DNA of 64,000 bases from Thermodesulfobacteriota bacterium (GCA_965216785.1 OZ244197.1:1952001-2016000); one strand, 5' to 3'. Numbered from the stretch's first letter, positions 1 to 64,000 are shown. Numbers and translations: made by a program. Notes: a model not told the origin generated them from the sequence alone.

Positions 1-134
1 GTTATCCTCTGGTTTTGGAACTTTACGGTTTGCACGGTTTTTGCGATAATGAGTGTTCCTATGACGATCCCTACCGCAAGCAATGCTCCCAGAAGAGTAA
101 GCCCGAGCCATGATTTAGAATTTTGATTAGCCAT
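1..134 (-). CDS. 5' part of a membrane-anchored protein, probably SIMPL/DUF541 family (runs off the window start)
   Basis: Hand translation from ATG at 134: MANQNSKSWLGLTLLGALLAVGIVIGTLIIAKTVQTVKFQNQRI. One TM helix followed by an RI(TV)-like start typical of SIMPL proteins. Confidence 0.5.
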   Translation of the reverse strand, partial: MANQNSKSWLGLTLLGALLAVGIVIGTLIIAKTVQTVKFQNQRI

Positions 135-250
135 TCTGTATGCGCTTCCCTTTAATAGATATGATAATATGTCAATAGAATATAGTGCTGTCTGTTAAGA
201 ATCTAGTAAAATTTGCACCTAACTGTTAAATAAGTGCCAGTATTGCGGTA

Positions 251-276
251 GATTGCCTTGCCTCGCTCGCAATGAC
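251..276. repeat. REP-like imperfect palindrome (GATTGC...CTCGCAATGAC)
   Basis: gattgccttgcctcgctcgcaatgac resembles the GTCATTGCGAG-type intergenic palindromes; single copy seen. Confidence 0.4.
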
Positions 277-313
277 TGCAATAGGATAAACCTGTATAAT
301 TAAAACCATTATC

Positions 314-1258
314 ATGAAAGAGCGGTACAGGAACTATAGGACATATATAAATGAAATGTTCGGGGAAAGAGTAAATAAGCTTTCTGTGGACATGGGGTTT
401 ACGTGTCCGAACCGCGACGGCTCGATCGCCCAGGGTGGGTGCGTATACTGCAATAACGACAGCTTTGTGCCCCCTTACGCGAGGGTGCGGCACACTATGC
501 GGGACCAGATCGAGAACGGCATGGAGTATCTAAAAAAGCGGTTCAAGGCAAGGAAATTTATCATTTATTTCCAGGCGTATACGAACACATACGCAGACGT
601 CGCAGAGCTTGAGCAAATGTACCGCGAAGCGCTCTCATACCCAGATGTCGTGGGCATAGCGGTGGGTACGCGCTCAGATTGTATAGACGAGGAAAAGCTC
701 GGCATGTTTGAGAGGCTCGCCCGTGAGTGCTATGTCACAGTCGAGTACGGTATCGAGTCTATTTACGATGAGACGCTGAAGTTCATGAACCGCGGGCATG
801 ATTACAAGTCTGTTGTGGACGCAATAGAGCTTACCAAGGGGAGGGGGATAGAGATAGGAGCGCACATTATTGTCGGTATGCCCACAGAGACCAAAGAGCA
901 GATGCTCGCTATGGCGGACGAGGTATCGACGCTTGGGCTGGATACCTTTAAAGTGCATAATCTTCATATCGTAAAAAACACACAACTTGAGAGGATGTAC
1001 CGCGCCGAGCCGTTTCAGATGTTCGGGTTCGAGGAATATATAGAGTTTATCGTGACGTTCCTTGAAAGGCTCGCTCCCGATTTAGTTGTCGAGAGGCTAT
1101 TTACCGATACTCCATATGAGCTTCTTGTAGCTCCGGTATGGGAAAAGTCTCATCTTCAGGTTCTTCAGGGGATTGAGGCTGAGCTTAAGAGAAGGGGGAC
1201 TTATCAGGGAGCGCTGTACGGCGGGGCGTTCAAGAGCGCAAGTCCCGGGCTGCTTTAA
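314..1258 (+). CDS. TIGR01212/YhcC family radical SAM protein
   Basis: FTCPNRDG...GGCVYC motif, YFQAYTNTY, VGTRSDC, HIIVGMP. Confidence 0.92.
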   Translation: MKERYRNYRTYINEMFGERVNKLSVDMGFTCPNRDGSIAQGGCVYCNNDSFVPPYARVRHTMRDQIENGMEYLKKRFKARKFIIYFQAYTNTYADVAELEQMYREALSYPDVVGIAVGTRSDCIDEEKLGMFERLARECYVTVEYGIESIYDETLKFMNRGHDYKSVVDAIELTKGRGIEIGAHIIVGMPTETKEQMLAMADEVSTLGLDTFKVHNLHIVKNTQLERMYRAEPFQMFGFEEYIEFIVTFLERLAPDLVVERLFTDTPYELLVAPVWEKSHLQVLQGIEAELKRRGTYQGALYGGAFKSASPGLL

Positions 1259-1355
1259 CACTGAAAGAATTGCTAAGAATTTATATAAACCCTAGAACTG
1301 GATGCTATAATATCTACTTGCGAAAAGAGCGCATATTATACGGAGGTAATAGAAA

Positions 1356-2096
1356 TTGATTAAAAGCTCTAATCCTGCACTTGGAAAGAAGACTTTTGAG
1401 GCTTACGACACGACCCTTCCCATGGAAGGGCGGATGACCATTAACGGTACTATTAATAAGACCGTAATTCTACTTGTGCTGCTTATGATTCCCGCCTACT
1501 GGATGTGGGGTATGTTCTCTCAGTCAGGTGCTGAGGCTGTTACCCCGTGGCTATACGGGGGACTTTTCGGCGGATTGATATTCGCCTTCGCTACGATATT
1601 CAAAAAAACCTGGTCGCCTTTTACGGCGCCTATCTACGCGCTGCTAGAAGGCCTGTTCATTGGCGGAATTTCGGCGATATTCGAGGCACAGTTCCCTGGA
1701 ATAGTGTTTCAAGCCGTAGCTCTTACGTTCGGTACGCTGTTTTCTTTACTGGTGGCTTACCGTTCCGGGCTAATCAAGGTGACGCAGAAGTTCAGGCTGG
1801 GTGTCGTCGCGGCCACAGGCGCCATATTCCTCGTTTACTTCGTGTCTTTAATCATCGGATTTTTCGGCGTTAACGTGCCCTTTATTTATTCGGGCGGAAC
1901 TTTCGGTATACTTTTCAGCCTGTTCGTCGTGGTGATTGCTGCGCTCAACCTGGTGCTTGATTTTGACTTCATAGAACAGGGCGCTGAGCACGGGGCCCCT
2001 AAATTTATGGAATGGTACGGGGCGTTCGGGCTTATAATTACACTAGTATGGCTGTATATTGAGTTTTTGAGACTGCTGTCCAAAGTTAGACAGTAA
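1356..2096 (+). CDS. Bax inhibitor-1/YccA family membrane protein
   Basis: SSNP start, MTINGTINKT, LVLDFDFIEQG, EWYGAFGLIITLVWLYIEFLRLL; multiple TM helices; GGAGG RBS before TTG. Confidence 0.9.
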   Translation: MIKSSNPALGKKTFEAYDTTLPMEGRMTINGTINKTVILLVLLMIPAYWMWGMFSQSGAEAVTPWLYGGLFGGLIFAFATIFKKTWSPFTAPIYALLEGLFIGGISAIFEAQFPGIVFQAVALTFGTLFSLLVAYRSGLIKVTQKFRLGVVAATGAIFLVYFVSLIIGFFGVNVPFIYSGGTFGILFSLFVVVIAALNLVLDFDFIEQGAEHGAPKFMEWYGAFGLIITLVWLYIEFLRLLSKVRQ

Positions 2097-2121
2097 AAAT
2101 TCTTTTTCGCGGAGGATTTAG

Positions 2122-2637
2122 ATGACCTACTTAACAAATCACTGTAAAAAGCTGCTGCTACTTGCCGCTCTACTTTTAATACCGCTCTCTGGCGCGTTTG
2201 CTCAGGTTGATCAAAGCACTCCTGAAGCGCTGGGGAAGAGTAAGGCGGTCGCCACTCAGGCTAAGGACAAGACCGCTCTAAAGGGGCTTATTCACCCTGA
2301 AGTTGTAAAACATATGCAAAAGCACGAACCGCAGAAGCTGGAGGAAATCCTGAACGCGTGGACAGTGATCGCGATTCCGGAAAATTATCTCCTGGCGGTA
2401 AAGCCGGTGAATGAGATAGGAGAATATAATGCCGAGACTCAGACTATGAACGTGACCGGCCAGGAAATGTATTTCCCTGTGCCCCCGTCTCACTTCATGG
2501 TAATAGTCGCGGAAACGCAAAAGACCGATAGCGAGGGAAATACCAAGACTGTGAGGGTTCCTCTGGGTATCGACCCCATCACTCAGGTCGGCGGTAAGTG
2601 GTACATTATCCTTCCCGGAGTCAAAGAAGCGCAGTAG
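2122..2637 (+). CDS. hypothetical exported protein
   Basis: GGAGG RBS; signal peptide ending AFA; no family recognised. Confidence 0.7.
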   Translation: MTYLTNHCKKLLLLAALLLIPLSGAFAQVDQSTPEALGKSKAVATQAKDKTALKGLIHPEVVKHMQKHEPQKLEEILNAWTVIAIPENYLLAVKPVNEIGEYNAETQTMNVTGQEMYFPVPPSHFMVIVAETQKTDSEGNTKTVRVPLGIDPITQVGGKWYIILPGVKEAQ

Positions 2638-2698
2638 CATGCTTCTTTGAGCGCGGCTACAGTGGCGGCTTAGAACTACTCTGATTATACTCTTTTAA

Positions 2699-3124
2699 GT
2701 GAGCACAGACAGCGGTGATCCAGATTATACAGGGCCGGTAGTTCTCTTTGACGGGGTCTGCAACCTTTGCAGCGGTTCTGTCAGGTTTATCATCGATCGG
2801 GACCCCGGGGGCGTATTCAAATTCGCTCCGCTGCAGTCCGAAACTTCAAAAAGCATTCTTGATAGGCTCGGCCTTCCGACCGATAGTTTAGATACGTTTA
2901 TATTAGTCGAGGACGGGAAATGCTATGTCCGCTCCGAAGCGGCGCTCAGGGTGGCCCGCCGGCTGGGAGGGGCGTGGGCATTGCTGTATATATTTGTCAT
3001 TATCCCCCGGCCGATAAGGGACTATCTGTACGGAACAGTCGCGAGGCATAGATACGAGTGGTTTGGAAAGCGCGAGCAGTGTATGGTGCCCGAACCCGGA
3101 GACCAAGAGAGGTTTCTCAAGTAA
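2699..3124 (+). CDS. DCC family thiol-disulfide oxidoreductase (DUF393)
   Basis: FDGVCNLC (DxxCxxC), FAPLQS, RDYLY..VARHRYEWFGK. Confidence 0.9.
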   Translation: MSTDSGDPDYTGPVVLFDGVCNLCSGSVRFIIDRDPGGVFKFAPLQSETSKSILDRLGLPTDSLDTFILVEDGKCYVRSEAALRVARRLGGAWALLYIFVIIPRPIRDYLYGTVARHRYEWFGKREQCMVPEPGDQERFLK

Positions 3125-3170
3125 TTTAAGCAGTAATTTTCTCTTACTTGGGACGATTTGCATAAAAATT

Positions 3171-3199
3171 TTGACGAACGGGCCGCAAAGTTTTATTAT
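3171..3199 (+). promoter_or_regulatory. sigma70-type promoter upstream of the tandem repeat and first Yip1 gene
   Basis: TTGACG (3171-3176), 17-nt spacer, TATTAT (3194-3199). Confidence 0.65.
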
Positions 3200-3214
3200 G
3201 TGATTTAATATGGG

Positions 3215-3410
3215 GACAGAGGCGAGCGTTTTCGTGCGATGCCTGCAGGATAAAATAAAGCAGACAGAGGCGAGCGTTTTCGTGCGATGCCTGCAGGATA
3301 AAATAAAGCAGACAGAGGCGAGCGTTTTCGTGCGATGCCTGCAGGATAAAATAAAGCAGACAGAGGCGAGCGCTTTCGTGCGATGCCTGCAGGATAAAAT
3401 AAAGCAGACA
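3215..3410. repeat. tandem repeat, 4 x 48 bp plus a degenerate fifth start
   Basis: Unit gacagaggcgagcgttttcgtgcgatgcctgcaggataaaataaagca starts at 3215, 3263, 3311 and 3359; the fourth unit has one T>C change; no spacers. Confidence 0.97.
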
Positions 3411-3458
3411 GCGATGCCTAAGCGGAAATAAAATCAGAAAAAGTAAGGAGGGCATAAG

Positions 3459-3989
3459 ATGGCAAGCTTAGTAGATCGGATGATAAGGGCTTCAAAGCTC
3501 GACGTGAATCTGTACGAGGAGGTTGAGGCCGACCAGGGCTCGATGGGCCAGGCGATTTCGGTAGTTGTAATCTCTAGTATCGCCTCGGGAATCGGTGCGA
3601 TGGGGGTAGTCGGTATCAGCGGAATAATTGTTGGTGCCGTAGCCGCTCTAATAGGATGGGTGGTGTGGGCGTTTCTTGCATATATTATAGGCACAAAGCT
3701 ATTGCCTGAGCCTCAGACAAAGTCCGACATAGGAGAGGTCCTGCGAACTACCGGGTTTGCGAGCTCTCCGGGCGTGTTTCGCATTCTGGCGTTTATTCCA
3801 CTAGTCGGCGCCTTGATATCTATCGCCGCGAGCATATGGATGCTGGTCGCTATGATCATCGCCATCCGGCAGGCTCTTGATTACAAGAGCACCTGGCGCG
3901 CTATTTTGGTATGCGTGATCGGTTTTATAATCTATGTAGTAATAGTTGGGTTTATCCTCTCATTCTTCTTGCCATCGGCTGTTATTTAG
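3459..3989 (+). CDS. Yip1 family membrane protein
   Basis: AAGGAGG RBS; YEEVEAD, LRTTGFASSPG, AIRQALDY; about 5 TM helices. Confidence 0.8.
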   Translation: MASLVDRMIRASKLDVNLYEEVEADQGSMGQAISVVVISSIASGIGAMGVVGISGIIVGAVAALIGWVVWAFLAYIIGTKLLPEPQTKSDIGEVLRTTGFASSPGVFRILAFIPLVGALISIAASIWMLVAMIIAIRQALDYKSTWRAILVCVIGFIIYVVIVGFILSFFLPSAVI

Positions 3990-4125
3990 CCTGGTATTGA
4001 AGCTTGGGTGCTCTGAAGTGTTCACAGGAAATATTTGCTAGGTTTTTTCGGGCCCGATTGGGTATAGTTATAGCAAATTTCTTCTCCGAAGATTTACGAA
4101 TAACCAATAAAGGAGCATTAATCAG

Positions 4126-4659
4126 GTGTTAATCAGCAGAATACTAAGGGCGCTCACGTTAGATCCGCATCTTTTTGAGGAAGTAGAGCATGATAAGACC
4201 GCCACGGTGCAGGCAGTAGTAATCATGCTTCTTTCAAGCGCCGCTGCTGGTCTGGGCGCAGTAAAAGTAGGGGGTATATGGGGGCTTCTTGTTGCGACAG
4301 CGCTGTCCTTTGCCGGATGGGTAGTAATGGCGGGCTTGATCTACGTAATAGGCACCAAGCTCTTCCCCGAGTCTCAGACCAGGACCACAATCGGCGAGCT
4401 GATAAGGGTGCTCGGGTTTGCCAGCGCTCCGGGCCTATTGAGAGTAGTGGCGTTTTTCATCCCTTACTTAAGCGCGCTTGTGCTTCTTGTAATCTGGATA
4501 TGGATCTTCGTTGCGATGGTCGTGGCTACGAGACAGGCCCTTGATTTCAAAAACACCTGGAACGCTATATGGGTGTGTGTCGTGGGCATAATCGCATACG
4601 GACTTGTATATGTGCTCCTGCTATTCGCTTACGGGCTTCCCAAACCTATATGGTCGTAA
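4126..4659 (+). CDS. Yip1 family membrane protein (tandem paralogue)
   Basis: FEEVEHD, IRVLGFASAPG, ATRQALDF; collinear with 3459..3989. Confidence 0.8.
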   Translation: MLISRILRALTLDPHLFEEVEHDKTATVQAVVIMLLSSAAAGLGAVKVGGIWGLLVATALSFAGWVVMAGLIYVIGTKLFPESQTRTTIGELIRVLGFASAPGLLRVVAFFIPYLSALVLLVIWIWIFVAMVVATRQALDFKNTWNAIWVCVVGIIAYGLVYVLLLFAYGLPKPIWS

Positions 4660-6141
4660 GTATGCTTTGTTGTAATATCCTTAAACAGTAGAAAACCATA
4701 TAACCCTATGGAAGGACAAAGCGGAATAAAGCACTGTAAATACTAAGCGTTTTTATACCCGGCATAAATAGCAATCGTTAACGTGCCTTAAGCTGTGGAT
4801 AGCACAAGCAGTACACGGAATATAAAAAATCCGTTTCAATTGCGGATAGATTGCGGATAGCAATTATTTAAAACTGATCTATAGAGAATATCAAATAGAC
4901 AAAAGGATATATCTGTTTTATTATGCATTAGTGCTGTATTGATTGGGGATAATGTTAAGTGCTTAGAAATAGACGATGATAAAATCTAGCTTATATCTTG
5001 TTTCATCCATCTTTTGTGTTCTGATTAGTTGTAGTAATAACCAGCAAACAACATCTATAAATAATTGCAATAAAGTACAGCAGTCTTATGCCTCTGGTTT
5101 GTCTAATCTATATTCTAGCCAATATGAAAATGCTATACAAAATTTCACAGATGTGTTGAATATCAAAAATATATCAAATTGCACGCCAAACCCAATAAGT
5201 GATGTTGCTCCTTCTTTTTATAGAAATAGCGATGGTATTCCTATTATCTATAAAAATAGAGGAATTGCTTACTTTAATTTAGGGGATCCGTTTAAAGCTA
5301 AGAGAGACTTTGAAAAATCTATATCTCTGATTGAGGATTCACAAGATAAACCCTTACTCTTAATAGAAGAAAGCATTTTAGCAGAACTTTATGTTTACAA
5401 GGGAAAAGCCATACAAAAGATGTTTATTCAAACTAACCATCCTGATTCCATCGAAGCTTTTAGAATGTCCTATAAGTATGATCCAAGAGGTCTTTGGATA
5501 AATCCTGATGTTAAGAAATATAAAAAAGACGCAGATGACTTATATTTGTCAGCGGCAGCTTTAGAATTTAAATCAGACAAAAAATCAAAAGAATTGTTCG
5601 AATACGGCATGAATGAGGCTTTGATTTTATATATCAAATATCTGGAGCATAATCCAGCAGATGCAGGAGTGCATGGCAGTGTTGGAAGAATATACATGAG
5701 GCAATCTAAATTTCATGAGGCAATTCAAAGTTGTAACATAGCAATAAGCATTGACCCTATGAATAGTTGGGATCATTTCAATCGCGCTTACGCGAAAAGT
5801 GAGTTAGGAGATAATAGAGGAGCAATATTAGATTTAGACAAAGCCATAAATTTAGACCCTCAATTCAAGGAAGCATACTATAATAGGGGTCTTGCAAAAT
5901 ATAATTTGGGAATATTGGATGATGCGTGTTTTGATTTATCGAAAGCAGGTGAGTTAGGTTTTGCTCAAGCCTATAAGGTTATAAAAGAAAATTGTAATTG
6001 ACTTTTAGATACTTCTGAAAAAAAAGAGACTGCTTTGCGGACAGATTACGGATAAAAACAACAGAACCTTCTAAAATGCCTTTATTTACAAGGGCTTTAT
6101 AGCTTTGCTTACGGGCTTCCAAAGCCTATATGGTCGTAAGT
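4624..6141. mobile_element. AT-rich integrase-less genomic islet inserted in the 3' end of the second Yip1 gene
   Basis: 38-bp direct repeat at 4624-4661 and 6104-6141 with 3 mismatches, all synonymous (FAYGLPKPIWS*); paired TTGCGGATAG-like repeats at 4840-4860 and 6035-6054; abrupt AT enrichment inside. Confidence 0.75.
4976..6001 (+). CDS. tetratricopeptide repeat lipoprotein
   Basis: Lipobox LISC; TPR motifs YKNRGIAYFNLG, FNRAYAKSELGD, YYNRGLAKYNLG; ACFDLSKAGELG tail. Confidence 0.85.
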   Translation: MIKSSLYLVSSIFCVLISCSNNQQTTSINNCNKVQQSYASGLSNLYSSQYENAIQNFTDVLNIKNISNCTPNPISDVAPSFYRNSDGIPIIYKNRGIAYFNLGDPFKAKRDFEKSISLIEDSQDKPLLLIEESILAELYVYKGKAIQKMFIQTNHPDSIEAFRMSYKYDPRGLWINPDVKKYKKDADDLYLSAAALEFKSDKKSKELFEYGMNEALILYIKYLEHNPADAGVHGSVGRIYMRQSKFHEAIQSCNIAISIDPMNSWDHFNRAYAKSELGDNRGAILDLDKAINLDPQFKEAYYNRGLAKYNLGILDDACFDLSKAGELGFAQAYKVIKENCN

Positions 6142-6235
6142 GGTTTTTATCCCAGCGGGCATCGCTGTGTTTTGATTTTAAGCCCGCTCTCGCTCATAAA
6201 GGACATTCACTCGCGGCCCCCAGCCTCTGTCCCCA

Positions 6236-7837
6236 TTAACCCCGGGCTTTTTCGGCTTTCTTGGCTTCGTCTTTTAGGATCTTGTAGTCGATACTATCCA
6301 CAAGCGCCTTCCAGCTGGCTTCGACAATGTTGTGAGATACCCCTACGGTACTCCAGTTGCTCTCGCCGTCCCCTGACTCGATCAGCACTCTGACAACGGC
6401 GTCCGTGCCTTGCTTGGTATTAAGCACCCTTACCCTGTAGTCTTTGAGCTTTACGTCTTTGAGGCTGGGATAGAACTTAACCAGGGCTTTTCTGAGCGCC
6501 TGGTCAATGGCGTTTACAGGGCCGTTGCCGATCGCGGCGGTATGCTCTGTCACGCCGTCCACCTGAACTACGAGTGTGGCCTCGGTCATCGGGTCGTCCC
6601 CTTCGGTGCGCTTGTCCGTCATAGTGCGGGCGCCTATGAGTTTAAAGGGTTTTCTATACTCGCCGAGCGCCTTTCTTACCAAAAGCTCAAAGGATGCGTC
6701 AGCGCCCTCAAACTCATACCCGTCGTTCTCAAGCTTCTTAAGCTCGTCGAGTATGGAGATCACTCGCTCGTCTTTAGGATCGAGTTCTACACCAAGCTCT
6801 TCGGCCTTATAAAGTATGTTGCTCCTGCCCGAGAGGTCTGAAACCAGGACGCGGCGCCTGTTGCCTACGATTTCGGGGTTTACGTGCTCGTAGGTATCCG
6901 GGTCTTTCATCACCGCGCTTACGTGGAGCCCCCCCTTGTGGGCGAAAGCGCTGTCACCGACGAATGGACGGTGCTTGATCGGAGGAAGGTTCGTAAGCTC
7001 ATGGATAAAGTGCGAAGTTTCATACAGCTTCTTGAGCTCGTCTTCCTCAAGGCAGTCGAATCCAAGTTTAATTTTCAGGTCCGGGATGATGGAGCAAAGG
7101 TTCGCGTTTCCGCAGCGCTCTCCGTAGCCGTTTATGGTACCTTGGATTTGCCTTGCCCCCTCTCTTACTGCATAAAGGGTGTTCGCGACTCCCATCTCGC
7201 CGTCGTTGTGGGTGTGAATGCCGAGACTCGCGCCGGGCAGGCTCTCTCTTACCTTCTTTACTATTTCCTCTACTTCCCACGGCATGGTGCCGCCGTTCGT
7301 ATCGCAGAGTACCACGACGTCCGTGCCTGCCTCATAGGCCGCGGTTATGGCTTTCAACGTATATTCAGGGTTTCGCTTAAACCCGTCAAAGAAATGCTCG
7401 GCGTCAAAAAACACCTCATCCGTGTGTTTCTTTAGATACTCAACTGAGTCGCTTATTATCTCCAGATTTTCATCGAGTCCGATTCTGAGGGCTTCTGTGA
7501 CGTGGAAGTCCCAGCTCTTTCCCACTATTGTAACAGCAGGGGTTTCGGCCTTTAGGAGCGCCTGAATGCTGGAGTCTTCTTCACATGTTTTTTTAGCGCG
7601 TCTCGTGCTTCCGAACGCGGCGAATTTTGCTTTTCTGAGCTTTACTTTCTTGGCTTCTTCAAAAAAACCCTCGTCGCGGTCGTTTGACCCGGGCCAGCCG
7701 CCTTCAATGTAGTGCACCCCTAGCTCGTCGAGTTTTTGAGCGATGCGGATCTTATCGTGAATGGAAAAGGAGATGTCCTCTCCCTGTGTGCCGTCTCTAA
7801 GTGTTACGTCGTATATCTTTACAAAATTATCGCTCAT
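6236..7837 (-). CDS. cimA: citramalate synthase
   Basis: [52 protein letters not shown]; LeuA-type regulatory domain. Confidence 0.93.
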
Positions 7838-9087
7838 TTATTTTCCTCATTTTCCGGAGTCCCGCCGAGTTTAAACGCCTCGTGCAGGGTCCTTACAGCA
7901 AGCTCGGTATATTTTTCCTCTATTACACAGGAAATCTTGATTTCCGAGGTGCTTATCATCAATATATTTATTCCTTCCTTGGCAAGCGCCGTAAACATCT
8001 TGGTAGCCACGCCCGAGTGGGTCTTCATTCCTACGCCTACAAGGGATACTTTGGTAATTTTATCGTCAGAGAGTATCTCTCTTGCTCCCAGGCTTCCTGC
8101 CACTTCTTGTGTAATTATAATCGATTTTTTATAGTCTGTCCTGGGCACGGTGAACGTGAGATCTGTATGGCCTTCGTGGCTTACGTTCTGAACGATCATG
8201 TCCACAATTATCCCGTTTTCCCCAAGGGGAGTGAATATCTTGGCCGCAATACCCGGGCTGTCGGGAACCCGGCTGATGGTGATCTTTGCCTGGTTCTTAT
8301 CGAACGATACTCCGGATATAAGAATTTCTTCCAAATGAGACATCTCTTCTTCCTCCTCTACGACCCATGTGCCCCGGGCGTCTGGTTTTGCGGTGGGGCG
8401 TACGTGAAGCGGCACGCCGTGCTTCATGGCGAACTCTACTGCGCGCGCCTGTAGCACCTTGGAGCCGAGGCTTGCCATCTCTAGCATTTCTTCATAGGAT
8501 ATGCGCTCGAGCTTCCTTGCCCTCGGCACCATTGTAGGGTCTGTAGTATATATTCCGTCTACGTCGTCTTTATACAGCTCGCAGGAGTCTGCCTTAAGGG
8601 CGGCCGCGAGCGCGACCGCGGTGAGGTCAGAGCCACCTCTGCCCAGTGTGGTAACGTTGCCGTCAACGTCCACACCCTGAAACCCCGCCACTACTACGAT
8701 CTTGCCGTTTTTGAGGGCGTCCTCGATCTTCTCCGCGTGTATGCTCTGTATCTTTGCCTTTGAGTGTGCGTTATCGGTCACGATTCTTACCTGGTGTCCC
8801 TGAAAAGAGACCGCTTCGTGCCCGAGCGATTTGATCGTCATCGATAGAATGCCGGAGGACACCTGCTCTCCGCTCGAGGTGATGACGTCGAGCTCTCTTT
8901 CATCTGGAGGGTCCATTACCTGAAGCGCCAGATTTACGAGCCTGTCCGTCTCACCCGCCATGGCCGAAACCACCACCAGGACGTCGTTTCCGTCCCTGCT
9001 TGTTTTAATGACGTGCTGCGCAACGCCCCTTATCTTCTCTAAATTAGAGACGCTTGTGCCGCCGTATTTTTGAACGATAAGACCCAT
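7834..9087 (-). CDS. lysC: aspartate kinase
   Basis: [29 protein letters not shown]; two ACT domains (ISTSEIKIS). Confidence 0.96.
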
Positions 9088-9533
9088 TCACTTGCACCTT
9101 TAATGTTTATATCTCTGCTGTTTTCCGATCCCTCTTCCTCGGGGATCGTAATCTTTATTTCTATCGCTTCCTCGGGGAATATTCCGGGTACTCTGTCGGC
9201 CCACTCTACAGCGGCCACACCGCCGCCGTAAAAGAACTCCTCGTATCCCATTGCCATAAGCTCGTCCTCGTCCGCCACTCTGTATAGATCGAAATGAAAG
9301 AGCGGCAGCCGTCCCTCATAGCAGTTCATTATTACAAACGTTGGGCTGTTGGGCTCTTCCTCTATCTGAAGTCCCTTCGCGATTCCTTTTACGAGTACGG
9401 ATTTTCCGGCACCGAGCTCGCCCACAAGGGCTATAATAGTACCGGGGTTTAGCGATTTTCCAATAATCTCGCCCAGTTTGAGTGTTTGATTCGCGCTATT
9501 TACATGTATTTGTATACTGTCGAGTTCAGTCAT
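9039..9533 (-). CDS. tsaE: tRNA threonylcarbamoyladenosine biosynthesis ATPase TsaE
   Basis: [23 protein letters not shown]. Confidence 0.95.
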
Positions 9534-9560
9534 TTAACGTTATCGGTGAATAATTTGAAT

Positions 9561-11117
9561 TTAGCGGATGCGGATTACGGGCTCTTCTTCTATTTCGGGG
9601 ATCGCGCTAAGCGCCTCAGGGAGGGTGTCGGCCAGGTCACCCGCAGTGAGTCCGGCATCTCCTATCTCATCTGCAACCAAGTCTCCCGAAAGCCCGTGTA
9701 CGAACGTCCCGAGCTTGCACGCCTCTGCCGGCTCGAGCCTTTGCGCAAGGAGTCCTCCGACAACGCCGGTAAGCACGTCTCCCGTGCCCCCCGAGGCCAT
9801 ACCCGGGTTTCCGGTCGTATTGATGGAGATCTCTCCCTCTGGTGTCGATATGACTGAGCGCGCGCCCTTTAAAATCAGATGCACTCCGTAACGCCGGGTG
9901 AATTCAAGCGCGGTTTTGACTCTGTCGCCCTGTATATCGCTTATGCTGAGGCCCGTTAGCCTTGACATCTCGCCCGGGTGCGGGGTTAGTATAATCGGCG
10001 CTTTAGCTTTCTTTAGAATTTCGGGTTCATGGGAAATCAGAGTAAGCCCGTCAGCGTCTATGACCATGGGCTTGTCCGTCCGCCTGATAATCTGAAAGAG
10101 GAACTCACCCGCTTCATCGCTCGTACTCATTCCGGGGCCTAAGGCCAAGGCCGAGATTCTTTTCTCGGAGGCAAGCTCAAGGGCCCTTTGCACAGACAGC
10201 TTTCCGAATGTCTTAAGGTCTGTCTCGGGCAGGGGCTCGGTCATGACCTCTGTCGTCTTTTGTTCCATTATGGGGTTTAGGCTGAAAGGCACTCCCACGG
10301 TTACAAGCCCTGTGCCTACTCTGAGCGCGCCTTCCGAGGCGAGCGTGGCCGCGCCCGATTTCCCGGGCGAGCCCGCGAGTATCAGCAGGTGGCCGTAGGT
10401 GCCTTTGTTCGTATCTTCATGCCTCGGCGGTATTATATCGACCACGTCGTATGCGGTAAGAAGCTCAAGAGATATGTCCTCTTCCAGAACCTCGGGAGTT
10501 GTTATGTTCGCTAAAAAAACGTCGCCCGCGTAATCTACACCCGGGTATACGGAAGTGCCGATCTTTGGCAGCGCGTATGTGACGGTTATGTCCGCCTCTA
10601 CCGCTGCGCCGAGCGGATGCCCCGTGTCCGCGTCCAGCCCCGAGGGCAGGTCTACAGAAATAACCGGGGCCGACTGCGAGTTTATAAATTCGATTACCTT
10701 TTTATAGAACCCTGTGACTTTCCTCTCAAGCCCGGTGCCAAAGAGAGCGTCTACGATGATATCCGCAGTCCTGTACTTCCTTAAGCTTCCGCCGAGCTCT
10801 ACAATCTCACCACCCGATTTTTTGAGTGCGCGGTAATTTGTGAGGGCGTCCCCCTTATATTTTTTGGGGTCTGAGGCAACGTATGTGACGACCTCGACAC
10901 CTTCAGAGATAAGCTGCCTAGCGATTACAAAGCCGTCCCCTGCGTTGTTTCCGCCTCCGGCGAATACTGCAGCCGCCTGAGTGTAGGGGTATTCGGCGAT
11001 TATCACGTCCGCTGTAGCACGCCCGGCGTTTTCCATGAGTACGAGGCCGGGAATGCCGTATTTCTCTATAGATTTCCTGTCTATTTCTCTTATTATGTCA
11101 CGAGTCGCTATCTTCAT
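9561..11117 (-). CDS. nnr: bifunctional NAD(P)H-hydrate epimerase/dehydratase
   Basis: LMENAG, GGGNNAGDG, DALFGTG, VDLPSG, TPHPGEM, GNPGMASGGTGDVLTG. Confidence 0.95.
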   Translation of the reverse strand: MKIATRDIIREIDRKSIEKYGIPGLVLMENAGRATADVIIAEYPYTQAAAVFAGGGNNAGDGFVIARQLISEGVEVVTYVASDPKKYKGDALTNYRALKKSGGEIVELGGSLRKYRTADIIVDALFGTGLERKVTGFYKKVIEFINSQSAPVISVDLPSGLDADTGHPLGAAVEADITVTYALPKIGTSVYPGVDYAGDVFLANITTPEVLEEDISLELLTAYDVVDIIPPRHEDTNKGTYGHLLILAGSPGKSGAATLASEGALRVGTGLVTVGVPFSLNPIMEQKTTEVMTEPLPETDLKTFGKLSVQRALELASEKRISALALGPGMSTSDEAGEFLFQIIRRTDKPMVIDADGLTLISHEPEILKKAKAPIILTPHPGEMSRLTGLSISDIQGDRVKTALEFTRRYGVHLILKGARSVISTPEGEISINTTGNPGMASGGTGDVLTGVVGGLLAQRLEPAEACKLGTFVHGLSGDLVADEIGDAGLTAGDLADTLPEALSAIPEIEEEPVIRIR

Positions 11118-11687
11118 AATCTGCTATAAAAAATAACTAAGAATAAGGGGGTTGTATAGGAGGAGATACTATTTAACGGGGTTTGGTGCTCAGTAAATAG
11201 AATTACACTATAGCTAATGCGTATTGTCAGGGTTTGTGAAACTCAAACATACGGGTTGCATCCACTCCCTTTTCTAAAGTATCTATAAAAATCTTGCTTC
11301 AAACAAACATTTGCAATCTCTTTCTAAACATCTTTCTCTTAATTTGCGACTTGTTGACAATGATATATGTGTAATATTATAATAAGTAATGACAGTAATA
11401 TAAGCAAAATATTGTAATTGATAAAGAGAGGCATATTTTGCAAAAGGCATTGGGGATTGAGGAGTTTTACCTTCCTGTAGTACGACAAGAGAAAATATCA
11501 GACGTCCCTGAAGGAATGTCCAAAATCCAGGGGTGTCCAAAATCACTGTATCGATTGCTTGGAGAATGCGAATATGACCCGAGGAGGGATGTTTGTGATG
11601 AAAAAGCAATTAATATCTCCCGACTGTAATTTTGAGGCACAAAAATCCGAAGAAGCTGTTTTTCAGGCTGTGAAAGGAGGCAGGATG

Positions 11688-14183
11688 ATGAGAGTATTGC
11701 AATCAAGTTTAGTACTAATAGGGTTGGTAGTTTTAATTTCGTTAATCGCTCCCGTAAATCTTAAGGCGCAGCCAGTTACTCTTGGCGTAGTGGCCGACAA
11801 TCAAACGCTGGTCCCCGGCGGCGGAGGCGGCGACTTCACGGACTTTAATAGTCCTGTTTTCCTCGGGGGTAACGATGTAGCGTTTAGAGGTTTTGGCGGT
11901 ACCGGGATGGAGGGTATATATACGACAATTTTGGGAGTGCCGACGTTAGTAGCCAATAAAAACACGCCGGTCCCCGGTGGGGGTGGAGGAAGCTTTACAG
12001 GCTTTGGTGATCCAGCCTCCCTGGGTGGTGGAGATGTAGCGTTTTTCGGTGAAGGCGGTACAGGAGTGAGTGGAATATATAAAACGGTAGGGGGAGTATT
12101 GATGTTGGTAGCCGATAGGAATACGCCGGTTCCCGGTGGTGGTGGAGGAAACTTTACAGACTTTAGCACTCCAGTCTCGCTGGGTGGTGGAGAGGTGGTG
12201 TTTGTCGGTCTCGGCGGCACAGGAGTCACAGGTATATATAAGACGGTAGGTGGAGTACTGACGTTAGTTGCGAATACAAACACGCTGGTTCCCGGCGGGG
12301 GTGGAGCAGGCTTTGTAAGCTTTGGTCTTCCCGTTTCCATAGGTGGTGGAGAGGTGGCGTTTCTTGCTAGTGGTGGTACAGGTATAGCTGGCATATATAA
12401 AACGGTAGGTGGAGTGCCGACGTTAGTCGCCGATAGGAACACGCCGGTCCCCGGCGGCGGAGGGGGAAGCTTTACAAGCCATCAGAAACTTATCTCTCTT
12501 GGTGGTGGAGAGGTAGCGTTTTTCGGTGAAGGTGGTACAGGAGCGAGCGGTATATATAAAACGGTAGGTGGAATACTGATGTTAGTAGCGGATGAAAACA
12601 CGCTTGCCCCCGGAGGTGACGGAGGGGGATTTAGATTCTTTGGTGGTCCGGTCTCCCTGGGTGGAAGCGATGTAGCGTTTTACAGCGGAGAAGGTGGTGC
12701 GGGAAGGGAAGGCATATTTAAAGAGGTGGGGGGAGTGCTGATGTTAGTAGCGAATGAAATCACGCCGGTCCCCGGCGGCGGAGGGGGAAGCTTTACAAGC
12801 TTTGGTGATCCGGTCTCCCTGGGCGGCAGTGAAGTAGCGTTTTTCGGTGAAGGCGGTGCGGGGGAGAGCGGTATATATAAAACTGTGGGGGGAGTGCCGA
12901 CGTTAATAGCCAATGAAAATACGTTAATCCCCGGCGGCGGAGGGACAAGCTTTACAGACTTTTTTACTCCCGTCTCCTTAGGGGGTGGTACTGTAGTGTT
13001 TAAAGGTGATGGTGTGGGGCTGACAGGTGTATATATCGCCGGTACGGGCTCGACGCTTAATGTAACCAAAACAGGTACGGGTACGGGGACCGTAACGAGC
13101 GTGCCTTTGGGAATAAACTGTGGTGCGGTCTGCAGCGAGGACTATGTTATAAACACCGTAGTTACCCTTACGGCCGTAGCCGGCGCGGGCTCTGTATTCG
13201 CAGGCTGGACCGGCGACCCTGACTGTACGGATGGTGTCGTTACTATGGATATGTCTATAACATGTACAGCGATTTTTGCTATGGAAGCGGATTTGTCTAT
13301 TGTTAAAACTGCAAGCCCAAACCCCGTGGAATTGGATAGCGAGCTTACATATACTATTGAGATAGAAAACTTAGGCCCGGACCCGGCTGTGGGGGTAGTG
13401 CTTACGGACATACTGCCCGGAGGGGTAATGTTCATATCCTCATCAGTAGTTTGTGATAATATGGACGGGACATTGACTTGCGAGCTAGAGGATATCGACA
13501 ATGGAGATACTACTACTGTAACTATAGTGGTAGTCCCGCCTGAGATTGGTGATATAACGAATAGCGCGACAGTAAGCGCCGAAACCCCCGACCCTAATAT
13601 GGATAACAATACCTCTACCATAATTACACAGGTCGAAGAGGATGTGCCGCAGATGCTGGACGTGGTGCTGGACCAGTCTGAGTTTACGGTGAACCCCGGA
13701 GGTATGGTAAGCATGGCGGTAGAAATTAGTAACCCTCCTTTACCCATAACGAGTTCGCTTACTCAGACAAAACAGACTGCAACAGGAGTAGTATTGACAA
13801 TTGACATTCCCGAAGGGTTTGACGTAGAGGATATAATTACAACACAAGGGGTGTGCGATATAGACCTGCGTCAATGTACAATCGGTGATATCATGCCCGG
13901 TGAGACCGTAACAGTGGTACTGGACGCTATTGCTCCACAAGGAGACGGAGTGTTTGTTGTAAGCTTCCGCGCCGGCACTTCGACGGGTCAGATGTTTTCG
14001 GGTACTGCTATTGTAACTGTTCGCGGTAGTGACGGTGGAGACGGTAACTGTGCTCTTGCTTCAAGTAATGCAGGAAAGCCTGAAATATTCGGACTACTTG
14101 CTCCGTTCGTTCTGCTGCCACTTATGATGCTGCTGAGAAGAAAGAGAAGAGGCAGGATTACAGCGCATACTGGCACAAAATGA
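11688..14183 (+). CDS. secreted surface protein: 8 x ~53-aa Gly-rich repeats (probable beta-propeller), bacterial repeat/InlB-B-like domain, DUF11 Ig-like domain(s), C-terminal Cys-TM-basic sorting signal
   Basis: Start moved to the ATG after AAGGAGG (11674-11680); signal peptide; repeat LVAxxNTxVPGGGGGxFxxFxxPVSLGGGxVAF..GIYKTVGG; GTGTVTS..GINCG..CSE; ADLSIVKT..LTYTIEIENLGP..DPNMDNN; GGDGNCAL...FVLLPLMMLLRRKRR. Confidence 0.85.
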   Translation: MRVLQSSLVLIGLVVLISLIAPVNLKAQPVTLGVVADNQTLVPGGGGGDFTDFNSPVFLGGNDVAFRGFGGTGMEGIYTTILGVPTLVANKNTPVPGGGGGSFTGFGDPASLGGGDVAFFGEGGTGVSGIYKTVGGVLMLVADRNTPVPGGGGGNFTDFSTPVSLGGGEVVFVGLGGTGVTGIYKTVGGVLTLVANTNTLVPGGGGAGFVSFGLPVSIGGGEVAFLASGGTGIAGIYKTVGGVPTLVADRNTPVPGGGGGSFTSHQKLISLGGGEVAFFGEGGTGASGIYKTVGGILMLVADENTLAPGGDGGGFRFFGGPVSLGGSDVAFYSGEGGAGREGIFKEVGGVLMLVANEITPVPGGGGGSFTSFGDPVSLGGSEVAFFGEGGAGESGIYKTVGGVPTLIANENTLIPGGGGTSFTDFFTPVSLGGGTVVFKGDGVGLTGVYIAGTGSTLNVTKTGTGTGTVTSVPLGINCGAVCSEDYVINTVVTLTAVAGAGSVFAGWTGDPDCTDGVVTMDMSITCTAIFAMEADLSIVKTASPNPVELDSELTYTIEIENLGPDPAVGVVLTDILPGGVMFISSSVVCDNMDGTLTCELEDIDNGDTTTVTIVVVPPEIGDITNSATVSAETPDPNMDNNTSTIITQVEEDVPQMLDVVLDQSEFTVNPGGMVSMAVEISNPPLPITSSLTQTKQTATGVVLTIDIPEGFDVEDIITTQGVCDIDLRQCTIGDIMPGETVTVVLDAIAPQGDGVFVVSFRAGTSTGQMFSGTAIVTVRGSDGGDGNCALASSNAGKPEIFGLLAPFVLLPLMMLLRRKRRGRITAHTGTK
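11787..13040 (+). repeat. intragenic tandem repeat, 8 units of ~159 bp
   Basis: Units 1 and 2 start at 11787 and 11946; the translated units align. Confidence 0.9.
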
Positions 14184-14211
14184 CTATTAAAATATAATAT
14201 TCCGGGAGCGC

Positions 14212-14415
14212 TTTCTACTTGGCCATTCCGCCGTAGCTAACAGGTCTTGTGTCCCCGAAGGTGTTTACGAGAGTGTCGAGGAATTCCTCTGTGTGCTCCT
14301 CGCAGAAATGATAGGTGAGTGTGTCCCTGCCGTCGCGGCTAGAGACAGTGATCTGCTCGTAGTGTCTTCCGCACAGGTCTTTTTGGCAAAGAGCGCAAGA
14401 CTTAATACCCTGACG
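14212..14415 (-). pseudogene. 5'-truncated copy of the 3' two-thirds of the Cys/His-rich gene at 16640..16924
   Basis: 204-bp direct repeat of 16637-16840 with 5 mismatches; an in-frame stop and no start codon lie just upstream. Confidence 0.9.
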
Positions 14416-14440
14416 TTCACACCGCTTGAAATGTCATCCT

Positions 14441-15331
14441 TTAATTGTGGCCGTTTACGAAAATTTCCTCAATTACGCGCCCGTCTATGTCCGGGGGAGG
14501 TTTGAGACCGAGCGCGCGCAGCACCGTCGGAGCGGTATCGTATATATAGACCTGCTCTTTAACGGCGTAGTCTTTTTTGACGTACTTTCCTATTGCAAGC
14601 CAGGGTATTTGTATTGAATGCGGTATGTCGTCGCCGTGGTTTATGCCTTGGCCGCCGTGGTCGGATAATATCATAATAAACATAGCCTCATATATTCCCT
14701 CATCTTTCAAAGACGCTATTATCGTTCCCAGAGCTTTATCTACATCAGCTATGGAATTCAGATACTCAGGGGACATCCATCCCTTTACGTGCCCAGTGAG
14801 ATCGGGGTAGGGGAAATGGACCAGCGAGAGCCGGGGCTTATTCTCCTTCATATATGTTACGTAGCTTTTTGTTATCTCCCGGACGCTGTCCTCTGACTCA
14901 GAGGTTGATTCGTAATGCTCTGTAGTTCCCGGAGTGTTTATGTAAGAGAGCTTGTCTTTCCCTACGAAGAGCGCGGAATCGAGTCCGCTCTTTTTCGCTA
15001 CTGTAAATATGGTCTCAAACTCCGTATGCCCCAGGTCCGGAGAATATTTGTTTACCGTCATTCCGTGTTTTTTAGGTGTAAGCCCCGTAACGAGAGAAGT
15101 GTGCGAGGGCAGGGTTTTGGCGATCTCAACCGTTCTCGCGCTCGGCGTATAGGAACCCGTCTTTATTAGTGAATCGAGATTTGGGGTGTCTGCAAGTTCA
15201 ATCGCATCCGGTCTTAAGCCGTCGATAGTAATAATGAGAGCATAAGGAGCTTTGCTCTTAGCGGATGAGCATGCGGATATTAATATAAAGAGGATAAAGA
15301 TTATGGGGATTCTTACGCGCGAAATTTTCAT
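14441..15331 (-). CDS. alkaline phosphatase superfamily (nucleotide pyrophosphatase/phosphodiesterase) lipoprotein
   Basis: Lipobox ISAC; IDGLRPD, TLPSHTSLVTG..P.KHG, HFPYPDLTGH, LSDHGG, YDTAPT, IDGR. Confidence 0.88.
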   Translation of the reverse strand: MKISRVRIPIIFILFILISACSSAKSKAPYALIITIDGLRPDAIELADTPNLDSLIKTGSYTPSARTVEIAKTLPSHTSLVTGLTPKKHGMTVNKYSPDLGHTEFETIFTVAKKSGLDSALFVGKDKLSYINTPGTTEHYESTSESEDSVREITKSYVTYMKENKPRLSLVHFPYPDLTGHVKGWMSPEYLNSIADVDKALGTIIASLKDEGIYEAMFIMILSDHGGQGINHGDDIPHSIQIPWLAIGKYVKKDYAVKEQVYIYDTAPTVLRALGLKPPPDIDGRVIEEIFVNGHN

Positions 15332-15442
15332 TAACAGAGTTCTGCTGCTTCCCTTATGCTAAGCTCGGTTTAAGTCTGAATTATGAAGAACGCAATTCAT
15401 AATTGATATTCTAATAATGTGGTCAAATGCTGCCCATTTCAA

Positions 15443-15484
15443 CTGCTCAGCAGAAATCGGTATGGCGGAATTTCTGCTGAGCAG
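15443..15484. terminator. strong intergenic hairpin (terminator or REP)
   Basis: ctgctcagcagaaat / atttctgctgagcag perfect 15-bp stem; no clear U-tract. Confidence 0.5.
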
Positions 15485-15544
15485 GATTATGGTTTATCGG
15501 AGTGAGAATAAATTTACTCACATTGTTCAGCATAAAGATTTACA

Positions 15545-16171
15545 TTAAGGCGTACTTACAGATACCGCCATTGCCTCAGTGTAGGTAACCAGTACCTTCT
15601 CGCCGGGTTTTAAATTCTCCATAGTGCTGACGCTAGGATCAACCTTAACTCTCGCAACCTGTTTGCCGGGAGCCTTGTACTTAAGCATATTGGTAGCTCT
15701 ATCTATGCCTATTACCTCGACTACTTCAGAAACTATCTCGATATCGATTTTGCCCGGTTTATCGGAATCTTCGACCATTACTGTCATCCCCTGAGTATCA
15801 AGCGGTTCTGCATCCGGAGCAGCTACCTGAAGCGCGAGCGATTCGTAAAATCCAATTGTGACCTTATCGCCGATAGCTAACTTGTCGAAGTTAGGAACAT
15901 CGTCATCCACCTCAACTACGTCGACTAAATTGCCGTCCGCATCAGCAAGAACGACAAGACGCTCATTCATATTAAGAGCCTGAATATAAAGCGTCTCTAC
16001 TGCGATGCCTTTTAAAACAATTTTTCTATCACCCTTTTCGAGCATCATAGTCTTGCCTGTATTTCCAGGCTGCTCAAGCATCTCCTTCGCGCCATCATCC
16101 TGAGCAAAAGACCCTGTCGAAAAAGACACAAACGCAAAAGCTAATACCGAAAATAAAAATAATCTCTTCAT
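15545..16171 (-). CDS. hypothetical exported protein
   Basis: AAGGAGG RBS; signal peptide SFA; two internally similar beta-rich halves (KLAIGDKV..FYESLAL / NLKPGEKV..YTEAMAV). Confidence 0.75.
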   Translation of the reverse strand: MKRLFLFSVLAFAFVSFSTGSFAQDDGAKEMLEQPGNTGKTMMLEKGDRKIVLKGIAVETLYIQALNMNERLVVLADADGNLVDVVEVDDDVPNFDKLAIGDKVTIGFYESLALQVAAPDAEPLDTQGMTVMVEDSDKPGKIDIEIVSEVVEVIGIDRATNMLKYKAPGKQVARVKVDPSVSTMENLKPGEKVLVTYTEAMAVSVSTP

Positions 16172-16521
16172 AACAATACCTCCTTGGGATTTTTTAAATC
16201 TTTAATTCAAACTGCTTTAGATCCCCGCCATTTTCTAATTAAAGACTGAACAAATGTCACAGCACAATACAGTATTAGCGGCTGGTGTTATAAACCGCCC
16301 TGCCAATTATGTGCTGAGTTCAATTGTTACTACGCTATCTAATGTGAATCAATGTCGCCATCTATTGTATGTTATTGTCCTTTAGATATGTTTGAATGCG
16401 GATTAATCTAAAGGTGACCCATACAAAACCCATATAAAGCTTAGCATATATAAAAAGTTATCCTAACGTATTTTTGCAAACTAAAAATTTGTGGGAAATC
16501 GGGTATATGATGTATGTCAGG

Positions 16522-16549
16522 CGGAGATTAGAAAACCTTCTAATCTCCG
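16522..16549. terminator. hairpin downstream of 16640..16924
   Basis: CGGAGATTAGAA-aacc-TTCTAATCTCCG 12-bp stem; U-tract weak. Confidence 0.45.
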
Positions 16550-16639
16550 GAGCTTCAAGCTTTCTTTCCTTATGGCTTTTACTGTAATTGTACTAGATTA
16601 ATTCTAGCGGCTTCTTATTGAGTGGCAGTATAGAGTTTT

Positions 16640-16924
16640 CTACTTGGCCATTCCGCCGTAGCTAACCGGTCTTGTGTCCCCGAAGGTGTTTACGAGAGTG
16701 TCGAGGAATTCCTCAGTGTGCTCCTCGCAGAAATGATAGGTGAGCGTGTCCCTGCCGCCGCGGCTAGAGACAGTGATCTGCTCGTAGTGTCTTCCGCACA
16801 GGTCTTTTTGGCAAAGAGCGCATGACTTAATACCCTGACGCTCTCCTTCGCTCTCGCAGCGGGTGCCGTCTTCGTGAACGTGATCGCACTGGTACATCTC
16901 TACAGTTATTGTTTTTACGGACAT
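16640..16924 (-). CDS. small Cys/His-rich putative two-zinc finger protein (paralogue 1)
   Basis: GGAGG RBS; C-x9-C-x11-CxxC-x4-CxxH-x19-CEEH. Confidence 0.85.
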   Translation of the reverse strand: MSVKTITVEMYQCDHVHEDGTRCESEGERQGIKSCALCQKDLCGRHYEQITVSSRGGRDTLTYHFCEEHTEEFLDTLVNTFGDTRPVSYGGMAK

Positions 16925-16990
16925 TGAAATCCTCCCAGCTTAAATATTAATTCTCTGTATCTGATAATACTGAACGCCAGCCCCACATTA

Positions 16991-17023
16991 CTATTAAACT
17001 AAATACTCCCTTATAAGTCAATA
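16991..17023 (-). promoter_or_regulatory. conserved promoter of paralogue 1
   Basis: Minus strand TTGACT-17-TTTAAT in the context TATTGAC...TAGTTTAATAG, shared by all three paralogues. Confidence 0.65.
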
Positions 17024-17050
17024 TATTTTAGATGCCGGTTTTTATGGTGG

Positions 17051-17383
17051 TTATGACGCCAGATATGTGCCGTCTCCGATGCCGGGGATTACCTCGCCCT
17101 CGCCGTAGCGGTCTACTACTATGTTCCTAAACTCCTGGTAATGCTCCTCACAGAAATAGTAGAGGAACCTGACCCTGTTGCCCCGGAGGAGGTTGTTTGA
17201 GATATTGTCGCCGTCCCCAATGAAGACGACAGTCGTAATCTCGCAGTGCTCCTTACACAGGTCCTGGCGGCATACGTGGCATTCTCTCATCTCTTCTCTG
17301 TTGCCCTCGTTCACGCAGCGCTCGCCCTGGCCGTTTTCATGGTCACACTGATAAACTTCAAGCTCAATCTCTCTTTTTGACAT
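17051..17383 (-). CDS. small Cys/His-rich putative two-zinc finger protein (paralogue 2)
   Basis: Same ligand spacing with a 12-aa insertion before YYFCEEH. Confidence 0.85.
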   Translation of the reverse strand: MSKREIELEVYQCDHENGQGERCVNEGNREEMRECHVCRQDLCKEHCEITTVVFIGDGDNISNNLLRGNRVRFLYYFCEEHYQEFRNIVVDRYGEGEVIPGIGDGTYLAS

Positions 17384-17422
17384 TAGACCCCTGCGCTGTC
17401 TCTCAAGTGGTATATTTTTATT

Positions 17423-17455
17423 CTATTAAACTAAATCGGGAGATGTATGTCAATA
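17423..17455 (-). promoter_or_regulatory. conserved promoter of paralogue 2
   Basis: Minus strand TTGACA-17-TTTAAT. Confidence 0.65.
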
Positions 17456-17481
17456 AGGTTTTTAAGGTATGTAGCTGACTG

Positions 17482-17781
17482 TTACCATCTGCTGAGCGTA
17501 ACCCCATACCCGCTCTGGGGCACGGGGCTCGTGTCGCCGAACTTATCTATAAGGATCTGTCTGAACTCGTCTGTGTGCTCTTCGCAGAAGTAATATGTGA
17601 AGTGCTCTCTGGTGCCGCTGATGGTGACTGTCGAGAGCTCGTAGTGGGTGATGCAGATATCGTTCCCGCACACCCCGCACACCTTGATCGCCTCGCGGTC
17701 GCCTCTGCTCCGGCACTGCTCGCCGTCCTCGCCCACGTGGTCGCACTCGAATATCTCTAGCTCTATTTCCCTTTTGGACAT
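17482..17781 (-). CDS. small Cys/His-rich putative two-zinc finger protein (paralogue 3)
   Basis: MSKREIELE start shared with paralogue 2; CDH..C..CGVCGNDICITH..YYFCEEH. Confidence 0.85.
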   Translation of the reverse strand: MSKREIELEIFECDHVGEDGEQCRSRGDREAIKVCGVCGNDICITHYELSTVTISGTREHFTYYFCEEHTDEFRQILIDKFGDTSPVPQSGYGVTLSRW

Positions 17782-17788
17782 GTAACCA

Positions 17789-17822
17789 CTATTAAACTAT
17801 AAATGGGGCGGGGAAGTCAATA
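17789..17822 (-). promoter_or_regulatory. conserved promoter of paralogue 3 (near-leaderless)
   Basis: Minus strand TTGACT-18-TTTAAT, 9 nt before the ATG, no SD. Confidence 0.55.
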
Positions 17823-17855
17823 AGGACTATGGTTCAGTATGCGTGATGAGTGATA

Positions 17856-17886
17856 TGGATTCCCGATAAATACGCTCGGGAATGAC
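17856..17886. repeat. REP/dRS3-like palindrome TGGATTCCCG...CGGGAATGAC
   Basis: ATTCCCG/CGGGAAT stem with the characteristic GGATTCCC and GAATGAC ends. Confidence 0.55.
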
Positions 17887-17978
17887 AGGCTATTACAGGC
17901 CTACAGTGAACGATTTTCTTACAGTTTATTAAACAGTCAACTTGAAAAACCGGCTCACGTTATGTATAAATAACGCTA

Positions 17979-18941
17979 ATGATTTCACCTCAGGAAAGCT
18001 TAAAGGGCGCGATAAAGTACTTTCATACAAGAGCAACGGGAAGTCCAAAGCTCGTTAACCTCGAGATTACGAAGCTCTGTAACGCAAAGTGCGATTTCTG
18101 CGACTACTGGCAGACACGCCACGAAGAGAGGATCTACGACTACCGCCCTGTGATTAAGAAGATCGACCCACTCGTTGCGGTCATCACCGGCGGAGAGCCT
18201 ATGCTCCGTAAAGACCTTCCCGATATCGTAAGGCAGATTAAGGAATGCTCTTACTTCATCTTCACCTCGATGGTTACGAAGGGAGACCTGCTTACTGTTG
18301 AAAAGGCGGACGAGCTGTTCGACGCGGGTATTAACCAGATTGCGGTATCGCTCGATTTCCCTAGTAAACAGCACGACGTTTACCGCGGAGTGCCGGGGCT
18401 GTGGGACAAGCTGTCCACGATCCTCCCCGAGCTCGGCAGGAAATATCCTGATAATCAGATCACCATGAATACTATTATTATGGAGGACAACCTTGAGTAC
18501 ATCCCCGAGCTTGTGCGCCACGCCCACGATTGGGGAATAGGGATTTCCTTCAGCTCGTATTCCGTAATGAAGACCAATAACGAAGATCACTTTATCGAGG
18601 AAAACGAGAAGGTCAGGAATCTGGTAGCGGAGCTCGTGAGCCTCAGGCGTGAGCTTAAGGGCACTATCATATCGACCGAGTATTACCTGAACGAGATACC
18701 ACGCTACTTTGAGTCGGGAGGCATTCCGGGCTGTACGGCGGGTATAAGCCACATACAGGTGACCCCGAGCGGACACTTGAAACGCTGCTCGGAGATGCCC
18801 GTGACCGCGCATTTCTCCGAATACCATCCAAAGCTCTACGACGAGACAAACTGCACGGCGTGCTGGTACAGTTGCAGGGGCGAAACTCAGACCCCGGCGA
18901 GTATCAAGCGCGCTCTTGAGTATATGGGTATCTGGGTTTAA
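17979..18941 (+). CDS. radical SAM protein with SPASM/twitch-like C-terminus
   Basis: CNAKCDFC, ITGGEPMLRKD, C-terminal CTAG...RCSE...CTACWYSC. Confidence 0.88.
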   Translation: MISPQESLKGAIKYFHTRATGSPKLVNLEITKLCNAKCDFCDYWQTRHEERIYDYRPVIKKIDPLVAVITGGEPMLRKDLPDIVRQIKECSYFIFTSMVTKGDLLTVEKADELFDAGINQIAVSLDFPSKQHDVYRGVPGLWDKLSTILPELGRKYPDNQITMNTIIMEDNLEYIPELVRHAHDWGIGISFSSYSVMKTNNEDHFIEENEKVRNLVAELVSLRRELKGTIISTEYYLNEIPRYFESGGIPGCTAGISHIQVTPSGHLKRCSEMPVTAHFSEYHPKLYDETNCTACWYSCRGETQTPASIKRALEYMGIWV

Positions 18942-19009
18942 TCCATCCTGTTGTATAATTAAGCGTAAAGAGTTTTCCCTTAAAATTTATTTCCGGTAGA
19001 GGTTTAGAT

Positions 19010-19624
19010 ATGAAATCCGCTGAGACTTTCATTCTTGCGCTGTTAATCGCCGCTTTTTATTTGTCCGCCAGCTCCACAGAGGTATTCGCCGAGACTCTCC
19101 CCGAGCCCGTATATAAGACGGCCTGGCCGAAATTCGCGGAAATAACAGAAGAAGCTGTATATCAATACCGGGTCATGGAATATAAGGGCAGGGTGAAACT
19201 AGACCTTGTTAAAAATGAATCTGACGCTAAATACGATACGCCGGAAGACGCGCTGATATCATTATTTTCCGCTATATACGCTGGAGATTATGATTGGTGG
19301 CTGAGCTCGTGGACAAAGGAGTCTCAAAAGGAGTTGAAAGAGGACTATAGTTCAAAGGATGATCTTCTGGAGGAGTGGAAATCATTTTACAAAGATAATT
19401 ACATCGCGCTTATAAGCAGGATCGAAACAGGGAAGTACGTGCTTTTATATTACAACGTAGCCTCGAAACGAAATAAGATTAAGCAGCGCCGGACTATAGC
19501 TTTTGTGAAAGAGGACGACAGATGGCTTGCCACAAACGAGCTGAGTGACGATCCGGTTTTTCTGTATTGGCAAAATTCAAACTATAAGGCTTTTAAGGTG
19601 GGCAGGGAATTGATTTTGGAGTAG
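19010..19624 (+). CDS. hypothetical exported protein
   Basis: GAGGT RBS; signal peptide; TPEDAL...FVKEDDRWL suggests an NTF2-like fold. Confidence 0.7.
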   Translation: MKSAETFILALLIAAFYLSASSTEVFAETLPEPVYKTAWPKFAEITEEAVYQYRVMEYKGRVKLDLVKNESDAKYDTPEDALISLFSAIYAGDYDWWLSSWTKESQKELKEDYSSKDDLLEEWKSFYKDNYIALISRIETGKYVLLYYNVASKRNKIKQRRTIAFVKEDDRWLATNELSDDPVFLYWQNSNYKAFKVGRELILE

Positions 19625-19633
19625 TTATTTACC

Positions 19634-20206
19634 GTGGGAATTGAAGATATAGAAGATTTTTTAGTTGAGGGAGAGCATGTAGTCTGGAATGGCCGGCCAT
19701 CGCTAGTACCGTTTGTCCTCAATACTTATCCGCTGTTTCTATTGGGTCTCGTACTTCTGGCGGTTGTTACGATATTCTTTATATCTCCTCTGTTTTTTAA
19801 CCCTGCCGCAGCCGGAGAATTGTTGCCTGTATGGATAATCTTACTTGCTCCATGGGTAGTGATATCCGCTTTTTTTATTTTGTTCCCAGTCTTCGCTGTA
19901 GTCTTTCATAAAACCCAAAAATACGTACTTACAAACAAGAGGATCATTAAGCTTGGCGGCGGGTTGCCCGGATATAGGGAATTTATTCCGATCTCGCAGA
20001 TACATAGGGTTGGCATTAATTACGGGTTTTTCGATAGATTGTTTCACGTAGCGAATATAAGTGTCGGTACTCAAAATCAAAGCTCACATACGAGGAAATA
20101 TAATAAATATTTTTACTCGATTGTGGACTATTTCGAATTTATGAGCGCCGTGAAGCCATTAATTAAAGACGATCAGTTATATGCTGAGGAGAATTGGAAA
20201 AGATGA
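19634..20206 (+). CDS. bacterial PH domain (bPH_2) membrane protein
   Basis: LVEGEHVVWNGRP, two TM helices, YVLTNKRII, FFDRLFHVANI. Confidence 0.8.
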   Translation: MGIEDIEDFLVEGEHVVWNGRPSLVPFVLNTYPLFLLGLVLLAVVTIFFISPLFFNPAAAGELLPVWIILLAPWVVISAFFILFPVFAVVFHKTQKYVLTNKRIIKLGGGLPGYREFIPISQIHRVGINYGFFDRLFHVANISVGTQNQSSHTRKYNKYFYSIVDYFEFMSAVKPLIKDDQLYAEENWKR

Positions 20207-20736
20207 GCGGCGGCGCGAATGATCTTGATCTAAAAGGTAATGAGCAAATATTGTGGATGGGTAAACCGTTGCTCAAACCCTTCATTTTTAGCCCATACGC
20301 TAAAATTATCGCCGGCTTCTTACTGTTATATATTTGGACGGTCGTTTTGGTTGGATATCTTGCGGTGAATTATGGGGAAGAGTTTCCGAAGTTTTACGTT
20401 TATTTCATATTAGCCGCCGGTTTCCTGCCGGGATTCGCGGCGCTGTTTTTGTTATATAAAAAAATTGAGCACAAGAACCTCAGGTATGCAGTTACTGATA
20501 ACAGGGTGATTATTGAATCGGGTCTTTTTGTTAAAAAAACTCTTACAATTGAGCTTGACACTATTCTAAGGTGCCGTATTTACAGTACTTTCGTTGATAA
20601 TATGTACGGCTCGGGGTCAATTATGCTTGACGCAGGGGAATTGGATAAGCGGAAAAGAGATGTATACCATGCTTTGTACTCAATACCCAACGTGCTAACT
20701 GTGTCTAAATTGCTTGAATGTGAAATACTAGGCTGA
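20203..20736 (+). CDS. bacterial PH domain (bPH_2) membrane protein, paralogue
   Basis: EQILWMGKP, two TM helices, YAVTDNRVIIESGLF; ATGA overlap with the previous gene. Confidence 0.8.
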   Translation: MSGGANDLDLKGNEQILWMGKPLLKPFIFSPYAKIIAGFLLLYIWTVVLVGYLAVNYGEEFPKFYVYFILAAGFLPGFAALFLLYKKIEHKNLRYAVTDNRVIIESGLFVKKTLTIELDTILRCRIYSTFVDNMYGSGSIMLDAGELDKRKRDVYHALYSIPNVLTVSKLLECEILG

Positions 20737-20742
20737 TAACAC

Positions 20743-22176
20743 TTAGCTCTTTACCCGCCAGAGCGTGCCTTCGGCTTTATCTTCAAGGAGGATACCCTTA
20801 TCGCTGAGCTCGTCTCTGATCTCGTCCGCCCGGGCCCAGTTCTTCTCGGCCCTTGCCGAATTCCTTTCATTAATAAGCTCCTCGATCTGTTCTTCTGTAA
20901 TTCCCGCGTCAGATTTCGCGAGCTTATGGTCTTTTAAATACTCGTCGGGCTCGTATTCCAAAAGCCCCAGAGTGTCTCCGAAGACTTTGATTTCCCGGAG
21001 CGCATCTTGTAGCGCGGGTGTGTTACCGTTTGAGTCGAGTGAGCGGTTTACTGCCCTAGTGAGCTCAAAGAGAGCGCCTACGGCCCCTGCGGTATTAAAG
21101 TCATCGCACATGTTCGCGACCCATCTCTCTTTGAAAGCTTCAACCGCCGCCGAAAGCTCGGGATCGTCCCCACTTCCTTCTTCTGGAGTCTCCTGCGCGC
21201 GCTTTATGGTGATGTAAAGCCTTTCGAGAGCGGCTTCTGACTCGTCCATGATCGTGTCTGAGAAATCGGCCGGGTTTAAGTACTGATGGGAAAGGAAAAA
21301 TAGCCTGATCGCCTCTTTACTCCACATCGATACCGCGTCTTTGACGTTTAAGATGTTGCCGATGGATTTAGACATTTTCTCACGGTTAATCTGAATAAGT
21401 CCGTTGTGGATCCAGTACTTCGCGAATTGATGCCCGGTAACGCACTCGGATTGGGCTATCTCGTTTTCATGATGGGGGAAGATGAGGTCTTTTCCGCCGC
21501 CGTGGATGTCAAAGCTCTCTCCCAGGTATTTCATGCTCATGGTCGAGCATTCTATATGCCATCCGGGGCGTCCTTTGCCCCAGGGGCTGTCCCAAGCGGG
21601 CTCCCCCGGTTTCGCCGCTTTCCAGAGCGCGAAGTCCAGAGGGTCTTCTTTCTGCTCGTTTATGTCTATTCTGATGCCGGCGAGCATGTCGTCAGGGTCT
21701 CTTTTCGAGAGCTTTCCGTATTCCTGGAATTTCTTTACAGAGAAAAATACATCTCCGCCTGACTCGTAACCGTGGCCGCTTTCAATTATCTTCTCAATCA
21801 GCTCTATAATTTCAGGGATGTGCTCTGTTACCTTCGGCTCTACAGTAGGCGTCCTGACACCGATCGAGGCCATATCGTCTTTGTATTCCTGTATGAATTT
21901 CTCGGAAATCTCCTCTGCGGGGACGCCTGTCTCGTTTGATTTATTGATGATCTTATCGTCGATGTCGGTAAAGTTTCTAACGTAGGTGACTTCGTACCCT
22001 AGGTGCGTCAAGAACCTGTCGATCACATCGAACGTGACCGCGGCGCGCGCGTGCCCGAGGTGTGCGGAGCTGTACACAGTTGGTCCGCAGACGTACATCC
22101 TGATCTTGCCCTCCGTTAATGGTACAAGTTCTTCTTTCTTTTGAGTGAGCGTATTATAAAGCGTTATTTCTTTCAT
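20743..22176 (-). CDS. cysS: cysteine--tRNA ligase
   Basis: MYVCGPTVY, HLGH, DFALWK, GRPGWHIECS, FPHHENE, KMSKS. Confidence 0.98.
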   Translation of the reverse strand: MKEITLYNTLTQKKEELVPLTEGKIRMYVCGPTVYSSAHLGHARAAVTFDVIDRFLTHLGYEVTYVRNFTDIDDKIINKSNETGVPAEEISEKFIQEYKDDMASIGVRTPTVEPKVTEHIPEIIELIEKIIESGHGYESGGDVFFSVKKFQEYGKLSKRDPDDMLAGIRIDINEQKEDPLDFALWKAAKPGEPAWDSPWGKGRPGWHIECSTMSMKYLGESFDIHGGGKDLIFPHHENEIAQSECVTGHQFAKYWIHNGLIQINREKMSKSIGNILNVKDAVSMWSKEAIRLFFLSHQYLNPADFSDTIMDESEAALERLYITIKRAQETPEEGSGDDPELSAAVEAFKERWVANMCDDFNTAGAVGALFELTRAVNRSLDSNGNTPALQDALREIKVFGDTLGLLEYEPDEYLKDHKLAKSDAGITEEQIEELINERNSARAEKNWARADEIRDELSDKGILLEDKAEGTLWRVKS

Positions 22177-22257
22177 ATTTTCCTTAGTGGGTATTTCGTT
22201 CTCTGTAGATTTTGGTTGCCGGGTGCCTAATAATGAGGAGTAACAGTGTAATTTAAC

Positions 22258-23067
22258 CTAAATCAGGTCTTCTCCCCCGTCCACTCTAATGACGTTTCCG
22301 GTGAGCCAGTATGTGCCCGCCACTGCAAGCGCTGCTATGGCGCGGGCTACGTCCTCAGTGGTCGTCAGCCTGTTGGCCGGGTTTACAGCGAGGGCGTTTT
22401 TTACTATATCCTCATTCCCGGGGATCTTGCTCAGCGCGGGAGTCATGGTGACTCCGGCCTGTATGGCGTTAGCGGTTATGTCGTGCGGCGCAAGCTCCAC
22501 CGCAAGCTGGCGCGTGTGGGACTCGATTGCGGCTTTTGACGCTGACACAGGGCCGTAAGTCGGCCAAACTCTGTGGCCTCCGGCGCTGGTCATGGCGTAG
22601 ATCCTGCCGCCCGCCTTCATAAGCCCGCGGGCCACTAGCTCCTGAGCCCAATAGACCATGCTGTGAGCCATAACGTCGAGCGTCATGTCCATGTTCTTAA
22701 TAGACACCCGTTCTTTCTCTGTATCCGCGATGTAGGGTTTTAAGGTTCCGAACGCCAGTGAATGAACCAGCACTTTTACGCTCCCCGGATTCCCGTGCTC
22801 GTCCAGTATCTGCTCCATCTCGTCAAGTGTCTCTGAGCGTTTCTCGGGGTCAGAGGCGTTGATGTTGAAAAACACCGCCTCGCGTCCAAGCTCTTTTATA
22901 TTATTTTGTATTTCCTCGACCTTGGGCATGGTGCCCTTACGGTCAAGGTGAACGCCGAAAATGTTCATCCCGTGCCCAGCGAGCTCAAGCGCGATTGCCT
23001 CGCCGAATCCGCTGGAGGCTCCTAATATTAATGCCCAGCTATTTTCCAATCCGGTTTTAGTGCTCAA
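22258..23067 (-). CDS. SDR oxidoreductase, enoyl-ACP reductase (FabL-like)
   Basis: LGASSGFG, YGPVSASK (Yx6K), GNVIRVDGG. Confidence 0.8.
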   Translation of the reverse strand: MSTKTGLENSWALILGASSGFGEAIALELAGHGMNIFGVHLDRKGTMPKVEEIQNNIKELGREAVFFNINASDPEKRSETLDEMEQILDEHGNPGSVKVLVHSLAFGTLKPYIADTEKERVSIKNMDMTLDVMAHSMVYWAQELVARGLMKAGGRIYAMTSAGGHRVWPTYGPVSASKAAIESHTRQLAVELAPHDITANAIQAGVTMTPALSKIPGNEDIVKNALAVNPANRLTTTEDVARAIAALAVAGTYWLTGNVIRVDGGEDLI

Positions 23068-23311
23068 TATTTCTCTCCTAACTCGAATTTATTGCTATAA
23101 ACAGTTATTAAGCAAGTAATTGCCGATATCTAAATAAAAAACAATACTCACAGACGAAAATATAGCCCCGTGCGAAAAAAAGATTCTACGCAGATTAGAC
23201 CGAAATGCAAGATTGTAGGTATTGGACGCATCATGCAGGATTCGCGGCGCAGGTGATTGCCGCGATGACTGATATAGTGGTTGGATTCAGATAGAGGGCC
23301 TGTAGAATATT

Positions 23312-24136
23312 TCAGAAATGCTTATTCAGTATCTTTCCGAACTGATCTGCCAGCCTGTATTTTTGGACCCGTTTCCAAAGCCTCGTCCGTTGTAAATATT
23401 TCTTAAGCTTTTTTCTGGGGCTATTTTTCCACATAACTAAAACCCTTTTACCAACCATAAGACTGATGCCAATATCGTATGTCGGGCTTAAGGTCTCAAA
23501 TATTTTATTCATATATATACGGGACATTTTTTCGTTATTTGTCAGTAAGAGCTTTCTCTCCAATACTGCTATTGGCCATAGCTCCTTTTCCGCATCGAAT
23601 AAATAGCGGTATGTACCCTCCATAACTCCAAGCCAGCTTTCGTGAGGAAAATCGTCAAGCCATATTATTCCGCCGTCTGCCAGGGTATCGGCCGCAAGCT
23701 TAATGTCGTTGTAAGCAGTGCCGGCCTCATGCCCTCCGTCGACAGAGATCATCCGGATGCCTCCGTGCATTAAAAGCTCATCGGGAGATATGTTAAGTGA
23801 ATTTCGGGTGATTATCTCTATTCTGCTTAAGTCGCAGCCGGTTTTTCGCAAATTTTCTAGAAATATTTCCTTATTACCTTTCCCGGAGCTTCCAATGTTT
23901 TCATTCTGCCTCTCGAATAAATCACAGGCTATGCTGTATTCATCCCTATCGGTCAGCAGGTGGAGCAATATAAAAAACCGCCCGTGATGTATGCCTATCT
24001 CGCATACGCTCCCTTTGATGCCGTGTGATTTCTGTACGTCCGACAGCTCGCATATGCACTTGATGGTTGCGGGATAAATCCAGCCTTCCACTTCTTTGTA
24101 GCCTTTACGGCGGTAATAGTCCAGCTTCTCATTCAT
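23312..24136 (-). CDS. class I SAM-dependent methyltransferase (Methyltransf_24-like)
   Basis: Start moved to MNEKLDYY to avoid the ogt overlap; VEGW, EIGIHHGR, SVDGGH, GGIIWLDD. Confidence 0.82.
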   Translation of the reverse strand: MNEKLDYYRRKGYKEVEGWIYPATIKCICELSDVQKSHGIKGSVCEIGIHHGRFFILLHLLTDRDEYSIACDLFERQNENIGSSGKGNKEIFLENLRKTGCDLSRIEIITRNSLNISPDELLMHGGIRMISVDGGHEAGTAYNDIKLAADTLADGGIIWLDDFPHESWLGVMEGTYRYLFDAEKELWPIAVLERKLLLTNNEKMSRIYMNKIFETLSPTYDIGISLMVGKRVLVMWKNSPRKKLKKYLQRTRLWKRVQKYRLADQFGKILNKHF

Positions 24137-24215
24137 GCTCTTATAATACTCACTGCCGGTCTGCCTTGACAAGGATTTCCTCGTATGCAAACTCAAGTTG
24201 AGGTGCAGCTTGGAT

Positions 24216-24707
24216 ATGGGTGACTTGAGATTCTCGACTATTGATTCCGATCTGGGTGAGATTTTTGTAATCTCAAATGAAAACGGGGTCTCAAACCTTT
24301 TTTTCAGCCGCAAGAAGTACAGCGAATACCTTAAGTACCTGGGCGTAAAGGATATTAAAGAGGGTGGGGCGGCTGAGGGTTTCGCCCGTGAGCTCCGCCA
24401 ATATCTAAAGGGCAAGCGCTCAGGTTTTAAATCGACCCTTGATTTAAGCTCCGGGACAAGGTTTCAGAAAACGGTATGGAAAAAGCTCCTAGATGTACCC
24501 TACGGTGAGGTGGTAACCTATAAAGAGCTTGCATGCGCGGTAGGCAGCCCGCGGGCCGCTCGCGCAGTGGGGAACGCAGTTGGTAAAAACCCGCTGCCGA
24601 TAGTGGTCCCGTGCCACAGGGTGCTTGCCGCAAACGGACTCGGGGGGTATTCGTGCGGAATCGAAATAAAGAAAAGCCTGCTCAGGCTCGAAGGAGTAAT
24701 TAGTTAG
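24216..24707 (+). CDS. ogt: methylated-DNA--protein-cysteine methyltransferase
   Basis: FQKTVW, VPYGE..TY, ARAVGNA, NPLPIVVPCHRV. Confidence 0.93.
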   Translation: MGDLRFSTIDSDLGEIFVISNENGVSNLFFSRKKYSEYLKYLGVKDIKEGGAAEGFARELRQYLKGKRSGFKSTLDLSSGTRFQKTVWKKLLDVPYGEVVTYKELACAVGSPRAARAVGNAVGKNPLPIVVPCHRVLAANGLGGYSCGIEIKKSLLRLEGVIS

Positions 24708-25157
24708 GTGAAAGAAGGCGCCGCAAAGCTGATCGCTACATTTTTTTACGTGGGGCTGATACCTGTCGCGCCGGGCACCTTCGGCACGCTTGCGGCAATT
24801 CCGCTGTTTTGGATTATCTCGGGACTGTCCGTATACATTTATCTTCTGATAACGCTCATAGTGATCGGCGTGTCCGTTTGGGCAGCGACAGAAACTGAAA
24901 AAATATATAAAAAAAGAGACCCGGGTCAGATAGTGGCGGACGAAGTGGCCGGTTATCTGGTGACGATGATACTTATACCGGCTACTGCGACAAACATTGT
25001 GATCGGGTTTTTCTTGTTCAGGCTTTTTGACATACTAAAACCTCCGCCTGTAAGGAGATTAGAGAAGCTGCCGCGCGGATGGGGAGTCGTGATAGACGAC
25101 GTGGCAGCGGGGGTATACGCGTGTGTGTGTATGCATTTGATTCTGATGTACTTGTAG
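24708..25157 (+). CDS. pgpA: phosphatidylglycerophosphatase A
   Basis: APGTFGT, DPGQIVADE, FRLFDILKP, GVVIDD. Confidence 0.94.
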   Translation: MKEGAAKLIATFFYVGLIPVAPGTFGTLAAIPLFWIISGLSVYIYLLITLIVIGVSVWAATETEKIYKKRDPGQIVADEVAGYLVTMILIPATATNIVIGFFLFRLFDILKPPPVRRLEKLPRGWGVVIDDVAAGVYACVCMHLILMYL

Positions 25158-25179
25158 TCCGACATTGCGTGCGAATGAA

Positions 25180-26421
25180 ATGAAAATCGAGATAATAACT
25201 ACGGGTGATGAGCTGATGAGCGGTCTTACACTGGACCGCAATTTCAACTGGGCGGGAGATTTGCTTTCCAATTTGGGCTTTGACGTTGCCTACCACACTA
25301 CGGTCGGGGATATAAAAGAGCGGATTGCCGAGGCTTTCGATATAGCCCTGAATAGAGCAGGGGCCGTGATAGTAACCGGGGGGCTGGGCCCTACGGACGA
25401 TGATCTCACCGCCGAGGTTGCGGCTGAGTACTTCGGCTCGCCGCTTGAATTTAAACAAGAGGCTTATGAGAAGCTTGAAGCCTGGCTTAGAGGCAGAGGA
25501 AGGGAAGTAAACGAGTCCAACAAAAAGCAGGTATATCTGCCCGCTTGCTCAACCGTACTCGATAATAAATGGGGCACAGCGCCCGGTTTCAGTATCGAGT
25601 CTAAGGGTGTGATCTTTTTCTTTCTCCCGGGAGTGCCGAGGGAGTTTCACGAGATGACGCGCTGCTACGTTGTGCCTGAGCTTGATGGCCGCGACCAAGG
25701 TAGGATGAAAAGGGATATGCGGCTCGTTAAGATTTTCGGGCTCCCTGAATCCGAGGTTGCGGAGAGGCTGAAGGGACTTCACATGCAAGGGGTTACGCTA
25801 GGTTATAGGTCTCATAGGCCTGAAATACACCTTCGAGTGTGCGCCTATGCGGATACGGAATCTAAAGCGATGAGCTTAACCCAAGATTATATTGAGGAGA
25901 TAAAAGCCCGGCTAGGTGATTACGTCTTCACTACAGAGGGAGAGCTGCTTGAAGAAGTTGTAGGAAAGCTGCTCACGGAAAAGTCCATGACGCTCGCAAC
26001 GGCGGAGTCGTGTACAGGGGGGCTGCTTTCGAGCAGAATTACGGACGTACCCGGCAGCTCTGCCTATTTCCTGGAGGGTGTTGTCACTTACTCAAACGAG
26101 GCGAAGGAAAAGTTGCTCGGTGTTCCTTTTTCCCTACTAGAGTCACACGGCGCCGTAAGCGCCCCTGTGGTAGAGGCGATGGCGAGCGGCGTGCGCAGGC
26201 TCTCGGGCGCTGATATGGGCGTTGGAATCTCCGGTATCGCGGGGCCCGGCGGGGGGACTGCTGAAAAACCGGTGGGAACCGTGTATATTGGTCTTGACGC
26301 CAAAGGGTCAGCTACGGTCTCACAGAAGTATTTATTTGGCGGCAGCCGTGATCAGATTAAAAACGTGAGTTCCGAGACGGCATTGGATATAATTATGAAG
26401 TTTTTAATAACAAAAATATAA
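25180..26421 (+). CDS. cinA: competence/damage-inducible protein A (NMN amidohydrolase)
   Basis: TGDEL, TGGLGPTDDD, LPGVPRE, AESCTGG, GAVS, GIAGPGGG. Confidence 0.94.
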   Translation: MKIEIITTGDELMSGLTLDRNFNWAGDLLSNLGFDVAYHTTVGDIKERIAEAFDIALNRAGAVIVTGGLGPTDDDLTAEVAAEYFGSPLEFKQEAYEKLEAWLRGRGREVNESNKKQVYLPACSTVLDNKWGTAPGFSIESKGVIFFFLPGVPREFHEMTRCYVVPELDGRDQGRMKRDMRLVKIFGLPESEVAERLKGLHMQGVTLGYRSHRPEIHLRVCAYADTESKAMSLTQDYIEEIKARLGDYVFTTEGELLEEVVGKLLTEKSMTLATAESCTGGLLSSRITDVPGSSAYFLEGVVTYSNEAKEKLLGVPFSLLESHGAVSAPVVEAMASGVRRLSGADMGVGISGIAGPGGGTAEKPVGTVYIGLDAKGSATVSQKYLFGGSRDQIKNVSSETALDIIMKFLITKI

Positions 26422-26433
26422 TTGGGAGACATC

Positions 26434-27477
26434 ATGACGGAAGAAACACAAACAAAGCAAAGCAGTGAGAAAGAAAAAACAATTGATCTTGCCATATCTT
26501 CAATAGAAAAGCAGTTCGGCAAAGGTTCTATTATGAGGCTCGGAGCGGGTACGCCGATACCTCAGCTTTCCGTAATATCCTCAGGCTCTATCGGGCTTGA
26601 TGTGGCGCTCGGTGTGGGTGGATTCCCCAAGGGCAGGGTGATCGAGATTTACGGTCCCGAGGCCTCTGGTAAAACAACGCTTGCGCTCCATGTTATAGCG
26701 GAAGCTCACAAGCAGGGCGGGATTGCGGCATTCGTGGACGCGGAGCACGCGCTTGACCCGAACTATGCGAATAACCTTGGAGTTAAAGTGGACGACCTTC
26801 TAATATCTCAGCCCGACTTCGGTGAGCAGGCGCTTGAGATTGTGGACACGCTGGTAAGGAGCGGGGCCGTGGATGTAGTGGTGCTCGATTCCGTAGCGGC
26901 GCTCGTTCCAAGGGCGGAGATAGAAGGGGAGATGGGTGACACGCACGTCGGGCTTCAGGCAAGACTGATGTCCCAGGCCCTGCGAAAGCTCACGGCGACC
27001 GTAGGGAGATCGAACACCCTTGTTATCTTCGTCAATCAGACGAGGATGAAGATCGGCACGCTCCCATATATGAACCCCGAAACCACAAGCGGAGGCACGG
27101 CGCTCCGCTTCTATTCCTCTGTCAGGATAGATGTTAGGCGCATAGGCTCCATCAAAGACGGTGACGAGGTTAGAGGTAACCGTGTAAGGGCAAAAGTGGT
27201 AAAAAATAAGGTGTCGCCGCCGTTTAGGAACGCCGAGTTTGATATTATGTTCGGAAGCGGAATCTCTCAGACAGGAGAGATGATTGACCTCGGGGTCCAC
27301 TTTAAAGAAGTCGAGAAAAGCGGGACCTGGTACTCGTATCAGGGCGAGAGACTCGGCCAGGGACGGGAGAACGCAAGAGAGTTTCTTAAGGAGAACCCGG
27401 AGATAAGAGAAAAATTAAAAGAACAGATTTTAATAAAAAGCGGTATTATTAAAGGGAAAGAGCTAGAGGAGAAGTAG
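26434..27477 (+). CDS. recA: recombinase RecA
   Basis: [40 protein letters not shown]. Confidence 0.99.
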
Positions 27478-28599
27478 ATGGCCGCACTGCATATAGACGA
27501 TATTCTAAAAGCCGCGCTGAATGTAGGCGCCTCTGACATACACATAGGTTCGGGCAGAAGGCCCTATTTCAGAGTAGAGGGCAAACTGCTTTCCGTAAAC
27601 GAGGCCCCTAAACTAAACAATGAAGACGTCAGGGGTCTTGTACAGTCTATGATGAACGAGAAGCAGTGGAATAAGTTTCAGGACTCCTATGAAATGGACC
27701 TTGCTTACAGTATCCCGGGATTATCCAGATTCAGGGTGAATGCATATATGCAGCGGGGCACGACATCTATTGCTATAAGAGCCATCCCATTCGATATAAG
27801 GGACTTTAAAACACTAAACCTGCCTAAGGTACTTGAGAAGATCGCTGATGAAGAGCGCGGGCTGGTAATTCTTACCGGCACTACGGGTAGCGGCAAGTCG
27901 ACGACACTGGCCTCGATTGTGGATTACATCAATCAGAGTAAAGCCCGTCACATTATTACTGTCGAAGACCCGCTCGAGTATGTACATCAGGATAAAAAGA
28001 GTTATATAAATCAGCGTGAAATCGGTATAGACACAGAGACTTTCGCAGACGCGATGAGGGCTGCGCTCAGGGAAGACCCCGATGTTATTCTCGTTGGTGA
28101 GATGAGGGACCTTGAGACCATGGAGATATGTCTTTCGGCTGCGGAGACAGGGCATCTGGTGTTGACAACTTTGCATACGCTCGACGCGATGGAATCCATT
28201 AACCGTATGCTTACGATATTCCCGCCCCACCAGCACAACCAGGTGCGGTATCAGCTGGCGCAGGTGTTAAAGGCCGTGATCTCGCAGAGGCTCGTACCCA
28301 CTGCCGACGGAAAGTCCAGGGTGCCTGCCGCAGAAGTGCTGATTGCGACCGAAAGGGTTAAAGACCTGGTGTCTGAGCCCGAGAGGACATGGGAGATCCG
28401 GCAAGCGATTGAAGAGGGTAACCTTCACTACGGTATGCAGACCTTCGATCAGTGTCTTTATAAGCTATTCACAGACAAGCAGATTTCCTATGATGAAGCC
28501 ATGCGTCAGGCAACGAACAAGAACGACCTCGCGCTCAGGATCGAGGGTATCACCTCTGGTTCCTCTTCGCTCGTTCGCGAAGAGAATTACGGCACATAG
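27478..28599 (+). CDS. pilT: type IV pilus retraction ATPase, PilT/PilU family
   Basis: ASDIH, GTTGSGKSTT, TVEDPLE, ALREDPDVILVGEMRD, AAETGH, GMQTFDQ. Confidence 0.85.
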   Translation: MAALHIDDILKAALNVGASDIHIGSGRRPYFRVEGKLLSVNEAPKLNNEDVRGLVQSMMNEKQWNKFQDSYEMDLAYSIPGLSRFRVNAYMQRGTTSIAIRAIPFDIRDFKTLNLPKVLEKIADEERGLVILTGTTGSGKSTTLASIVDYINQSKARHIITVEDPLEYVHQDKKSYINQREIGIDTETFADAMRAALREDPDVILVGEMRDLETMEICLSAAETGHLVLTTLHTLDAMESINRMLTIFPPHQHNQVRYQLAQVLKAVISQRLVPTADGKSRVPAAEVLIATERVKDLVSEPERTWEIRQAIEEGNLHYGMQTFDQCLYKLFTDKQISYDEAMRQATNKNDLALRIEGITSGSSSLVREENYGT

Positions 28600-28774
28600 T
28601 TAATGTCTGCTTACTAGAATACTTGCCCGCCGGCTATTTTAGACTGGAGCTTTGAGACGCCGACAGATAAAAAAATAGAGCGGCGCCCGTATCTAAAATC
28701 TACTAACTTAGGGTTTCAAACCCCCTTATACATTGATAGATATATTTTAGATGTGTACAATTCCAGGGTTAATT

Positions 28775-29476
28775 ATGAAAATTCTTGGAATAGAGACGTC
28801 TATGTATGCGGGGAGTATCGCGGTCTCTGAAGACGAGAAGGTTCTCGGAGAGTATTATTTCAATACCGGGCCTTCCCACTCGGAGAAGCTTATGCCCTCG
28901 ATCCAGTGGCTGCTTACAGAGCTGTCAATCGATAAAACCGCACTTGAGGCGGTAGCCGTGTCACTGGGGCCGGGCTCTTTTACCTCACTCAGGATTGGAT
29001 TGGCCAGCGCGAAAGGACTCTCGTACGCACTAGGCATTCCTATCATAGGTATCTCTACGCTTGAGCTCATGGCCAATAACGTTCCGTTCGCGCCTTTTAG
29101 GATTTGTCCCTTGATTGACGCAAGGAGAGGAGAGGTGTTCGCCGCTTTTTTTGAGTCGCGAGACGGCAGGGTAGTGAGGATTTCTGAGGATATGGTATTA
29201 TCTGCAGAGAATTTGGCCGGGAAAATTAAAGAGAGAACTGTATTTGTCGGCGAAGGTGCTTTACTTTACTCGGATTTTCTGGAAGATATCATGGGTGCAG
29301 ACGGGTATGCGGCATTGTGTCCGGAGGCGTTAAATTATCCAAGAGCCGGAGTTTTATCTTCTATGGGTTATTCAAAAATTAAGGAAGGCGGCGGGGACGA
29401 CCCGCATACGCTTTCGCCTCATTATATGAGAAAGTCAGAGGCCGAATTGTCTAAAGAGAGCGGCAAGAAAACTTGA
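28775..29476 (+). CDS. tsaB: tRNA threonylcarbamoyladenosine biosynthesis protein TsaB
   Basis: ILGIETS, HSEKL, GPGSFTSLRIG, IDARRGEV. Confidence 0.94.
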   Translation: MKILGIETSMYAGSIAVSEDEKVLGEYYFNTGPSHSEKLMPSIQWLLTELSIDKTALEAVAVSLGPGSFTSLRIGLASAKGLSYALGIPIIGISTLELMANNVPFAPFRICPLIDARRGEVFAAFFESRDGRVVRISEDMVLSAENLAGKIKERTVFVGEGALLYSDFLEDIMGADGYAALCPEALNYPRAGVLSSMGYSKIKEGGGDDPHTLSPHYMRKSEAELSKESGKKT

Positions 29477-29539
29477 GCAAAAAAGTGATTGAACAACAAA
29501 TAAATACACATATAAGAATTAATAAAGTGAGAGGTAAAA

Positions 29540-29752
29540 ATGAGTGAAGCAGAGATAATAGAAAAGCTCTTAGAGGATGACGAGGAATTTAAGAAAATAT
29601 ATTCCGAGCACAGAGAGCTTGACGAAGTCGTTAGGAACCTTGAGGAAAAGGATTTTCTTTCAGAAGAAGACGAGGTTGAAATAAAACGACTCAAGAAAAT
29701 AAAACTTTCCCTTAAGGACAGAATGGAAGCTAAAATCCACGAAGCTGGCTAA
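29540..29752 (+). CDS. DUF465/YdcH family coiled-coil protein
   Basis: EHRELD...LKKIKLSLKDRM; GAGGT RBS. Confidence 0.8.
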   Translation: MSEAEIIEKLLEDDEEFKKIYSEHRELDEVVRNLEEKDFLSEEDEVEIKRLKKIKLSLKDRMEAKIHEAG

Positions 29753-29895
29753 TTCCTAATACGCCGGGTTATACAGCCGGGACAGTGGTTTAACAGACCA
29801 AGACAGGGGTTAATTAATAATCCGAGATACGGGTAATGGAATATATTGTGTACACTAACATTAAAACGAGATTTACTATTTAGGGGGTTTTGAAA

Positions 29896-31599
29896 ATGGC
29901 AAGAATGATTGGCGCCGAAATGTTTTTTGAGACTTTGATACACGAGGGCATAGATGTGGTGTTCGGGATTCCGGGCGGCTACGTGCTCAAAGTGTACGAC
30001 GTCATGCCGAAATATGAAGACAGGATAAAACACGTTCTTGCCAGACACGAGCAGGGAGCGACACATATGGCTGACGGTTACGCAAGGGCTTCGGGGAAAC
30101 CCGGCGTAGTGCTTTGCACATCGGGCCCGGCCGCAACGAACACCGTTACCGGCATCGCTACGGCTCAGATGGACTCTTCCCCTGTTGTGGTGTTTACAGG
30201 ACAGGTACCGCTGCCGTATCTTGGGAGCGACGCGTTTCAGGAAGCTGACCACATTGGGATCACAAGACCCTGCACGAAGCATAACTACCTTGTAAGAAGG
30301 GCCAAAGACCTTCCCCTGGCAATGAAAGAGGCTTTTTACATCGCGGGCACCGGAAGACCGAGCCCCGTGCTCGTTGACATGCCTAAGGACGTTATTCTCG
30401 GAGAGGACGAGCTGGTAATACCGGAAAGCGTTAGTCTCAGAGGCTACAAGCCCCCAAAGAAGGGCAACATTACGCAGGTTAAAAAAGCTGTAGATATGAT
30501 CCTCAAAGCAAAGCGCCCGTTAATTTTCGGCGGCGGCGGTATCATTTGGTCTGACGCCACGGAGGAGCTGAAAAAGTTTGCGCACAGACTAGAAATACCT
30601 GTTACCTCTACGCTTATGGGTCTGGGCTCCTACCCAGCGGACGATCCGCTTTTCGTAAACATGCTCGGGATGCACGGCTCATATGCCGCTAATATGGCGG
30701 TTCATGAGTCTGATCTAGTAATTTCCATAGGCGCTCGTTTTGACGACAGGGCCACAGGTGGAAATTTTGAGAAATTCGCCCCGAACGCAAAGATCATACA
30801 CATAGATATCGATCCCTCGACAATTGATAAAAACATAGTCGTACACTGTCCGATAATAGGCGATGCCAAAGCGGTGTTAAAGCAGATGATGGAGCTTCTG
30901 CCGGCTGAAATTAAAAAGAACAGGAAAAAATGGCTGGCTCAGATTAAGAAGTGGGACAAAGAGCACCCTATGAGCTATAACCAGAACGGGGATAAGATCC
31001 AGACAACTTATGTTATAGATACGCTAAGCAATTTAACAAAAGGCGAGTCGATAATCGTATCCGATGTCGGCCAGCACCAGATGTGGGTCGCACAGTTCTA
31101 TAAATTCAAATATCCGAGGACTCATATAACCTCGGGCGGGCTGGGTACAATGGGTTTTGGGTTCCCGGCGGCAATAGGGGCAAAGTTCGCGCGTCCCGAT
31201 AAGCAGGTTATATGTGTTTGCGGCGACGGCAGCTTCCAGATGAATATGCAGGAGCTCGCCACAGCGGTTGAGAACCGGATGGATATTAAGATAATTCTTA
31301 TGAATAACCGTCATCACGGTATGGTAAGACAGTGGCAGACGATGTTTTTCGACGGAAACTATTCCGCGTCGTATTTCGAAGTTCTGCCCGACTTCGTCAA
31401 GCTTGCCGAGTCGTTTGGTGCAAGGGGGCTTAGAGCGGAAAGGCCCGAGGACGTTGAGTCTACACTCAGAGAGGGGCTCTCGACCGAAGGCGTTGTGCTG
31501 ATGGAGATGATGGTTGACTGCGAAGAGCTCGTTTATCCTATGATCGCTCCCGGAGGCGCCATGAACGAAATGATCTTAGGCGCATCTGATGTAGCTTAA
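29896..31599 (+). CDS. ilvB: acetolactate synthase large subunit
   Basis: RHEQGA, TSGPAATN, DAFQE, DVGQHQMW, GDGSFQMN. Confidence 0.96.
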   Translation: MARMIGAEMFFETLIHEGIDVVFGIPGGYVLKVYDVMPKYEDRIKHVLARHEQGATHMADGYARASGKPGVVLCTSGPAATNTVTGIATAQMDSSPVVVFTGQVPLPYLGSDAFQEADHIGITRPCTKHNYLVRRAKDLPLAMKEAFYIAGTGRPSPVLVDMPKDVILGEDELVIPESVSLRGYKPPKKGNITQVKKAVDMILKAKRPLIFGGGGIIWSDATEELKKFAHRLEIPVTSTLMGLGSYPADDPLFVNMLGMHGSYAANMAVHESDLVISIGARFDDRATGGNFEKFAPNAKIIHIDIDPSTIDKNIVVHCPIIGDAKAVLKQMMELLPAEIKKNRKKWLAQIKKWDKEHPMSYNQNGDKIQTTYVIDTLSNLTKGESIIVSDVGQHQMWVAQFYKFKYPRTHITSGGLGTMGFGFPAAIGAKFARPDKQVICVCGDGSFQMNMQELATAVENRMDIKIILMNNRHHGMVRQWQTMFFDGNYSASYFEVLPDFVKLAESFGARGLRAERPEDVESTLREGLSTEGVVLMEMMVDCEELVYPMIAPGGAMNEMILGASDVA

Positions 31600-31683
31600 T
31601 TCATACGATTAAGTATAATACTCGGGCTGTGAACAGTATTCCCATTTATACTCACAAAGAAAAAATAGCGGAGGTATGAATAA

Positions 31684-33202
<1,519 letters not shown>

Positions 33203-33203
<1 letters not shown>

Positions 33204-33871
33204 TGAAAAACACCCGGGCTCCCATAGCGTCCGAAGGGTTTACATATATTGGTGTGCTGGCGCTTTTTGCATGGGCGGCGGCAATACTCAATTTTACTCT
33301 GATATCAATTATTTTAGCCGCTCTTGCGGTGGTCTGCGTATTTTTCTTCCGCGACCCCGAGCGCAACATTCAATCTGACGCCGATTCAGTCGTATCTCCC
33401 GCAGACGGGACAGTGATAACCGTTGACGAGGCTTATGAGAGAGACTTCCTGAACGCCCCGGTAAAGAGGGTCAGCATTTCGCTTGCTCTCTATGACTGCC
33501 ATATAAACAGAATGCCTGTCGGGGGAAAAGTGGGCGGGTCGAAATACACGCCCGGAAGCTTCAACATTGCCAACATGCCGGGGTGGCTGTACCCGGATTC
33601 GATGAAGAAAGCCTCTGACGAAAACGAGAGGCGCTCTACTCTGATCGAAACCCCAAGGGGTCAGGAATTTGTTGTTTACCAGATGACCGGTTTTTTAGCG
33701 CGCCGCATTGTGTCTTACGCAGAGCTCGGCATGGAATTTAAAAAGGGCGATAGATACGGTATGATTAAGTTCGGATCGAGGGTGGATTTATACATGCCCG
33801 AAGAGTGCGTTGTGGAAGCAAGAATAGGTGATAAAGTCGTAGCGGGAGAAACTGTAATAGCGTGGATGTAA
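33203..33871 (+). CDS. psd: phosphatidylserine decarboxylase proenzyme
   Basis: FFRDPER, SPADG, HINRMP, NERR, IKFGSRVD cleavage motif. Confidence 0.92.
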
Positions 33872-34707
33872 AAGAAAGCGGTAAGAGAAAGAATAGATCT
33901 AAACGAAATAAAGTAATGCCGATAATTCCCAATATTTTTACTACCGGGAACCTGTTTTTCGGCCTGCTCTCGATAATGACGTCGATAGAGGTGCTGCACG
34001 CAACCGCCGCGGGAACAGCAGAGTCTGAATGGCTGTTTTCAAGGCTGTGGTGGGCCGCGGGCTTTTTGGTGATAGCGGCGTTCTTTGATGTTCTGGACGG
34101 AAAGCTGGCCCGCTTTATTAAGCACGAGAGTAAATTCGGGCTCTCATATGACTCGCTTTCAGATCTGGTTTCGTTCGGCGTTGCCCCAGGGATATTAATT
34201 TATGTATGGGTGCTGATGGGCACGGGTAAGCTTGGGCTTATGGCGCTGCTCTTCTATATAGTATGCACAGCTCTCAGGTTAGCCCGATTTAACGTACAGT
34301 CGGGCAATGTGGAAAGGTTTAAGTTCACAGGGCTTCCGAGCCCGTGGGCCGCGGGGCTTATGGTATCGCCCGTGATGCTCCTTAGCGCTTTTCAGATTGT
34401 CCCGGACCAAAGGGTGGTATGGTATTACCTGGCGGCGGCTCCTTTTATCGGGCTCCTTATGGTGAGCAATATCCCGTACTGGAAGCGCCCGGCGTTTAAT
34501 ACCGCCGGCCCGTTTAACGCCCTGGTTGTTGCCGCGATACTGTTTGCAGCGGTAATTACAAACCCTGAGATAGTTTTTATTTCAGTAGCTTATCTTTATG
34601 CGGCTGTTGGTTTAGGGGCGTACGTTTATAAACAGCTAAGAGACTGGTCCAAATCACCGGACGAGGCCGGGAGCGCTGATAAAACCAGGAGCGAAGAAGG
34701 CGGCTGA
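33862..34707 (+). CDS. pssA: CDP-diacylglycerol--serine O-phosphatidyltransferase
   Basis: PNIFT, FDVLDGKLAR, DSLSDLVSFGVAP, RLARFN, FTGLP. Confidence 0.93.
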   Translation: MDVKESGKRKNRSKRNKVMPIIPNIFTTGNLFFGLLSIMTSIEVLHATAAGTAESEWLFSRLWWAAGFLVIAAFFDVLDGKLARFIKHESKFGLSYDSLSDLVSFGVAPGILIYVWVLMGTGKLGLMALLFYIVCTALRLARFNVQSGNVERFKFTGLPSPWAAGLMVSPVMLLSAFQIVPDQRVVWYYLAAAPFIGLLMVSNIPYWKRPAFNTAGPFNALVVAAILFAAVITNPEIVFISVAYLYAAVGLGAYVYKQLRDWSKSPDEAGSADKTRSEEGG

Positions 34708-34900
34708 GACCACTCGACTAATACTTGGGTAAATCCGGCGGGGTTTGTTCGTTTGTCGATATTCCTGAAAACGCTAAACGAGTCGTAATATAGTTTTTTC
34801 GGTATCTAATAAATAGTCTTGAATGCGGGCTAATCCTCATTATCATTTCTAAAAGACAACGGACAAAGGCTCGATTCCGAATACCAAACAGAGGAAGCGT

Positions 34901-37777
34901 ATGAATATTAAAGACTTACTATCCAAATATTTAGCTGTATCGGCAGGCTCAAAGGGCGTCTCGGGCGCTTTTGCGGTTTTTATTTTTACTTTTATCGCAG
35001 TAAGCTTTTTGGCTGTATCGTGCAGCCGGGACGGGAATAATCAAGAGGAGAAAAAAATGGAAGCTGGTAAAGAAGAGCTTAATAATCAAACACAAAGTAA
35101 AGGCGCATCGGGCGAGGGCGGTATTACCAAGTACGAGCTCAAGAACGGGCTTACGGTGATTCTTGAAGAGAATCACGCCTCTCCGGTGGTCTCGGTGAAC
35201 GTGTGGGTGGAGACAGGGAGCGCCTGCGAGGTGGAAGGCGAGTACGGACTTGCTCACGTGCACGAGCACATGCTTTTTAAGGGCACAGAGAAAAGGGATG
35301 TGGGTGAGATCGCGCGGGTGATCGAGTCAAGCGGCGGGGACATTAACGCTTTTACTTCTTTTGACGAGACGGTTTACTATGTGGTTATCGCGAGCAGGTT
35401 TCTGGACACTGCTCTTGACGTGCTCTCTGACGCCATGCAGAACTCCACGTTTGACCCCGGGGAGCTTGAGAAAGAGCTTGAGGTTGTGGTGGAGGAGATA
35501 AGACGGGGGCAGGACTCACCGGGAAGAAATTTGAGCGAGAAGATGTTCAGCACCGCTTTTACCGAGCACCCCTACGGGAGGCCGATTATCGGGAGCATCG
35601 AGAGCGTGAGGAGCTTTACTAGAGAAGGAATACTGGAATTTTATAAGAAATGGTATTCCCCTGAAAACATGGTGCTCGTCGTTGTCGGGGATTTTGATTC
35701 TGACACTGTGGGGCAAAAGATTGAAGAGACGTTCGGCAAGCTCAAGAAAAAAGAGGTGGCCGAGTGCGTGATCGAAGACGAGCCCGAGCAGGAGGGGATG
35801 AGGACCTTTATTATTGATAAGCCCTTGCAGGAGGGGTACTTCTCCTTCGCCTACCATATCCCCAACGCCAGACACGAGGACACGCCGGTGATGGATGTGC
35901 TCTCAAACATCCTGGGAGGGGGAGAGAGCTCTAGACTTTACAGGAATATTAAAGAAGAAAAGGGGATTGTGAACAATATCTACGCCTATTCGTTTACCCC
36001 TAAATATGAGGGGATACTCGCGGTGGGCGGGACCATAGACCCCGTGAAATCCAAGGAGACACTAAAGGAAGTAATGACTGAGCTAAACAGGCTGAAGTAC
36101 GAGCCCGTAAGCGCGGAGGAGCTTGAGAGGGTAAAGGTGAATATCGAAAGCGACGCGGTGTATACGAAAGAGACTATGCAGGGGCAGGCTCAGAAGCTAG
36201 GGTTCTATGAGGTCGAGACCGGAGACTTCAGGTTTGAGGAAGAGTACTTAGAGGGCGTACGCAACGTGAGCGCCAAAGATATAATGGAGGCGGCCAGAAA
36301 ATATATAAATAACGATAACCTCACGGCAGGTTACTTGCTGCCTACCGGGCAGGTGAGTATAACTGACGCCGAGATTAGGGAAATTGCGGCTAAATCTACC
36401 TCTGATGCGGACAAAGAGGCCGCCGCTAAATCAGAGAGCTCGGGAGAGGAGCTTATTGAGGAAGTGATAGAGGTTGAGAGCGCTTCGGCGGACGCCGGGC
36501 CTGCGCAAAAAGCTTCTTATACCGGCGTATCATCGCCGAATGTAAGTAAACACGTTTTGGAAAACGGCATTCAGGTACTGATAAAAGAAAATAACTCTAT
36601 TCCCCTATTCGCGGCGCGCGCCGCGTTCCTTGGCGGCGTGAGATATGAGGACGAGTCCACTAACGGGGTCTCTAATTTTGTATCACGAATGCTCACAAGA
36701 GGCACAGAGACAAGGACCGCTCAGGACATTGCGGAGCAGATAGAGTCCATAGCGGGCGATGTGTCAGGGTTCTCCGGGCGTAACAGCTTTGGAGTGACAG
36801 TCGAGTCTCTAAGTAAAAATTTTCCTGAAGCGTTCGAGATATTTTCAGACGTGCTGCTGCACCCCTCTTTTGACGCGCAGGAGGTTGAACGCGCTAGGAG
36901 GGAGATACTGGCAGAGATAAACCGTCAGGGCGATAACCTTCTTAAGACCACGGTGAACCTCTTTTTAGAGACTCTGTACAGCGAGCACCCGTATAAATAT
37001 AATTCGCTCGGCACAGTAGAGACGGTAAGTGATTTTAACGGTTCTGACCTTGCTTCGTTCTACGAGAAATACGCCCGTCCCGAGAATATGGTTATTACGG
37101 TGGTGGGTAATGTGAACGAGGATGATGTGCTCGCGCTTGTAAAAGAAAAATTCGGCGCACTCGAAAAGGGCAAGAGCCCGGTTCCGCAAATAGCCGCCGA
37201 GCCCGCGCCAACTGAAATAAAAACCAAAGTCGACACTAAGCCCGATAAGGCCCAGATGCATATTATTATGGGGTTTCAGGGCCCGACCCTAAAGGATAAA
37301 GACCACTACGCGTTTGAGGTACTAAACACGATCCTTTCGGGGCAGGGCGGGAGACTGTTCCTTGAGCTAAGGGATAAGAAGAGCCTCGCCTACACCGTGA
37401 CTTCGTTCTACACGCCCGGGCTTGAACCCGGGTTCTTCGGTGTGTATATCGGAACCGCACCCCCAAAAGAGCAAGAGGCGATCTCCGGCATAAAATCAGA
37501 GCTCGATAAACTTCTTAGAGACGGAGTGACAGAGGCAGAGCTTGCGCGCGCCCAGAATTATCTCGTAGGAAACTTTGAGATCGGGCTTCAGCAGAACTCG
37601 GCGCAGGCTGCCAAGATAACTTTCGATGAACTCTACGGGATCGGGTGGGAAGAGTATCAGAAATATCCTGACAACATCTACTCCGTTACCAAAGAGGACG
37701 TGCTCGAGGCCGCGAGAAAATACATTGATCTTGACAGATACACGCTTACGATAGTAAAACCCGACGAGACGACCTAG
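34901..37777 (+). CDS. M16 family zinc peptidase, probable lipoprotein
   Basis: HVHEH (HxxEH), INAFTSFDET, two M16 halves, AVSC lipobox-like motif. Confidence 0.92.
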   Translation: MNIKDLLSKYLAVSAGSKGVSGAFAVFIFTFIAVSFLAVSCSRDGNNQEEKKMEAGKEELNNQTQSKGASGEGGITKYELKNGLTVILEENHASPVVSVNVWVETGSACEVEGEYGLAHVHEHMLFKGTEKRDVGEIARVIESSGGDINAFTSFDETVYYVVIASRFLDTALDVLSDAMQNSTFDPGELEKELEVVVEEIRRGQDSPGRNLSEKMFSTAFTEHPYGRPIIGSIESVRSFTREGILEFYKKWYSPENMVLVVVGDFDSDTVGQKIEETFGKLKKKEVAECVIEDEPEQEGMRTFIIDKPLQEGYFSFAYHIPNARHEDTPVMDVLSNILGGGESSRLYRNIKEEKGIVNNIYAYSFTPKYEGILAVGGTIDPVKSKETLKEVMTELNRLKYEPVSAEELERVKVNIESDAVYTKETMQGQAQKLGFYEVETGDFRFEEEYLEGVRNVSAKDIMEAARKYINNDNLTAGYLLPTGQVSITDAEIREIAAKSTSDADKEAAAKSESSGEELIEEVIEVESASADAGPAQKASYTGVSSPNVSKHVLENGIQVLIKENNSIPLFAARAAFLGGVRYEDESTNGVSNFVSRMLTRGTETRTAQDIAEQIESIAGDVSGFSGRNSFGVTVESLSKNFPEAFEIFSDVLLHPSFDAQEVERARREILAEINRQGDNLLKTTVNLFLETLYSEHPYKYNSLGTVETVSDFNGSDLASFYEKYARPENMVITVVGNVNEDDVLALVKEKFGALEKGKSPVPQIAAEPAPTEIKTKVDTKPDKAQMHIIMGFQGPTLKDKDHYAFEVLNTILSGQGGRLFLELRDKKSLAYTVTSFYTPGLEPGFFGVYIGTAPPKEQEAISGIKSELDKLLRDGVTEAELARAQNYLVGNFEIGLQQNSAQAAKITFDELYGIGWEEYQKYPDNIYSVTKEDVLEAARKYIDLDRYTLTIVKPDETT

Positions 37778-37861
37778 CAGCTTTAATCTGAAGAACCTTT
37801 CAAATTTCCAACATTAAGAGCATCGGATAGGTGCGTTCGCTGATTACACTTAAAAACACTA

Positions 37862-37891
37862 TTGCAATTTTGTGGGGGATTGTAGTATAAT
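37862..37891 (+). promoter_or_regulatory. orphan sigma70-type promoter
   Basis: TTGCAA-18-TATAAT with no annotated CDS downstream on this strand. Confidence 0.55.
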
Positions 37892-37896
37892 GGGTG

Positions 37897-38000
37897 GTTA
37901 ATGAGCCCGGGGGAGATCAAAATCTGTACTCCTTAAGTACTCGTTAAAGGAGGAGTAGATTCTAAAGAGGTATGGAGAGTCTCTTCCCCCGGACCCATGT
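37897..38000 (+). ncRNA. candidate structured small RNA (unassigned)
   Basis: CCGGGGG (37907-37913) pairs with CCCCCGG (37986-37992); inner TACTCCT/AGGAGTA stem; lies directly after the promoter. Confidence 0.35.
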
Positions 38001-38213
38001 TTGGTATTACGTTTATAGTATAGCTAATAATTTCGGATTGTGACTATAAAATATTCCCCCGGCATACCCAATATTTATATGAGCCGTAATTACTACTGTA
38101 AATACTAATAGTTTTGGCTTCGGCAAACCTCGGATAATTACAGCTCGACTGGGAAAAGCACTTTGCCATACCTATAATTTGACAACAATTCTGTTATCTA
38201 CACTCCGGAAATC

Positions 38214-39068
38214 TTACCAGTGCTTTCCGTAAAGCTTCTCGGCGTTATTCCAGAAGATGTCGTCTTTTAGCTGCTCTGAAATGTCTGCGCCTTCTATCTT
38301 CCAGTACTCTGACGCAAAGTCGCTCCATGGGATATCAGAGCCGAAAAGGAACCTGTCGCCCCCGATGCCTCTTTCCTCAATTTCCTTAAGAAGCCAAGTT
38401 GACCCGAAACCCACAGCCCAAGAGGAATCCGTGTAGACCTTGTAGCCCTCTTCAACCAGATCGAAGAACCTTGGGACAAATTTTATGTGGCCGCTCACGC
38501 CGCCGCCCATGTGCACGACATGGATTTTAACCCTTTTGCCATACTCTTTTATGAGCCCGAGTGCGTTATCTATGTCCGAGCCTCCACCGGGGCTGGTGTG
38601 AATGTGGAGCGGCATATCGTTTTCTTCCGCTGCGCCCAGGATCATTTCCCATAGCGCTTTAGAGTCTTCGTCCCACTCCGCAGGGTTAAACGTTCCGCCG
38701 AGAAGGCAGGTGGTCTTAAGACCTACGAGTCCCTGCTCGCCGATCAGACTCAGTGCCTCTTCAGTGCGCTCCTTATCTTTTGGAAGCGCTGAGACCCATA
38801 TTAATCCCATCAGACGGTCAGTCGACTGTACGCTTTCTCCGACAAGGGGATTTAAAGTAAAGGGCTGGGCCGAATCCGGGTAACCGTAATTGGCCATTAT
38901 GAGCGCTCTGTCCACGCCGTGCCCGTCCATACCCTTTAGATATTCGTCCGCGGTGTCATAGTCTGTTGTAGGCTTGACCGCTTCGGGGAGCCCGTAGTAC
39001 GCAAACCCCGGAACAGGACCTATGTGACTGTGGTTATCAAATACCTTCTTTCTATTATTCATACCCAT
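38214..39068 (-). CDS. amidohydrolase family (Amidohydro_2-like) metal-dependent hydrolase
   Basis: FDNHSHIG, LHIHTSPG, VVHMGGG, FGSDIPW; AGGAGG RBS. Confidence 0.88.
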   Translation of the reverse strand: MGMNNRKKVFDNHSHIGPVPGFAYYGLPEAVKPTTDYDTADEYLKGMDGHGVDRALIMANYGYPDSAQPFTLNPLVGESVQSTDRLMGLIWVSALPKDKERTEEALSLIGEQGLVGLKTTCLLGGTFNPAEWDEDSKALWEMILGAAEENDMPLHIHTSPGGGSDIDNALGLIKEYGKRVKIHVVHMGGGVSGHIKFVPRFFDLVEEGYKVYTDSSWAVGFGSTWLLKEIEERGIGGDRFLFGSDIPWSDFASEYWKIEGADISEQLKDDIFWNNAEKLYGKHW

Positions 39069-39094
39069 ATGACTGCCTCCTATATGTATTTTTT

Positions 39095-39469
39095 TTAGTG
39101 AGTCTCCATTTTTTCCCCAACGCGCGCGCGCATGGACTTTTCTATCGATGTTGAAGATTCTCCCTTCTCTAAGCGTCCGGCAACTTCTTTAAAATCGTCT
39201 CCGTACCCTTTCTTTGTCTGACTCTCGGCTTTATTCATAGTGTCAGCGAGCGTTTTTGTATCTTCTTTCTGTAATTTTTGTTTTCGGGATTCTAATGCTG
39301 CAGGTGAAGGTTTCTCTTTGGCAACGGCGACGCTTGAGATGATGCGCTCCAGTCTCTTGCCGCCGCACTCGGGACAAAGCGGCTTTTCTTCACTTGCTTC
39401 TGTGAAACTTAGGAAAAACACCTCTACATCTTGGTTACAGTCTAAACAGTTGTATTCATAGATAGGCAT
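39095..39469 (-). CDS. FmdB family zinc-ribbon protein
   Basis: MPIYEYNCLDC...CPECGG..LERIIS. Confidence 0.9.
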   Translation of the reverse strand: MPIYEYNCLDCNQDVEVFFLSFTEASEEKPLCPECGGKRLERIISSVAVAKEKPSPAALESRKQKLQKEDTKTLADTMNKAESQTKKGYGDDFKEVAGRLEKGESSTSIEKSMRARVGEKMETH

Positions 39470-39474
39470 TTAGT

Positions 39475-39606
39475 TTTCCTAAAGTTGATATTTCATATAT
39501 TGTAGGAAATATTGCGTTGGTAGTCAACCACTAATTTTAGTAGTTTGAAATAATATTTTGGAGCGGACAAAAAACTCTTGACTTGATTTCCTAAAGTTGA
39601 TAAAGT
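39475..39606. promoter_or_regulatory. divergent promoters with a duplicated 16-bp putative operator
   Basis: TTTCCTAAAGTTGATA at 39475-39490 and 39587-39602; minus-strand TTGACT-17-TACAAT (39527-39499); plus-strand TTGACT-17-TAAAGT (39578-39606). Confidence 0.7.
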
Positions 39607-39640
39607 GTCAAGTATAGTAAACGCGTTTAGTGAAGGTCAG

Positions 39641-40102
39641 TTGGAAAAAATTATTTTTAAGATAGCCGAAAACGAAGAAGAACTAGAGGGTTGTTTTAGG
39701 ATTCGACGTGAAGTATTTGTTGATGAGCAAAAAGTATTCGACGAGACGGATGTAGATGTGTATGACACAGATCCGTTTCATAAAGCGGTACACATTATTG
39801 CACTTAAGGAGTCGGACGGCACGATGGTAGGTGCAGTCAGGTGTTATAGAAAAGAAGGTGATACATGGTTTGGTGGGCGCTTGAGCGCGGCGCGCGGTTA
39901 CCGTAACGGCAGGGTAGGGGCAGGGCTTGTGAGATTCGCCGTAAAAACCATGAAATCGGGTGACTGTAAGAATTTTTACGCATACGTGCAGCCTCAGAAC
40001 GTAAGATTTTTTCAAAGGTTGGGCTGGGAACCTGTAGGAGAGCCTGAGACATACCAAGGACTCCCTCATCAGTTAATGAAAGCTGATTTAGATTCAGAAT
40101 AA
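39641..40102 (+). CDS. MSMEG_0567/Sll0786 family GNAT N-acetyltransferase
   Basis: IRREVFVDEQ, VGAVRCY, WFGGRL, LVRFAV, AYVQPQNVRFFQRLGW, HQLMKADL; TTG start chosen downstream of the promoter. Confidence 0.88.
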   Translation: MEKIIFKIAENEEELEGCFRIRREVFVDEQKVFDETDVDVYDTDPFHKAVHIIALKESDGTMVGAVRCYRKEGDTWFGGRLSAARGYRNGRVGAGLVRFAVKTMKSGDCKNFYAYVQPQNVRFFQRLGWEPVGEPETYQGLPHQLMKADLDSE

Positions 40103-40118
40103 ACGATTAAGGGTCGAA

Positions 40119-41087
40119 ATGCAGGATTTAATCAGGAACCTCAAATCATCGGATACGCTAGCTCAAAAAGAGACCATACAAAATATTTGGGAGTATTTCC
40201 CGAAGTTCTCAGAAATATCCGGCGAAAAAGTGCATCTCGGAGACGACGCGGCAGCCATTAAGTCAGGAGATGAGTACTTACTGCTTGCCGGAGAGGGCGT
40301 ATACCCGCCGCTCCTTAAATCAAACCCTTATTTAGCCGGACGAACATCCGTGCTAACCAACGTTAATGATATTTACGCGATGGGCGGAAGACCTGTGGCT
40401 ATTGTGGATGTGCTTATGTCACAGGATGTACAAACTACAGGCGAAGTATTGAGAGGTATTAGAGATAATGCCGAGCGCTACGACGTGCCGGTGGTAGGGG
40501 GTCATATATCTCAGGAAACGCCTGCAACTTCTCTCGCTGTCTTTATCTTGGGCAGAGCAAAGAAACTCATTTCGAGCTTTAACGCCCGGAGCGGAGACGA
40601 CCTGGTCTTTATTACAAACTCAAAAGGAAAGTTTGTCTCCGGGTTTAATTTCTGGGACTCCTCGAGCATGCTCAAAGGCTCTGAGGTAAGGGGCGACCTG
40701 GAGCTATTGGCCGAGACCGCGGAACAAGAGCTGGCAGATGCGGGAAAAGACGTGAGTATGGCGGGCTTGATCGGCTCTGTGCTAATGCTCCTTGAAAGCT
40801 CCTCTGTAGGCGCGGAGATAAATATCGACTCTATCCCACGTCCTTTTGAAGTACCGCTTGCGGAGTGGATGCTTGCGTTTCCGAGCTTCGGTTTCATATT
40901 GTCCGTAGATCCTAAGAATACTCCCCGGGTGAGAGAGAAATTCACCACTTCCGGGCTTAGCTGTGAGAGTATAGGCAGGGTGATAGAGGAAAAGAGCGTT
41001 TATTTCGTTGACGACAAGGGTCAAAGAGAGCTATTTTGGGATTTTCATGAAAGCGCGTTAATAGGTACAGGGGAAACAATTTCGTAA
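40119..41087 (+). CDS. Sll0787 family AIR synthase-related protein (PurM/SelD/ThiL/HypE fold)
   Basis: GDDAAAI, NVNDIYAMGGRPVAIVD, VPVVGGH, AGKDVSMAGLIG, WMLAFPSFGF. Confidence 0.88.
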   Translation: MQDLIRNLKSSDTLAQKETIQNIWEYFPKFSEISGEKVHLGDDAAAIKSGDEYLLLAGEGVYPPLLKSNPYLAGRTSVLTNVNDIYAMGGRPVAIVDVLMSQDVQTTGEVLRGIRDNAERYDVPVVGGHISQETPATSLAVFILGRAKKLISSFNARSGDDLVFITNSKGKFVSGFNFWDSSSMLKGSEVRGDLELLAETAEQELADAGKDVSMAGLIGSVLMLLESSSVGAEINIDSIPRPFEVPLAEWMLAFPSFGFILSVDPKNTPRVREKFTTSGLSCESIGRVIEEKSVYFVDDKGQRELFWDFHESALIGTGETIS

Positions 41088-41097
41088 CAGGTGGAAG

Positions 41098-41685
41098 ATG
41101 GATATAGAAAGAAATCAAATAGATCATATTGTTTCAAAGCTCGGGGAGAAGATTAAGGTTCTCCGAACGGAAAAAAATATGTCGCTGAAAGACCTCTCGG
41201 AAAGATCGGGAATTTCCGCGGCCGCAATACATAAGATAGAAGCGAACGGCATCATCCCGACAATCACGACGATGATGAAGATCGCGGACTCGCTCGGGAA
41301 AAACGTGAGTCATTTTATAGAGGAAGACCGTAAGGATAAAGACGTAGTGTTCGTTCCGGCAAAAAAACGCGAGCCGATTCTTACGTTTAAAAAAGGGCTC
41401 GATTTAAAGGGTATTTCGGCAAAGCAGTATGGGGATTTTATTATGACTGCCGCCTACGCGACAGTAGCTGTAGGAGCGACGAGCGGCAGGAGCCCAATGA
41501 AGCACCAAGGTGAGGAGCTTGTTTATTGCCTTCAGGGAAAGATCGAATTCAAGATCAAAAATGAAACCTATGTCTTGGGTCCCGGGGACAGTCTCAATTT
41601 CAGGACGCACCACGACCATAAATGGAAGAATGTAGGTAATAAAGAGGCAAAACTAATATGGGTGCTGGCTGTTCCGCCGACATAA
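41098..41685 (+). CDS. XRE-family HTH transcriptional regulator with cupin domain
   Basis: LRTEKNMSLKDLSERSGIS..IE..PTI; HQGEE..Y.LQG, LGPGDS, HKWKN. Confidence 0.92.
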   Translation: MDIERNQIDHIVSKLGEKIKVLRTEKNMSLKDLSERSGISAAAIHKIEANGIIPTITTMMKIADSLGKNVSHFIEEDRKDKDVVFVPAKKREPILTFKKGLDLKGISAKQYGDFIMTAAYATVAVGATSGRSPMKHQGEELVYCLQGKIEFKIKNETYVLGPGDSLNFRTHHDHKWKNVGNKEAKLIWVLAVPPT

Positions 41686-41721
41686 GATAGAGCGGGGCGG
41701 CGCAGCGATACGGAATCTATT

Positions 41722-42993
41722 ATGAATGAAAAATATATTGCCGAGCTTATTAACGACGCCAATAAAGAAGCGGTCACGCGGATACTTTCCTCAGAACCCG
41801 TACTTACGGACGTTGCCCCAGCGCTAGACGCGGTGCCGGGGATGACCCCGACGACAGTGCTCCACGCCGGGCCTCCGATTACCTGGAGGAGGATGTGCGA
41901 CCCCATGAAAAGGGCCGTACGCGGAGCGCTGATTTTTGAGGGCCTCGCCAAGGACGACAAAGGGGCCGAAAAGCTTCTAAAGGACGGAAAGATAACTTTG
42001 GCGCCGGGGCACCATTACGATGCCGTAGGCCCTATGACCGGAATAATATCCGCCTCGATGCCCGTTGTAGTCACAAAGGACCATACTCACGGAAAGACAG
42101 TTTGCTCCACTTTTAACGAAGGCGGCGGCAGGGTGATGTGGTTTGGCTCTGTCTCTCCCGAGACAATAGAGAGGCTTAAGTTTATCCGCGACGTTTTCGG
42201 CCCTACAATGAAAAAGATTTTGAAGAAAACGGGCGGGATACCCGTGTGGAGCATACTAGCGCAGGGGATACAGATGGGAGACGAGTGCCATAACCGCCAC
42301 GCCTCAAGCACGAACATACTCGTGAAAACCATAGTAGAGCCCCTGTTTTCACTTAGCATCCCGAAAAAGCAGGCGTTTCAGGTATACAGGTTTATCGCGG
42401 GAAACAGCCACTTTTTCCTTAACTTTTCAATGACTGCGTGCAAGCTGGCGATGGACGCGGCAAGAGACATAGAGAATTCAACTATAGTGACGGCAATGTC
42501 GCGTAACGGCACGGATTTCGGGATCAGGGTAAGCGGCCTGGGAGACAAATGGTTTACAGCGCCTGCGCCCTACCTCCTTGACGCGCTCTATAACCCGGGC
42601 TACGGACCGAGTGACGGCGCTCCGGACATAGGGGACAGCTCGATCATAGAAACCATGGGCCTCGGCGGGTTCGCCATAGCCGCAGCACCCTCAATGGCCT
42701 CATTCGCCGGGGGCGGTTATCAGGAATCAGTGGAGATTACAAAGAGAATGGGCCAGATAACGACGGTTAAAAATACAAAGTTCGGGATCCCCTCGCTTGA
42801 TTTTGAGGGTACGCCGCTTGGGATTGACATAAGAAAGGTAGTGGAGACTGAGATCCTACCGAGCATAAACAGCGCGGTCGTGCACAAGAGCTCGGGGGCC
42901 GGGCAGATTGGGGCTGGAATAGTGCACGCCCCTTATGAGTGCTTCACGAAAGCGGTGTTGGAGTTTGGCAAGCAATATAAGCTTGCGGCATAG
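41722..42993 (+). CDS. DUF1116 protein (YlbE/YahG, oxamate carbamoyltransferase AllG-like subunit)
   Basis: LHAGPP, AVGPMTG..SASM, QMGDECHNR, MSRNGTDFGIRVSG, DIGDSSI.ET.GLGG, GQIGAG. Confidence 0.9.
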   Translation: MNEKYIAELINDANKEAVTRILSSEPVLTDVAPALDAVPGMTPTTVLHAGPPITWRRMCDPMKRAVRGALIFEGLAKDDKGAEKLLKDGKITLAPGHHYDAVGPMTGIISASMPVVVTKDHTHGKTVCSTFNEGGGRVMWFGSVSPETIERLKFIRDVFGPTMKKILKKTGGIPVWSILAQGIQMGDECHNRHASSTNILVKTIVEPLFSLSIPKKQAFQVYRFIAGNSHFFLNFSMTACKLAMDAARDIENSTIVTAMSRNGTDFGIRVSGLGDKWFTAPAPYLLDALYNPGYGPSDGAPDIGDSSIIETMGLGGFAIAAAPSMASFAGGGYQESVEITKRMGQITTVKNTKFGIPSLDFEGTPLGIDIRKVVETEILPSINSAVVHKSSGAGQIGAGIVHAPYECFTKAVLEFGKQYKLAA

Positions 42994-43053
42994 ATTAAAA
43001 GACGAAAAGACACTGGAATAATAAGTTTGTTACGGAAGAATTGAGACGAAAAA

Positions 43054-44601
43054 ATGGCAACAATAAGCACAATAAAGAAAAATCACTATCAGGACTCGAT
43101 GAAGCTGATGCAGATCAGCCAGAAGCTGCGCGCGCTGGAAGGCATTAAGGACGCGGCTGCTATTATGGCCACGGAAGCAAACCTCGCAATGCTTAAAGAG
43201 GCCGGATTGATAAAAGAGATTCCCGCCGCGGCAAGCGCAAACGATCTGATCGTAGCTGTAGAAGCCGTATCCGCTGATAAAGGCAACGAGGCGATAGAGA
43301 GCCTTGATTCCCTACTCCTCCCGGCTGATCTTACGGCTGCTTCCGAGGTCTCTTATAAAAGTATTGAGACCGCGGCACAAGCACTGCCGGGGGCGAATAT
43401 CGCAGTAGTTTCAGTGCCCGGAGAGTACGCGAAGATAGAAGTCGCAAAGGCGATTGAAAAGGGAATGCATACGTTTTTATTCAGTGACAATATATCGATA
43501 GACGAAGAAATCGAGCTTAAGGAAAGAGCCCGGGATAAGGGGCTATTGGTCATGGGTCCCGGGTGCGGGACGGCCATAATAAACGGCATAGGGCTTGGGT
43601 TTGCGAATGTGCTCAACAAAGGGACTATCGGCGTTATCGCAGCCGCGGGAACAGGGATGCAGGAGGTCACCAGCCTTATAGACAACCTTGGCTCGGGCAT
43701 AACGCACGCAATCGGCGTAGGTGGCAGGGATTTATCAGAAGACGTGGGCGGCATTACCACGCTCCAGGCGATAGGGATGCTCCATAATGATAGCGATACA
43801 CAAGTACTCCTTTTAGTTTCTAAGCCTCCTTCTGACAGTGTTGCCGCAAAGGTGCTCGAGGCTGTGAGGGAAACCGGTAAACCCGCCGTAATATGTTTTT
43901 TGGGCTCTGATCTCACAAGCGATGACAGGGATATCTATTTTGCTCCCACTTTGGACGAGGCCGCCGAGCGCGCCGTGCAGTTAAGCAGAAAAAGCAAAAG
44001 TAAACCTAAAATTAATTCAGCCAAGAACTGGAAAAAACTCCTGCGGGAATCTATTAAATCCCTGAGTCCGGGACAAAAATACCTGAGGGGACTTTATTCC
44101 GGAGGAACGCTCTGCTATGAAGCGCAGCAGGTGCTCGGCCCTATTGTCGGAAACATATACTCAAACGCCCCGCTCAATAAGGATTTTAAGCTAAAGGACT
44201 CGAACAAAAGCGAGCGCAACTCATGCATTGATCTTGGGGAAGAGGAGTTTACCGTAGGGCGGCCCCACCCGATGATCGACGCGACACTTAGAGGCGAGAG
44301 GCTTTTGAGTGAGGCGTCAAAAGCGAATGTGGGCGTAATACTTTTTGACATAGTTTTGGGACACGTGGCAAGCCCCGATCCGGCGGGCGATCTCTTGCCC
44401 GCGATCGTAGAGGCCAAAAAACGCGCGAAAAAGAAGGGACGGAACCTGGTATTCATATCCCACGTGTGCGGAACGGAGAACGACCCGCAGGTTTTAGAGG
44501 AGCAGGAGGAAAAACTGAGGAGCGAGGGTGTTCTGGTTTTTCCGACAAATGCGCTTGCGTCAAAGGCTTCGGGGCTTATTACTAGCAGAGGTGAAGTATA
44601 A
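43054..44601 (+). CDS. fdrA: acyl-CoA synthetase-like FdrA/YahF protein (AllF-like)
   Basis: YQDSMKLM, SVPGEYA, FSDN, VMGPGCGT, GTGMQE, GGRDLS, SKPP, GLYSGGTLCYEA, FTVGRPHPMID, GTENDPQ. Confidence 0.9.
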   Translation: MATISTIKKNHYQDSMKLMQISQKLRALEGIKDAAAIMATEANLAMLKEAGLIKEIPAAASANDLIVAVEAVSADKGNEAIESLDSLLLPADLTAASEVSYKSIETAAQALPGANIAVVSVPGEYAKIEVAKAIEKGMHTFLFSDNISIDEEIELKERARDKGLLVMGPGCGTAIINGIGLGFANVLNKGTIGVIAAAGTGMQEVTSLIDNLGSGITHAIGVGGRDLSEDVGGITTLQAIGMLHNDSDTQVLLLVSKPPSDSVAAKVLEAVRETGKPAVICFLGSDLTSDDRDIYFAPTLDEAAERAVQLSRKSKSKPKINSAKNWKKLLRESIKSLSPGQKYLRGLYSGGTLCYEAQQVLGPIVGNIYSNAPLNKDFKLKDSNKSERNSCIDLGEEEFTVGRPHPMIDATLRGERLLSEASKANVGVILFDIVLGHVASPDPAGDLLPAIVEAKKRAKKKGRNLVFISHVCGTENDPQVLEEQEEKLRSEGVLVFPTNALASKASGLITSRGEV

Positions 44602-44602
44602 A

Positions 44603-45559
44603 ATGGCTGATAAACTAAAATCCGCAGTAGTGGCATTCGGCGGGAACGCTCTTATGGGTGAGGATGGAAACAGCACCTACAAAGAGCAGATGATTAAGAC
44701 AGACATAATGTGCAATAAGCTCCTTACACTCTTTAACATGGGATACAGGATACTTATTACGCACGGGAACGGCCCGCAGGTAGGAAACTTCCTTATGCAG
44801 CAAGAGTGTCTGGCGGAGAACGTGCCCCCGATGCCCCTTGACGCGTGTAACGCGATGACCCAGGGGCAAATCGGCTACATGATCGAGCAGAGACTTCGAA
44901 ATACTTTTACTGAGAACAATATTCATAAACCCATAATCGTATTCATCACGCAGGTAGTCGTCGCTGAAAATGACCCTGCGTTTAATAAACCCACAAAGTT
45001 TATAGGGCCTTTCTTTAATAAAGAGCAGAGCGATAAGCTGAGCAGAGACGAGGGATGGCTGATGAGAGAAGACTCCGGCAGGGGTTTCAGGCGTATAGTG
45101 GCCTCTCCGAAACCCATAGATATTATTGAGAAAGAAGAGATAGCAGACATGTCGGAAAGGGATTTTGTCGTCATCGCGTGCGGCGGGGGAGGGATCCCGG
45201 TGCTAAGGGATGAGAAAAATCTGCTCAGAGGCGTACCCGCAGTTATAGATAAAGACTTTGCTGCGGAGAGGATAGGGAGCTATATCGGCGCGGAGCTTTT
45301 ACTGTTAATCACACCGGTGGATCGGGTGGCAATTAATTTCGGTAAACCCGAGCAAGAGTTTATTTCAGAGATGACGCTCCAGGAGGCACAGCAGTATTTG
45401 AAGGAGGGGCATTTCCCGCCGGGCAGCATGGGACCTAAGATGCAGGCCGCGATTGAGTTTTTGCAGGCGGGAGGGAAGAAAGCAATTATCACATCGCTTG
45501 ATTGTATAGAATCGGCGATTAAAGGAGAGGGCGGAACTCAAATAATAAATAGTCACTAA
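44603..45559 (+). CDS. arcC: carbamate kinase
   Basis: VAFGGNAL, THGNGPQVG, PTKFIG, EDSGRGFRRIVASP, GGGGIPV, VIDKD, GSMGPK; start moved to MADK. Confidence 0.94.
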   Translation: MADKLKSAVVAFGGNALMGEDGNSTYKEQMIKTDIMCNKLLTLFNMGYRILITHGNGPQVGNFLMQQECLAENVPPMPLDACNAMTQGQIGYMIEQRLRNTFTENNIHKPIIVFITQVVVAENDPAFNKPTKFIGPFFNKEQSDKLSRDEGWLMREDSGRGFRRIVASPKPIDIIEKEEIADMSERDFVVIACGGGGIPVLRDEKNLLRGVPAVIDKDFAAERIGSYIGAELLLLITPVDRVAINFGKPEQEFISEMTLQEAQQYLKEGHFPPGSMGPKMQAAIEFLQAGGKKAIITSLDCIESAIKGEGGTQIINSH

Positions 45560-45746
45560 AATTTTGAGCCGCGCTATGATGAGAAGATGTTGAATTCGGA
45601 TCACATTTATTTTAAGATGGGGATGGTGGGTTTTGCATTTAATACTGACATTGAAAATTGGTATGTAGATTAATAAACACGGCAAAAAACGGGCTCCTTG
45701 ATCAGACAGAGGGGTACCAATAAACTAACCTTAGGAGGTGCGTATC

Positions 45747-46238
45747 ATGGCAGTAGACAGAGTAAAGGCCGATAGGCCCGAAAATGGTAAAGCTTTAGTG
45801 AATTACGAGGAGAAACTTTTCCCGGATCATCAGGCGAATGAGGGCGAAAAAGCTCTATTCCTCGTCCACTCGGTCCCTTATGAAGGATCGGTGGCAGGTA
45901 TCAACATGCTTACGGCTATCAGAACCAAGAGGAAAGGCTATGATACCAAGGTGCTTTTCTACGGTCCTGCATCTGCCATACCTGCGTACAGGGGATGGCC
46001 TAACGTAGGAGACGACGGTTACGGCGCGGGCATTCAGCTTTACCCTAACCTCGTTAACAGAATGCTGGAGGAAGGTATTACGGTTTACGCATGCCGTTTT
46101 TCAGCTGCGGCGCTTCTGGGTATGAATGAGTCTAACTTCATCGAGGGCGTAATACCGATTCATCCTACGGATATTCTGGATATAGTGATTGAGCATCACA
46201 GGGCTGGAGCCATGATGTTTAATACATGGACGATGTAA
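45747..46238 (+). CDS. MSMEG_0572/Sll0783 family nitrogen starvation response protein (DsrE-like)
   Basis: LVNYEEKLFPD..A.EGEKAL, HSVPYEGSV, TAIR..RKG, VYACRF, PIHPTDILD, NTWT; AGGAGG RBS. Confidence 0.9.
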   Translation: MAVDRVKADRPENGKALVNYEEKLFPDHQANEGEKALFLVHSVPYEGSVAGINMLTAIRTKRKGYDTKVLFYGPASAIPAYRGWPNVGDDGYGAGIQLYPNLVNRMLEEGITVYACRFSAAALLGMNESNFIEGVIPIHPTDILDIVIEHHRAGAMMFNTWTM

Positions 46239-46287
46239 TTTAGTAACGCTATTTAGCTATTTTGTATTGAAGTCAGGAGCATTGTTT

Positions 46288-46312
46288 GCCGGTCCGGCGT
46301 TAGCGGGCCGGC
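46288..46312 (+). other. GC-rich intercistronic hairpin without U-tract
   Basis: GCCGGTCCG-gcgttag-CGGGCCGGC. Confidence 0.55.
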
Positions 46313-46352
46313 GCGAGGTTCTTTACCTAAATAATTTTACAGGGGGCACAAG

Positions 46353-47489
46353 ATGGACTCGACTACCCTTAAAGTAGAGTTGCAAAGTCTGGGCCTTAGG
46401 CTTCCGGATACGAAAGGTATAAGGAGCGGAGGGGCGGGACCAACAGGGGGGATACATCTGAAAATCCTTCCCGACGGCGAGGCGAATATCCCTGTTGTAG
46501 GGGATTTTGTTAAATCCTCACCTTATTACCTGGACGAGATAAACGGAGAATACTGGATATTTAAGGACGACGTGGCCATGGCTCAGGTGGAGCCTATGGG
46601 AAGCGCGAAGTTCGCGGAGCACGAGACTTCGGTCGGAGTATCGATGCAGAAAGTCGGTATTCTCCACTGTCCTACAACATTTGCAACTACGCTTCTTCAG
46701 ACCTGCGATTTCTGGCGGGACGAGAGGAGGTGTCAGTTCTGCGGCATCGAGCTTACGCTTAAAGACCGCAGCACTGTAGGGTTTAAAAACGCTAAGAGTC
46801 TGGTCGAGACCATTCAGCTCGCAAAGGAGCTTGACGGCATTTCAAATATAGTCTTTACCTCGGGCGTCGCGCCCGATGAGGAAAAGGCATTGGCTAAATA
46901 CGCTGAAATTTGCTCTCAGGTAAAGAAGGAAACTGGTCTCCCCATACAACTGCAGATAATCCCCCCTGAAGACTTCTCATGGTTTCAGAGATTAAAAGAC
47001 TCTGGTGTCGATGCTCTGGGAATTCACATCGAGACCTTTGACCCCGAGGTGTTTGAGCGCGTAACGCCCGGGAAAGCGAAGATCGGCTTTAATAGATATG
47101 TTGAATCATGGAAAGAGGCCGTGAGAGTTTTCGGGAGGTGGCAGGTAAGCACTTACGTGCTGGTAGGAATGGGCGAAGAGCTGCAAACAGTAGTGGACGG
47201 CACGAAGATGTGCGCTGAGATCGGGGTATACCCCTTTATAGTGCCGTTCAGACCTGTCGCGGGAACGCCTATGGAGAATGTGAAACCGCCGAGTCCCGAG
47301 ACCATGGAGTATGTGTACAGGGAAGCCGCGAAGATAATGTCCGAGTATGAAGACCCGGCCAAGAGCAGTATGGCTGGGTGCGTGAGCTGCGGGGAATGCT
47401 CGGCGCTTCCGGATTTTGAGGAAGCGGCCCGGCGGGAGAATGTAAAGTTCAAGAAGTTGATTAAGCCCATTAAGATTAAGGTGAGTTAA
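46353..47489 (+). CDS. MSMEG_0568 family radical SAM protein
   Basis: ELQSLGLR, RSGGAGP, ATTLLQTC-x8-CQFC, PGKA, GRWQVSTYVLVGMGE, GVYPFIVPFRP, AGCVSCGECSAL. Confidence 0.92.
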   Translation: MDSTTLKVELQSLGLRLPDTKGIRSGGAGPTGGIHLKILPDGEANIPVVGDFVKSSPYYLDEINGEYWIFKDDVAMAQVEPMGSAKFAEHETSVGVSMQKVGILHCPTTFATTLLQTCDFWRDERRCQFCGIELTLKDRSTVGFKNAKSLVETIQLAKELDGISNIVFTSGVAPDEEKALAKYAEICSQVKKETGLPIQLQIIPPEDFSWFQRLKDSGVDALGIHIETFDPEVFERVTPGKAKIGFNRYVESWKEAVRVFGRWQVSTYVLVGMGEELQTVVDGTKMCAEIGVYPFIVPFRPVAGTPMENVKPPSPETMEYVYREAAKIMSEYEDPAKSSMAGCVSCGECSALPDFEEAARRENVKFKKLIKPIKIKVS

Positions 47490-47517
47490 CTCGATAACAT
47501 ATAAAAGGTGGTTTTAA

Positions 47518-48861
47518 ATGGCTCAGGAAAATCTACGAATTATTGTTATAGGCGGAGGCGCGGGCGGAATATCGGCGGCGTCTACTTCAAAGGGGCTTTT
47601 ACCCGACGCCTCTATTACACTCTTTACCGAGTTTGAGGACGTAGCGTACAGCCCGTGCGGCATACCGTTTGTGCTGGGGAAGGAGATTCCGAATTTCGAT
47701 AACCTTTTCCTTCAGACCGCGGAGCATTACGCGAAGATCGGTATTGACCTCAGGTTAAAGACCAAGGTTACCGGGATCGATCTTCAGGAGCGTACAGTGA
47801 GCGTAGGCTCTGAGGCGTTTGAATGGGACCGGCTGGTGATTGCCACGGGGTTTGAGTACGACGAGCCCGACATCCCCGGGATCGATCTTGACAATATTTG
47901 GTACGTAAAGAACATCAGGCGCGCGATGGAATACGATAAAGAGCTTGAGACCATGAAAAAAGCCGTAGTCGTGTGCGCTACCCCGCTTGGAATAGAGATG
48001 GCGGGGAACCTAGCTCACAGGGGGCTTGAAACTCACCTGATAGACGAAGGCGCATGGCTTATGTCCGAGGTCGCGGACCCGGACATTATGGAGCCCGTAA
48101 AAGAATCGCTTGAGGAGATGGGCGCGCAAATGCACTTCGGCACAAAGGCGCTCGAGTTTAAAGGTGCGAATGGAAAAGTGTCGAGCGTTGTCACCTCGGA
48201 AGGCGAGATAGAGTGCGACGTTGTCGTCATAGCGGCCCATAAAAAGCCCAATAACCACCTCTCGGAAGCTGCCGGGATAGAGCTCGGCGCGACGGGGGGC
48301 ATAGTGGTGGACGATCATATGAAAACTTCTGTAGATAATGTTTTCGCGGCGGGAGACTGCACGGAGATTGTCCACGGCGTGACGGACATACCGATTCAGG
48401 GCCTTTCCGGAAGCCACGCTTATTCTCAGGGAAGAATCGCGGGAGCGAACGCCGCGGGAGACGACCGCGCGTATGACCCGGTATTCATACCCTGGGGGAT
48501 GGTCGGAGGGCAGGTGCAGATCGGGGGCGTATCTCTAGGGGAGACGCTTCACAAAGCGCTTGGCATTCCTCACGTCGTCGCTTATTCGATGGGTATCTCG
48601 AGAGCCAGGTACTACCCGGGTGTGACGAGGATACGCGTAAAGCTCATAGCTGACCCGTCTACAAAGAGAGTGCTTGGGGCTCAGATGGCGGGGGGCGAAG
48701 GTATAAAGGAGCGCGCGGACTTTTTGGCGTTTGTGATTAAGAGGGGGGTAACGCTGGACGAGCTTGCGTGGATGGAGAATGTGTACTCTCCCCCAATCGG
48801 AGCGCTGATGGAGCCTATCGCGCTTGCTGCGCAGGCGGGTCTGAGAGAGCTTTCCAAGTAG
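47518..48861 (+). CDS. FAD-dependent pyridine nucleotide-disulfide oxidoreductase (CoA-disulfide reductase/NADH oxidase-like)
   Basis: GGGAGG, YSPCGIP redox Cys, IATG, TSVDNVFAAGDC, YYPG, YSPP. Confidence 0.88.
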   Translation: MAQENLRIIVIGGGAGGISAASTSKGLLPDASITLFTEFEDVAYSPCGIPFVLGKEIPNFDNLFLQTAEHYAKIGIDLRLKTKVTGIDLQERTVSVGSEAFEWDRLVIATGFEYDEPDIPGIDLDNIWYVKNIRRAMEYDKELETMKKAVVVCATPLGIEMAGNLAHRGLETHLIDEGAWLMSEVADPDIMEPVKESLEEMGAQMHFGTKALEFKGANGKVSSVVTSEGEIECDVVVIAAHKKPNNHLSEAAGIELGATGGIVVDDHMKTSVDNVFAAGDCTEIVHGVTDIPIQGLSGSHAYSQGRIAGANAAGDDRAYDPVFIPWGMVGGQVQIGGVSLGETLHKALGIPHVVAYSMGISRARYYPGVTRIRVKLIADPSTKRVLGAQMAGGEGIKERADFLAFVIKRGVTLDELAWMENVYSPPIGALMEPIALAAQAGLRELSK

Positions 48862-48927
48862 GAGGCGAGGAAACAGCAAGGGTAATATGAGAGAGCAAAA
48901 GTATGAATTAATTTAGGAGATGAAATA

Positions 48928-49176
48928 ATGGCATTTGGACACTGGCTTAGAAAAAACGCGGAAAAACACCTTCAGGAAGCGGCTGCTGACGACTTGATAT
49001 CCCGCTACCCGGAAGCCTGTGAGAAGCCCTACAGGGAAAAGGGTTTGGACCACTTTTTCTGGCGGAGTATATTCGTGCCGGTGTATCTTGCGATACCTTG
49101 GAGTATTCGCAAAAAAATTATTTTAGCCACGTCTTACCCCGGAGGTAAGCGGCCTCATTGGAAGAAATATGATTGA
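48928..49176 (+). CDS. small hypothetical protein
   Basis: AGGAGA RBS; in operon; FFWRSIFVPVY. Confidence 0.7.
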   Translation: MAFGHWLRKNAEKHLQEAAADDLISRYPEACEKPYREKGLDHFFWRSIFVPVYLAIPWSIRKKIILATSYPGGKRPHWKKYD

Positions 49177-49245
49177 AATAAATATTTCATAGCCTGAGGC
49201 CAATAATAGTAAATAAAGCAATATTGCGAGAATCTTTACTCTCAA

Positions 49246-50250
49246 ATGAATACCCAACCAAAAATAAAACCCATCGATTTCAGGGCTCTGACAATAGGGA
49301 ATAAGGTCCTAAACATAATAGAGGATTCGGGGAATACTCTTTACGTACAGGGGGTTTTCGATCACGCGTTTTATCTGCGTGCCCGCTCGGGCGGTCTTGT
49401 TAAGATAGTTCGGGACAAAGATTTTTTGAGCCCCGCTTCCATACTTGTGAGCGGGGATAAAGAAATGGGCTTCGGCTCATCAGGGATAAGCGCGGAAACT
49501 GAATTTGTATACGAGGACGGCTCTCTAATTAGCCCTGACGGCGCCTATACTATTGAGCTTGAAAACGCCGGGGTATTCACATCTCCCGAGGTTCCCGCCC
49601 CGGAGCACCTGTCGAGCCTAGAGGAGATTAACCTTAATCTGAGGGTGCTTAAGGACACTATATATACAGCCCCATCGAGGGAGGGGCTCGTGCCGCTACT
49701 TGAAAAAGTGGAGAAGCTCGGGCCATTGGAGGTGTATACGAAGGAGCAAAAACCCTCTATGTCCGAGAAGGCAAGACCCTTTATAGACGGGCTGATGTGG
49801 GGTGTGTTCGGAGGAGATGTTCTTTCGATCAAAGATAGCGCCAGTGAATTGTTGGGACTGGGACCGGGGCTTACGCCTTCCTGTGACGACTTTCTTGCGG
49901 GGCTTTTGCTCAGCATAAATACCGCGGGGGCTTCTATATTTAAGAGCGAGCCTGAAACAATTGGGTTCTTCGCAAAAGTTTCAGAGCTGATATCGACGCT
50001 TGCGAAAGAGAAAACCACTGTTTACAGCCAAAGCTTATTAAATGAAGCGGCTTTGGGGGAAGGCCCCCAGAACGCGCTTGATTTAATAATCTCTTTAGTA
50101 ACAAAGGGCTCTGAGGGGATAACGGAGCCCGCGAAAAAGTTAATCTCTGTGGGAGAGACCTCCGGGGCCGATATAGCTATTGGCATTTATTACGGCGTCA
50201 GGTTTTTGACTTCGAGAATAGAGATGAAGGAGCTGCTCGAATTTGAATAA
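49246..50250 (+). CDS. DUF2877 protein (YlbF/YahE, AllH-like)
   Basis: LLGLGPGLTPSCDDFLAG, KTTVYS, VGETSGAD. Confidence 0.88.
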   Translation: MNTQPKIKPIDFRALTIGNKVLNIIEDSGNTLYVQGVFDHAFYLRARSGGLVKIVRDKDFLSPASILVSGDKEMGFGSSGISAETEFVYEDGSLISPDGAYTIELENAGVFTSPEVPAPEHLSSLEEINLNLRVLKDTIYTAPSREGLVPLLEKVEKLGPLEVYTKEQKPSMSEKARPFIDGLMWGVFGGDVLSIKDSASELLGLGPGLTPSCDDFLAGLLLSINTAGASIFKSEPETIGFFAKVSELISTLAKEKTTVYSQSLLNEAALGEGPQNALDLIISLVTKGSEGITEPAKKLISVGETSGADIAIGIYYGVRFLTSRIEMKELLEFE

Positions 50251-51436
50251 GATTGCGCTACTGACATATTCGACGAAGCCCAGGGGCGGAGTTGCCCATA
50301 CGCTCTCCCTTGCCGAGAGCCTGCAGAAGCTCGGGCGGGAAGTACACGTTTACGCGCTCGCCACGGGAAAGGATTTTTTCCGCCTGGTGAACGTGCCTTA
50401 CACCCTAATCCCGTGCCCGGATGTAGATTACAGCAGCATGGACGAGAAGGTGAAGAGCTACATAGATATCTACACGCGGTTCCTTGGTGAAGCCGCGGAC
50501 GAATATGAGCTTTTTCACGCCGAGGACTGTATATCGGCGAACGCTCTCTTTCATTTGCGTGAAAAGGGACTCATAGAACACTATGTTAGAACAGTGCACC
50601 ATATAGACGATTTTACCTCTGAGCCGCTGATAGATTGTCAGCTAAAAAGCATAGTGGAGCCTGATTATGTGGTGTCGGTAAGCAAGCTCTGGGAAAGGGA
50701 GCTAAGGGAGAAATATTCCATCGAGTCAGTGGTCATTAATAACGGAGTTTCCGTAGGGAATTTCACGCGATTGGATACCGCTTCTATCAAAGCGGCTAAA
50801 AAGAGCTTTAATGTAGAGGAGGCAAAGGTAATCCTTAGTATCGGGGGGATCGAGCCGCGCAAAAATACTTTAACGATTCTAAAAGCATTTCAGGCATCGA
50901 AATCAGAGCTTGAGAAAGCGGGCGAAAAGTTGGTATGGCTGATAGGAGGGGGAGAGACGCTCTTTGATTACAGGGATTACAGAGAACAGTTTTTCTCACA
51001 AGTAAATGAGCTTGGCTTAGAGCTTGGAAAAGACATCATTGTCCTCGGAAGCGTACCCGAGGAAAAGATGCGAGACCTCTACAGTTCGGCTGACGTTTTC
51101 GTTTTCCCATCCATTAAAGAAGGCTGGGGGCTCGTAGTGCTGGAGGCTATGGCTTCGGGGGTTCCGGTCATCGCCTCGAATATCGAGCCAATGACGGAGT
51201 ATCTGAAAGACGGGGAAAACGCTGCGCTCATATCTCCCATGGACTCAGGGTCACTCGCTCTTGGAATTACCAGCATAATTGGAAACGAAAAACTTAGATT
51301 AAAACTCATAGAAAACGGGGCTAAAACCGCGGCTATGTATAGCTGGGAATCAGCGGCGCGAAAGCACGCGGTGTTTTACGACGAGATATTAAAAAGCGGG
51401 AGTAGAGCGGAGAAGAGAGCGGTGGGACATGATTGA
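50243..51436 (+). CDS. MSMEG_0565 family glycosyltransferase (GT4)
   Basis: LLTYSTKPRGGVAH, HAEDCISANAL, RTVHHIDDF, GGIEPRKN, EGWGLVVLEAMASG. Confidence 0.92.
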   Translation: MNKIALLTYSTKPRGGVAHTLSLAESLQKLGREVHVYALATGKDFFRLVNVPYTLIPCPDVDYSSMDEKVKSYIDIYTRFLGEAADEYELFHAEDCISANALFHLREKGLIEHYVRTVHHIDDFTSEPLIDCQLKSIVEPDYVVSVSKLWERELREKYSIESVVINNGVSVGNFTRLDTASIKAAKKSFNVEEAKVILSIGGIEPRKNTLTILKAFQASKSELEKAGEKLVWLIGGGETLFDYRDYREQFFSQVNELGLELGKDIIVLGSVPEEKMRDLYSSADVFVFPSIKEGWGLVVLEAMASGVPVIASNIEPMTEYLKDGENAALISPMDSGSLALGITSIIGNEKLRLKLIENGAKTAAMYSWESAARKHAVFYDEILKSGSRAEKRAVGHD

Positions 51437-51818
51437 GGCAAAAGCTGTATGGAAAAAGAACTATCAGGTGAGGGTCGAGGCAAGACAGTTCACGGTGGAT
51501 ACGGACGAGCCGCCCGAGTACCGGGGCGAGGATACCGGGATGATGCCGACCGAGATGTTTATCGCATCGCTCGCGTCTTGTTTCTGCATGTCTCTTGTGT
51601 TTGTGGCTAAAAAAAACAGGATCGTCCTAAAAGATATGCAGGTTGAGGTAGGAGCGGAGGCGGACACTCAGAATTTTAGGTACTCAAAATTGATTGTAAA
51701 AGTTAGCAGCACTCTGCCGGATGATCAGGTGGAGGGTTTGATCGGGCAGGCCAAGAAATACTGTTATGTAAGCAATACGATCTCTGAGACTTGCCCCATT
51801 GAGTATGAGATCGCATGA
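51429..51818 (+). CDS. OsmC family protein
   Basis: DEPPEYRGEDTG..P.E, SLASC, KYCYVSNT. Confidence 0.88.
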   Translation: MIEAKAVWKKNYQVRVEARQFTVDTDEPPEYRGEDTGMMPTEMFIASLASCFCMSLVFVAKKNRIVLKDMQVEVGAEADTQNFRYSKLIVKVSSTLPDDQVEGLIGQAKKYCYVSNTISETCPIEYEIA

Positions 51819-51846
51819 ATATCCTAGGACTTAAAGGGAGAGAATT

Positions 51847-52302
51847 GTGGCGCTAAGATACACGATAAAAGATAACTACTTTCAGGACGCGCTGAGGCTG
51901 ATGCGCATTTCAAAAAGCTTCAGAGATAAAGAGGGCGTGAAAAAGGCCGTAACCGTAATGGCTACCGACAAGGCGAAGTTCGCGCTCAAGGACGCGGGGC
52001 TGATTAATGATGAGATAAGTAAAGCAAAAGGGAGCGACCTGGTGCTGGCGGTCGAGGCTGATAACGAGCAGATCGCTTGTCAGGTGTTAAAAGAGATGGA
52101 ACAGACCGTGTCTGCCGGGGAGTCCGTCGGCGCGGGCGGGGGAGAAGACGTCCTGAATCAGGAGCTTCGGGTGATTAACGTCGGGCTCGATATATTCAAG
52201 GACGCGCTGGCAAGTCAGGGAGTAAAAACAGTGCAGGTGGATTGGGAAGTCCCAGCTAAGGGCGATGAGAAGATAATAGGCATACTCAAAAAAATGTACT
52301 GA
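51847..52302 (+). CDS. small FdrA-domain protein (FdrA N-terminal domain fused to the FdrA-C/YahG-N motif)
   Basis: YFQDALRLM..VMAT..LKDAGL..DLVLAV parallels the N-terminus of 43054; VINVGL..F...L..QGV..VQVDWEVPAKG. Confidence 0.78.
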   Translation: MALRYTIKDNYFQDALRLMRISKSFRDKEGVKKAVTVMATDKAKFALKDAGLINDEISKAKGSDLVLAVEADNEQIACQVLKEMEQTVSAGESVGAGGGEDVLNQELRVINVGLDIFKDALASQGVKTVQVDWEVPAKGDEKIIGILKKMY

Positions 52303-52335
52303 GGATTATTATGAGATTAAGCGAGGGGATTTAGA

Positions 52336-52902
52336 GTGAGCATACGAAACCCACAAGAATTAAAAGAAGTTTTATCAGACCCCGCGAGGCTTGCCAGGGC
52401 GTTCTCGAGACATACGTATGGAATGAATGCCTGGGTGGATTTGTTCACCGAGAAGCTAAAGAGCGTTACTGATTCGGACATAAGAAGGGTAATGGAGCAA
52501 GTGGTTGCCGATAACAAAAAGCACTCACAGCTATTCTCGACCCGTGCAAGAGAGCTTGGAGAGACTCCCGAAACATATAAACCCCCTGAGATAGGGCAGA
52601 GGATATACGACATACTGGAGACTTATGACAGCGTGTTTGACGATTTCGCCTATGCCTGGGGATCGTTGATACACTTCTCATCTCTGCTCAGCTTATATCA
52701 CAGTGTCGCGGACCCGGAGAGTAAAGCGGTAATAGAGCAGGTAGAGGACGACGTCATAAGACACCTTAGTTATCTGGAGGATTACTTCTCGGCAAACGCC
52801 GACACGCCTGAGAAAAAAGAGCGCGCCCGGGAAATAGTGGAAGTTGCCGATAACATTTACGCAGATAGAGAAGAAGAGGAGATAAAATGGTATGCCTCGT
52901 AG
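52336..52902 (+). CDS. ferritin-like four-helix protein
   Basis: ADNKKH..LF..RARELGE.P and DPESKAVIEQVEDDVIRH; repeated helix pair. Confidence 0.6.
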   Translation: MSIRNPQELKEVLSDPARLARAFSRHTYGMNAWVDLFTEKLKSVTDSDIRRVMEQVVADNKKHSQLFSTRARELGETPETYKPPEIGQRIYDILETYDSVFDDFAYAWGSLIHFSSLLSLYHSVADPESKAVIEQVEDDVIRHLSYLEDYFSANADTPEKKERAREIVEVADNIYADREEEEIKWYAS

Positions 52903-53740
52903 GGATATCCCCGGCTTTGAGGAGCTGCGGAAGTCTATATCCGCATACAACCCGAGATACTATTATTTTAAGCTTGTATCACTATTTTTAAGGACAGTCG
53001 GCAGCATGTCGGAAGGAATTAGGCTAGGGTTCGAGCACGGTTTTGATTCAGGAACTATTATGAATTACATATATGAAAACACCCCTAAGGGAAGGGGATT
53101 TATCGGGAAGAAAATAGACGAATCGTTTCTTGATCAGACTACCTGCAAGGCGTTTAGGTCTATAAGGGAAATACAGCGGGGAATGATAACTGAATTCCTT
53201 GAGGGACGAGAGGGGAAAAAGACATTTATAGCGGATCTCGCCTCGGGTAAAGCGGATTATCTGTACGATGTGCTGGCTGAAAAAGATTATGACATACAGG
53301 TGCTTTTGCGGGATATAAATGAGAAGACGCTCGAAGAGAGCAGAGCGATTGCCGAGCGGCTCGGGATAGGGGATAAAATTACCTATGAGCTTGGGGACGC
53401 GCTAAACACGGAGAGCCTAGCCACCATAAGCCCGGCGCCCGACCTTGTAGTCGAGGTCGGCCTTTACGGCATCATTCACGACGACGAGCTTATAAAAAAA
53501 CATTTTCACGATTTAATAAACATACTGCGCCCAGGGGCGCTTTTATTTAACGTTCAGACCTATAACGAGCAGATTGAGCTTATAGCCAGAGCGCTCGTGA
53601 ACCAGGACGGCGGACCCTGCGTGTGGCACCTGCGCCCTGTCGAAGAGGTGATAGGCTGGGCCGAAGAAGCGGGTTTTAAGGAGCCCGAAATAACTATGGA
53701 CCCCTACGGTATCTACGCAGTGGTAATGATGAGAAGCTAA
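52892..53740 (+). CDS. class I SAM methyltransferase resembling the YnbC C-terminal domain (Methyltransf_20)
   Basis: SEGIRLGFEHGFDSG..MNYIYEN.P.G, ADLASG, GDAL, GLY. Confidence 0.8.
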   Translation: MPRRDIPGFEELRKSISAYNPRYYYFKLVSLFLRTVGSMSEGIRLGFEHGFDSGTIMNYIYENTPKGRGFIGKKIDESFLDQTTCKAFRSIREIQRGMITEFLEGREGKKTFIADLASGKADYLYDVLAEKDYDIQVLLRDINEKTLEESRAIAERLGIGDKITYELGDALNTESLATISPAPDLVVEVGLYGIIHDDELIKKHFHDLINILRPGALLFNVQTYNEQIELIARALVNQDGGPCVWHLRPVEEVIGWAEEAGFKEPEITMDPYGIYAVVMMRS

Positions 53741-55128
53741 TGAAAAAAGAAAGATTCGTACTTGGATGGCAGGGCGGCGTAAAAGGCCCCGATAATATAT
53801 GCAAGGTGCTCTCGGACAGAGTGCGCACGGTCATGGAGAGCCCGCACGGGATGTGGAACTACATGACGTACCGTGACGCGATAAACATCCTCGGGCTTGA
53901 TCCATTGAATATTTATAAAGAGGGGAGGATTGACCTGGACCCCAAAGAGTGGGCGGACTTTGGCTGGATGACCTGCTACGCGGGCCCTCCTGAGAGGGCG
54001 GTCGAAGCCATGCGGAGAAGCACTAACGATGAGAACGTGAATCCCTACTCCCCTGATCTAATAAACCCCTTGAGGGACGCCTGCGCCGAGCTCAAATTCG
54101 GACGTAAAAGAGGAAGCGGTTTTGAAGTCATAGGGGCCGAGGGCAGCCAGGCCGGGATATCCTATACGCTCCAGACAGTGCTTAACCCGGGTGAAGAGGT
54201 GATTATTACAGACCCCGGGTATTTCCATTTCGAGTCTTCCATACTTATGGCCGGGGGAAGGGTCGTAAGGGTGCCGCTCGATCAAGAGTACGGCTTCAGG
54301 CTCGACCCCGACAAGCTGGAGAAATATATAACTTCCAAGACAAAGGTAATAATTGTTTGCGACCCGCTTAACCCGTTCGGCACCGTACAGACTAAGGAAG
54401 AGCTTCTTAGAATTATCGAGATGGCGGCTGAAAAAGACATAATTGTCATAAACGACATTACGCACGACACTCAGAGAGTGGACCCCGAATCCCGCCATTT
54501 TCCGATGAGCGCCCTGCACGGCGAGACGAATACCGATAACGTTGTCGCAACGTTCAGTCTATCGCACGGTTACGGCATGGCAGGCGTGAGAATCGGTTTT
54601 CTGGGTGGGCACCCGGAATTAATTAGGGCATGTCTTATCGCGAAAACTTCCCTTACGAGGCTGAACACAAACCTGATCGCTCAGTACGGCGCTCTGGCCG
54701 CGCTCGAGGACACGGAGTATGTAGAAAAATCACAGGACATAATTCGGCGTAACTACTCGCTTATAAAAGAAATTGTGAATGAGAACGAGGGTATTCAGAT
54801 CCCGGTCGAGCCTAAATACGGCTTCTCGATGATAATTGACGTCTCGGGGGCCGGAGTGTCGGCGCAGGAGCTGACAGTAGCGCTATTTAAATACAATATC
54901 GCCGTCTACCCGGGGGACGGGCTCGGTAGCGTGGGGGCGACAAAGTTCATCCGCCTCAATATTTCAAGGCCAGACCTGTGGGCGTTTGATCACATGAGGG
55001 AGAATCTTCCCAGGGCAATATCCGACGCGAAGAGCGGCGTATATAGAGAAGGCGTACTTAATTTCTTCTCTCAAAGAGACACGAAGCGCGCGCGGATGAT
55101 AGTGGAGGAGATAAAGGGAATATCATGA
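53740..55128 (+). CDS. class I/II aminotransferase-fold PLP enzyme with His at the Schiff-base Lys position
   Basis: DPGY, DPLNPFG, NDITH, FSLSHGYGMAGVRIG, FIRLN. Confidence 0.85.
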   Translation: MKKERFVLGWQGGVKGPDNICKVLSDRVRTVMESPHGMWNYMTYRDAINILGLDPLNIYKEGRIDLDPKEWADFGWMTCYAGPPERAVEAMRRSTNDENVNPYSPDLINPLRDACAELKFGRKRGSGFEVIGAEGSQAGISYTLQTVLNPGEEVIITDPGYFHFESSILMAGGRVVRVPLDQEYGFRLDPDKLEKYITSKTKVIIVCDPLNPFGTVQTKEELLRIIEMAAEKDIIVINDITHDTQRVDPESRHFPMSALHGETNTDNVVATFSLSHGYGMAGVRIGFLGGHPELIRACLIAKTSLTRLNTNLIAQYGALAALEDTEYVEKSQDIIRRNYSLIKEIVNENEGIQIPVEPKYGFSMIIDVSGAGVSAQELTVALFKYNIAVYPGDGLGSVGATKFIRLNISRPDLWAFDHMRENLPRAISDAKSGVYREGVLNFFSQRDTKRARMIVEEIKGIS

Positions 55129-56069
55129 AAGTCTCAGAGGATTTATTGGAGCTGGTAGGAAATACTCCGCTTGTCGGGCTCGGCAAGCTCGGAGCGGAAT
55201 TAAGCGGCGATCTATACGCCAAGCTCGAATACACGAACCCTACGGGGAGCGTGAAGGACAGGGTATCCCGCTACATAATTGACGACGCCGAGCAAAAGGG
55301 GCTGCTTGAGCCCGGGGGCACGATTGTTGAGGCTACCTCTGGAAATATGGGCGTCGCGTTCGCACTGATCGGAGCCATACGCGGCTACAAATGCATATTT
55401 ACACTGCCCGAGTCCATCACGAAAGAGAAGATTCAAGCCCTTAAGCTTTATGGCGCCCAGGTGGTGCTTACGCCCAAGGGGCTCCCGCCCTCGGACGAGA
55501 GGAGCTGCTATAAAGTCGCCCATAAGATAGCGCGTGAGAAGGGGGCGTTCTACGTAAACCAGTACTTTAACCCTCTTAACCCACAAGCGCACTATGAATC
55601 TACCGGCCCTGAAATATGGAGCGATACGGACGGCGAGGTGGATACGGTAATATGCGGCATCGGCACAGGCGGGACGATTAGCGGGGTCGGGAAGTACTTG
55701 AAAGAAAAAAGAGCGGATATAAAAATCGTCGGGATTGAGCCCGTGGGCTCGGTTTTCAGTAATTACCTTAAAGATGGGGTTTTGGCAGAGGCCTCTGATT
55801 TTGACATAGAGGGTATTGGAAAGAATTTTATCCCGGGGGCGCTTTCATTCGATAACATAGATGAAGTAATACAGGTCGAGGAGGATGAGGCTCTAGGTTC
55901 TGTAGAAGCGCTTTTGAAAAACGAGGGTATCCTGGCAGGACCATCAAGCGGGGCCGCTCTTGCCGGGGCGCTGAAATACACGAAAAACCTTAACAGGAAA
56001 GAGAAAATTGTCATCATTTTCCCGGACACGGGACTCAAGTATCTGTCCAAATACACAGGGCTCGGTTAA
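55125..56069 (+). CDS. cysteine synthase/cystathionine beta-synthase family PLP enzyme
   Basis: VGNTPLV, NPTGSVKDR, EATSGN, NQY.NP.N, GIGTGGT, IEGIG, GPSSGA. Confidence 0.9.
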   Translation: MKVSEDLLELVGNTPLVGLGKLGAELSGDLYAKLEYTNPTGSVKDRVSRYIIDDAEQKGLLEPGGTIVEATSGNMGVAFALIGAIRGYKCIFTLPESITKEKIQALKLYGAQVVLTPKGLPPSDERSCYKVAHKIAREKGAFYVNQYFNPLNPQAHYESTGPEIWSDTDGEVDTVICGIGTGGTISGVGKYLKEKRADIKIVGIEPVGSVFSNYLKDGVLAEASDFDIEGIGKNFIPGALSFDNIDEVIQVEEDEALGSVEALLKNEGILAGPSSGAALAGALKYTKNLNRKEKIVIIFPDTGLKYLSKYTGLG

Positions 56070-56101
56070 AGATTGTATAATCTATATACTCCGGCAGTCC
56101 T

Positions 56102-57319
56102 ATGAATAGAATCACTTCTGAAACCGCAAACGAACTAACGTTAAAATACGGCTCCCCGCTATTTGTTTTCTCAGCCGAAGCCATAAAGAACAATCTGGCT
56201 ATCTTCAGAGACGAGTTCGTAAAACGATACGATAACACAGCGCTCGCCTACTCTTACAAGGTCAATTATCTGCGCGGGGTACTGGATGTAATCCACAAGG
56301 AAGGCGCCTGGGCCGAAGTTGCTTCGGGTTTTGAATACGGTTTAGCTGGGGATGGCGGTGTACCCGGCGAGAAGATCGTATTTAACGGACCTCTCAAGAA
56401 GGATGACGAGCTTCGCCGCGCTATAGAGGACAGGGCATATATAAACGTAGACCATTTCGATGAGCTCCGCGCGCTAGAGCGGATTGCGGCGGAGCTGCAA
56501 AGACCTGTTGACATAGGCATAAGGATTAATACCGACGTCGGGATCGAGCAGCTCCCCGACCGCTTTGGCTTTAACCTTGAATCCGGTGAGGCAGAGCGGG
56601 CAGTGCGCGTATGTGCTGAGAATAAATTTCTGAATATTACAGGTCTTCACATTCACCTTACGAGCTACATCCTAGAATCGCGGAGTGAAGAAGACATACC
56701 GGCGAGGGGAATTAAGCTCATATGGCCCAAAGGGCCGGAGGCGTACTTGAACGCTTCGAAAAAGACAGTGAACTTTGCCAGGACGCTGAGAGAAGAGTAC
56801 GGGGTGGAGATAAAATATCTGGATATGGGGGGCGGGTTCCCGACAGTGGATTCCCTGGGCCCTTATGCGGAGGCTGTCACATCCCCTATACGCGATGAGT
56901 TTGGAGATGCCGAACCCCCACTATTGATACTTGAACCGGGAAGGGCAATCGTGAGCAGCGCCGCCCAATTGATTGCGACTGTAGTTGCGACAAAAGAGCT
57001 TCCGGGAGGGCACAGCGCTGTAGTCACGGACGCGGGTATTAACATTCTTCCCACTTCACTGTTTAAATATCAGGATATAGAGTGCATGACTGAACCCAAA
57101 GGCGAGCTTAGAGAAACTATCGTCTACGGTCCGCTGTGTCTTCAGAATGATATTATCGCTAGGGTAAAACTGCCGGAGCTTAGGGCGGGGGATAAGCTCC
57201 TGGTGAAAAACGTAGGGTCTTACAATATCCCTCAGTCAAGCTCGTTTATATTCGAGCAGCCTGCGGTGATCGTGAAAGAGGGTGGTGCGATGAAAATAAT
57301 CCGTGAACGGGGTGTGTGA
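56102..57319 (+). CDS. diaminopimelate/ornithine decarboxylase family (fold III PLP) protein
   Basis: YSYKVN, EVASGFE, FNGPLK, DMGGGF, EPGR, GPLC, GSY; the divergent DRFG and HIHLTSY motifs argue against housekeeping LysA. Confidence 0.85.
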   Translation: MNRITSETANELTLKYGSPLFVFSAEAIKNNLAIFRDEFVKRYDNTALAYSYKVNYLRGVLDVIHKEGAWAEVASGFEYGLAGDGGVPGEKIVFNGPLKKDDELRRAIEDRAYINVDHFDELRALERIAAELQRPVDIGIRINTDVGIEQLPDRFGFNLESGEAERAVRVCAENKFLNITGLHIHLTSYILESRSEEDIPARGIKLIWPKGPEAYLNASKKTVNFARTLREEYGVEIKYLDMGGGFPTVDSLGPYAEAVTSPIRDEFGDAEPPLLILEPGRAIVSSAAQLIATVVATKELPGGHSAVVTDAGINILPTSLFKYQDIECMTEPKGELRETIVYGPLCLQNDIIARVKLPELRAGDKLLVKNVGSYNIPQSSSFIFEQPAVIVKEGGAMKIIRERGV

Positions 57320-57336
57320 GACCCCGGGGTGCGTTA

Positions 57337-58704
57337 CTAAAATACAAGCCTGAACCTTATTCCGTAGATAGCTATGACATCCACGCCCGGCGCGTCTGAT
57401 GGGTTTATTATCAACTGTAAGTCGGGTGTGATCTGTGTGCTCTTAAATACCTGGAGACGTAGAAATGATTCTATCACATACTGCGAGCGGAGGTCTTTAT
57501 CCTCCGGCTCTCCCCAAGAGGCTGCGAGGCCGAGGAGATTTTTTTTAAGTCCCGTTCTAAAGGGATCTAATAATCCAACACCACCCGAAACTATCTGCTT
57601 CACGTTAGTCACCCTGCCGTTTGAGAACGAGTATCTGAGGAAGAGATTATATTCTTCCTTAAAAAGCTGCTGGAATGTGAGCGCTAACCCGTTGCCCGAA
57701 GGGGCGTTGCCGCTTTTGCTGCCGTCGCTGTGCCAGAGCGCAATATGGTAATTACCGCTGCCGTGGCCGTTTATTGTCGGGAGAATGCCGATCTCCACCC
57801 CTGAGAAGAACTCCTGCTCGTCAAAGAAAGTATCGAAATCAAAGGTGTCGGAATCCCCGTTTGCATCGCCAATGCTGCCCAGGACATAGAATAAATCATT
57901 TGGCTGATAGAGCGCCGCAGCGCCGAGGCCGTTGCCCGGGAACGGTATGGTCGGGTTATCTGAAAAAGCCGAATTTATAAAAAAGAGTTTACTGCTGCTG
58001 AAATTAAACGAATCTATATAGTCAGACTGGTCTAGCTTCCCCAACCGTATAATGAGCCTGTTGTCCAGTATATGCTGCTCGAGCCAGAGCTGGGATACGA
58101 AAAACGGATTCTCGGAGTAAAAAGCGGCAGTGCTCCATAAAGACCCTATATTGCCGGCTAAATCGTTTGGAGGTATCTCCGTGAACAGCCTGTGTTTCGA
58201 TGTGGATCTGAACCCTAAATAGGCTGCATAACTTTTTCTATCGGGCAGTACTTGCCAGAGCCCGTTGAAGTCCCATATCCCGCCTGCCGCATGGTTTCTT
58301 TGCTCGCCCTGTGTGGCGTTGCTCGATACCTGGTATAGCGCTGTGTAGGCAAGTGAAAACTCCATGCGCAATTTCTCTTTCAGCTTTTTATTAAGCGTTC
58401 TCCACGGCTTAAGGACAAAATTAAAGGGGTCAAACTCAAATATGCTCTCCTTTAATTCTCCGGCTTCCAGTAGCTGCTTTTCAATGCTGTCGGGTGCCCT
58501 GTCGATCTCAGGAAGAGGGGCCTTGAGCGGTTTGTACTCGCTGGCGGATTCTTCGGTGCTGTCTTGCTCATTTTTAGGCTTGTCTAAGGTTGTTTCAGGA
58601 TTGAATAGATCAGCAGCGCTCTCAGCCCGGGAGTGGCTTAAAAATATGAAGCTTGAAATTGATAGTATCAAAAGAAAGCTATAACTGGCTCTTAATATGA
58701 ACAT
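57337..58704 (-). CDS. OprB-like carbohydrate porin
   Basis: Signal peptide; QLWLEQ, RLGKLD, FINSAF, ESFLRLQ..ITPDLQLIINP, terminal RFRLVF. Confidence 0.82.
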   Translation of the reverse strand: MFILRASYSFLLILSISSFIFLSHSRAESAADLFNPETTLDKPKNEQDSTEESASEYKPLKAPLPEIDRAPDSIEKQLLEAGELKESIFEFDPFNFVLKPWRTLNKKLKEKLRMEFSLAYTALYQVSSNATQGEQRNHAAGGIWDFNGLWQVLPDRKSYAAYLGFRSTSKHRLFTEIPPNDLAGNIGSLWSTAAFYSENPFFVSQLWLEQHILDNRLIIRLGKLDQSDYIDSFNFSSSKLFFINSAFSDNPTIPFPGNGLGAAALYQPNDLFYVLGSIGDANGDSDTFDFDTFFDEQEFFSGVEIGILPTINGHGSGNYHIALWHSDGSKSGNAPSGNGLALTFQQLFKEEYNLFLRYSFSNGRVTNVKQIVSGGVGLLDPFRTGLKKNLLGLAASWGEPEDKDLRSQYVIESFLRLQVFKSTQITPDLQLIINPSDAPGVDVIAIYGIRFRLVF

Positions 58705-58884
58705 AACTTAGTTTTAGGGTCGAATATAAACCTAATAAAGGTAAAACAATTATAATCCAGTGTAAAATGTAGCCGTCTAAGATTGTAGGCGGATTCACGC
58801 ATGAAGCTAAAATACAAAAATATCCGAGGCTGTACGATATCTGTAAATTTTCAGGTATCATAACTACCTCTAAATTTTCAAGAA

Positions 58885-58961
58885 GGGCTGTTAGCTCAGC
58901 TAGGTAGAGCAGGTGACTCTTAATCATCGGGCCGGGGGTTCGATTCCCTCACAGCCCACCA
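58885..58961 (+). tRNA. tRNA-Lys (anticodon CTT)
   Basis: GGGCTGT/ACAGCCC acceptor stem, GGTGA-CTCTTAA-TCATC anticodon arm, GTTCGA T-loop, encoded CCA. Confidence 0.96.
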
Positions 58962-58965
58962 CTTT

Positions 58966-59050
<85 letters not shown>

Positions 59051-59312
59051 TGTACCTAACGTCTTTACTTTTAAAGGCAGGTCACTTAAATCTGTGCGGA
59101 ATGCTTTTGTTAACTCATGCAGACGTGCTGGTATAAAAAACCTGAGATTCCATGACCTTAGGCATACTTTTGCAACTCGGTTAGTTCTTTCAGGAGTTGA
59201 CTTGGCGAGCGTTTCTAAGCTTCTAGGACACTCAACAATTCAAATGACTATGCGATATAGTCACCCGACTCCAGAGGCTCTTAAAAAGGCTGTATCGAAG
59301 TTGGATGGTTAA
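59051..59312 (+). pseudogene. tyrosine recombinase C-terminal fragment, int(C)
   Basis: RFHDLRHTFATRL..GVDL..VSKLLGHS..MTMRYSH (HxxR, H, Y intact); no N-terminal part; frame continues upstream into tRNA-Leu. Confidence 0.9.
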
Positions 59313-59461
59313 GATAATTTAAACCGTGTTAGCTGAAAAAGTAGCACTGAATTGCAAAACAGAAAATTCGAGTAAATAGGTTGTCTGATTAACTTGTGGG
59401 GGCAGGGTTAGCATGAGAAGCAGAGAGTTTAAAGTGCTCCCATGGGATCAATAGTCCTAAT

Positions 59462-59535
59462 TTCGCTACTGGGTTAATCCTTTCTGGAGTGGATTTAGCG
59501 ACCGTTTCGAAGATCAACTATACAAATGACTATGC
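59462..59535 (+). pseudogene. second, decayed integrase C-terminal relic
   Basis: FATGLILSGVDLATVSK, then a frameshifting deletion, then STIQMTM; collinear with 59169-59252. Confidence 0.75.
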
Positions 59536-59645
59536 TGAGCACTTCGTGGGGGCAGGCTTTTTATCTTAAGAATGGATTATGCGACTATCTTAGACTAGAG
59601 TGATAATGAGCTAACTGCCTGTAATTACACAACATCCGAATTTAT

Positions 59646-59674
59646 TTGACAAACTTGTAATTATGTGGTATACT
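59646..59674 (+). promoter_or_regulatory. strong sigma70 promoter of the replication operon
   Basis: TTGACA-17-TATACT with extended -10 TG. Confidence 0.75.
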
Positions 59675-59738
59675 TTTTAATTATAGAACGCATTAGCGTT
59701 AATAAGTGCATCGCAAAAGATGCCACCGTTCTTGAGAT

Positions 59739-59828
59739 AAAGGCTGGAACGGGCTAAAGAATAAAAGGAATAAGTTAGTGCTGTAATACGGAGAATTCCT
59801 ATTCTTTTGTCTGTTCCGGCCTTTTTTT
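59739..59828 (+). terminator. long leader hairpin with U-tract (attenuator-like)
   Basis: aaaggctggaacgggc.aaagaata..aggaat pairs with attcct-attcttt.gtctgttccggccttt, followed by a T-run. Confidence 0.6.
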
Positions 59829-59857
59829 ATTCCAAATACAATTTTAGAGGAGTAAAT

Positions 59858-60067
59858 ATGGATACAATGAAAAAGTTAATCACTTTGAATGAGATTGCTG
59901 AAATTTATTCTTTATCTCTACCAACACTAAAAAGGTGGGCGAGTGAAAGAAGATTTCCGCTTTACCGAATTTCGAATCGCATAAGAGTTTCGGAGTCTGA
60001 ATTTAGGGAGTGGATCGAGGATTTTAAAATAAACAATAAGAGATTGGAGGATAAAAATGATAAGTAA
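59858..60067 (+). CDS. helix-turn-helix excisionase/AlpA-like protein
   Basis: GAGGAG RBS; LITLNEIAE.YSLS..TLKRW....FP.YRI..RIR....EFREWI. Confidence 0.82.
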   Translation: MDTMKKLITLNEIAEIYSLSLPTLKRWASERRFPLYRISNRIRVSESEFREWIEDFKINNKRLEDKNDK

Positions 60068-62075
60068 TTTTGAGCTTTTTGGAGATAAAGATTATTTTCA
60101 ATTGTTACGGTATCTATTCGGGTATTGTAGTAATTATATAGAGTTTAGGACCATTAATCATGAGACTGATGAAGTGAGACAAATGTTCTATGAATTAACT
60201 GGTAAAAGGGTGCCTTTAGAAAATCTTGAAGATTTCCATAAGCAAGGTTTCGATATTTATTACGCTCCGGGGATACGCAAGTTTAAGAAGGGAACAAGAG
60301 ACTCTGTTATAGAAGTACCAGTATTATGGGTTGATATTGATAATAAGCATAATGAAGATTTAGAGGACAGAATAGATAACATACATGCTATAAGTAAGGA
60401 AATAGATCTTATACCTTCCGTTATTATAAACTCAGGAAATGGATTCCATCTTTACTTTAAATTCAAGCAAAATATCCAAATCAGGTCACAAGAGGATATT
60501 CAAGAGATTGAATCTAGACTAAGATGGCTAGCCTCTATCTTTGGTGGTGATAGCGTTTGGGATATATCAAGGGTTATGCGTTTACCAGGATTCTATAATT
60601 TGAAGGATCCCCAAAACCCCAAAAAATGTTCAATAATTGCATTCAATAAAGATGCTAAGTATGAACTCTCGGATTTTAAGACAACTAATATTAAGGAGAA
60701 CAATATGGAGAAAATTACACTCGGAAAGTTGCCAGATGAAAAACCTCTACGTTTTTATGATTTACAAAAAGAGGATTCGAATTTGAATAAGACATGGCTT
60801 GGTCTAAGAGAAGATTTATCGGACACTTCAGGTTCAGGTTATGACATGGCTCTAGCTGATGTACTTGTGAGGAGAAATTTTTCAAATGAAGAGATTGCAA
60901 GAATATTGATAGATGCGCCTTATGAGAAAACTAATCATAGAACCCTAGCATATCTAGAGCATACTATCTCAAAAGCTAGGGCAGGTAATGAGGAGATTTT
61001 TCAAGTATTTACAGAGAATAAAGGTTTGGCTGGGTTAAGTCTCAAACCGGAAGATTTTGATGACAGTAATATTGAATATCTTATAGATGATTTTCTACCA
61101 AAAAATACTCTCATGTTAATGACTGGTCGTTATGGAGTTGGTAAAAGTTATTTTAATTTAGCGGTTGCAAAAAAATTAATAGATGATGGTCATAAAGTGG
61201 TAATTGTTGATGTTGATATGCCAAAACATATTATTCACCAGAGACTTAAAGAGGCTGGTTTATTCGAACTTCTTGGAAATAAACTGCACTATGTCCATTC
61301 TACAAATTTTCCTTTTAGGATAGATTCAAAAAATCCAAATTGGTGTGAATTTAAAAATAGAATAGAAGTGGAGAACAACACAATTGTGATATTCGATAAC
61401 ATGAAGGAATTATTCCCCTACGGTGAAGACCTAAATATCGACTCGAATGTTATACCTGTAATGAACGAACTCAAAGAGGTTAGGGATATGTGTAACACAA
61501 TAATATTGATTCACCATGTTAGTAAGGACAGTAGCTCAATACATCCTTTCAAGAACAGCGGTTCAATCGCTGATAGTGTTGATATTGCTTATTTGTTAGA
61601 ACGAAGAGGTAATGATTGTGTTCTTAAATGTTTTAAATCTAGAATTCCTATTAAGGAAACTGTTAAGTTTTTCATAGAATCAGACTTTACCATGCAAACT
61701 AAGGAAACCGAGCAAGAAGCAGCTGACCTAGATAAAATGATTACGATTTACGAAGTAATTCGTAAAAGATGCGAGGGAGTAGACGGATTATTACAGAAGG
61801 ATATTATAGAAGAGATGTTTGGATTTTTATCCAGAGATAAGGTCCGAGAATTACTTTTCAAGGGTGAGGATATGCTCTGGAAAAGGACTCAAGGTGACAA
61901 GAACTCTTATTATTATGTTCCGATAGAAATCGATGCCCAAAATTCTAAAAGTCTGCCCCCCTATATACTTAAAAAACTCGGAATTTTAGAATTAGAGGAG
62001 GATAAATCAGTTGAAGAAGTTGACGAGAAATTTCTTCAAGGAAATGAGGTTTTAGAGAACATTACTCTACAATAA
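60057..62075 (+). CDS. RepB-type primase fused to an AAA_25/RecA-like helicase
   Basis: LWVDID, PSVIINSGNGFHLYF, D.SRVMRLPGFYN.K; SGSGYD; Walker A GRYGVGKS; VIFDN; LIHHVSK. Confidence 0.85.
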   Translation: MISNFELFGDKDYFQLLRYLFGYCSNYIEFRTINHETDEVRQMFYELTGKRVPLENLEDFHKQGFDIYYAPGIRKFKKGTRDSVIEVPVLWVDIDNKHNEDLEDRIDNIHAISKEIDLIPSVIINSGNGFHLYFKFKQNIQIRSQEDIQEIESRLRWLASIFGGDSVWDISRVMRLPGFYNLKDPQNPKKCSIIAFNKDAKYELSDFKTTNIKENNMEKITLGKLPDEKPLRFYDLQKEDSNLNKTWLGLREDLSDTSGSGYDMALADVLVRRNFSNEEIARILIDAPYEKTNHRTLAYLEHTISKARAGNEEIFQVFTENKGLAGLSLKPEDFDDSNIEYLIDDFLPKNTLMLMTGRYGVGKSYFNLAVAKKLIDDGHKVVIVDVDMPKHIIHQRLKEAGLFELLGNKLHYVHSTNFPFRIDSKNPNWCEFKNRIEVENNTIVIFDNMKELFPYGEDLNIDSNVIPVMNELKEVRDMCNTIILIHHVSKDSSSIHPFKNSGSIADSVDIAYLLERRGNDCVLKCFKSRIPIKETVKFFIESDFTMQTKETEQEAADLDKMITIYEVIRKRCEGVDGLLQKDIIEEMFGFLSRDKVRELLFKGEDMLWKRTQGDKNSYYYVPIEIDAQNSKSLPPYILKKLGILELEEDKSVEEVDEKFLQGNEVLENITLQ

Positions 62076-62143
62076 ACTTTAGAGGTAAAAATCTAAAATT
62101 CTTAGAAATATGGGTGTTATATATACAGACTTTTAGAATTTTG
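61938..62143. repeat. 18-bp perfect inverted repeat with internal partial copies (putative replication origin)
   Basis: caaaattctaaaagtctg (61938-61955) and cagacttttagaattttg (62126-62143); TTTTAGA/TCTAAAA motifs in between. Confidence 0.6.
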
Positions 62144-62233
62144 ATTTTAAATTCGGAAAAGTCTCATAACACCCTGTTATTATTATATATATGTATAATT
62201 TATGAGACCCAAAATATGGAGGAATTAGGATCT

Positions 62234-62506
62234 ATGCCAGAACGAAATTATGAAAAAAAAATTACGAATTCGAAACACGTCAGACAGATTTTATCAAGAA
62301 CGCTTAACCAATTGATGAACGCTGAAATCGAACCTAAATTTGCGAATTCAATCGCAACGCTCTGCAACACAATGTTAAAAGTTCTTAGAGCGACAAATTT
62401 AGAGGAGAGAATAAATAGGTTAGAGGAAATACAAGGTTCAAAAGAGCCTAAAAGTTCCCCAGTCACTTCAGATATAAAACAGATGATTAAGGAGATGAGA
62501 AGTTGA
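62234..62506 (+). CDS. hypothetical helical protein typical of small integrative elements
   Basis: AGGA RBS; EIEPKFANSIATL...LEERINRLEE; start could alternatively be 62216. Confidence 0.7.
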   Translation: MPERNYEKKITNSKHVRQILSRTLNQLMNAEIEPKFANSIATLCNTMLKVLRATNLEERINRLEEIQGSKEPKSSPVTSDIKQMIKEMRS

Positions 62507-62706
62507 GAGATTTAGAACGCAAGATGGAAAAGTTGGAGCAAATAAATACTTCAAACAACTTAGATCGTGAAGAGTTAGAAAAATATTTTGATTCAGAAAA
62601 CCTACATCCACTTGAGAGAACAGGGATTTTAATTAAGTTAGGATTGCTTGATAGTGAAACTATAATTGGTTGGATTGTAGAAGATAGTAAGTATGGAGAA
62701 AGATAA
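62503..62706 (+). CDS. hypothetical protein
   Basis: AAGGAG RBS; TTGA overlap with the previous stop. Confidence 0.6.
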   Translation: MRDLERKMEKLEQINTSNNLDREELEKYFDSENLHPLERTGILIKLGLLDSETIIGWIVEDSKYGER

Positions 62707-62866
62707 GACTCTAGAATATTTTATTAGAAAGTGTAAATGTGGAGAAGAAGTTAAAGCTCCTAGGGAGTATCCTGGAGATGATGCTATTAGGTTGTATCAA
62801 GTTTGTTGTCCGAAAGGACATCGTGCTTTTACTTTTGACTATATACTAATGCGATGGTGGAGATAG
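62693..62866 (+). CDS. 57-aa putative zinc-ribbon protein (not in ORF track)
   Basis: Hand translation MEKDKTLEYFIRKCKCGEEVKAPREYPGDDAIRLYQVCCPKGHRAFTFDYILMRWWR*. Confidence 0.45.
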   Translation: MEKDKTLEYFIRKCKCGEEVKAPREYPGDDAIRLYQVCCPKGHRAFTFDYILMRWWR

Positions 62867-63093
62867 CTGAATATCCCTGCCCCCACAGGTTATCATAGTC
62901 TAATATAGGGATTAAATGACTTCAAATTACTTGTAATGAAGGGACACAAAATTCCTTTTTAGACTAAGGTCCTATTAAATAGGGCATGCCAAAACTTCGA
63001 ACGCATGGTTGCGAAGAATAAGTGAGAATATAAATTAATTACTAGACGGCTTCAGACATTTAATCTATATATACTATAAGGGGGTATTTAACT

Positions 63094-63417
63094 ATGTTAG
63101 GTATGAATATTACTTTCTGGATTGTAGTAGGAGTATGCTTACTAGTGTTACTGTTTTTAATAATAGCTCTAAAACATTCGCATACAAAGAGGATTCATCT
63201 ACAAAGTTACATAGTGTATTTACTGTTAGAAGATACTATTAGGCAAGATCACAAAAATAAATTTATAACCTATATAAAGGAACTTGATGAAAGCAATATA
63301 GAAAATATAGAGTTATTAGCCTCAAATGCTATTGAGGTTATGTCTGATGGCTTGGCTGAAGAAGGAAATTCACTTCTTGCCTCAAAAGCCATGTTGCTCA
63401 ATATTAATAGAGGTTAG
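63094..63417 (+). CDS. hypothetical protein with N-terminal TM helix
   Basis: AAGGGGG RBS; hydrophobic N-terminus. Confidence 0.65.
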   Translation: MLGMNITFWIVVGVCLLVLLFLIIALKHSHTKRIHLQSYIVYLLLEDTIRQDHKNKFITYIKELDESNIENIELLASNAIEVMSDGLAEEGNSLLASKAMLLNINRG

Positions 63418-63462
63418 TTACTTTCAACTACTAGAGAAAGAATTAATTAGACTGGATTACTA

Positions 63463-64000
63463 ATGGACAATGATACGTATAAACCTAGCAGTCTCATAAA
63501 GGTTTTATTAGTATCCTTAATAATTCCTACTATAGGTATTATTGTTAGCATCTTCATTCTCAAAGATATCAATAATAGTTTGGCTTCGCAGGAACTGACT
63601 GACTTATTTACACTTTGTAATGCTGTATATTCTGGACAGTATAACTTTGAAGGTATACAAGAATTCATCAACTATTGTGATGATACTCAAATAGTTAGGT
63701 TGTTATTAAAGGGAAGCTTATTAGCTTTTGCAATTGGCATATTTACACCTATTATTTTCTTTATATTCTCAAAGATTGCTGGAACTAATCGGAAAAGAAT
63801 AACTTCAATCTTCCCAAGTCTATTAACACTTTCGACAATTTTGCTTGCAATATCAATTGTTATACAAGGAGCGGTTCTAGTTGTGGGAATTTATTTAGCT
63901 GAATCATACTGGTTTGGCAGAGTACACATTTTTATAATTGGTGCTGTTGCTATAGGTGCCCTAATTGGAGCTATAAAACTTTTGGAATCATCTTTTTCTT
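63463..64000 (+). CDS. multi-TM membrane protein, 3' truncated by the window (possibly the N-terminus of an M48 peptidase)
   Basis: Open frame MDNDTYKPSSLIKVLLVSLIIPTIG...AESYWFGRVHIFIIGAVAIG to the window end; no catalytic motif visible. Confidence 0.6.
   Translation, partial: MDNDTYKPSSLIKVLLVSLIIPTIGIIVSIFILKDINNSLASQELTDLFTLCNAVYSGQYNFEGIQEFINYCDDTQIVRLLLKGSLLAFAIGIFTPIIFFIFSKIAGTNRKRITSIFPSLLTLSTILLAISIVIQGAVLVVGIYLAESYWFGRVHIFIIGAVAIGALIGAIKLLESSFS

Follow-up and report, generated by a model that had tools for sequence, protein, structure and literature searches.

The 21 genes at positions 38214-57319 of the 64,000-nucleotide window (the whole stretch of DNA analyzed) form a cluster in which five core families of the Nit1C/gpr system are interleaved with a carbamoyl-transfer module. 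We tentatively favor the view that this cluster is a nitrilase-free sister of Nit1C/gpr that ends a C1/nitrogen pathway by phosphorolysis, not hydrolysis. Nit1C (Podar 2005, PMC1199592) is represented by nitBCDEFGH in Pseudomonas, sll0783-0787 in Synechocystis and gpr (MSMEG_0565-0572) in M. smegmatis (PMC6039565). An earlier note on this DNA knew of no description of a nitrilase-free Nit1C core combined with a carbamoyl module, and the literature that we searched likewise gave none. The host genome, a single contig that is 92% complete, resembles Dadabacteria.

Gene content and divergent promoter

All 21 of the tightly packed genes reported in the earlier note are present (Table 1), with intergenic distances of -11 to 187 nt, but they make up two divergent units rather than one run: the amidohydrolase and FmdB zinc-ribbon genes lie on the minus strand and the other 19 ORFs on the plus strand. 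After GNAT-AIRS come the AllG, AllF and kinase genes, spaced 1-60 nt apart and all behind a single promoter. The GC content of the cluster is similar to that of the genome backbone, and we therefore ruled out a recent genomic island. The porin gene at 57337-58704 was left out of the cluster because none of the related loci that we retrieved has a homologue.

Table 1. Genes and operator-like sites of the cluster (positions in the window; bit scores where available).
Feature	Coordinates	Strand	Evidence
Amidohydro_2 metal hydrolase	38214..39068	-	PF04909
FmdB-family zinc-ribbon protein	39095..39469	-	TIGR02605 50.6 vs cut-off 31.3
Operator-like site 1, 35-bp imperfect palindrome	39475..39509	.	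PWM 38.7
Operator-like site 2, 35-bp imperfect palindrome	39587..39621	.	PWM 43.8
MSMEG_0567/Sll0786 GNAT (NitE)	39641..40102	+	TIGR04045 137.8 vs cut-off 68.45
sll0787 AIR-synthase-like (AIRS) ATP-dependent protein (NitF)	40119..41087	+	TIGR04049 352.8 vs cut-off 321.3
XRE-cupin (PuuR-like) regulator	41098..41685	+	HTH_3 + Cupin_2
AllG/YlbE (DUF1116)	41722..42993	+	PF06545, 272.8 bits
AllF/FdrA	43054..44601	+	NF004760 484.8 vs cut-off 433
Carbamate kinase	44603..45559	+	TIGR00746 379 vs cut-off 358.25
MSMEG_0572/Sll0783 DsrE-family protein (NitB)	45747..46238	+	TIGR04044 174.5 vs cut-off 109.85
MSMEG_0568 radical SAM (NitD), second three-Cys motif	46353..47489	+	TIGR04043 329.2 vs cut-off 303.7
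CoA-disulfide-reductase (CoADR)/NADH-oxidase-like flavoprotein	47518..48861	+	TIGR03385 288.7, under cut-off 578.8
82-aa protein, no known family	48928..49176	+	No Pfam/NCBIfam match
AllH/YlbF (DUF2877)	49246..50250	+	PF11392, 74.3 bits
MSMEG_0565 GT4 glycosyltransferase	50243..51436	+	TIGR04047 407.5 vs cut-off 259.85
OsmC/Ohr-like thiol protein	51429..51818	+	PF02566
Small AllFG accessory subunit, 151 aa	51847..52302	+	NF004760 partial
Ferritin-like four-helix protein	52336..52902	+	Atlas matches to ferritin-like clusters, 0.90-0.94
SAM methyltransferase (Methyltransf_20)	52892..53740	+	PF12147
Class I aminotransferase-fold protein (His-AT)	53740..55128	+	Alignment to 1dju/1gd9
Cystathionine-beta-synthase (CBS)/cysteate-synthase-like PLP enzyme	55125..56069	+	TIGR01137 349.8, below cut-off
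Fold-III PLP decarboxylase (LysA/FslC-like)	56102..57319	+	Profile matches

Two copies of a conserved palindrome occupy the divergent promoter, where site 1 overlaps the predicted minus-strand promoter and site 2 the predicted plus-strand promoter (39578-39606). A PWM scan of the genome returned no further sites (next best score 11.7), and because the palindrome occurs nowhere else, the pair suggests local control. The XRE-cupin regulator likely binds these palindromes. Sigma-70 and terminator scans were near background (27 vs 20.4 and 29 vs 21.1 in shuffles, respectively), and the promoters used here are the only pair backed by conservation. The longest ORF of the GNAT gene opens at GTG 39605; since this codon falls within an operator-like site, TTG 39641 is probably the start. 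For the MSMEG_0572 gene the start is probably ATG 45747.

The five core families (GNAT, AIRS, MSMEG_0572, radical SAM and GT4) that had been recognized from the sequence all scored above their curated cut-offs. In NitD, C118/C127/C130 and C343/C346/C349 were invariant in 28/28 sequences, while C119 of NitB (counted from GTG 45738) was retained in 127/128 aligned matches. The fold of NitD is closest to lipoyl synthase (Z 19.7, rmsd 3.0, 237 aligned), just 1-2 Z over MqnE, biotin synthase and HydE; Foldseek put HydE first, and the score with the LipS2 model was 60 (cut-off 270). The second Cys triad and this fold may hint at a sulfur-inserting enzyme of the LipA/LipS2 kind, in which an auxiliary Fe-S cluster would serve as sulfur donor.

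The earlier note saw no nitrilase, MSMEG_0569 or MSMEG_0570, and we found that the whole genome lacks a Nit1C-type nitrilase as well as both other genes. Across this 92% complete genome, TIGR04042 (NitG) had no match and TIGR04046 (NitH) matched a 33-residue fragment only, and the Synechococcus control was positive for each. Seven C-N hydrolases are encoded in the genome, all outside the cluster, and the three nitrilase-like ones among them scored 215-219 with the Nit1C nitrilase model TIGR04048 (cut-off 502.6). A cognate nitrilase elsewhere, which if co-regulated would have undone the proposal of the earlier note, was found neither in this genome nor, above cut-off, in any of 120 genomes of the host class. 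The nitrile hydratase search of the genome was silent, as was its positive control.

All four carbamoyl-module families (DUF1116, FdrA, DUF2877 and carbamate kinase) are indeed interleaved with the core. AllF aligned with 3dmy (E 1e-88) and with succinyl-CoA synthetase alpha (E 6e-14); as the latter alignment spans residues 101-284 only, we dropped a phospho-His in AllF. The accessory subunit corresponds to the FdrA N-terminal domain (residues 4-89 match AllF N-termini) plus a segment which other phyla carry as a fusion with AllG (residues 103-151 match AllG N-termini).

The amidohydrolase is a conserved cluster member across phyla, with H13, H15, K118, H155, H157, H186 and D245 invariant in 27/27 sequences. 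Profile searches delineated a compact family (75 representatives at E<=1e-30), and no match was present among plasmids. Comparison of its TIM-barrel model gave an uncharacterised protein as the best match (Z 21.2, rmsd 3.0, 243 aligned) and no close match that is characterised. C47 of the flavoprotein was invariant in 14/14 sequences and its glycine-rich NAD(P)H motif is altered; the gene directly 3' encodes the 82-aa protein, which is conserved in three phyla. The ferritin-like protein has an atypical, Glu-poor metal site (D59/H63, H113 and D139/H143, invariant in 15/15).

His-AT failed as an ordinary class I PLP aminotransferase: His276 replaces the Schiff-base Lys, and His was found in 120/120 homologues. 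The CBS-like (CysK-like) enzyme scored 331.5 with the model for the cysteate synthase CapA (NF053679), below the cut-off of 600, and its best structure match was PDB 9k2p. The decarboxylase is distinct from the other lysA-like gene of the genome. This PLP tail is variable, the methyltransferase and His-AT being absent in L003/L004 and the CysK-like gene in L052/L058, and in some family-f2 genomes it is detached from the cluster.

Distribution and two exclusive module swaps

Roughly 40% of the genomes sampled from the host class (Dadabacteria-like) carry the cluster, among them genomes of 1.5-1.9 Mb. Either marker gene was detected in 54 of the 120 class genomes and both in 50. The merger is also present, rearranged, in Actinomycetota and Dormibacterota, with at least five different gene orders across phyla. 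It is therefore not the one-off that the earlier note had considered. G120 was the sole carrier of the system in 301 genomes of its phylum, where the distribution is thus patchy.

Among 115 related loci, 87 carried AllFGH only, five a C-N hydrolase/MSMEG_0569 only and 23 neither, counts that are not independent because sampling started from this window and was biased, with only five canonical loci and many close relatives. The two modules were together in 0/115 loci, in agreement with the exclusivity beside the core that had been proposed for checking. In a quick tree of the radical SAM protein, clusters with C-N hydrolases were nested among AllFGH-type ones with weak support. Locus L170 pairs the amidohydrolase with two C-N hydrolases and MSMEG_0569, without AllFG. 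This rules out the amidohydrolase as an exclusive nitrilase substitute, and it fits a position of that enzyme upstream of either exit.

A second swap was seen within the 87 AllFGH loci. Coenzyme M (CoM) biosynthesis genes, counted on any of the five xcb genes, occurred in 19, the His-AT and decarboxylase pair in 24 and both in none; 44 had neither module in the stretch retrieved. All five genes xcbA-E were found in L028, L035, L173, L174, L177/178, L179 and L188, and the xcb genes of related clusters are ordered as on pNOCA01 of Nocardioides JS614. XcbA was above cut-off (326.6 and 450.5 vs 150), whereas XcbD (597/600), XcbC (439/575), XcbE (260/450) and ComA (234/280) were top matches but below theirs. 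As xcbA and ComA (xcbB) are absent from the genome under study, CoM itself is unsupported here; xcbA was found in 0/120 class genomes. Three His-AT actinobacteria have ComA elsewhere in the genome. The sulfur involvement suspected in the earlier note is supported at related loci by these CoM genes, by an SsuD-like monooxygenase adjoining the His-AT/decarboxylase pair in the actinobacteria G555, G756 and G811 and by an SsuA-family importer upstream of minimal rSAM-GNAT-AIRS loci.

A proposed phosphorolytic exit and its alternatives

In the pathway that we tentatively favor, AllFGH would act on a carbamoyl intermediate (R-X-CO-NH2) to give carbamoyl phosphate, from which carbamate kinase would yield ATP, CO2 and NH3. 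By analogy, the exclusivity of AllFGH and C-N hydrolases points to such an intermediate, since it mirrors a known swap: N-carbamoylputrescine is either hydrolyzed by an amidase or phosphorolyzed by a transcarbamylase with carbamate kinase (PMC10839685). The analogy is functional only, as the transcarbamylase fold differs here. On balance, both cluster types probably process the same carbamoyl or cyano intermediate. We counted in favor of this pathway that the N-carbamoylputrescine amidase model is the top or second match of actinobacterial canonical C-N hydrolases, with scores far under its cut-off, that the Nit1C nitrilase acts poorly on cyanide (PMC7815647) and that the NADPH/NADP ratio is reduced in gpr and sll0783 mutants (PMC6039565, PMC3901256). 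E. coli AllFGH is described in PMC11326118 as a reversible transcarbamylase that forms carbamoyl phosphate; because both AllFGH and carbamate kinase are reversible, gene content does not set the direction.

Because CoM genes and the His-AT/decarboxylase pair never co-occur in related clusters, the second swap suggests a small thiol or sulfonate carrier. The chances are a little under even that X stands for sulfur borne by a small thiol, which would be CoM itself in clusters with xcb genes and, in Dadabacteria, a CoM-like product of the PLP tail. Against this, E. coli AllFGH was active without added thiol in the assay descriptions consulted (PMC11326118). Further points against the favored pathway are the variable PLP tail, the 44 AllFGH loci with neither module, the presence of ComA elsewhere in the three His-AT actinobacteria, the narrow lead of lipoyl synthase in the NitD fold comparison and the lack of a characterised close match to the amidohydrolase. 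The chemistry further upstream is doubtful: the DsrE, OsmC and CoADR-like proteins might cycle the carrier between thiol and disulfide, cyanide-level carbon would be oxidised onto the carrier thiol to give R-S-CN with electrons passing to NAD(P)+, and the amidohydrolase would hydrate R-S-CN to R-S-CO-NH2. With the lowest confidence, the radical SAM protein, AIRS, GNAT and GT4 may build or modify the carrier. It could also be speculated, at rather long odds, that Nit1C and its sister are one thiol-carried one-carbon pathway, in which cyanide-level carbon on CoM or a CoM-like thiol would become thiocyanate and then thiocarbamate before release by hydrolysis or ATP-yielding phosphorolysis. The Dadabacteria carrier would then come from a PLP-based route using the lysine-less aminotransferase-fold enzyme.

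The same genes could instead serve biosynthesis. The kinase would make carbamoyl phosphate, AllFGH would carbamoylate a thiol or amine, and AIRS, the radical SAM protein, GNAT, GT4 and the methyltransferase would build a cofactor or metabolite, either by HypF/HypE-like conversion of thiocarbamate to thiocyanate or by PurL-like amidine or thioamide formation; in canonical clusters, the equivalent position would be taken by C-N hydrolases as nitrogen suppliers. The core enzymes belong to biosynthetic types and AIRS is closest to PurL, but the HypE analogy raised in the earlier note is weak: PurL, ThiL and SelD all rank above HypE (57.4 bits for HypE against 85.7), and AIRS scored 19.7 with the HypE model TIGR02124 (cut-off 251.6). 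HypE requires a terminal Cys, which AIRS lacks. A biosynthetic role of Nit1C was proposed as possible in PMC7815647, and the AllFGH assays of PMC11326118 ran in the carbamoylating direction. However, canonical clusters carry the same AIRS without a carbamoyl-phosphate source, and Nit1C mutants cannot use cyanide or nitriles as a nitrogen source, a catabolic phenotype (PMC5939895). We consider biosynthesis unlikely.

Another possibility is that the cluster makes and recycles a new antioxidant thiol of the mycothiol/bacillithiol kind (using a GT4, deacylase, ATP-dependent ligase, acetyltransferase, disulfide reductase and peroxiredoxin), with AllFGH and the kinase just clearing a carbamoyl by-product. 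OsmC and the CoADR-like protein would suit this role and gpr gives peroxide resistance, although peroxide did not induce gpr (PMC6039565). GT4 matches BshA/MshA weakly and MSMEG_0569 matches YpdA weakly, but these matches are far below cut-off, and the exchange of AllFGH/kinase with C-N hydrolases and the cyanide phenotype are left unexplained, making an antioxidant thiol improbable. Least probable is mere co-location of two nitrogen-scavenging modules with separate functions, a Nit1C remnant lacking the nitrilase and a standard oxalurate/ureide module. The allFGHK genes do occur in ureide contexts without Nit1C (PMC12625717), and 39/52 AllG-positive actinobacterial genomes lack TIGR04044. On the other hand, the variable interleaving across phyla, the co-occurrence of both markers in 50/54 class genomes having either and the single promoter/operator all argue against separate modules, and this genome has no match to AllD, no allantoinase above cut-off (best 249.9 vs 357.85) and no cyanase.

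Relation to known systems and significance

The cluster resembles Nit1C/gpr in having NitB, NitD, NitE, NitF and GT4, and the GAF-sigma54 activators of the AllFGH-type locus L020 and of a canonical locus share 52% identity. Unlike Nit1C/gpr, it has no nitrilase/amidase, MSMEG_0569 or MSMEG_0570, and it adds AllFGH, carbamate kinase, the amidohydrolase, the CoADR-like flavoprotein, the 82-aa protein, OsmC, the PLP tail and an XRE-cupin regulator with its own operator-like sites. It shares all four families with the AllFGH-AllK oxamate transcarbamylase of E. coli (PMC11326118), but differs in lacking an upstream allantoin pathway, in the scattering of the genes through the Nit1C core and in the extra mini-subunit. 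The bacterial CoM pathway xcbA-E (PMC9457059) is found inside related AllFGH loci, whereas this genome has the His-AT, CBS-like and decarboxylase tail in its place. The agmatine deiminase route (PMC10839685) likewise has a C-N hydrolase, N-carbamoylputrescine amidase, trading places with putrescine transcarbamylase plus carbamate kinase.

Known since 2005, Nit1C is required, depending on the host, for growth on cyanide, for NADPH balance or for peroxide resistance. Two natural swaps around the same core constrain its chemistry, one with respect to a carbamoyl intermediate and the other to a sulfur carrier. If the reading of Nit1C and its sister as one thiol-carried pathway is true, CoM would be used beyond methane, alkane and epoxide metabolism. 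Given its frequency in the sampled class, the cluster may give an uncultured group a real route to nitrogen and energy that has gone unannotated.

Gene content and surroundings of the cluster

All 21 genes that the earlier note had assigned to the cluster were present at its coordinates. Two lie on the - strand, coding for an amidohydrolase and an FmdB-type protein, and the other 19 on the + strand; neighbouring genes are separated by -11 to 187 nt. Curated cut-offs were exceeded by all five core families of Nit1C/gpr and by FdrA (AllF) and carbamate kinase, AllG and AllH had Pfam matches, and every cluster gene was single in the genome, distant paralogues aside. The genes reported as absent were indeed lacking from the host genome (one contig, 92% complete): MSMEG_0570 was found nowhere, MSMEG_0569 gave only a 33-residue fragment match, and the three nitrilase-like proteins, encoded more than 1 Mb away, scored less than half the Nit1C-nitrilase cut-off. 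Similar nitrilases occur in 90 of 120 genomes of the class, with or without the cluster, and a Nit1C nitrilase exceeded the cut-off in none of the 120. AllD and cyanase were not found in the genome, and allantoinase had no match over the cut-off.

Coordinates of the cluster and associated features (window positions unless a genome or locus is named)
Feature	Position	Strand	Remark
Cluster, 21 genes	38214-57319		
OprB-family porin	57337-58704	-	convergent on cluster end
tRNA-Lys + tRNA-Leu	58885-59050		
Truncated tyrosine-recombinase fragment, excisionase-like gene, 672-aa primase-like ORF	59019-64000		
Branch-1-like nitrilase 1	G000:C1 649111-650247		window's genome, outside cluster
Branch-1-like nitrilase 2	G000:C1 666018-667028		window's genome, outside cluster
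Branch-1-like nitrilase 3	G000:C1 868188-869144		window's genome, outside cluster
Second, divergent carbamate-kinase-like gene	L024:12778-13839		bacterium HR37
~225-aa protein, no known family	L035:8347-9021		non-Dadabacteria cluster

The porin had no homologue in any related locus fetched. Downstream of the tRNA genes the GC content is 32-37%, and this stretch is probably an integrated element.

Under the seven-gene definition in PMC1199592 and PMC11049912, the cluster is not a member of Nit1C but a sister to it. We found no account of the combination in the full-text literature searched (subscription journals and supplements lay outside its scope), where no paper combined four of six key terms. 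Passages of PMC12625717 and PMC11507031 place allFGHK in ureide contexts only and coenzyme M (CoM) in epoxide metabolism only, respectively.

Distribution and exchange of modules

The closest radical SAM relatives (93-94% identity) come from sequences labelled Candidatus Dadabacteria. The window's gene order is kept in 23 of 48 genome loci, as far as contigs extend; the amidohydrolase sits inside the operon in loci of the family-f2 type, and one locus, L020, is rearranged. Eight of the 48, from Actinomycetota/Dormibacterota, carry the amidohydrolase and core genes in other orders, seven with AllF. Of 120 genomes of the class, 51 have TIGR04044 (the NitB family) and 53 have AllG (both, 50; TIGR04044 only, 1; AllG only, 3; neither, 66). 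The merger of the two modules, which might have been peculiar to this genome, is thus not a single case: marker genes of both occur in 50 class genomes, and it recurs, rearranged, in Actinomycetota and Dormibacterota. Among 396 genomes drawn evenly from Actinomycetota, the phylum of G121, TIGR04044 was found in 16, two of them our own seed genomes; AllG was present in 13 of the 16, within about 7 kb in 10. The AllG tally in this sample was 52, four of these genomes being flagged unpublished and entering into no other result. The phylum of G120 had the system in 1 of 301 genomes. Its distribution is patchy.

We counted the two alternative modules, AllFGH and C-N hydrolase/MSMEG_0569, over 115 loci with at least two core genes, overlapping fetches merged. 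AllF/G/H occurred without C-N hydrolase or MSMEG_0569 in 87 loci, the reverse in 5 and both in none, in a sample seeded from the window with close kin included, so that the counts describe a pattern, not a statistic. The other 23, with neither, consist largely of short contigs or of loci reduced to a minimal rSAM-GNAT-AIRS set. A C-N hydrolase match in genome G633 was left out, 12 kb from a cluster broken by a contig end. The CoADR-like flavoprotein, an 82-aa protein and OsmC accompany the AllFGH type; the amidohydrolase is not strictly linked to it, as G751 has one with two C-N hydrolases and MSMEG_0569. The C-N clusters fell among AllFGH types, with weak support (SH-aLRT 89-94, unstarred), in a quickly built radical SAM tree; in a careful DsrE tree those of actinobacteria formed a long separate branch and locus L040 was unplaced.

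Several loci had peculiarities. The HR37 cluster has the second kinase-like gene inserted within it; the ~225-aa protein and its homologues, upstream of the amidohydrolase in non-Dadabacteria clusters, have no homologue in the window's genome; L097, L099-L102, L112 and L116 form a subtype in which a BTAD-AAA-TPR regulator of ~1180 aa lies upstream; and in L013 several genes are in pieces, through sequencing errors or decay.

A second exchange was seen within the 87 AllFGH loci. At least one gene of bacterial CoM biosynthesis was found in 19, and His-type aminotransferase or decarboxylase homologues in 24, none also with CoM genes; 44 had neither within the stretch fetched. With the xcb pathway taken from PMC9457059, DUF7714 corresponds to XcbA, over cut-off and in a position matching Xanthobacter and Nocardioides plasmids, and its neighbours best matched XcbC, XcbD, XcbE and ComA at just to well below cut-off. 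We found xcbA in none of the 120 Dadabacteria class genomes, and no ComA in the window's genome. The aminotransferase adjoins carbamate kinase in actinobacterial genomes G555, G756 and G811 and metagenome contig L141; the three genomes also have an alkanesulfonate-monooxygenase-like gene beside the decarboxylase and, without xcbA, ComA elsewhere. In Desulfomonile-like genomes minimal rSAM-GNAT-AIRS loci lie downstream of an SsuA-family importer. Three separate sulfonate-related modules (xcb genes, monooxygenase-like gene, importer) thus recur about the core. In Dadabacteria the tail comprises CBS-like, decarboxylase, aminotransferase, methyltransferase and ferritin-like genes; its role there is read from position only, and it is partly missing or detached in some relatives.

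Desulfomonile-like loci L027, L029 and L031-L033 have an rSAM-GNAT fusion plus AIRS behind the SsuA-type importer; Thermoplasmata loci L041 and L042 have rSAM plus AIRS. All these AIRS score nearest methanogenesis marker 2. The control genome, Methanosarcina acetivorans, had a DUF7714 match over cut-off and a weak TIGR04044 match, which may point to a connection with CoM synthesis in archaea.

Divergent promoter and proposed chemistry

A 35-bp imperfect palindrome occurs twice in the divergent gap of 171 nt, once over each predicted promoter, and is kept in nine aligned relatives. A weight matrix built from 17 sites gave the two copies 43.8 and 38.7, against 11.7 for the runner-up in the 3.1 Mb genome; column-permuted matrices attain 9-21. 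Sites above 14 occurred in 53 of 152 loci. Of these 53, 8 had served to build the matrix; family-f2 loci that had not are among the rest, and no actinobacterial locus scanned had such a site. This suggests a dedicated repressor, probably the operon's XRE-cupin gene product, and so substrate-responsive control. Downstream of the predicted + promoter, GNAT-AIRS-XRE-AllG-AllF-kinase follow at gaps of 1-60 nt; six genes so spaced behind one promoter speak against the two modules being expressed independently, a possibility the earlier note had raised. That they are merely co-located is very improbable.

The proteins gave partial clues to chemistry. Two Cys triads of the radical SAM protein are invariant in 28 of 28 sequences. 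By VIA its model (pLDDT 92) was nearest lipoyl synthases (Z 19.2-19.7), with MqnE (18.2), biotin synthase (18.1) and HydE (17.9) lower, and by Foldseek nearest HydE; since the two differ, sulfur insertion is a lead only. The proposed HypE likeness of AIRS is weak, its profile being nearest PurL and ThiL with HypE lower. His276 of the aminotransferase occupies the PLP-lysine position of 1dju/1gd9, and His stands there in all of the best 120 of 728 homologues. The amidohydrolase retains a complete metal site; structure comparison found no characterised close match. The flavoprotein retains redox Cys47, but its NAD(P)H-binding motif is altered. The chemistry of HypE, MshA-D and SsuD served as general background.

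Our preferred reading, held tentatively, is that the cluster would release a carbamoyl unit, probably from a small-thiol carrier, as carbamoyl phosphate, which would then yield ATP, NH3 and CO2. A fuller version, ranked below it and unlikely, has cyanide-level carbon oxidised on a thiol with formation of NAD(P)H. It fits the lowered NADPH/NADP ratio of gpr (PMC6039565) and sll0783 (PMC3901256) mutants, the requirement for nitB and nitC for growth on cyanide (PMC5939895) and the nitrilase's poor activity on cyanide itself (PMC7815647). Of the rival readings, a biosynthetic direction of the carbamoyl chemistry is unlikely and a mycothiol-like antioxidant system improbable. AllFGH of E. coli is a reversible transcarbamylase (PMC11326118). 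N-carbamoylputrescine offers an established case in which a transcarbamylase plus carbamate kinase takes the place of a C-N hydrolase (PMC10839685). From this precedent, the reversibility of AllFGH and the C-N hydrolase/AllFGH exchange, we infer that both cluster types probably share a carbamoyl or cyano intermediate.
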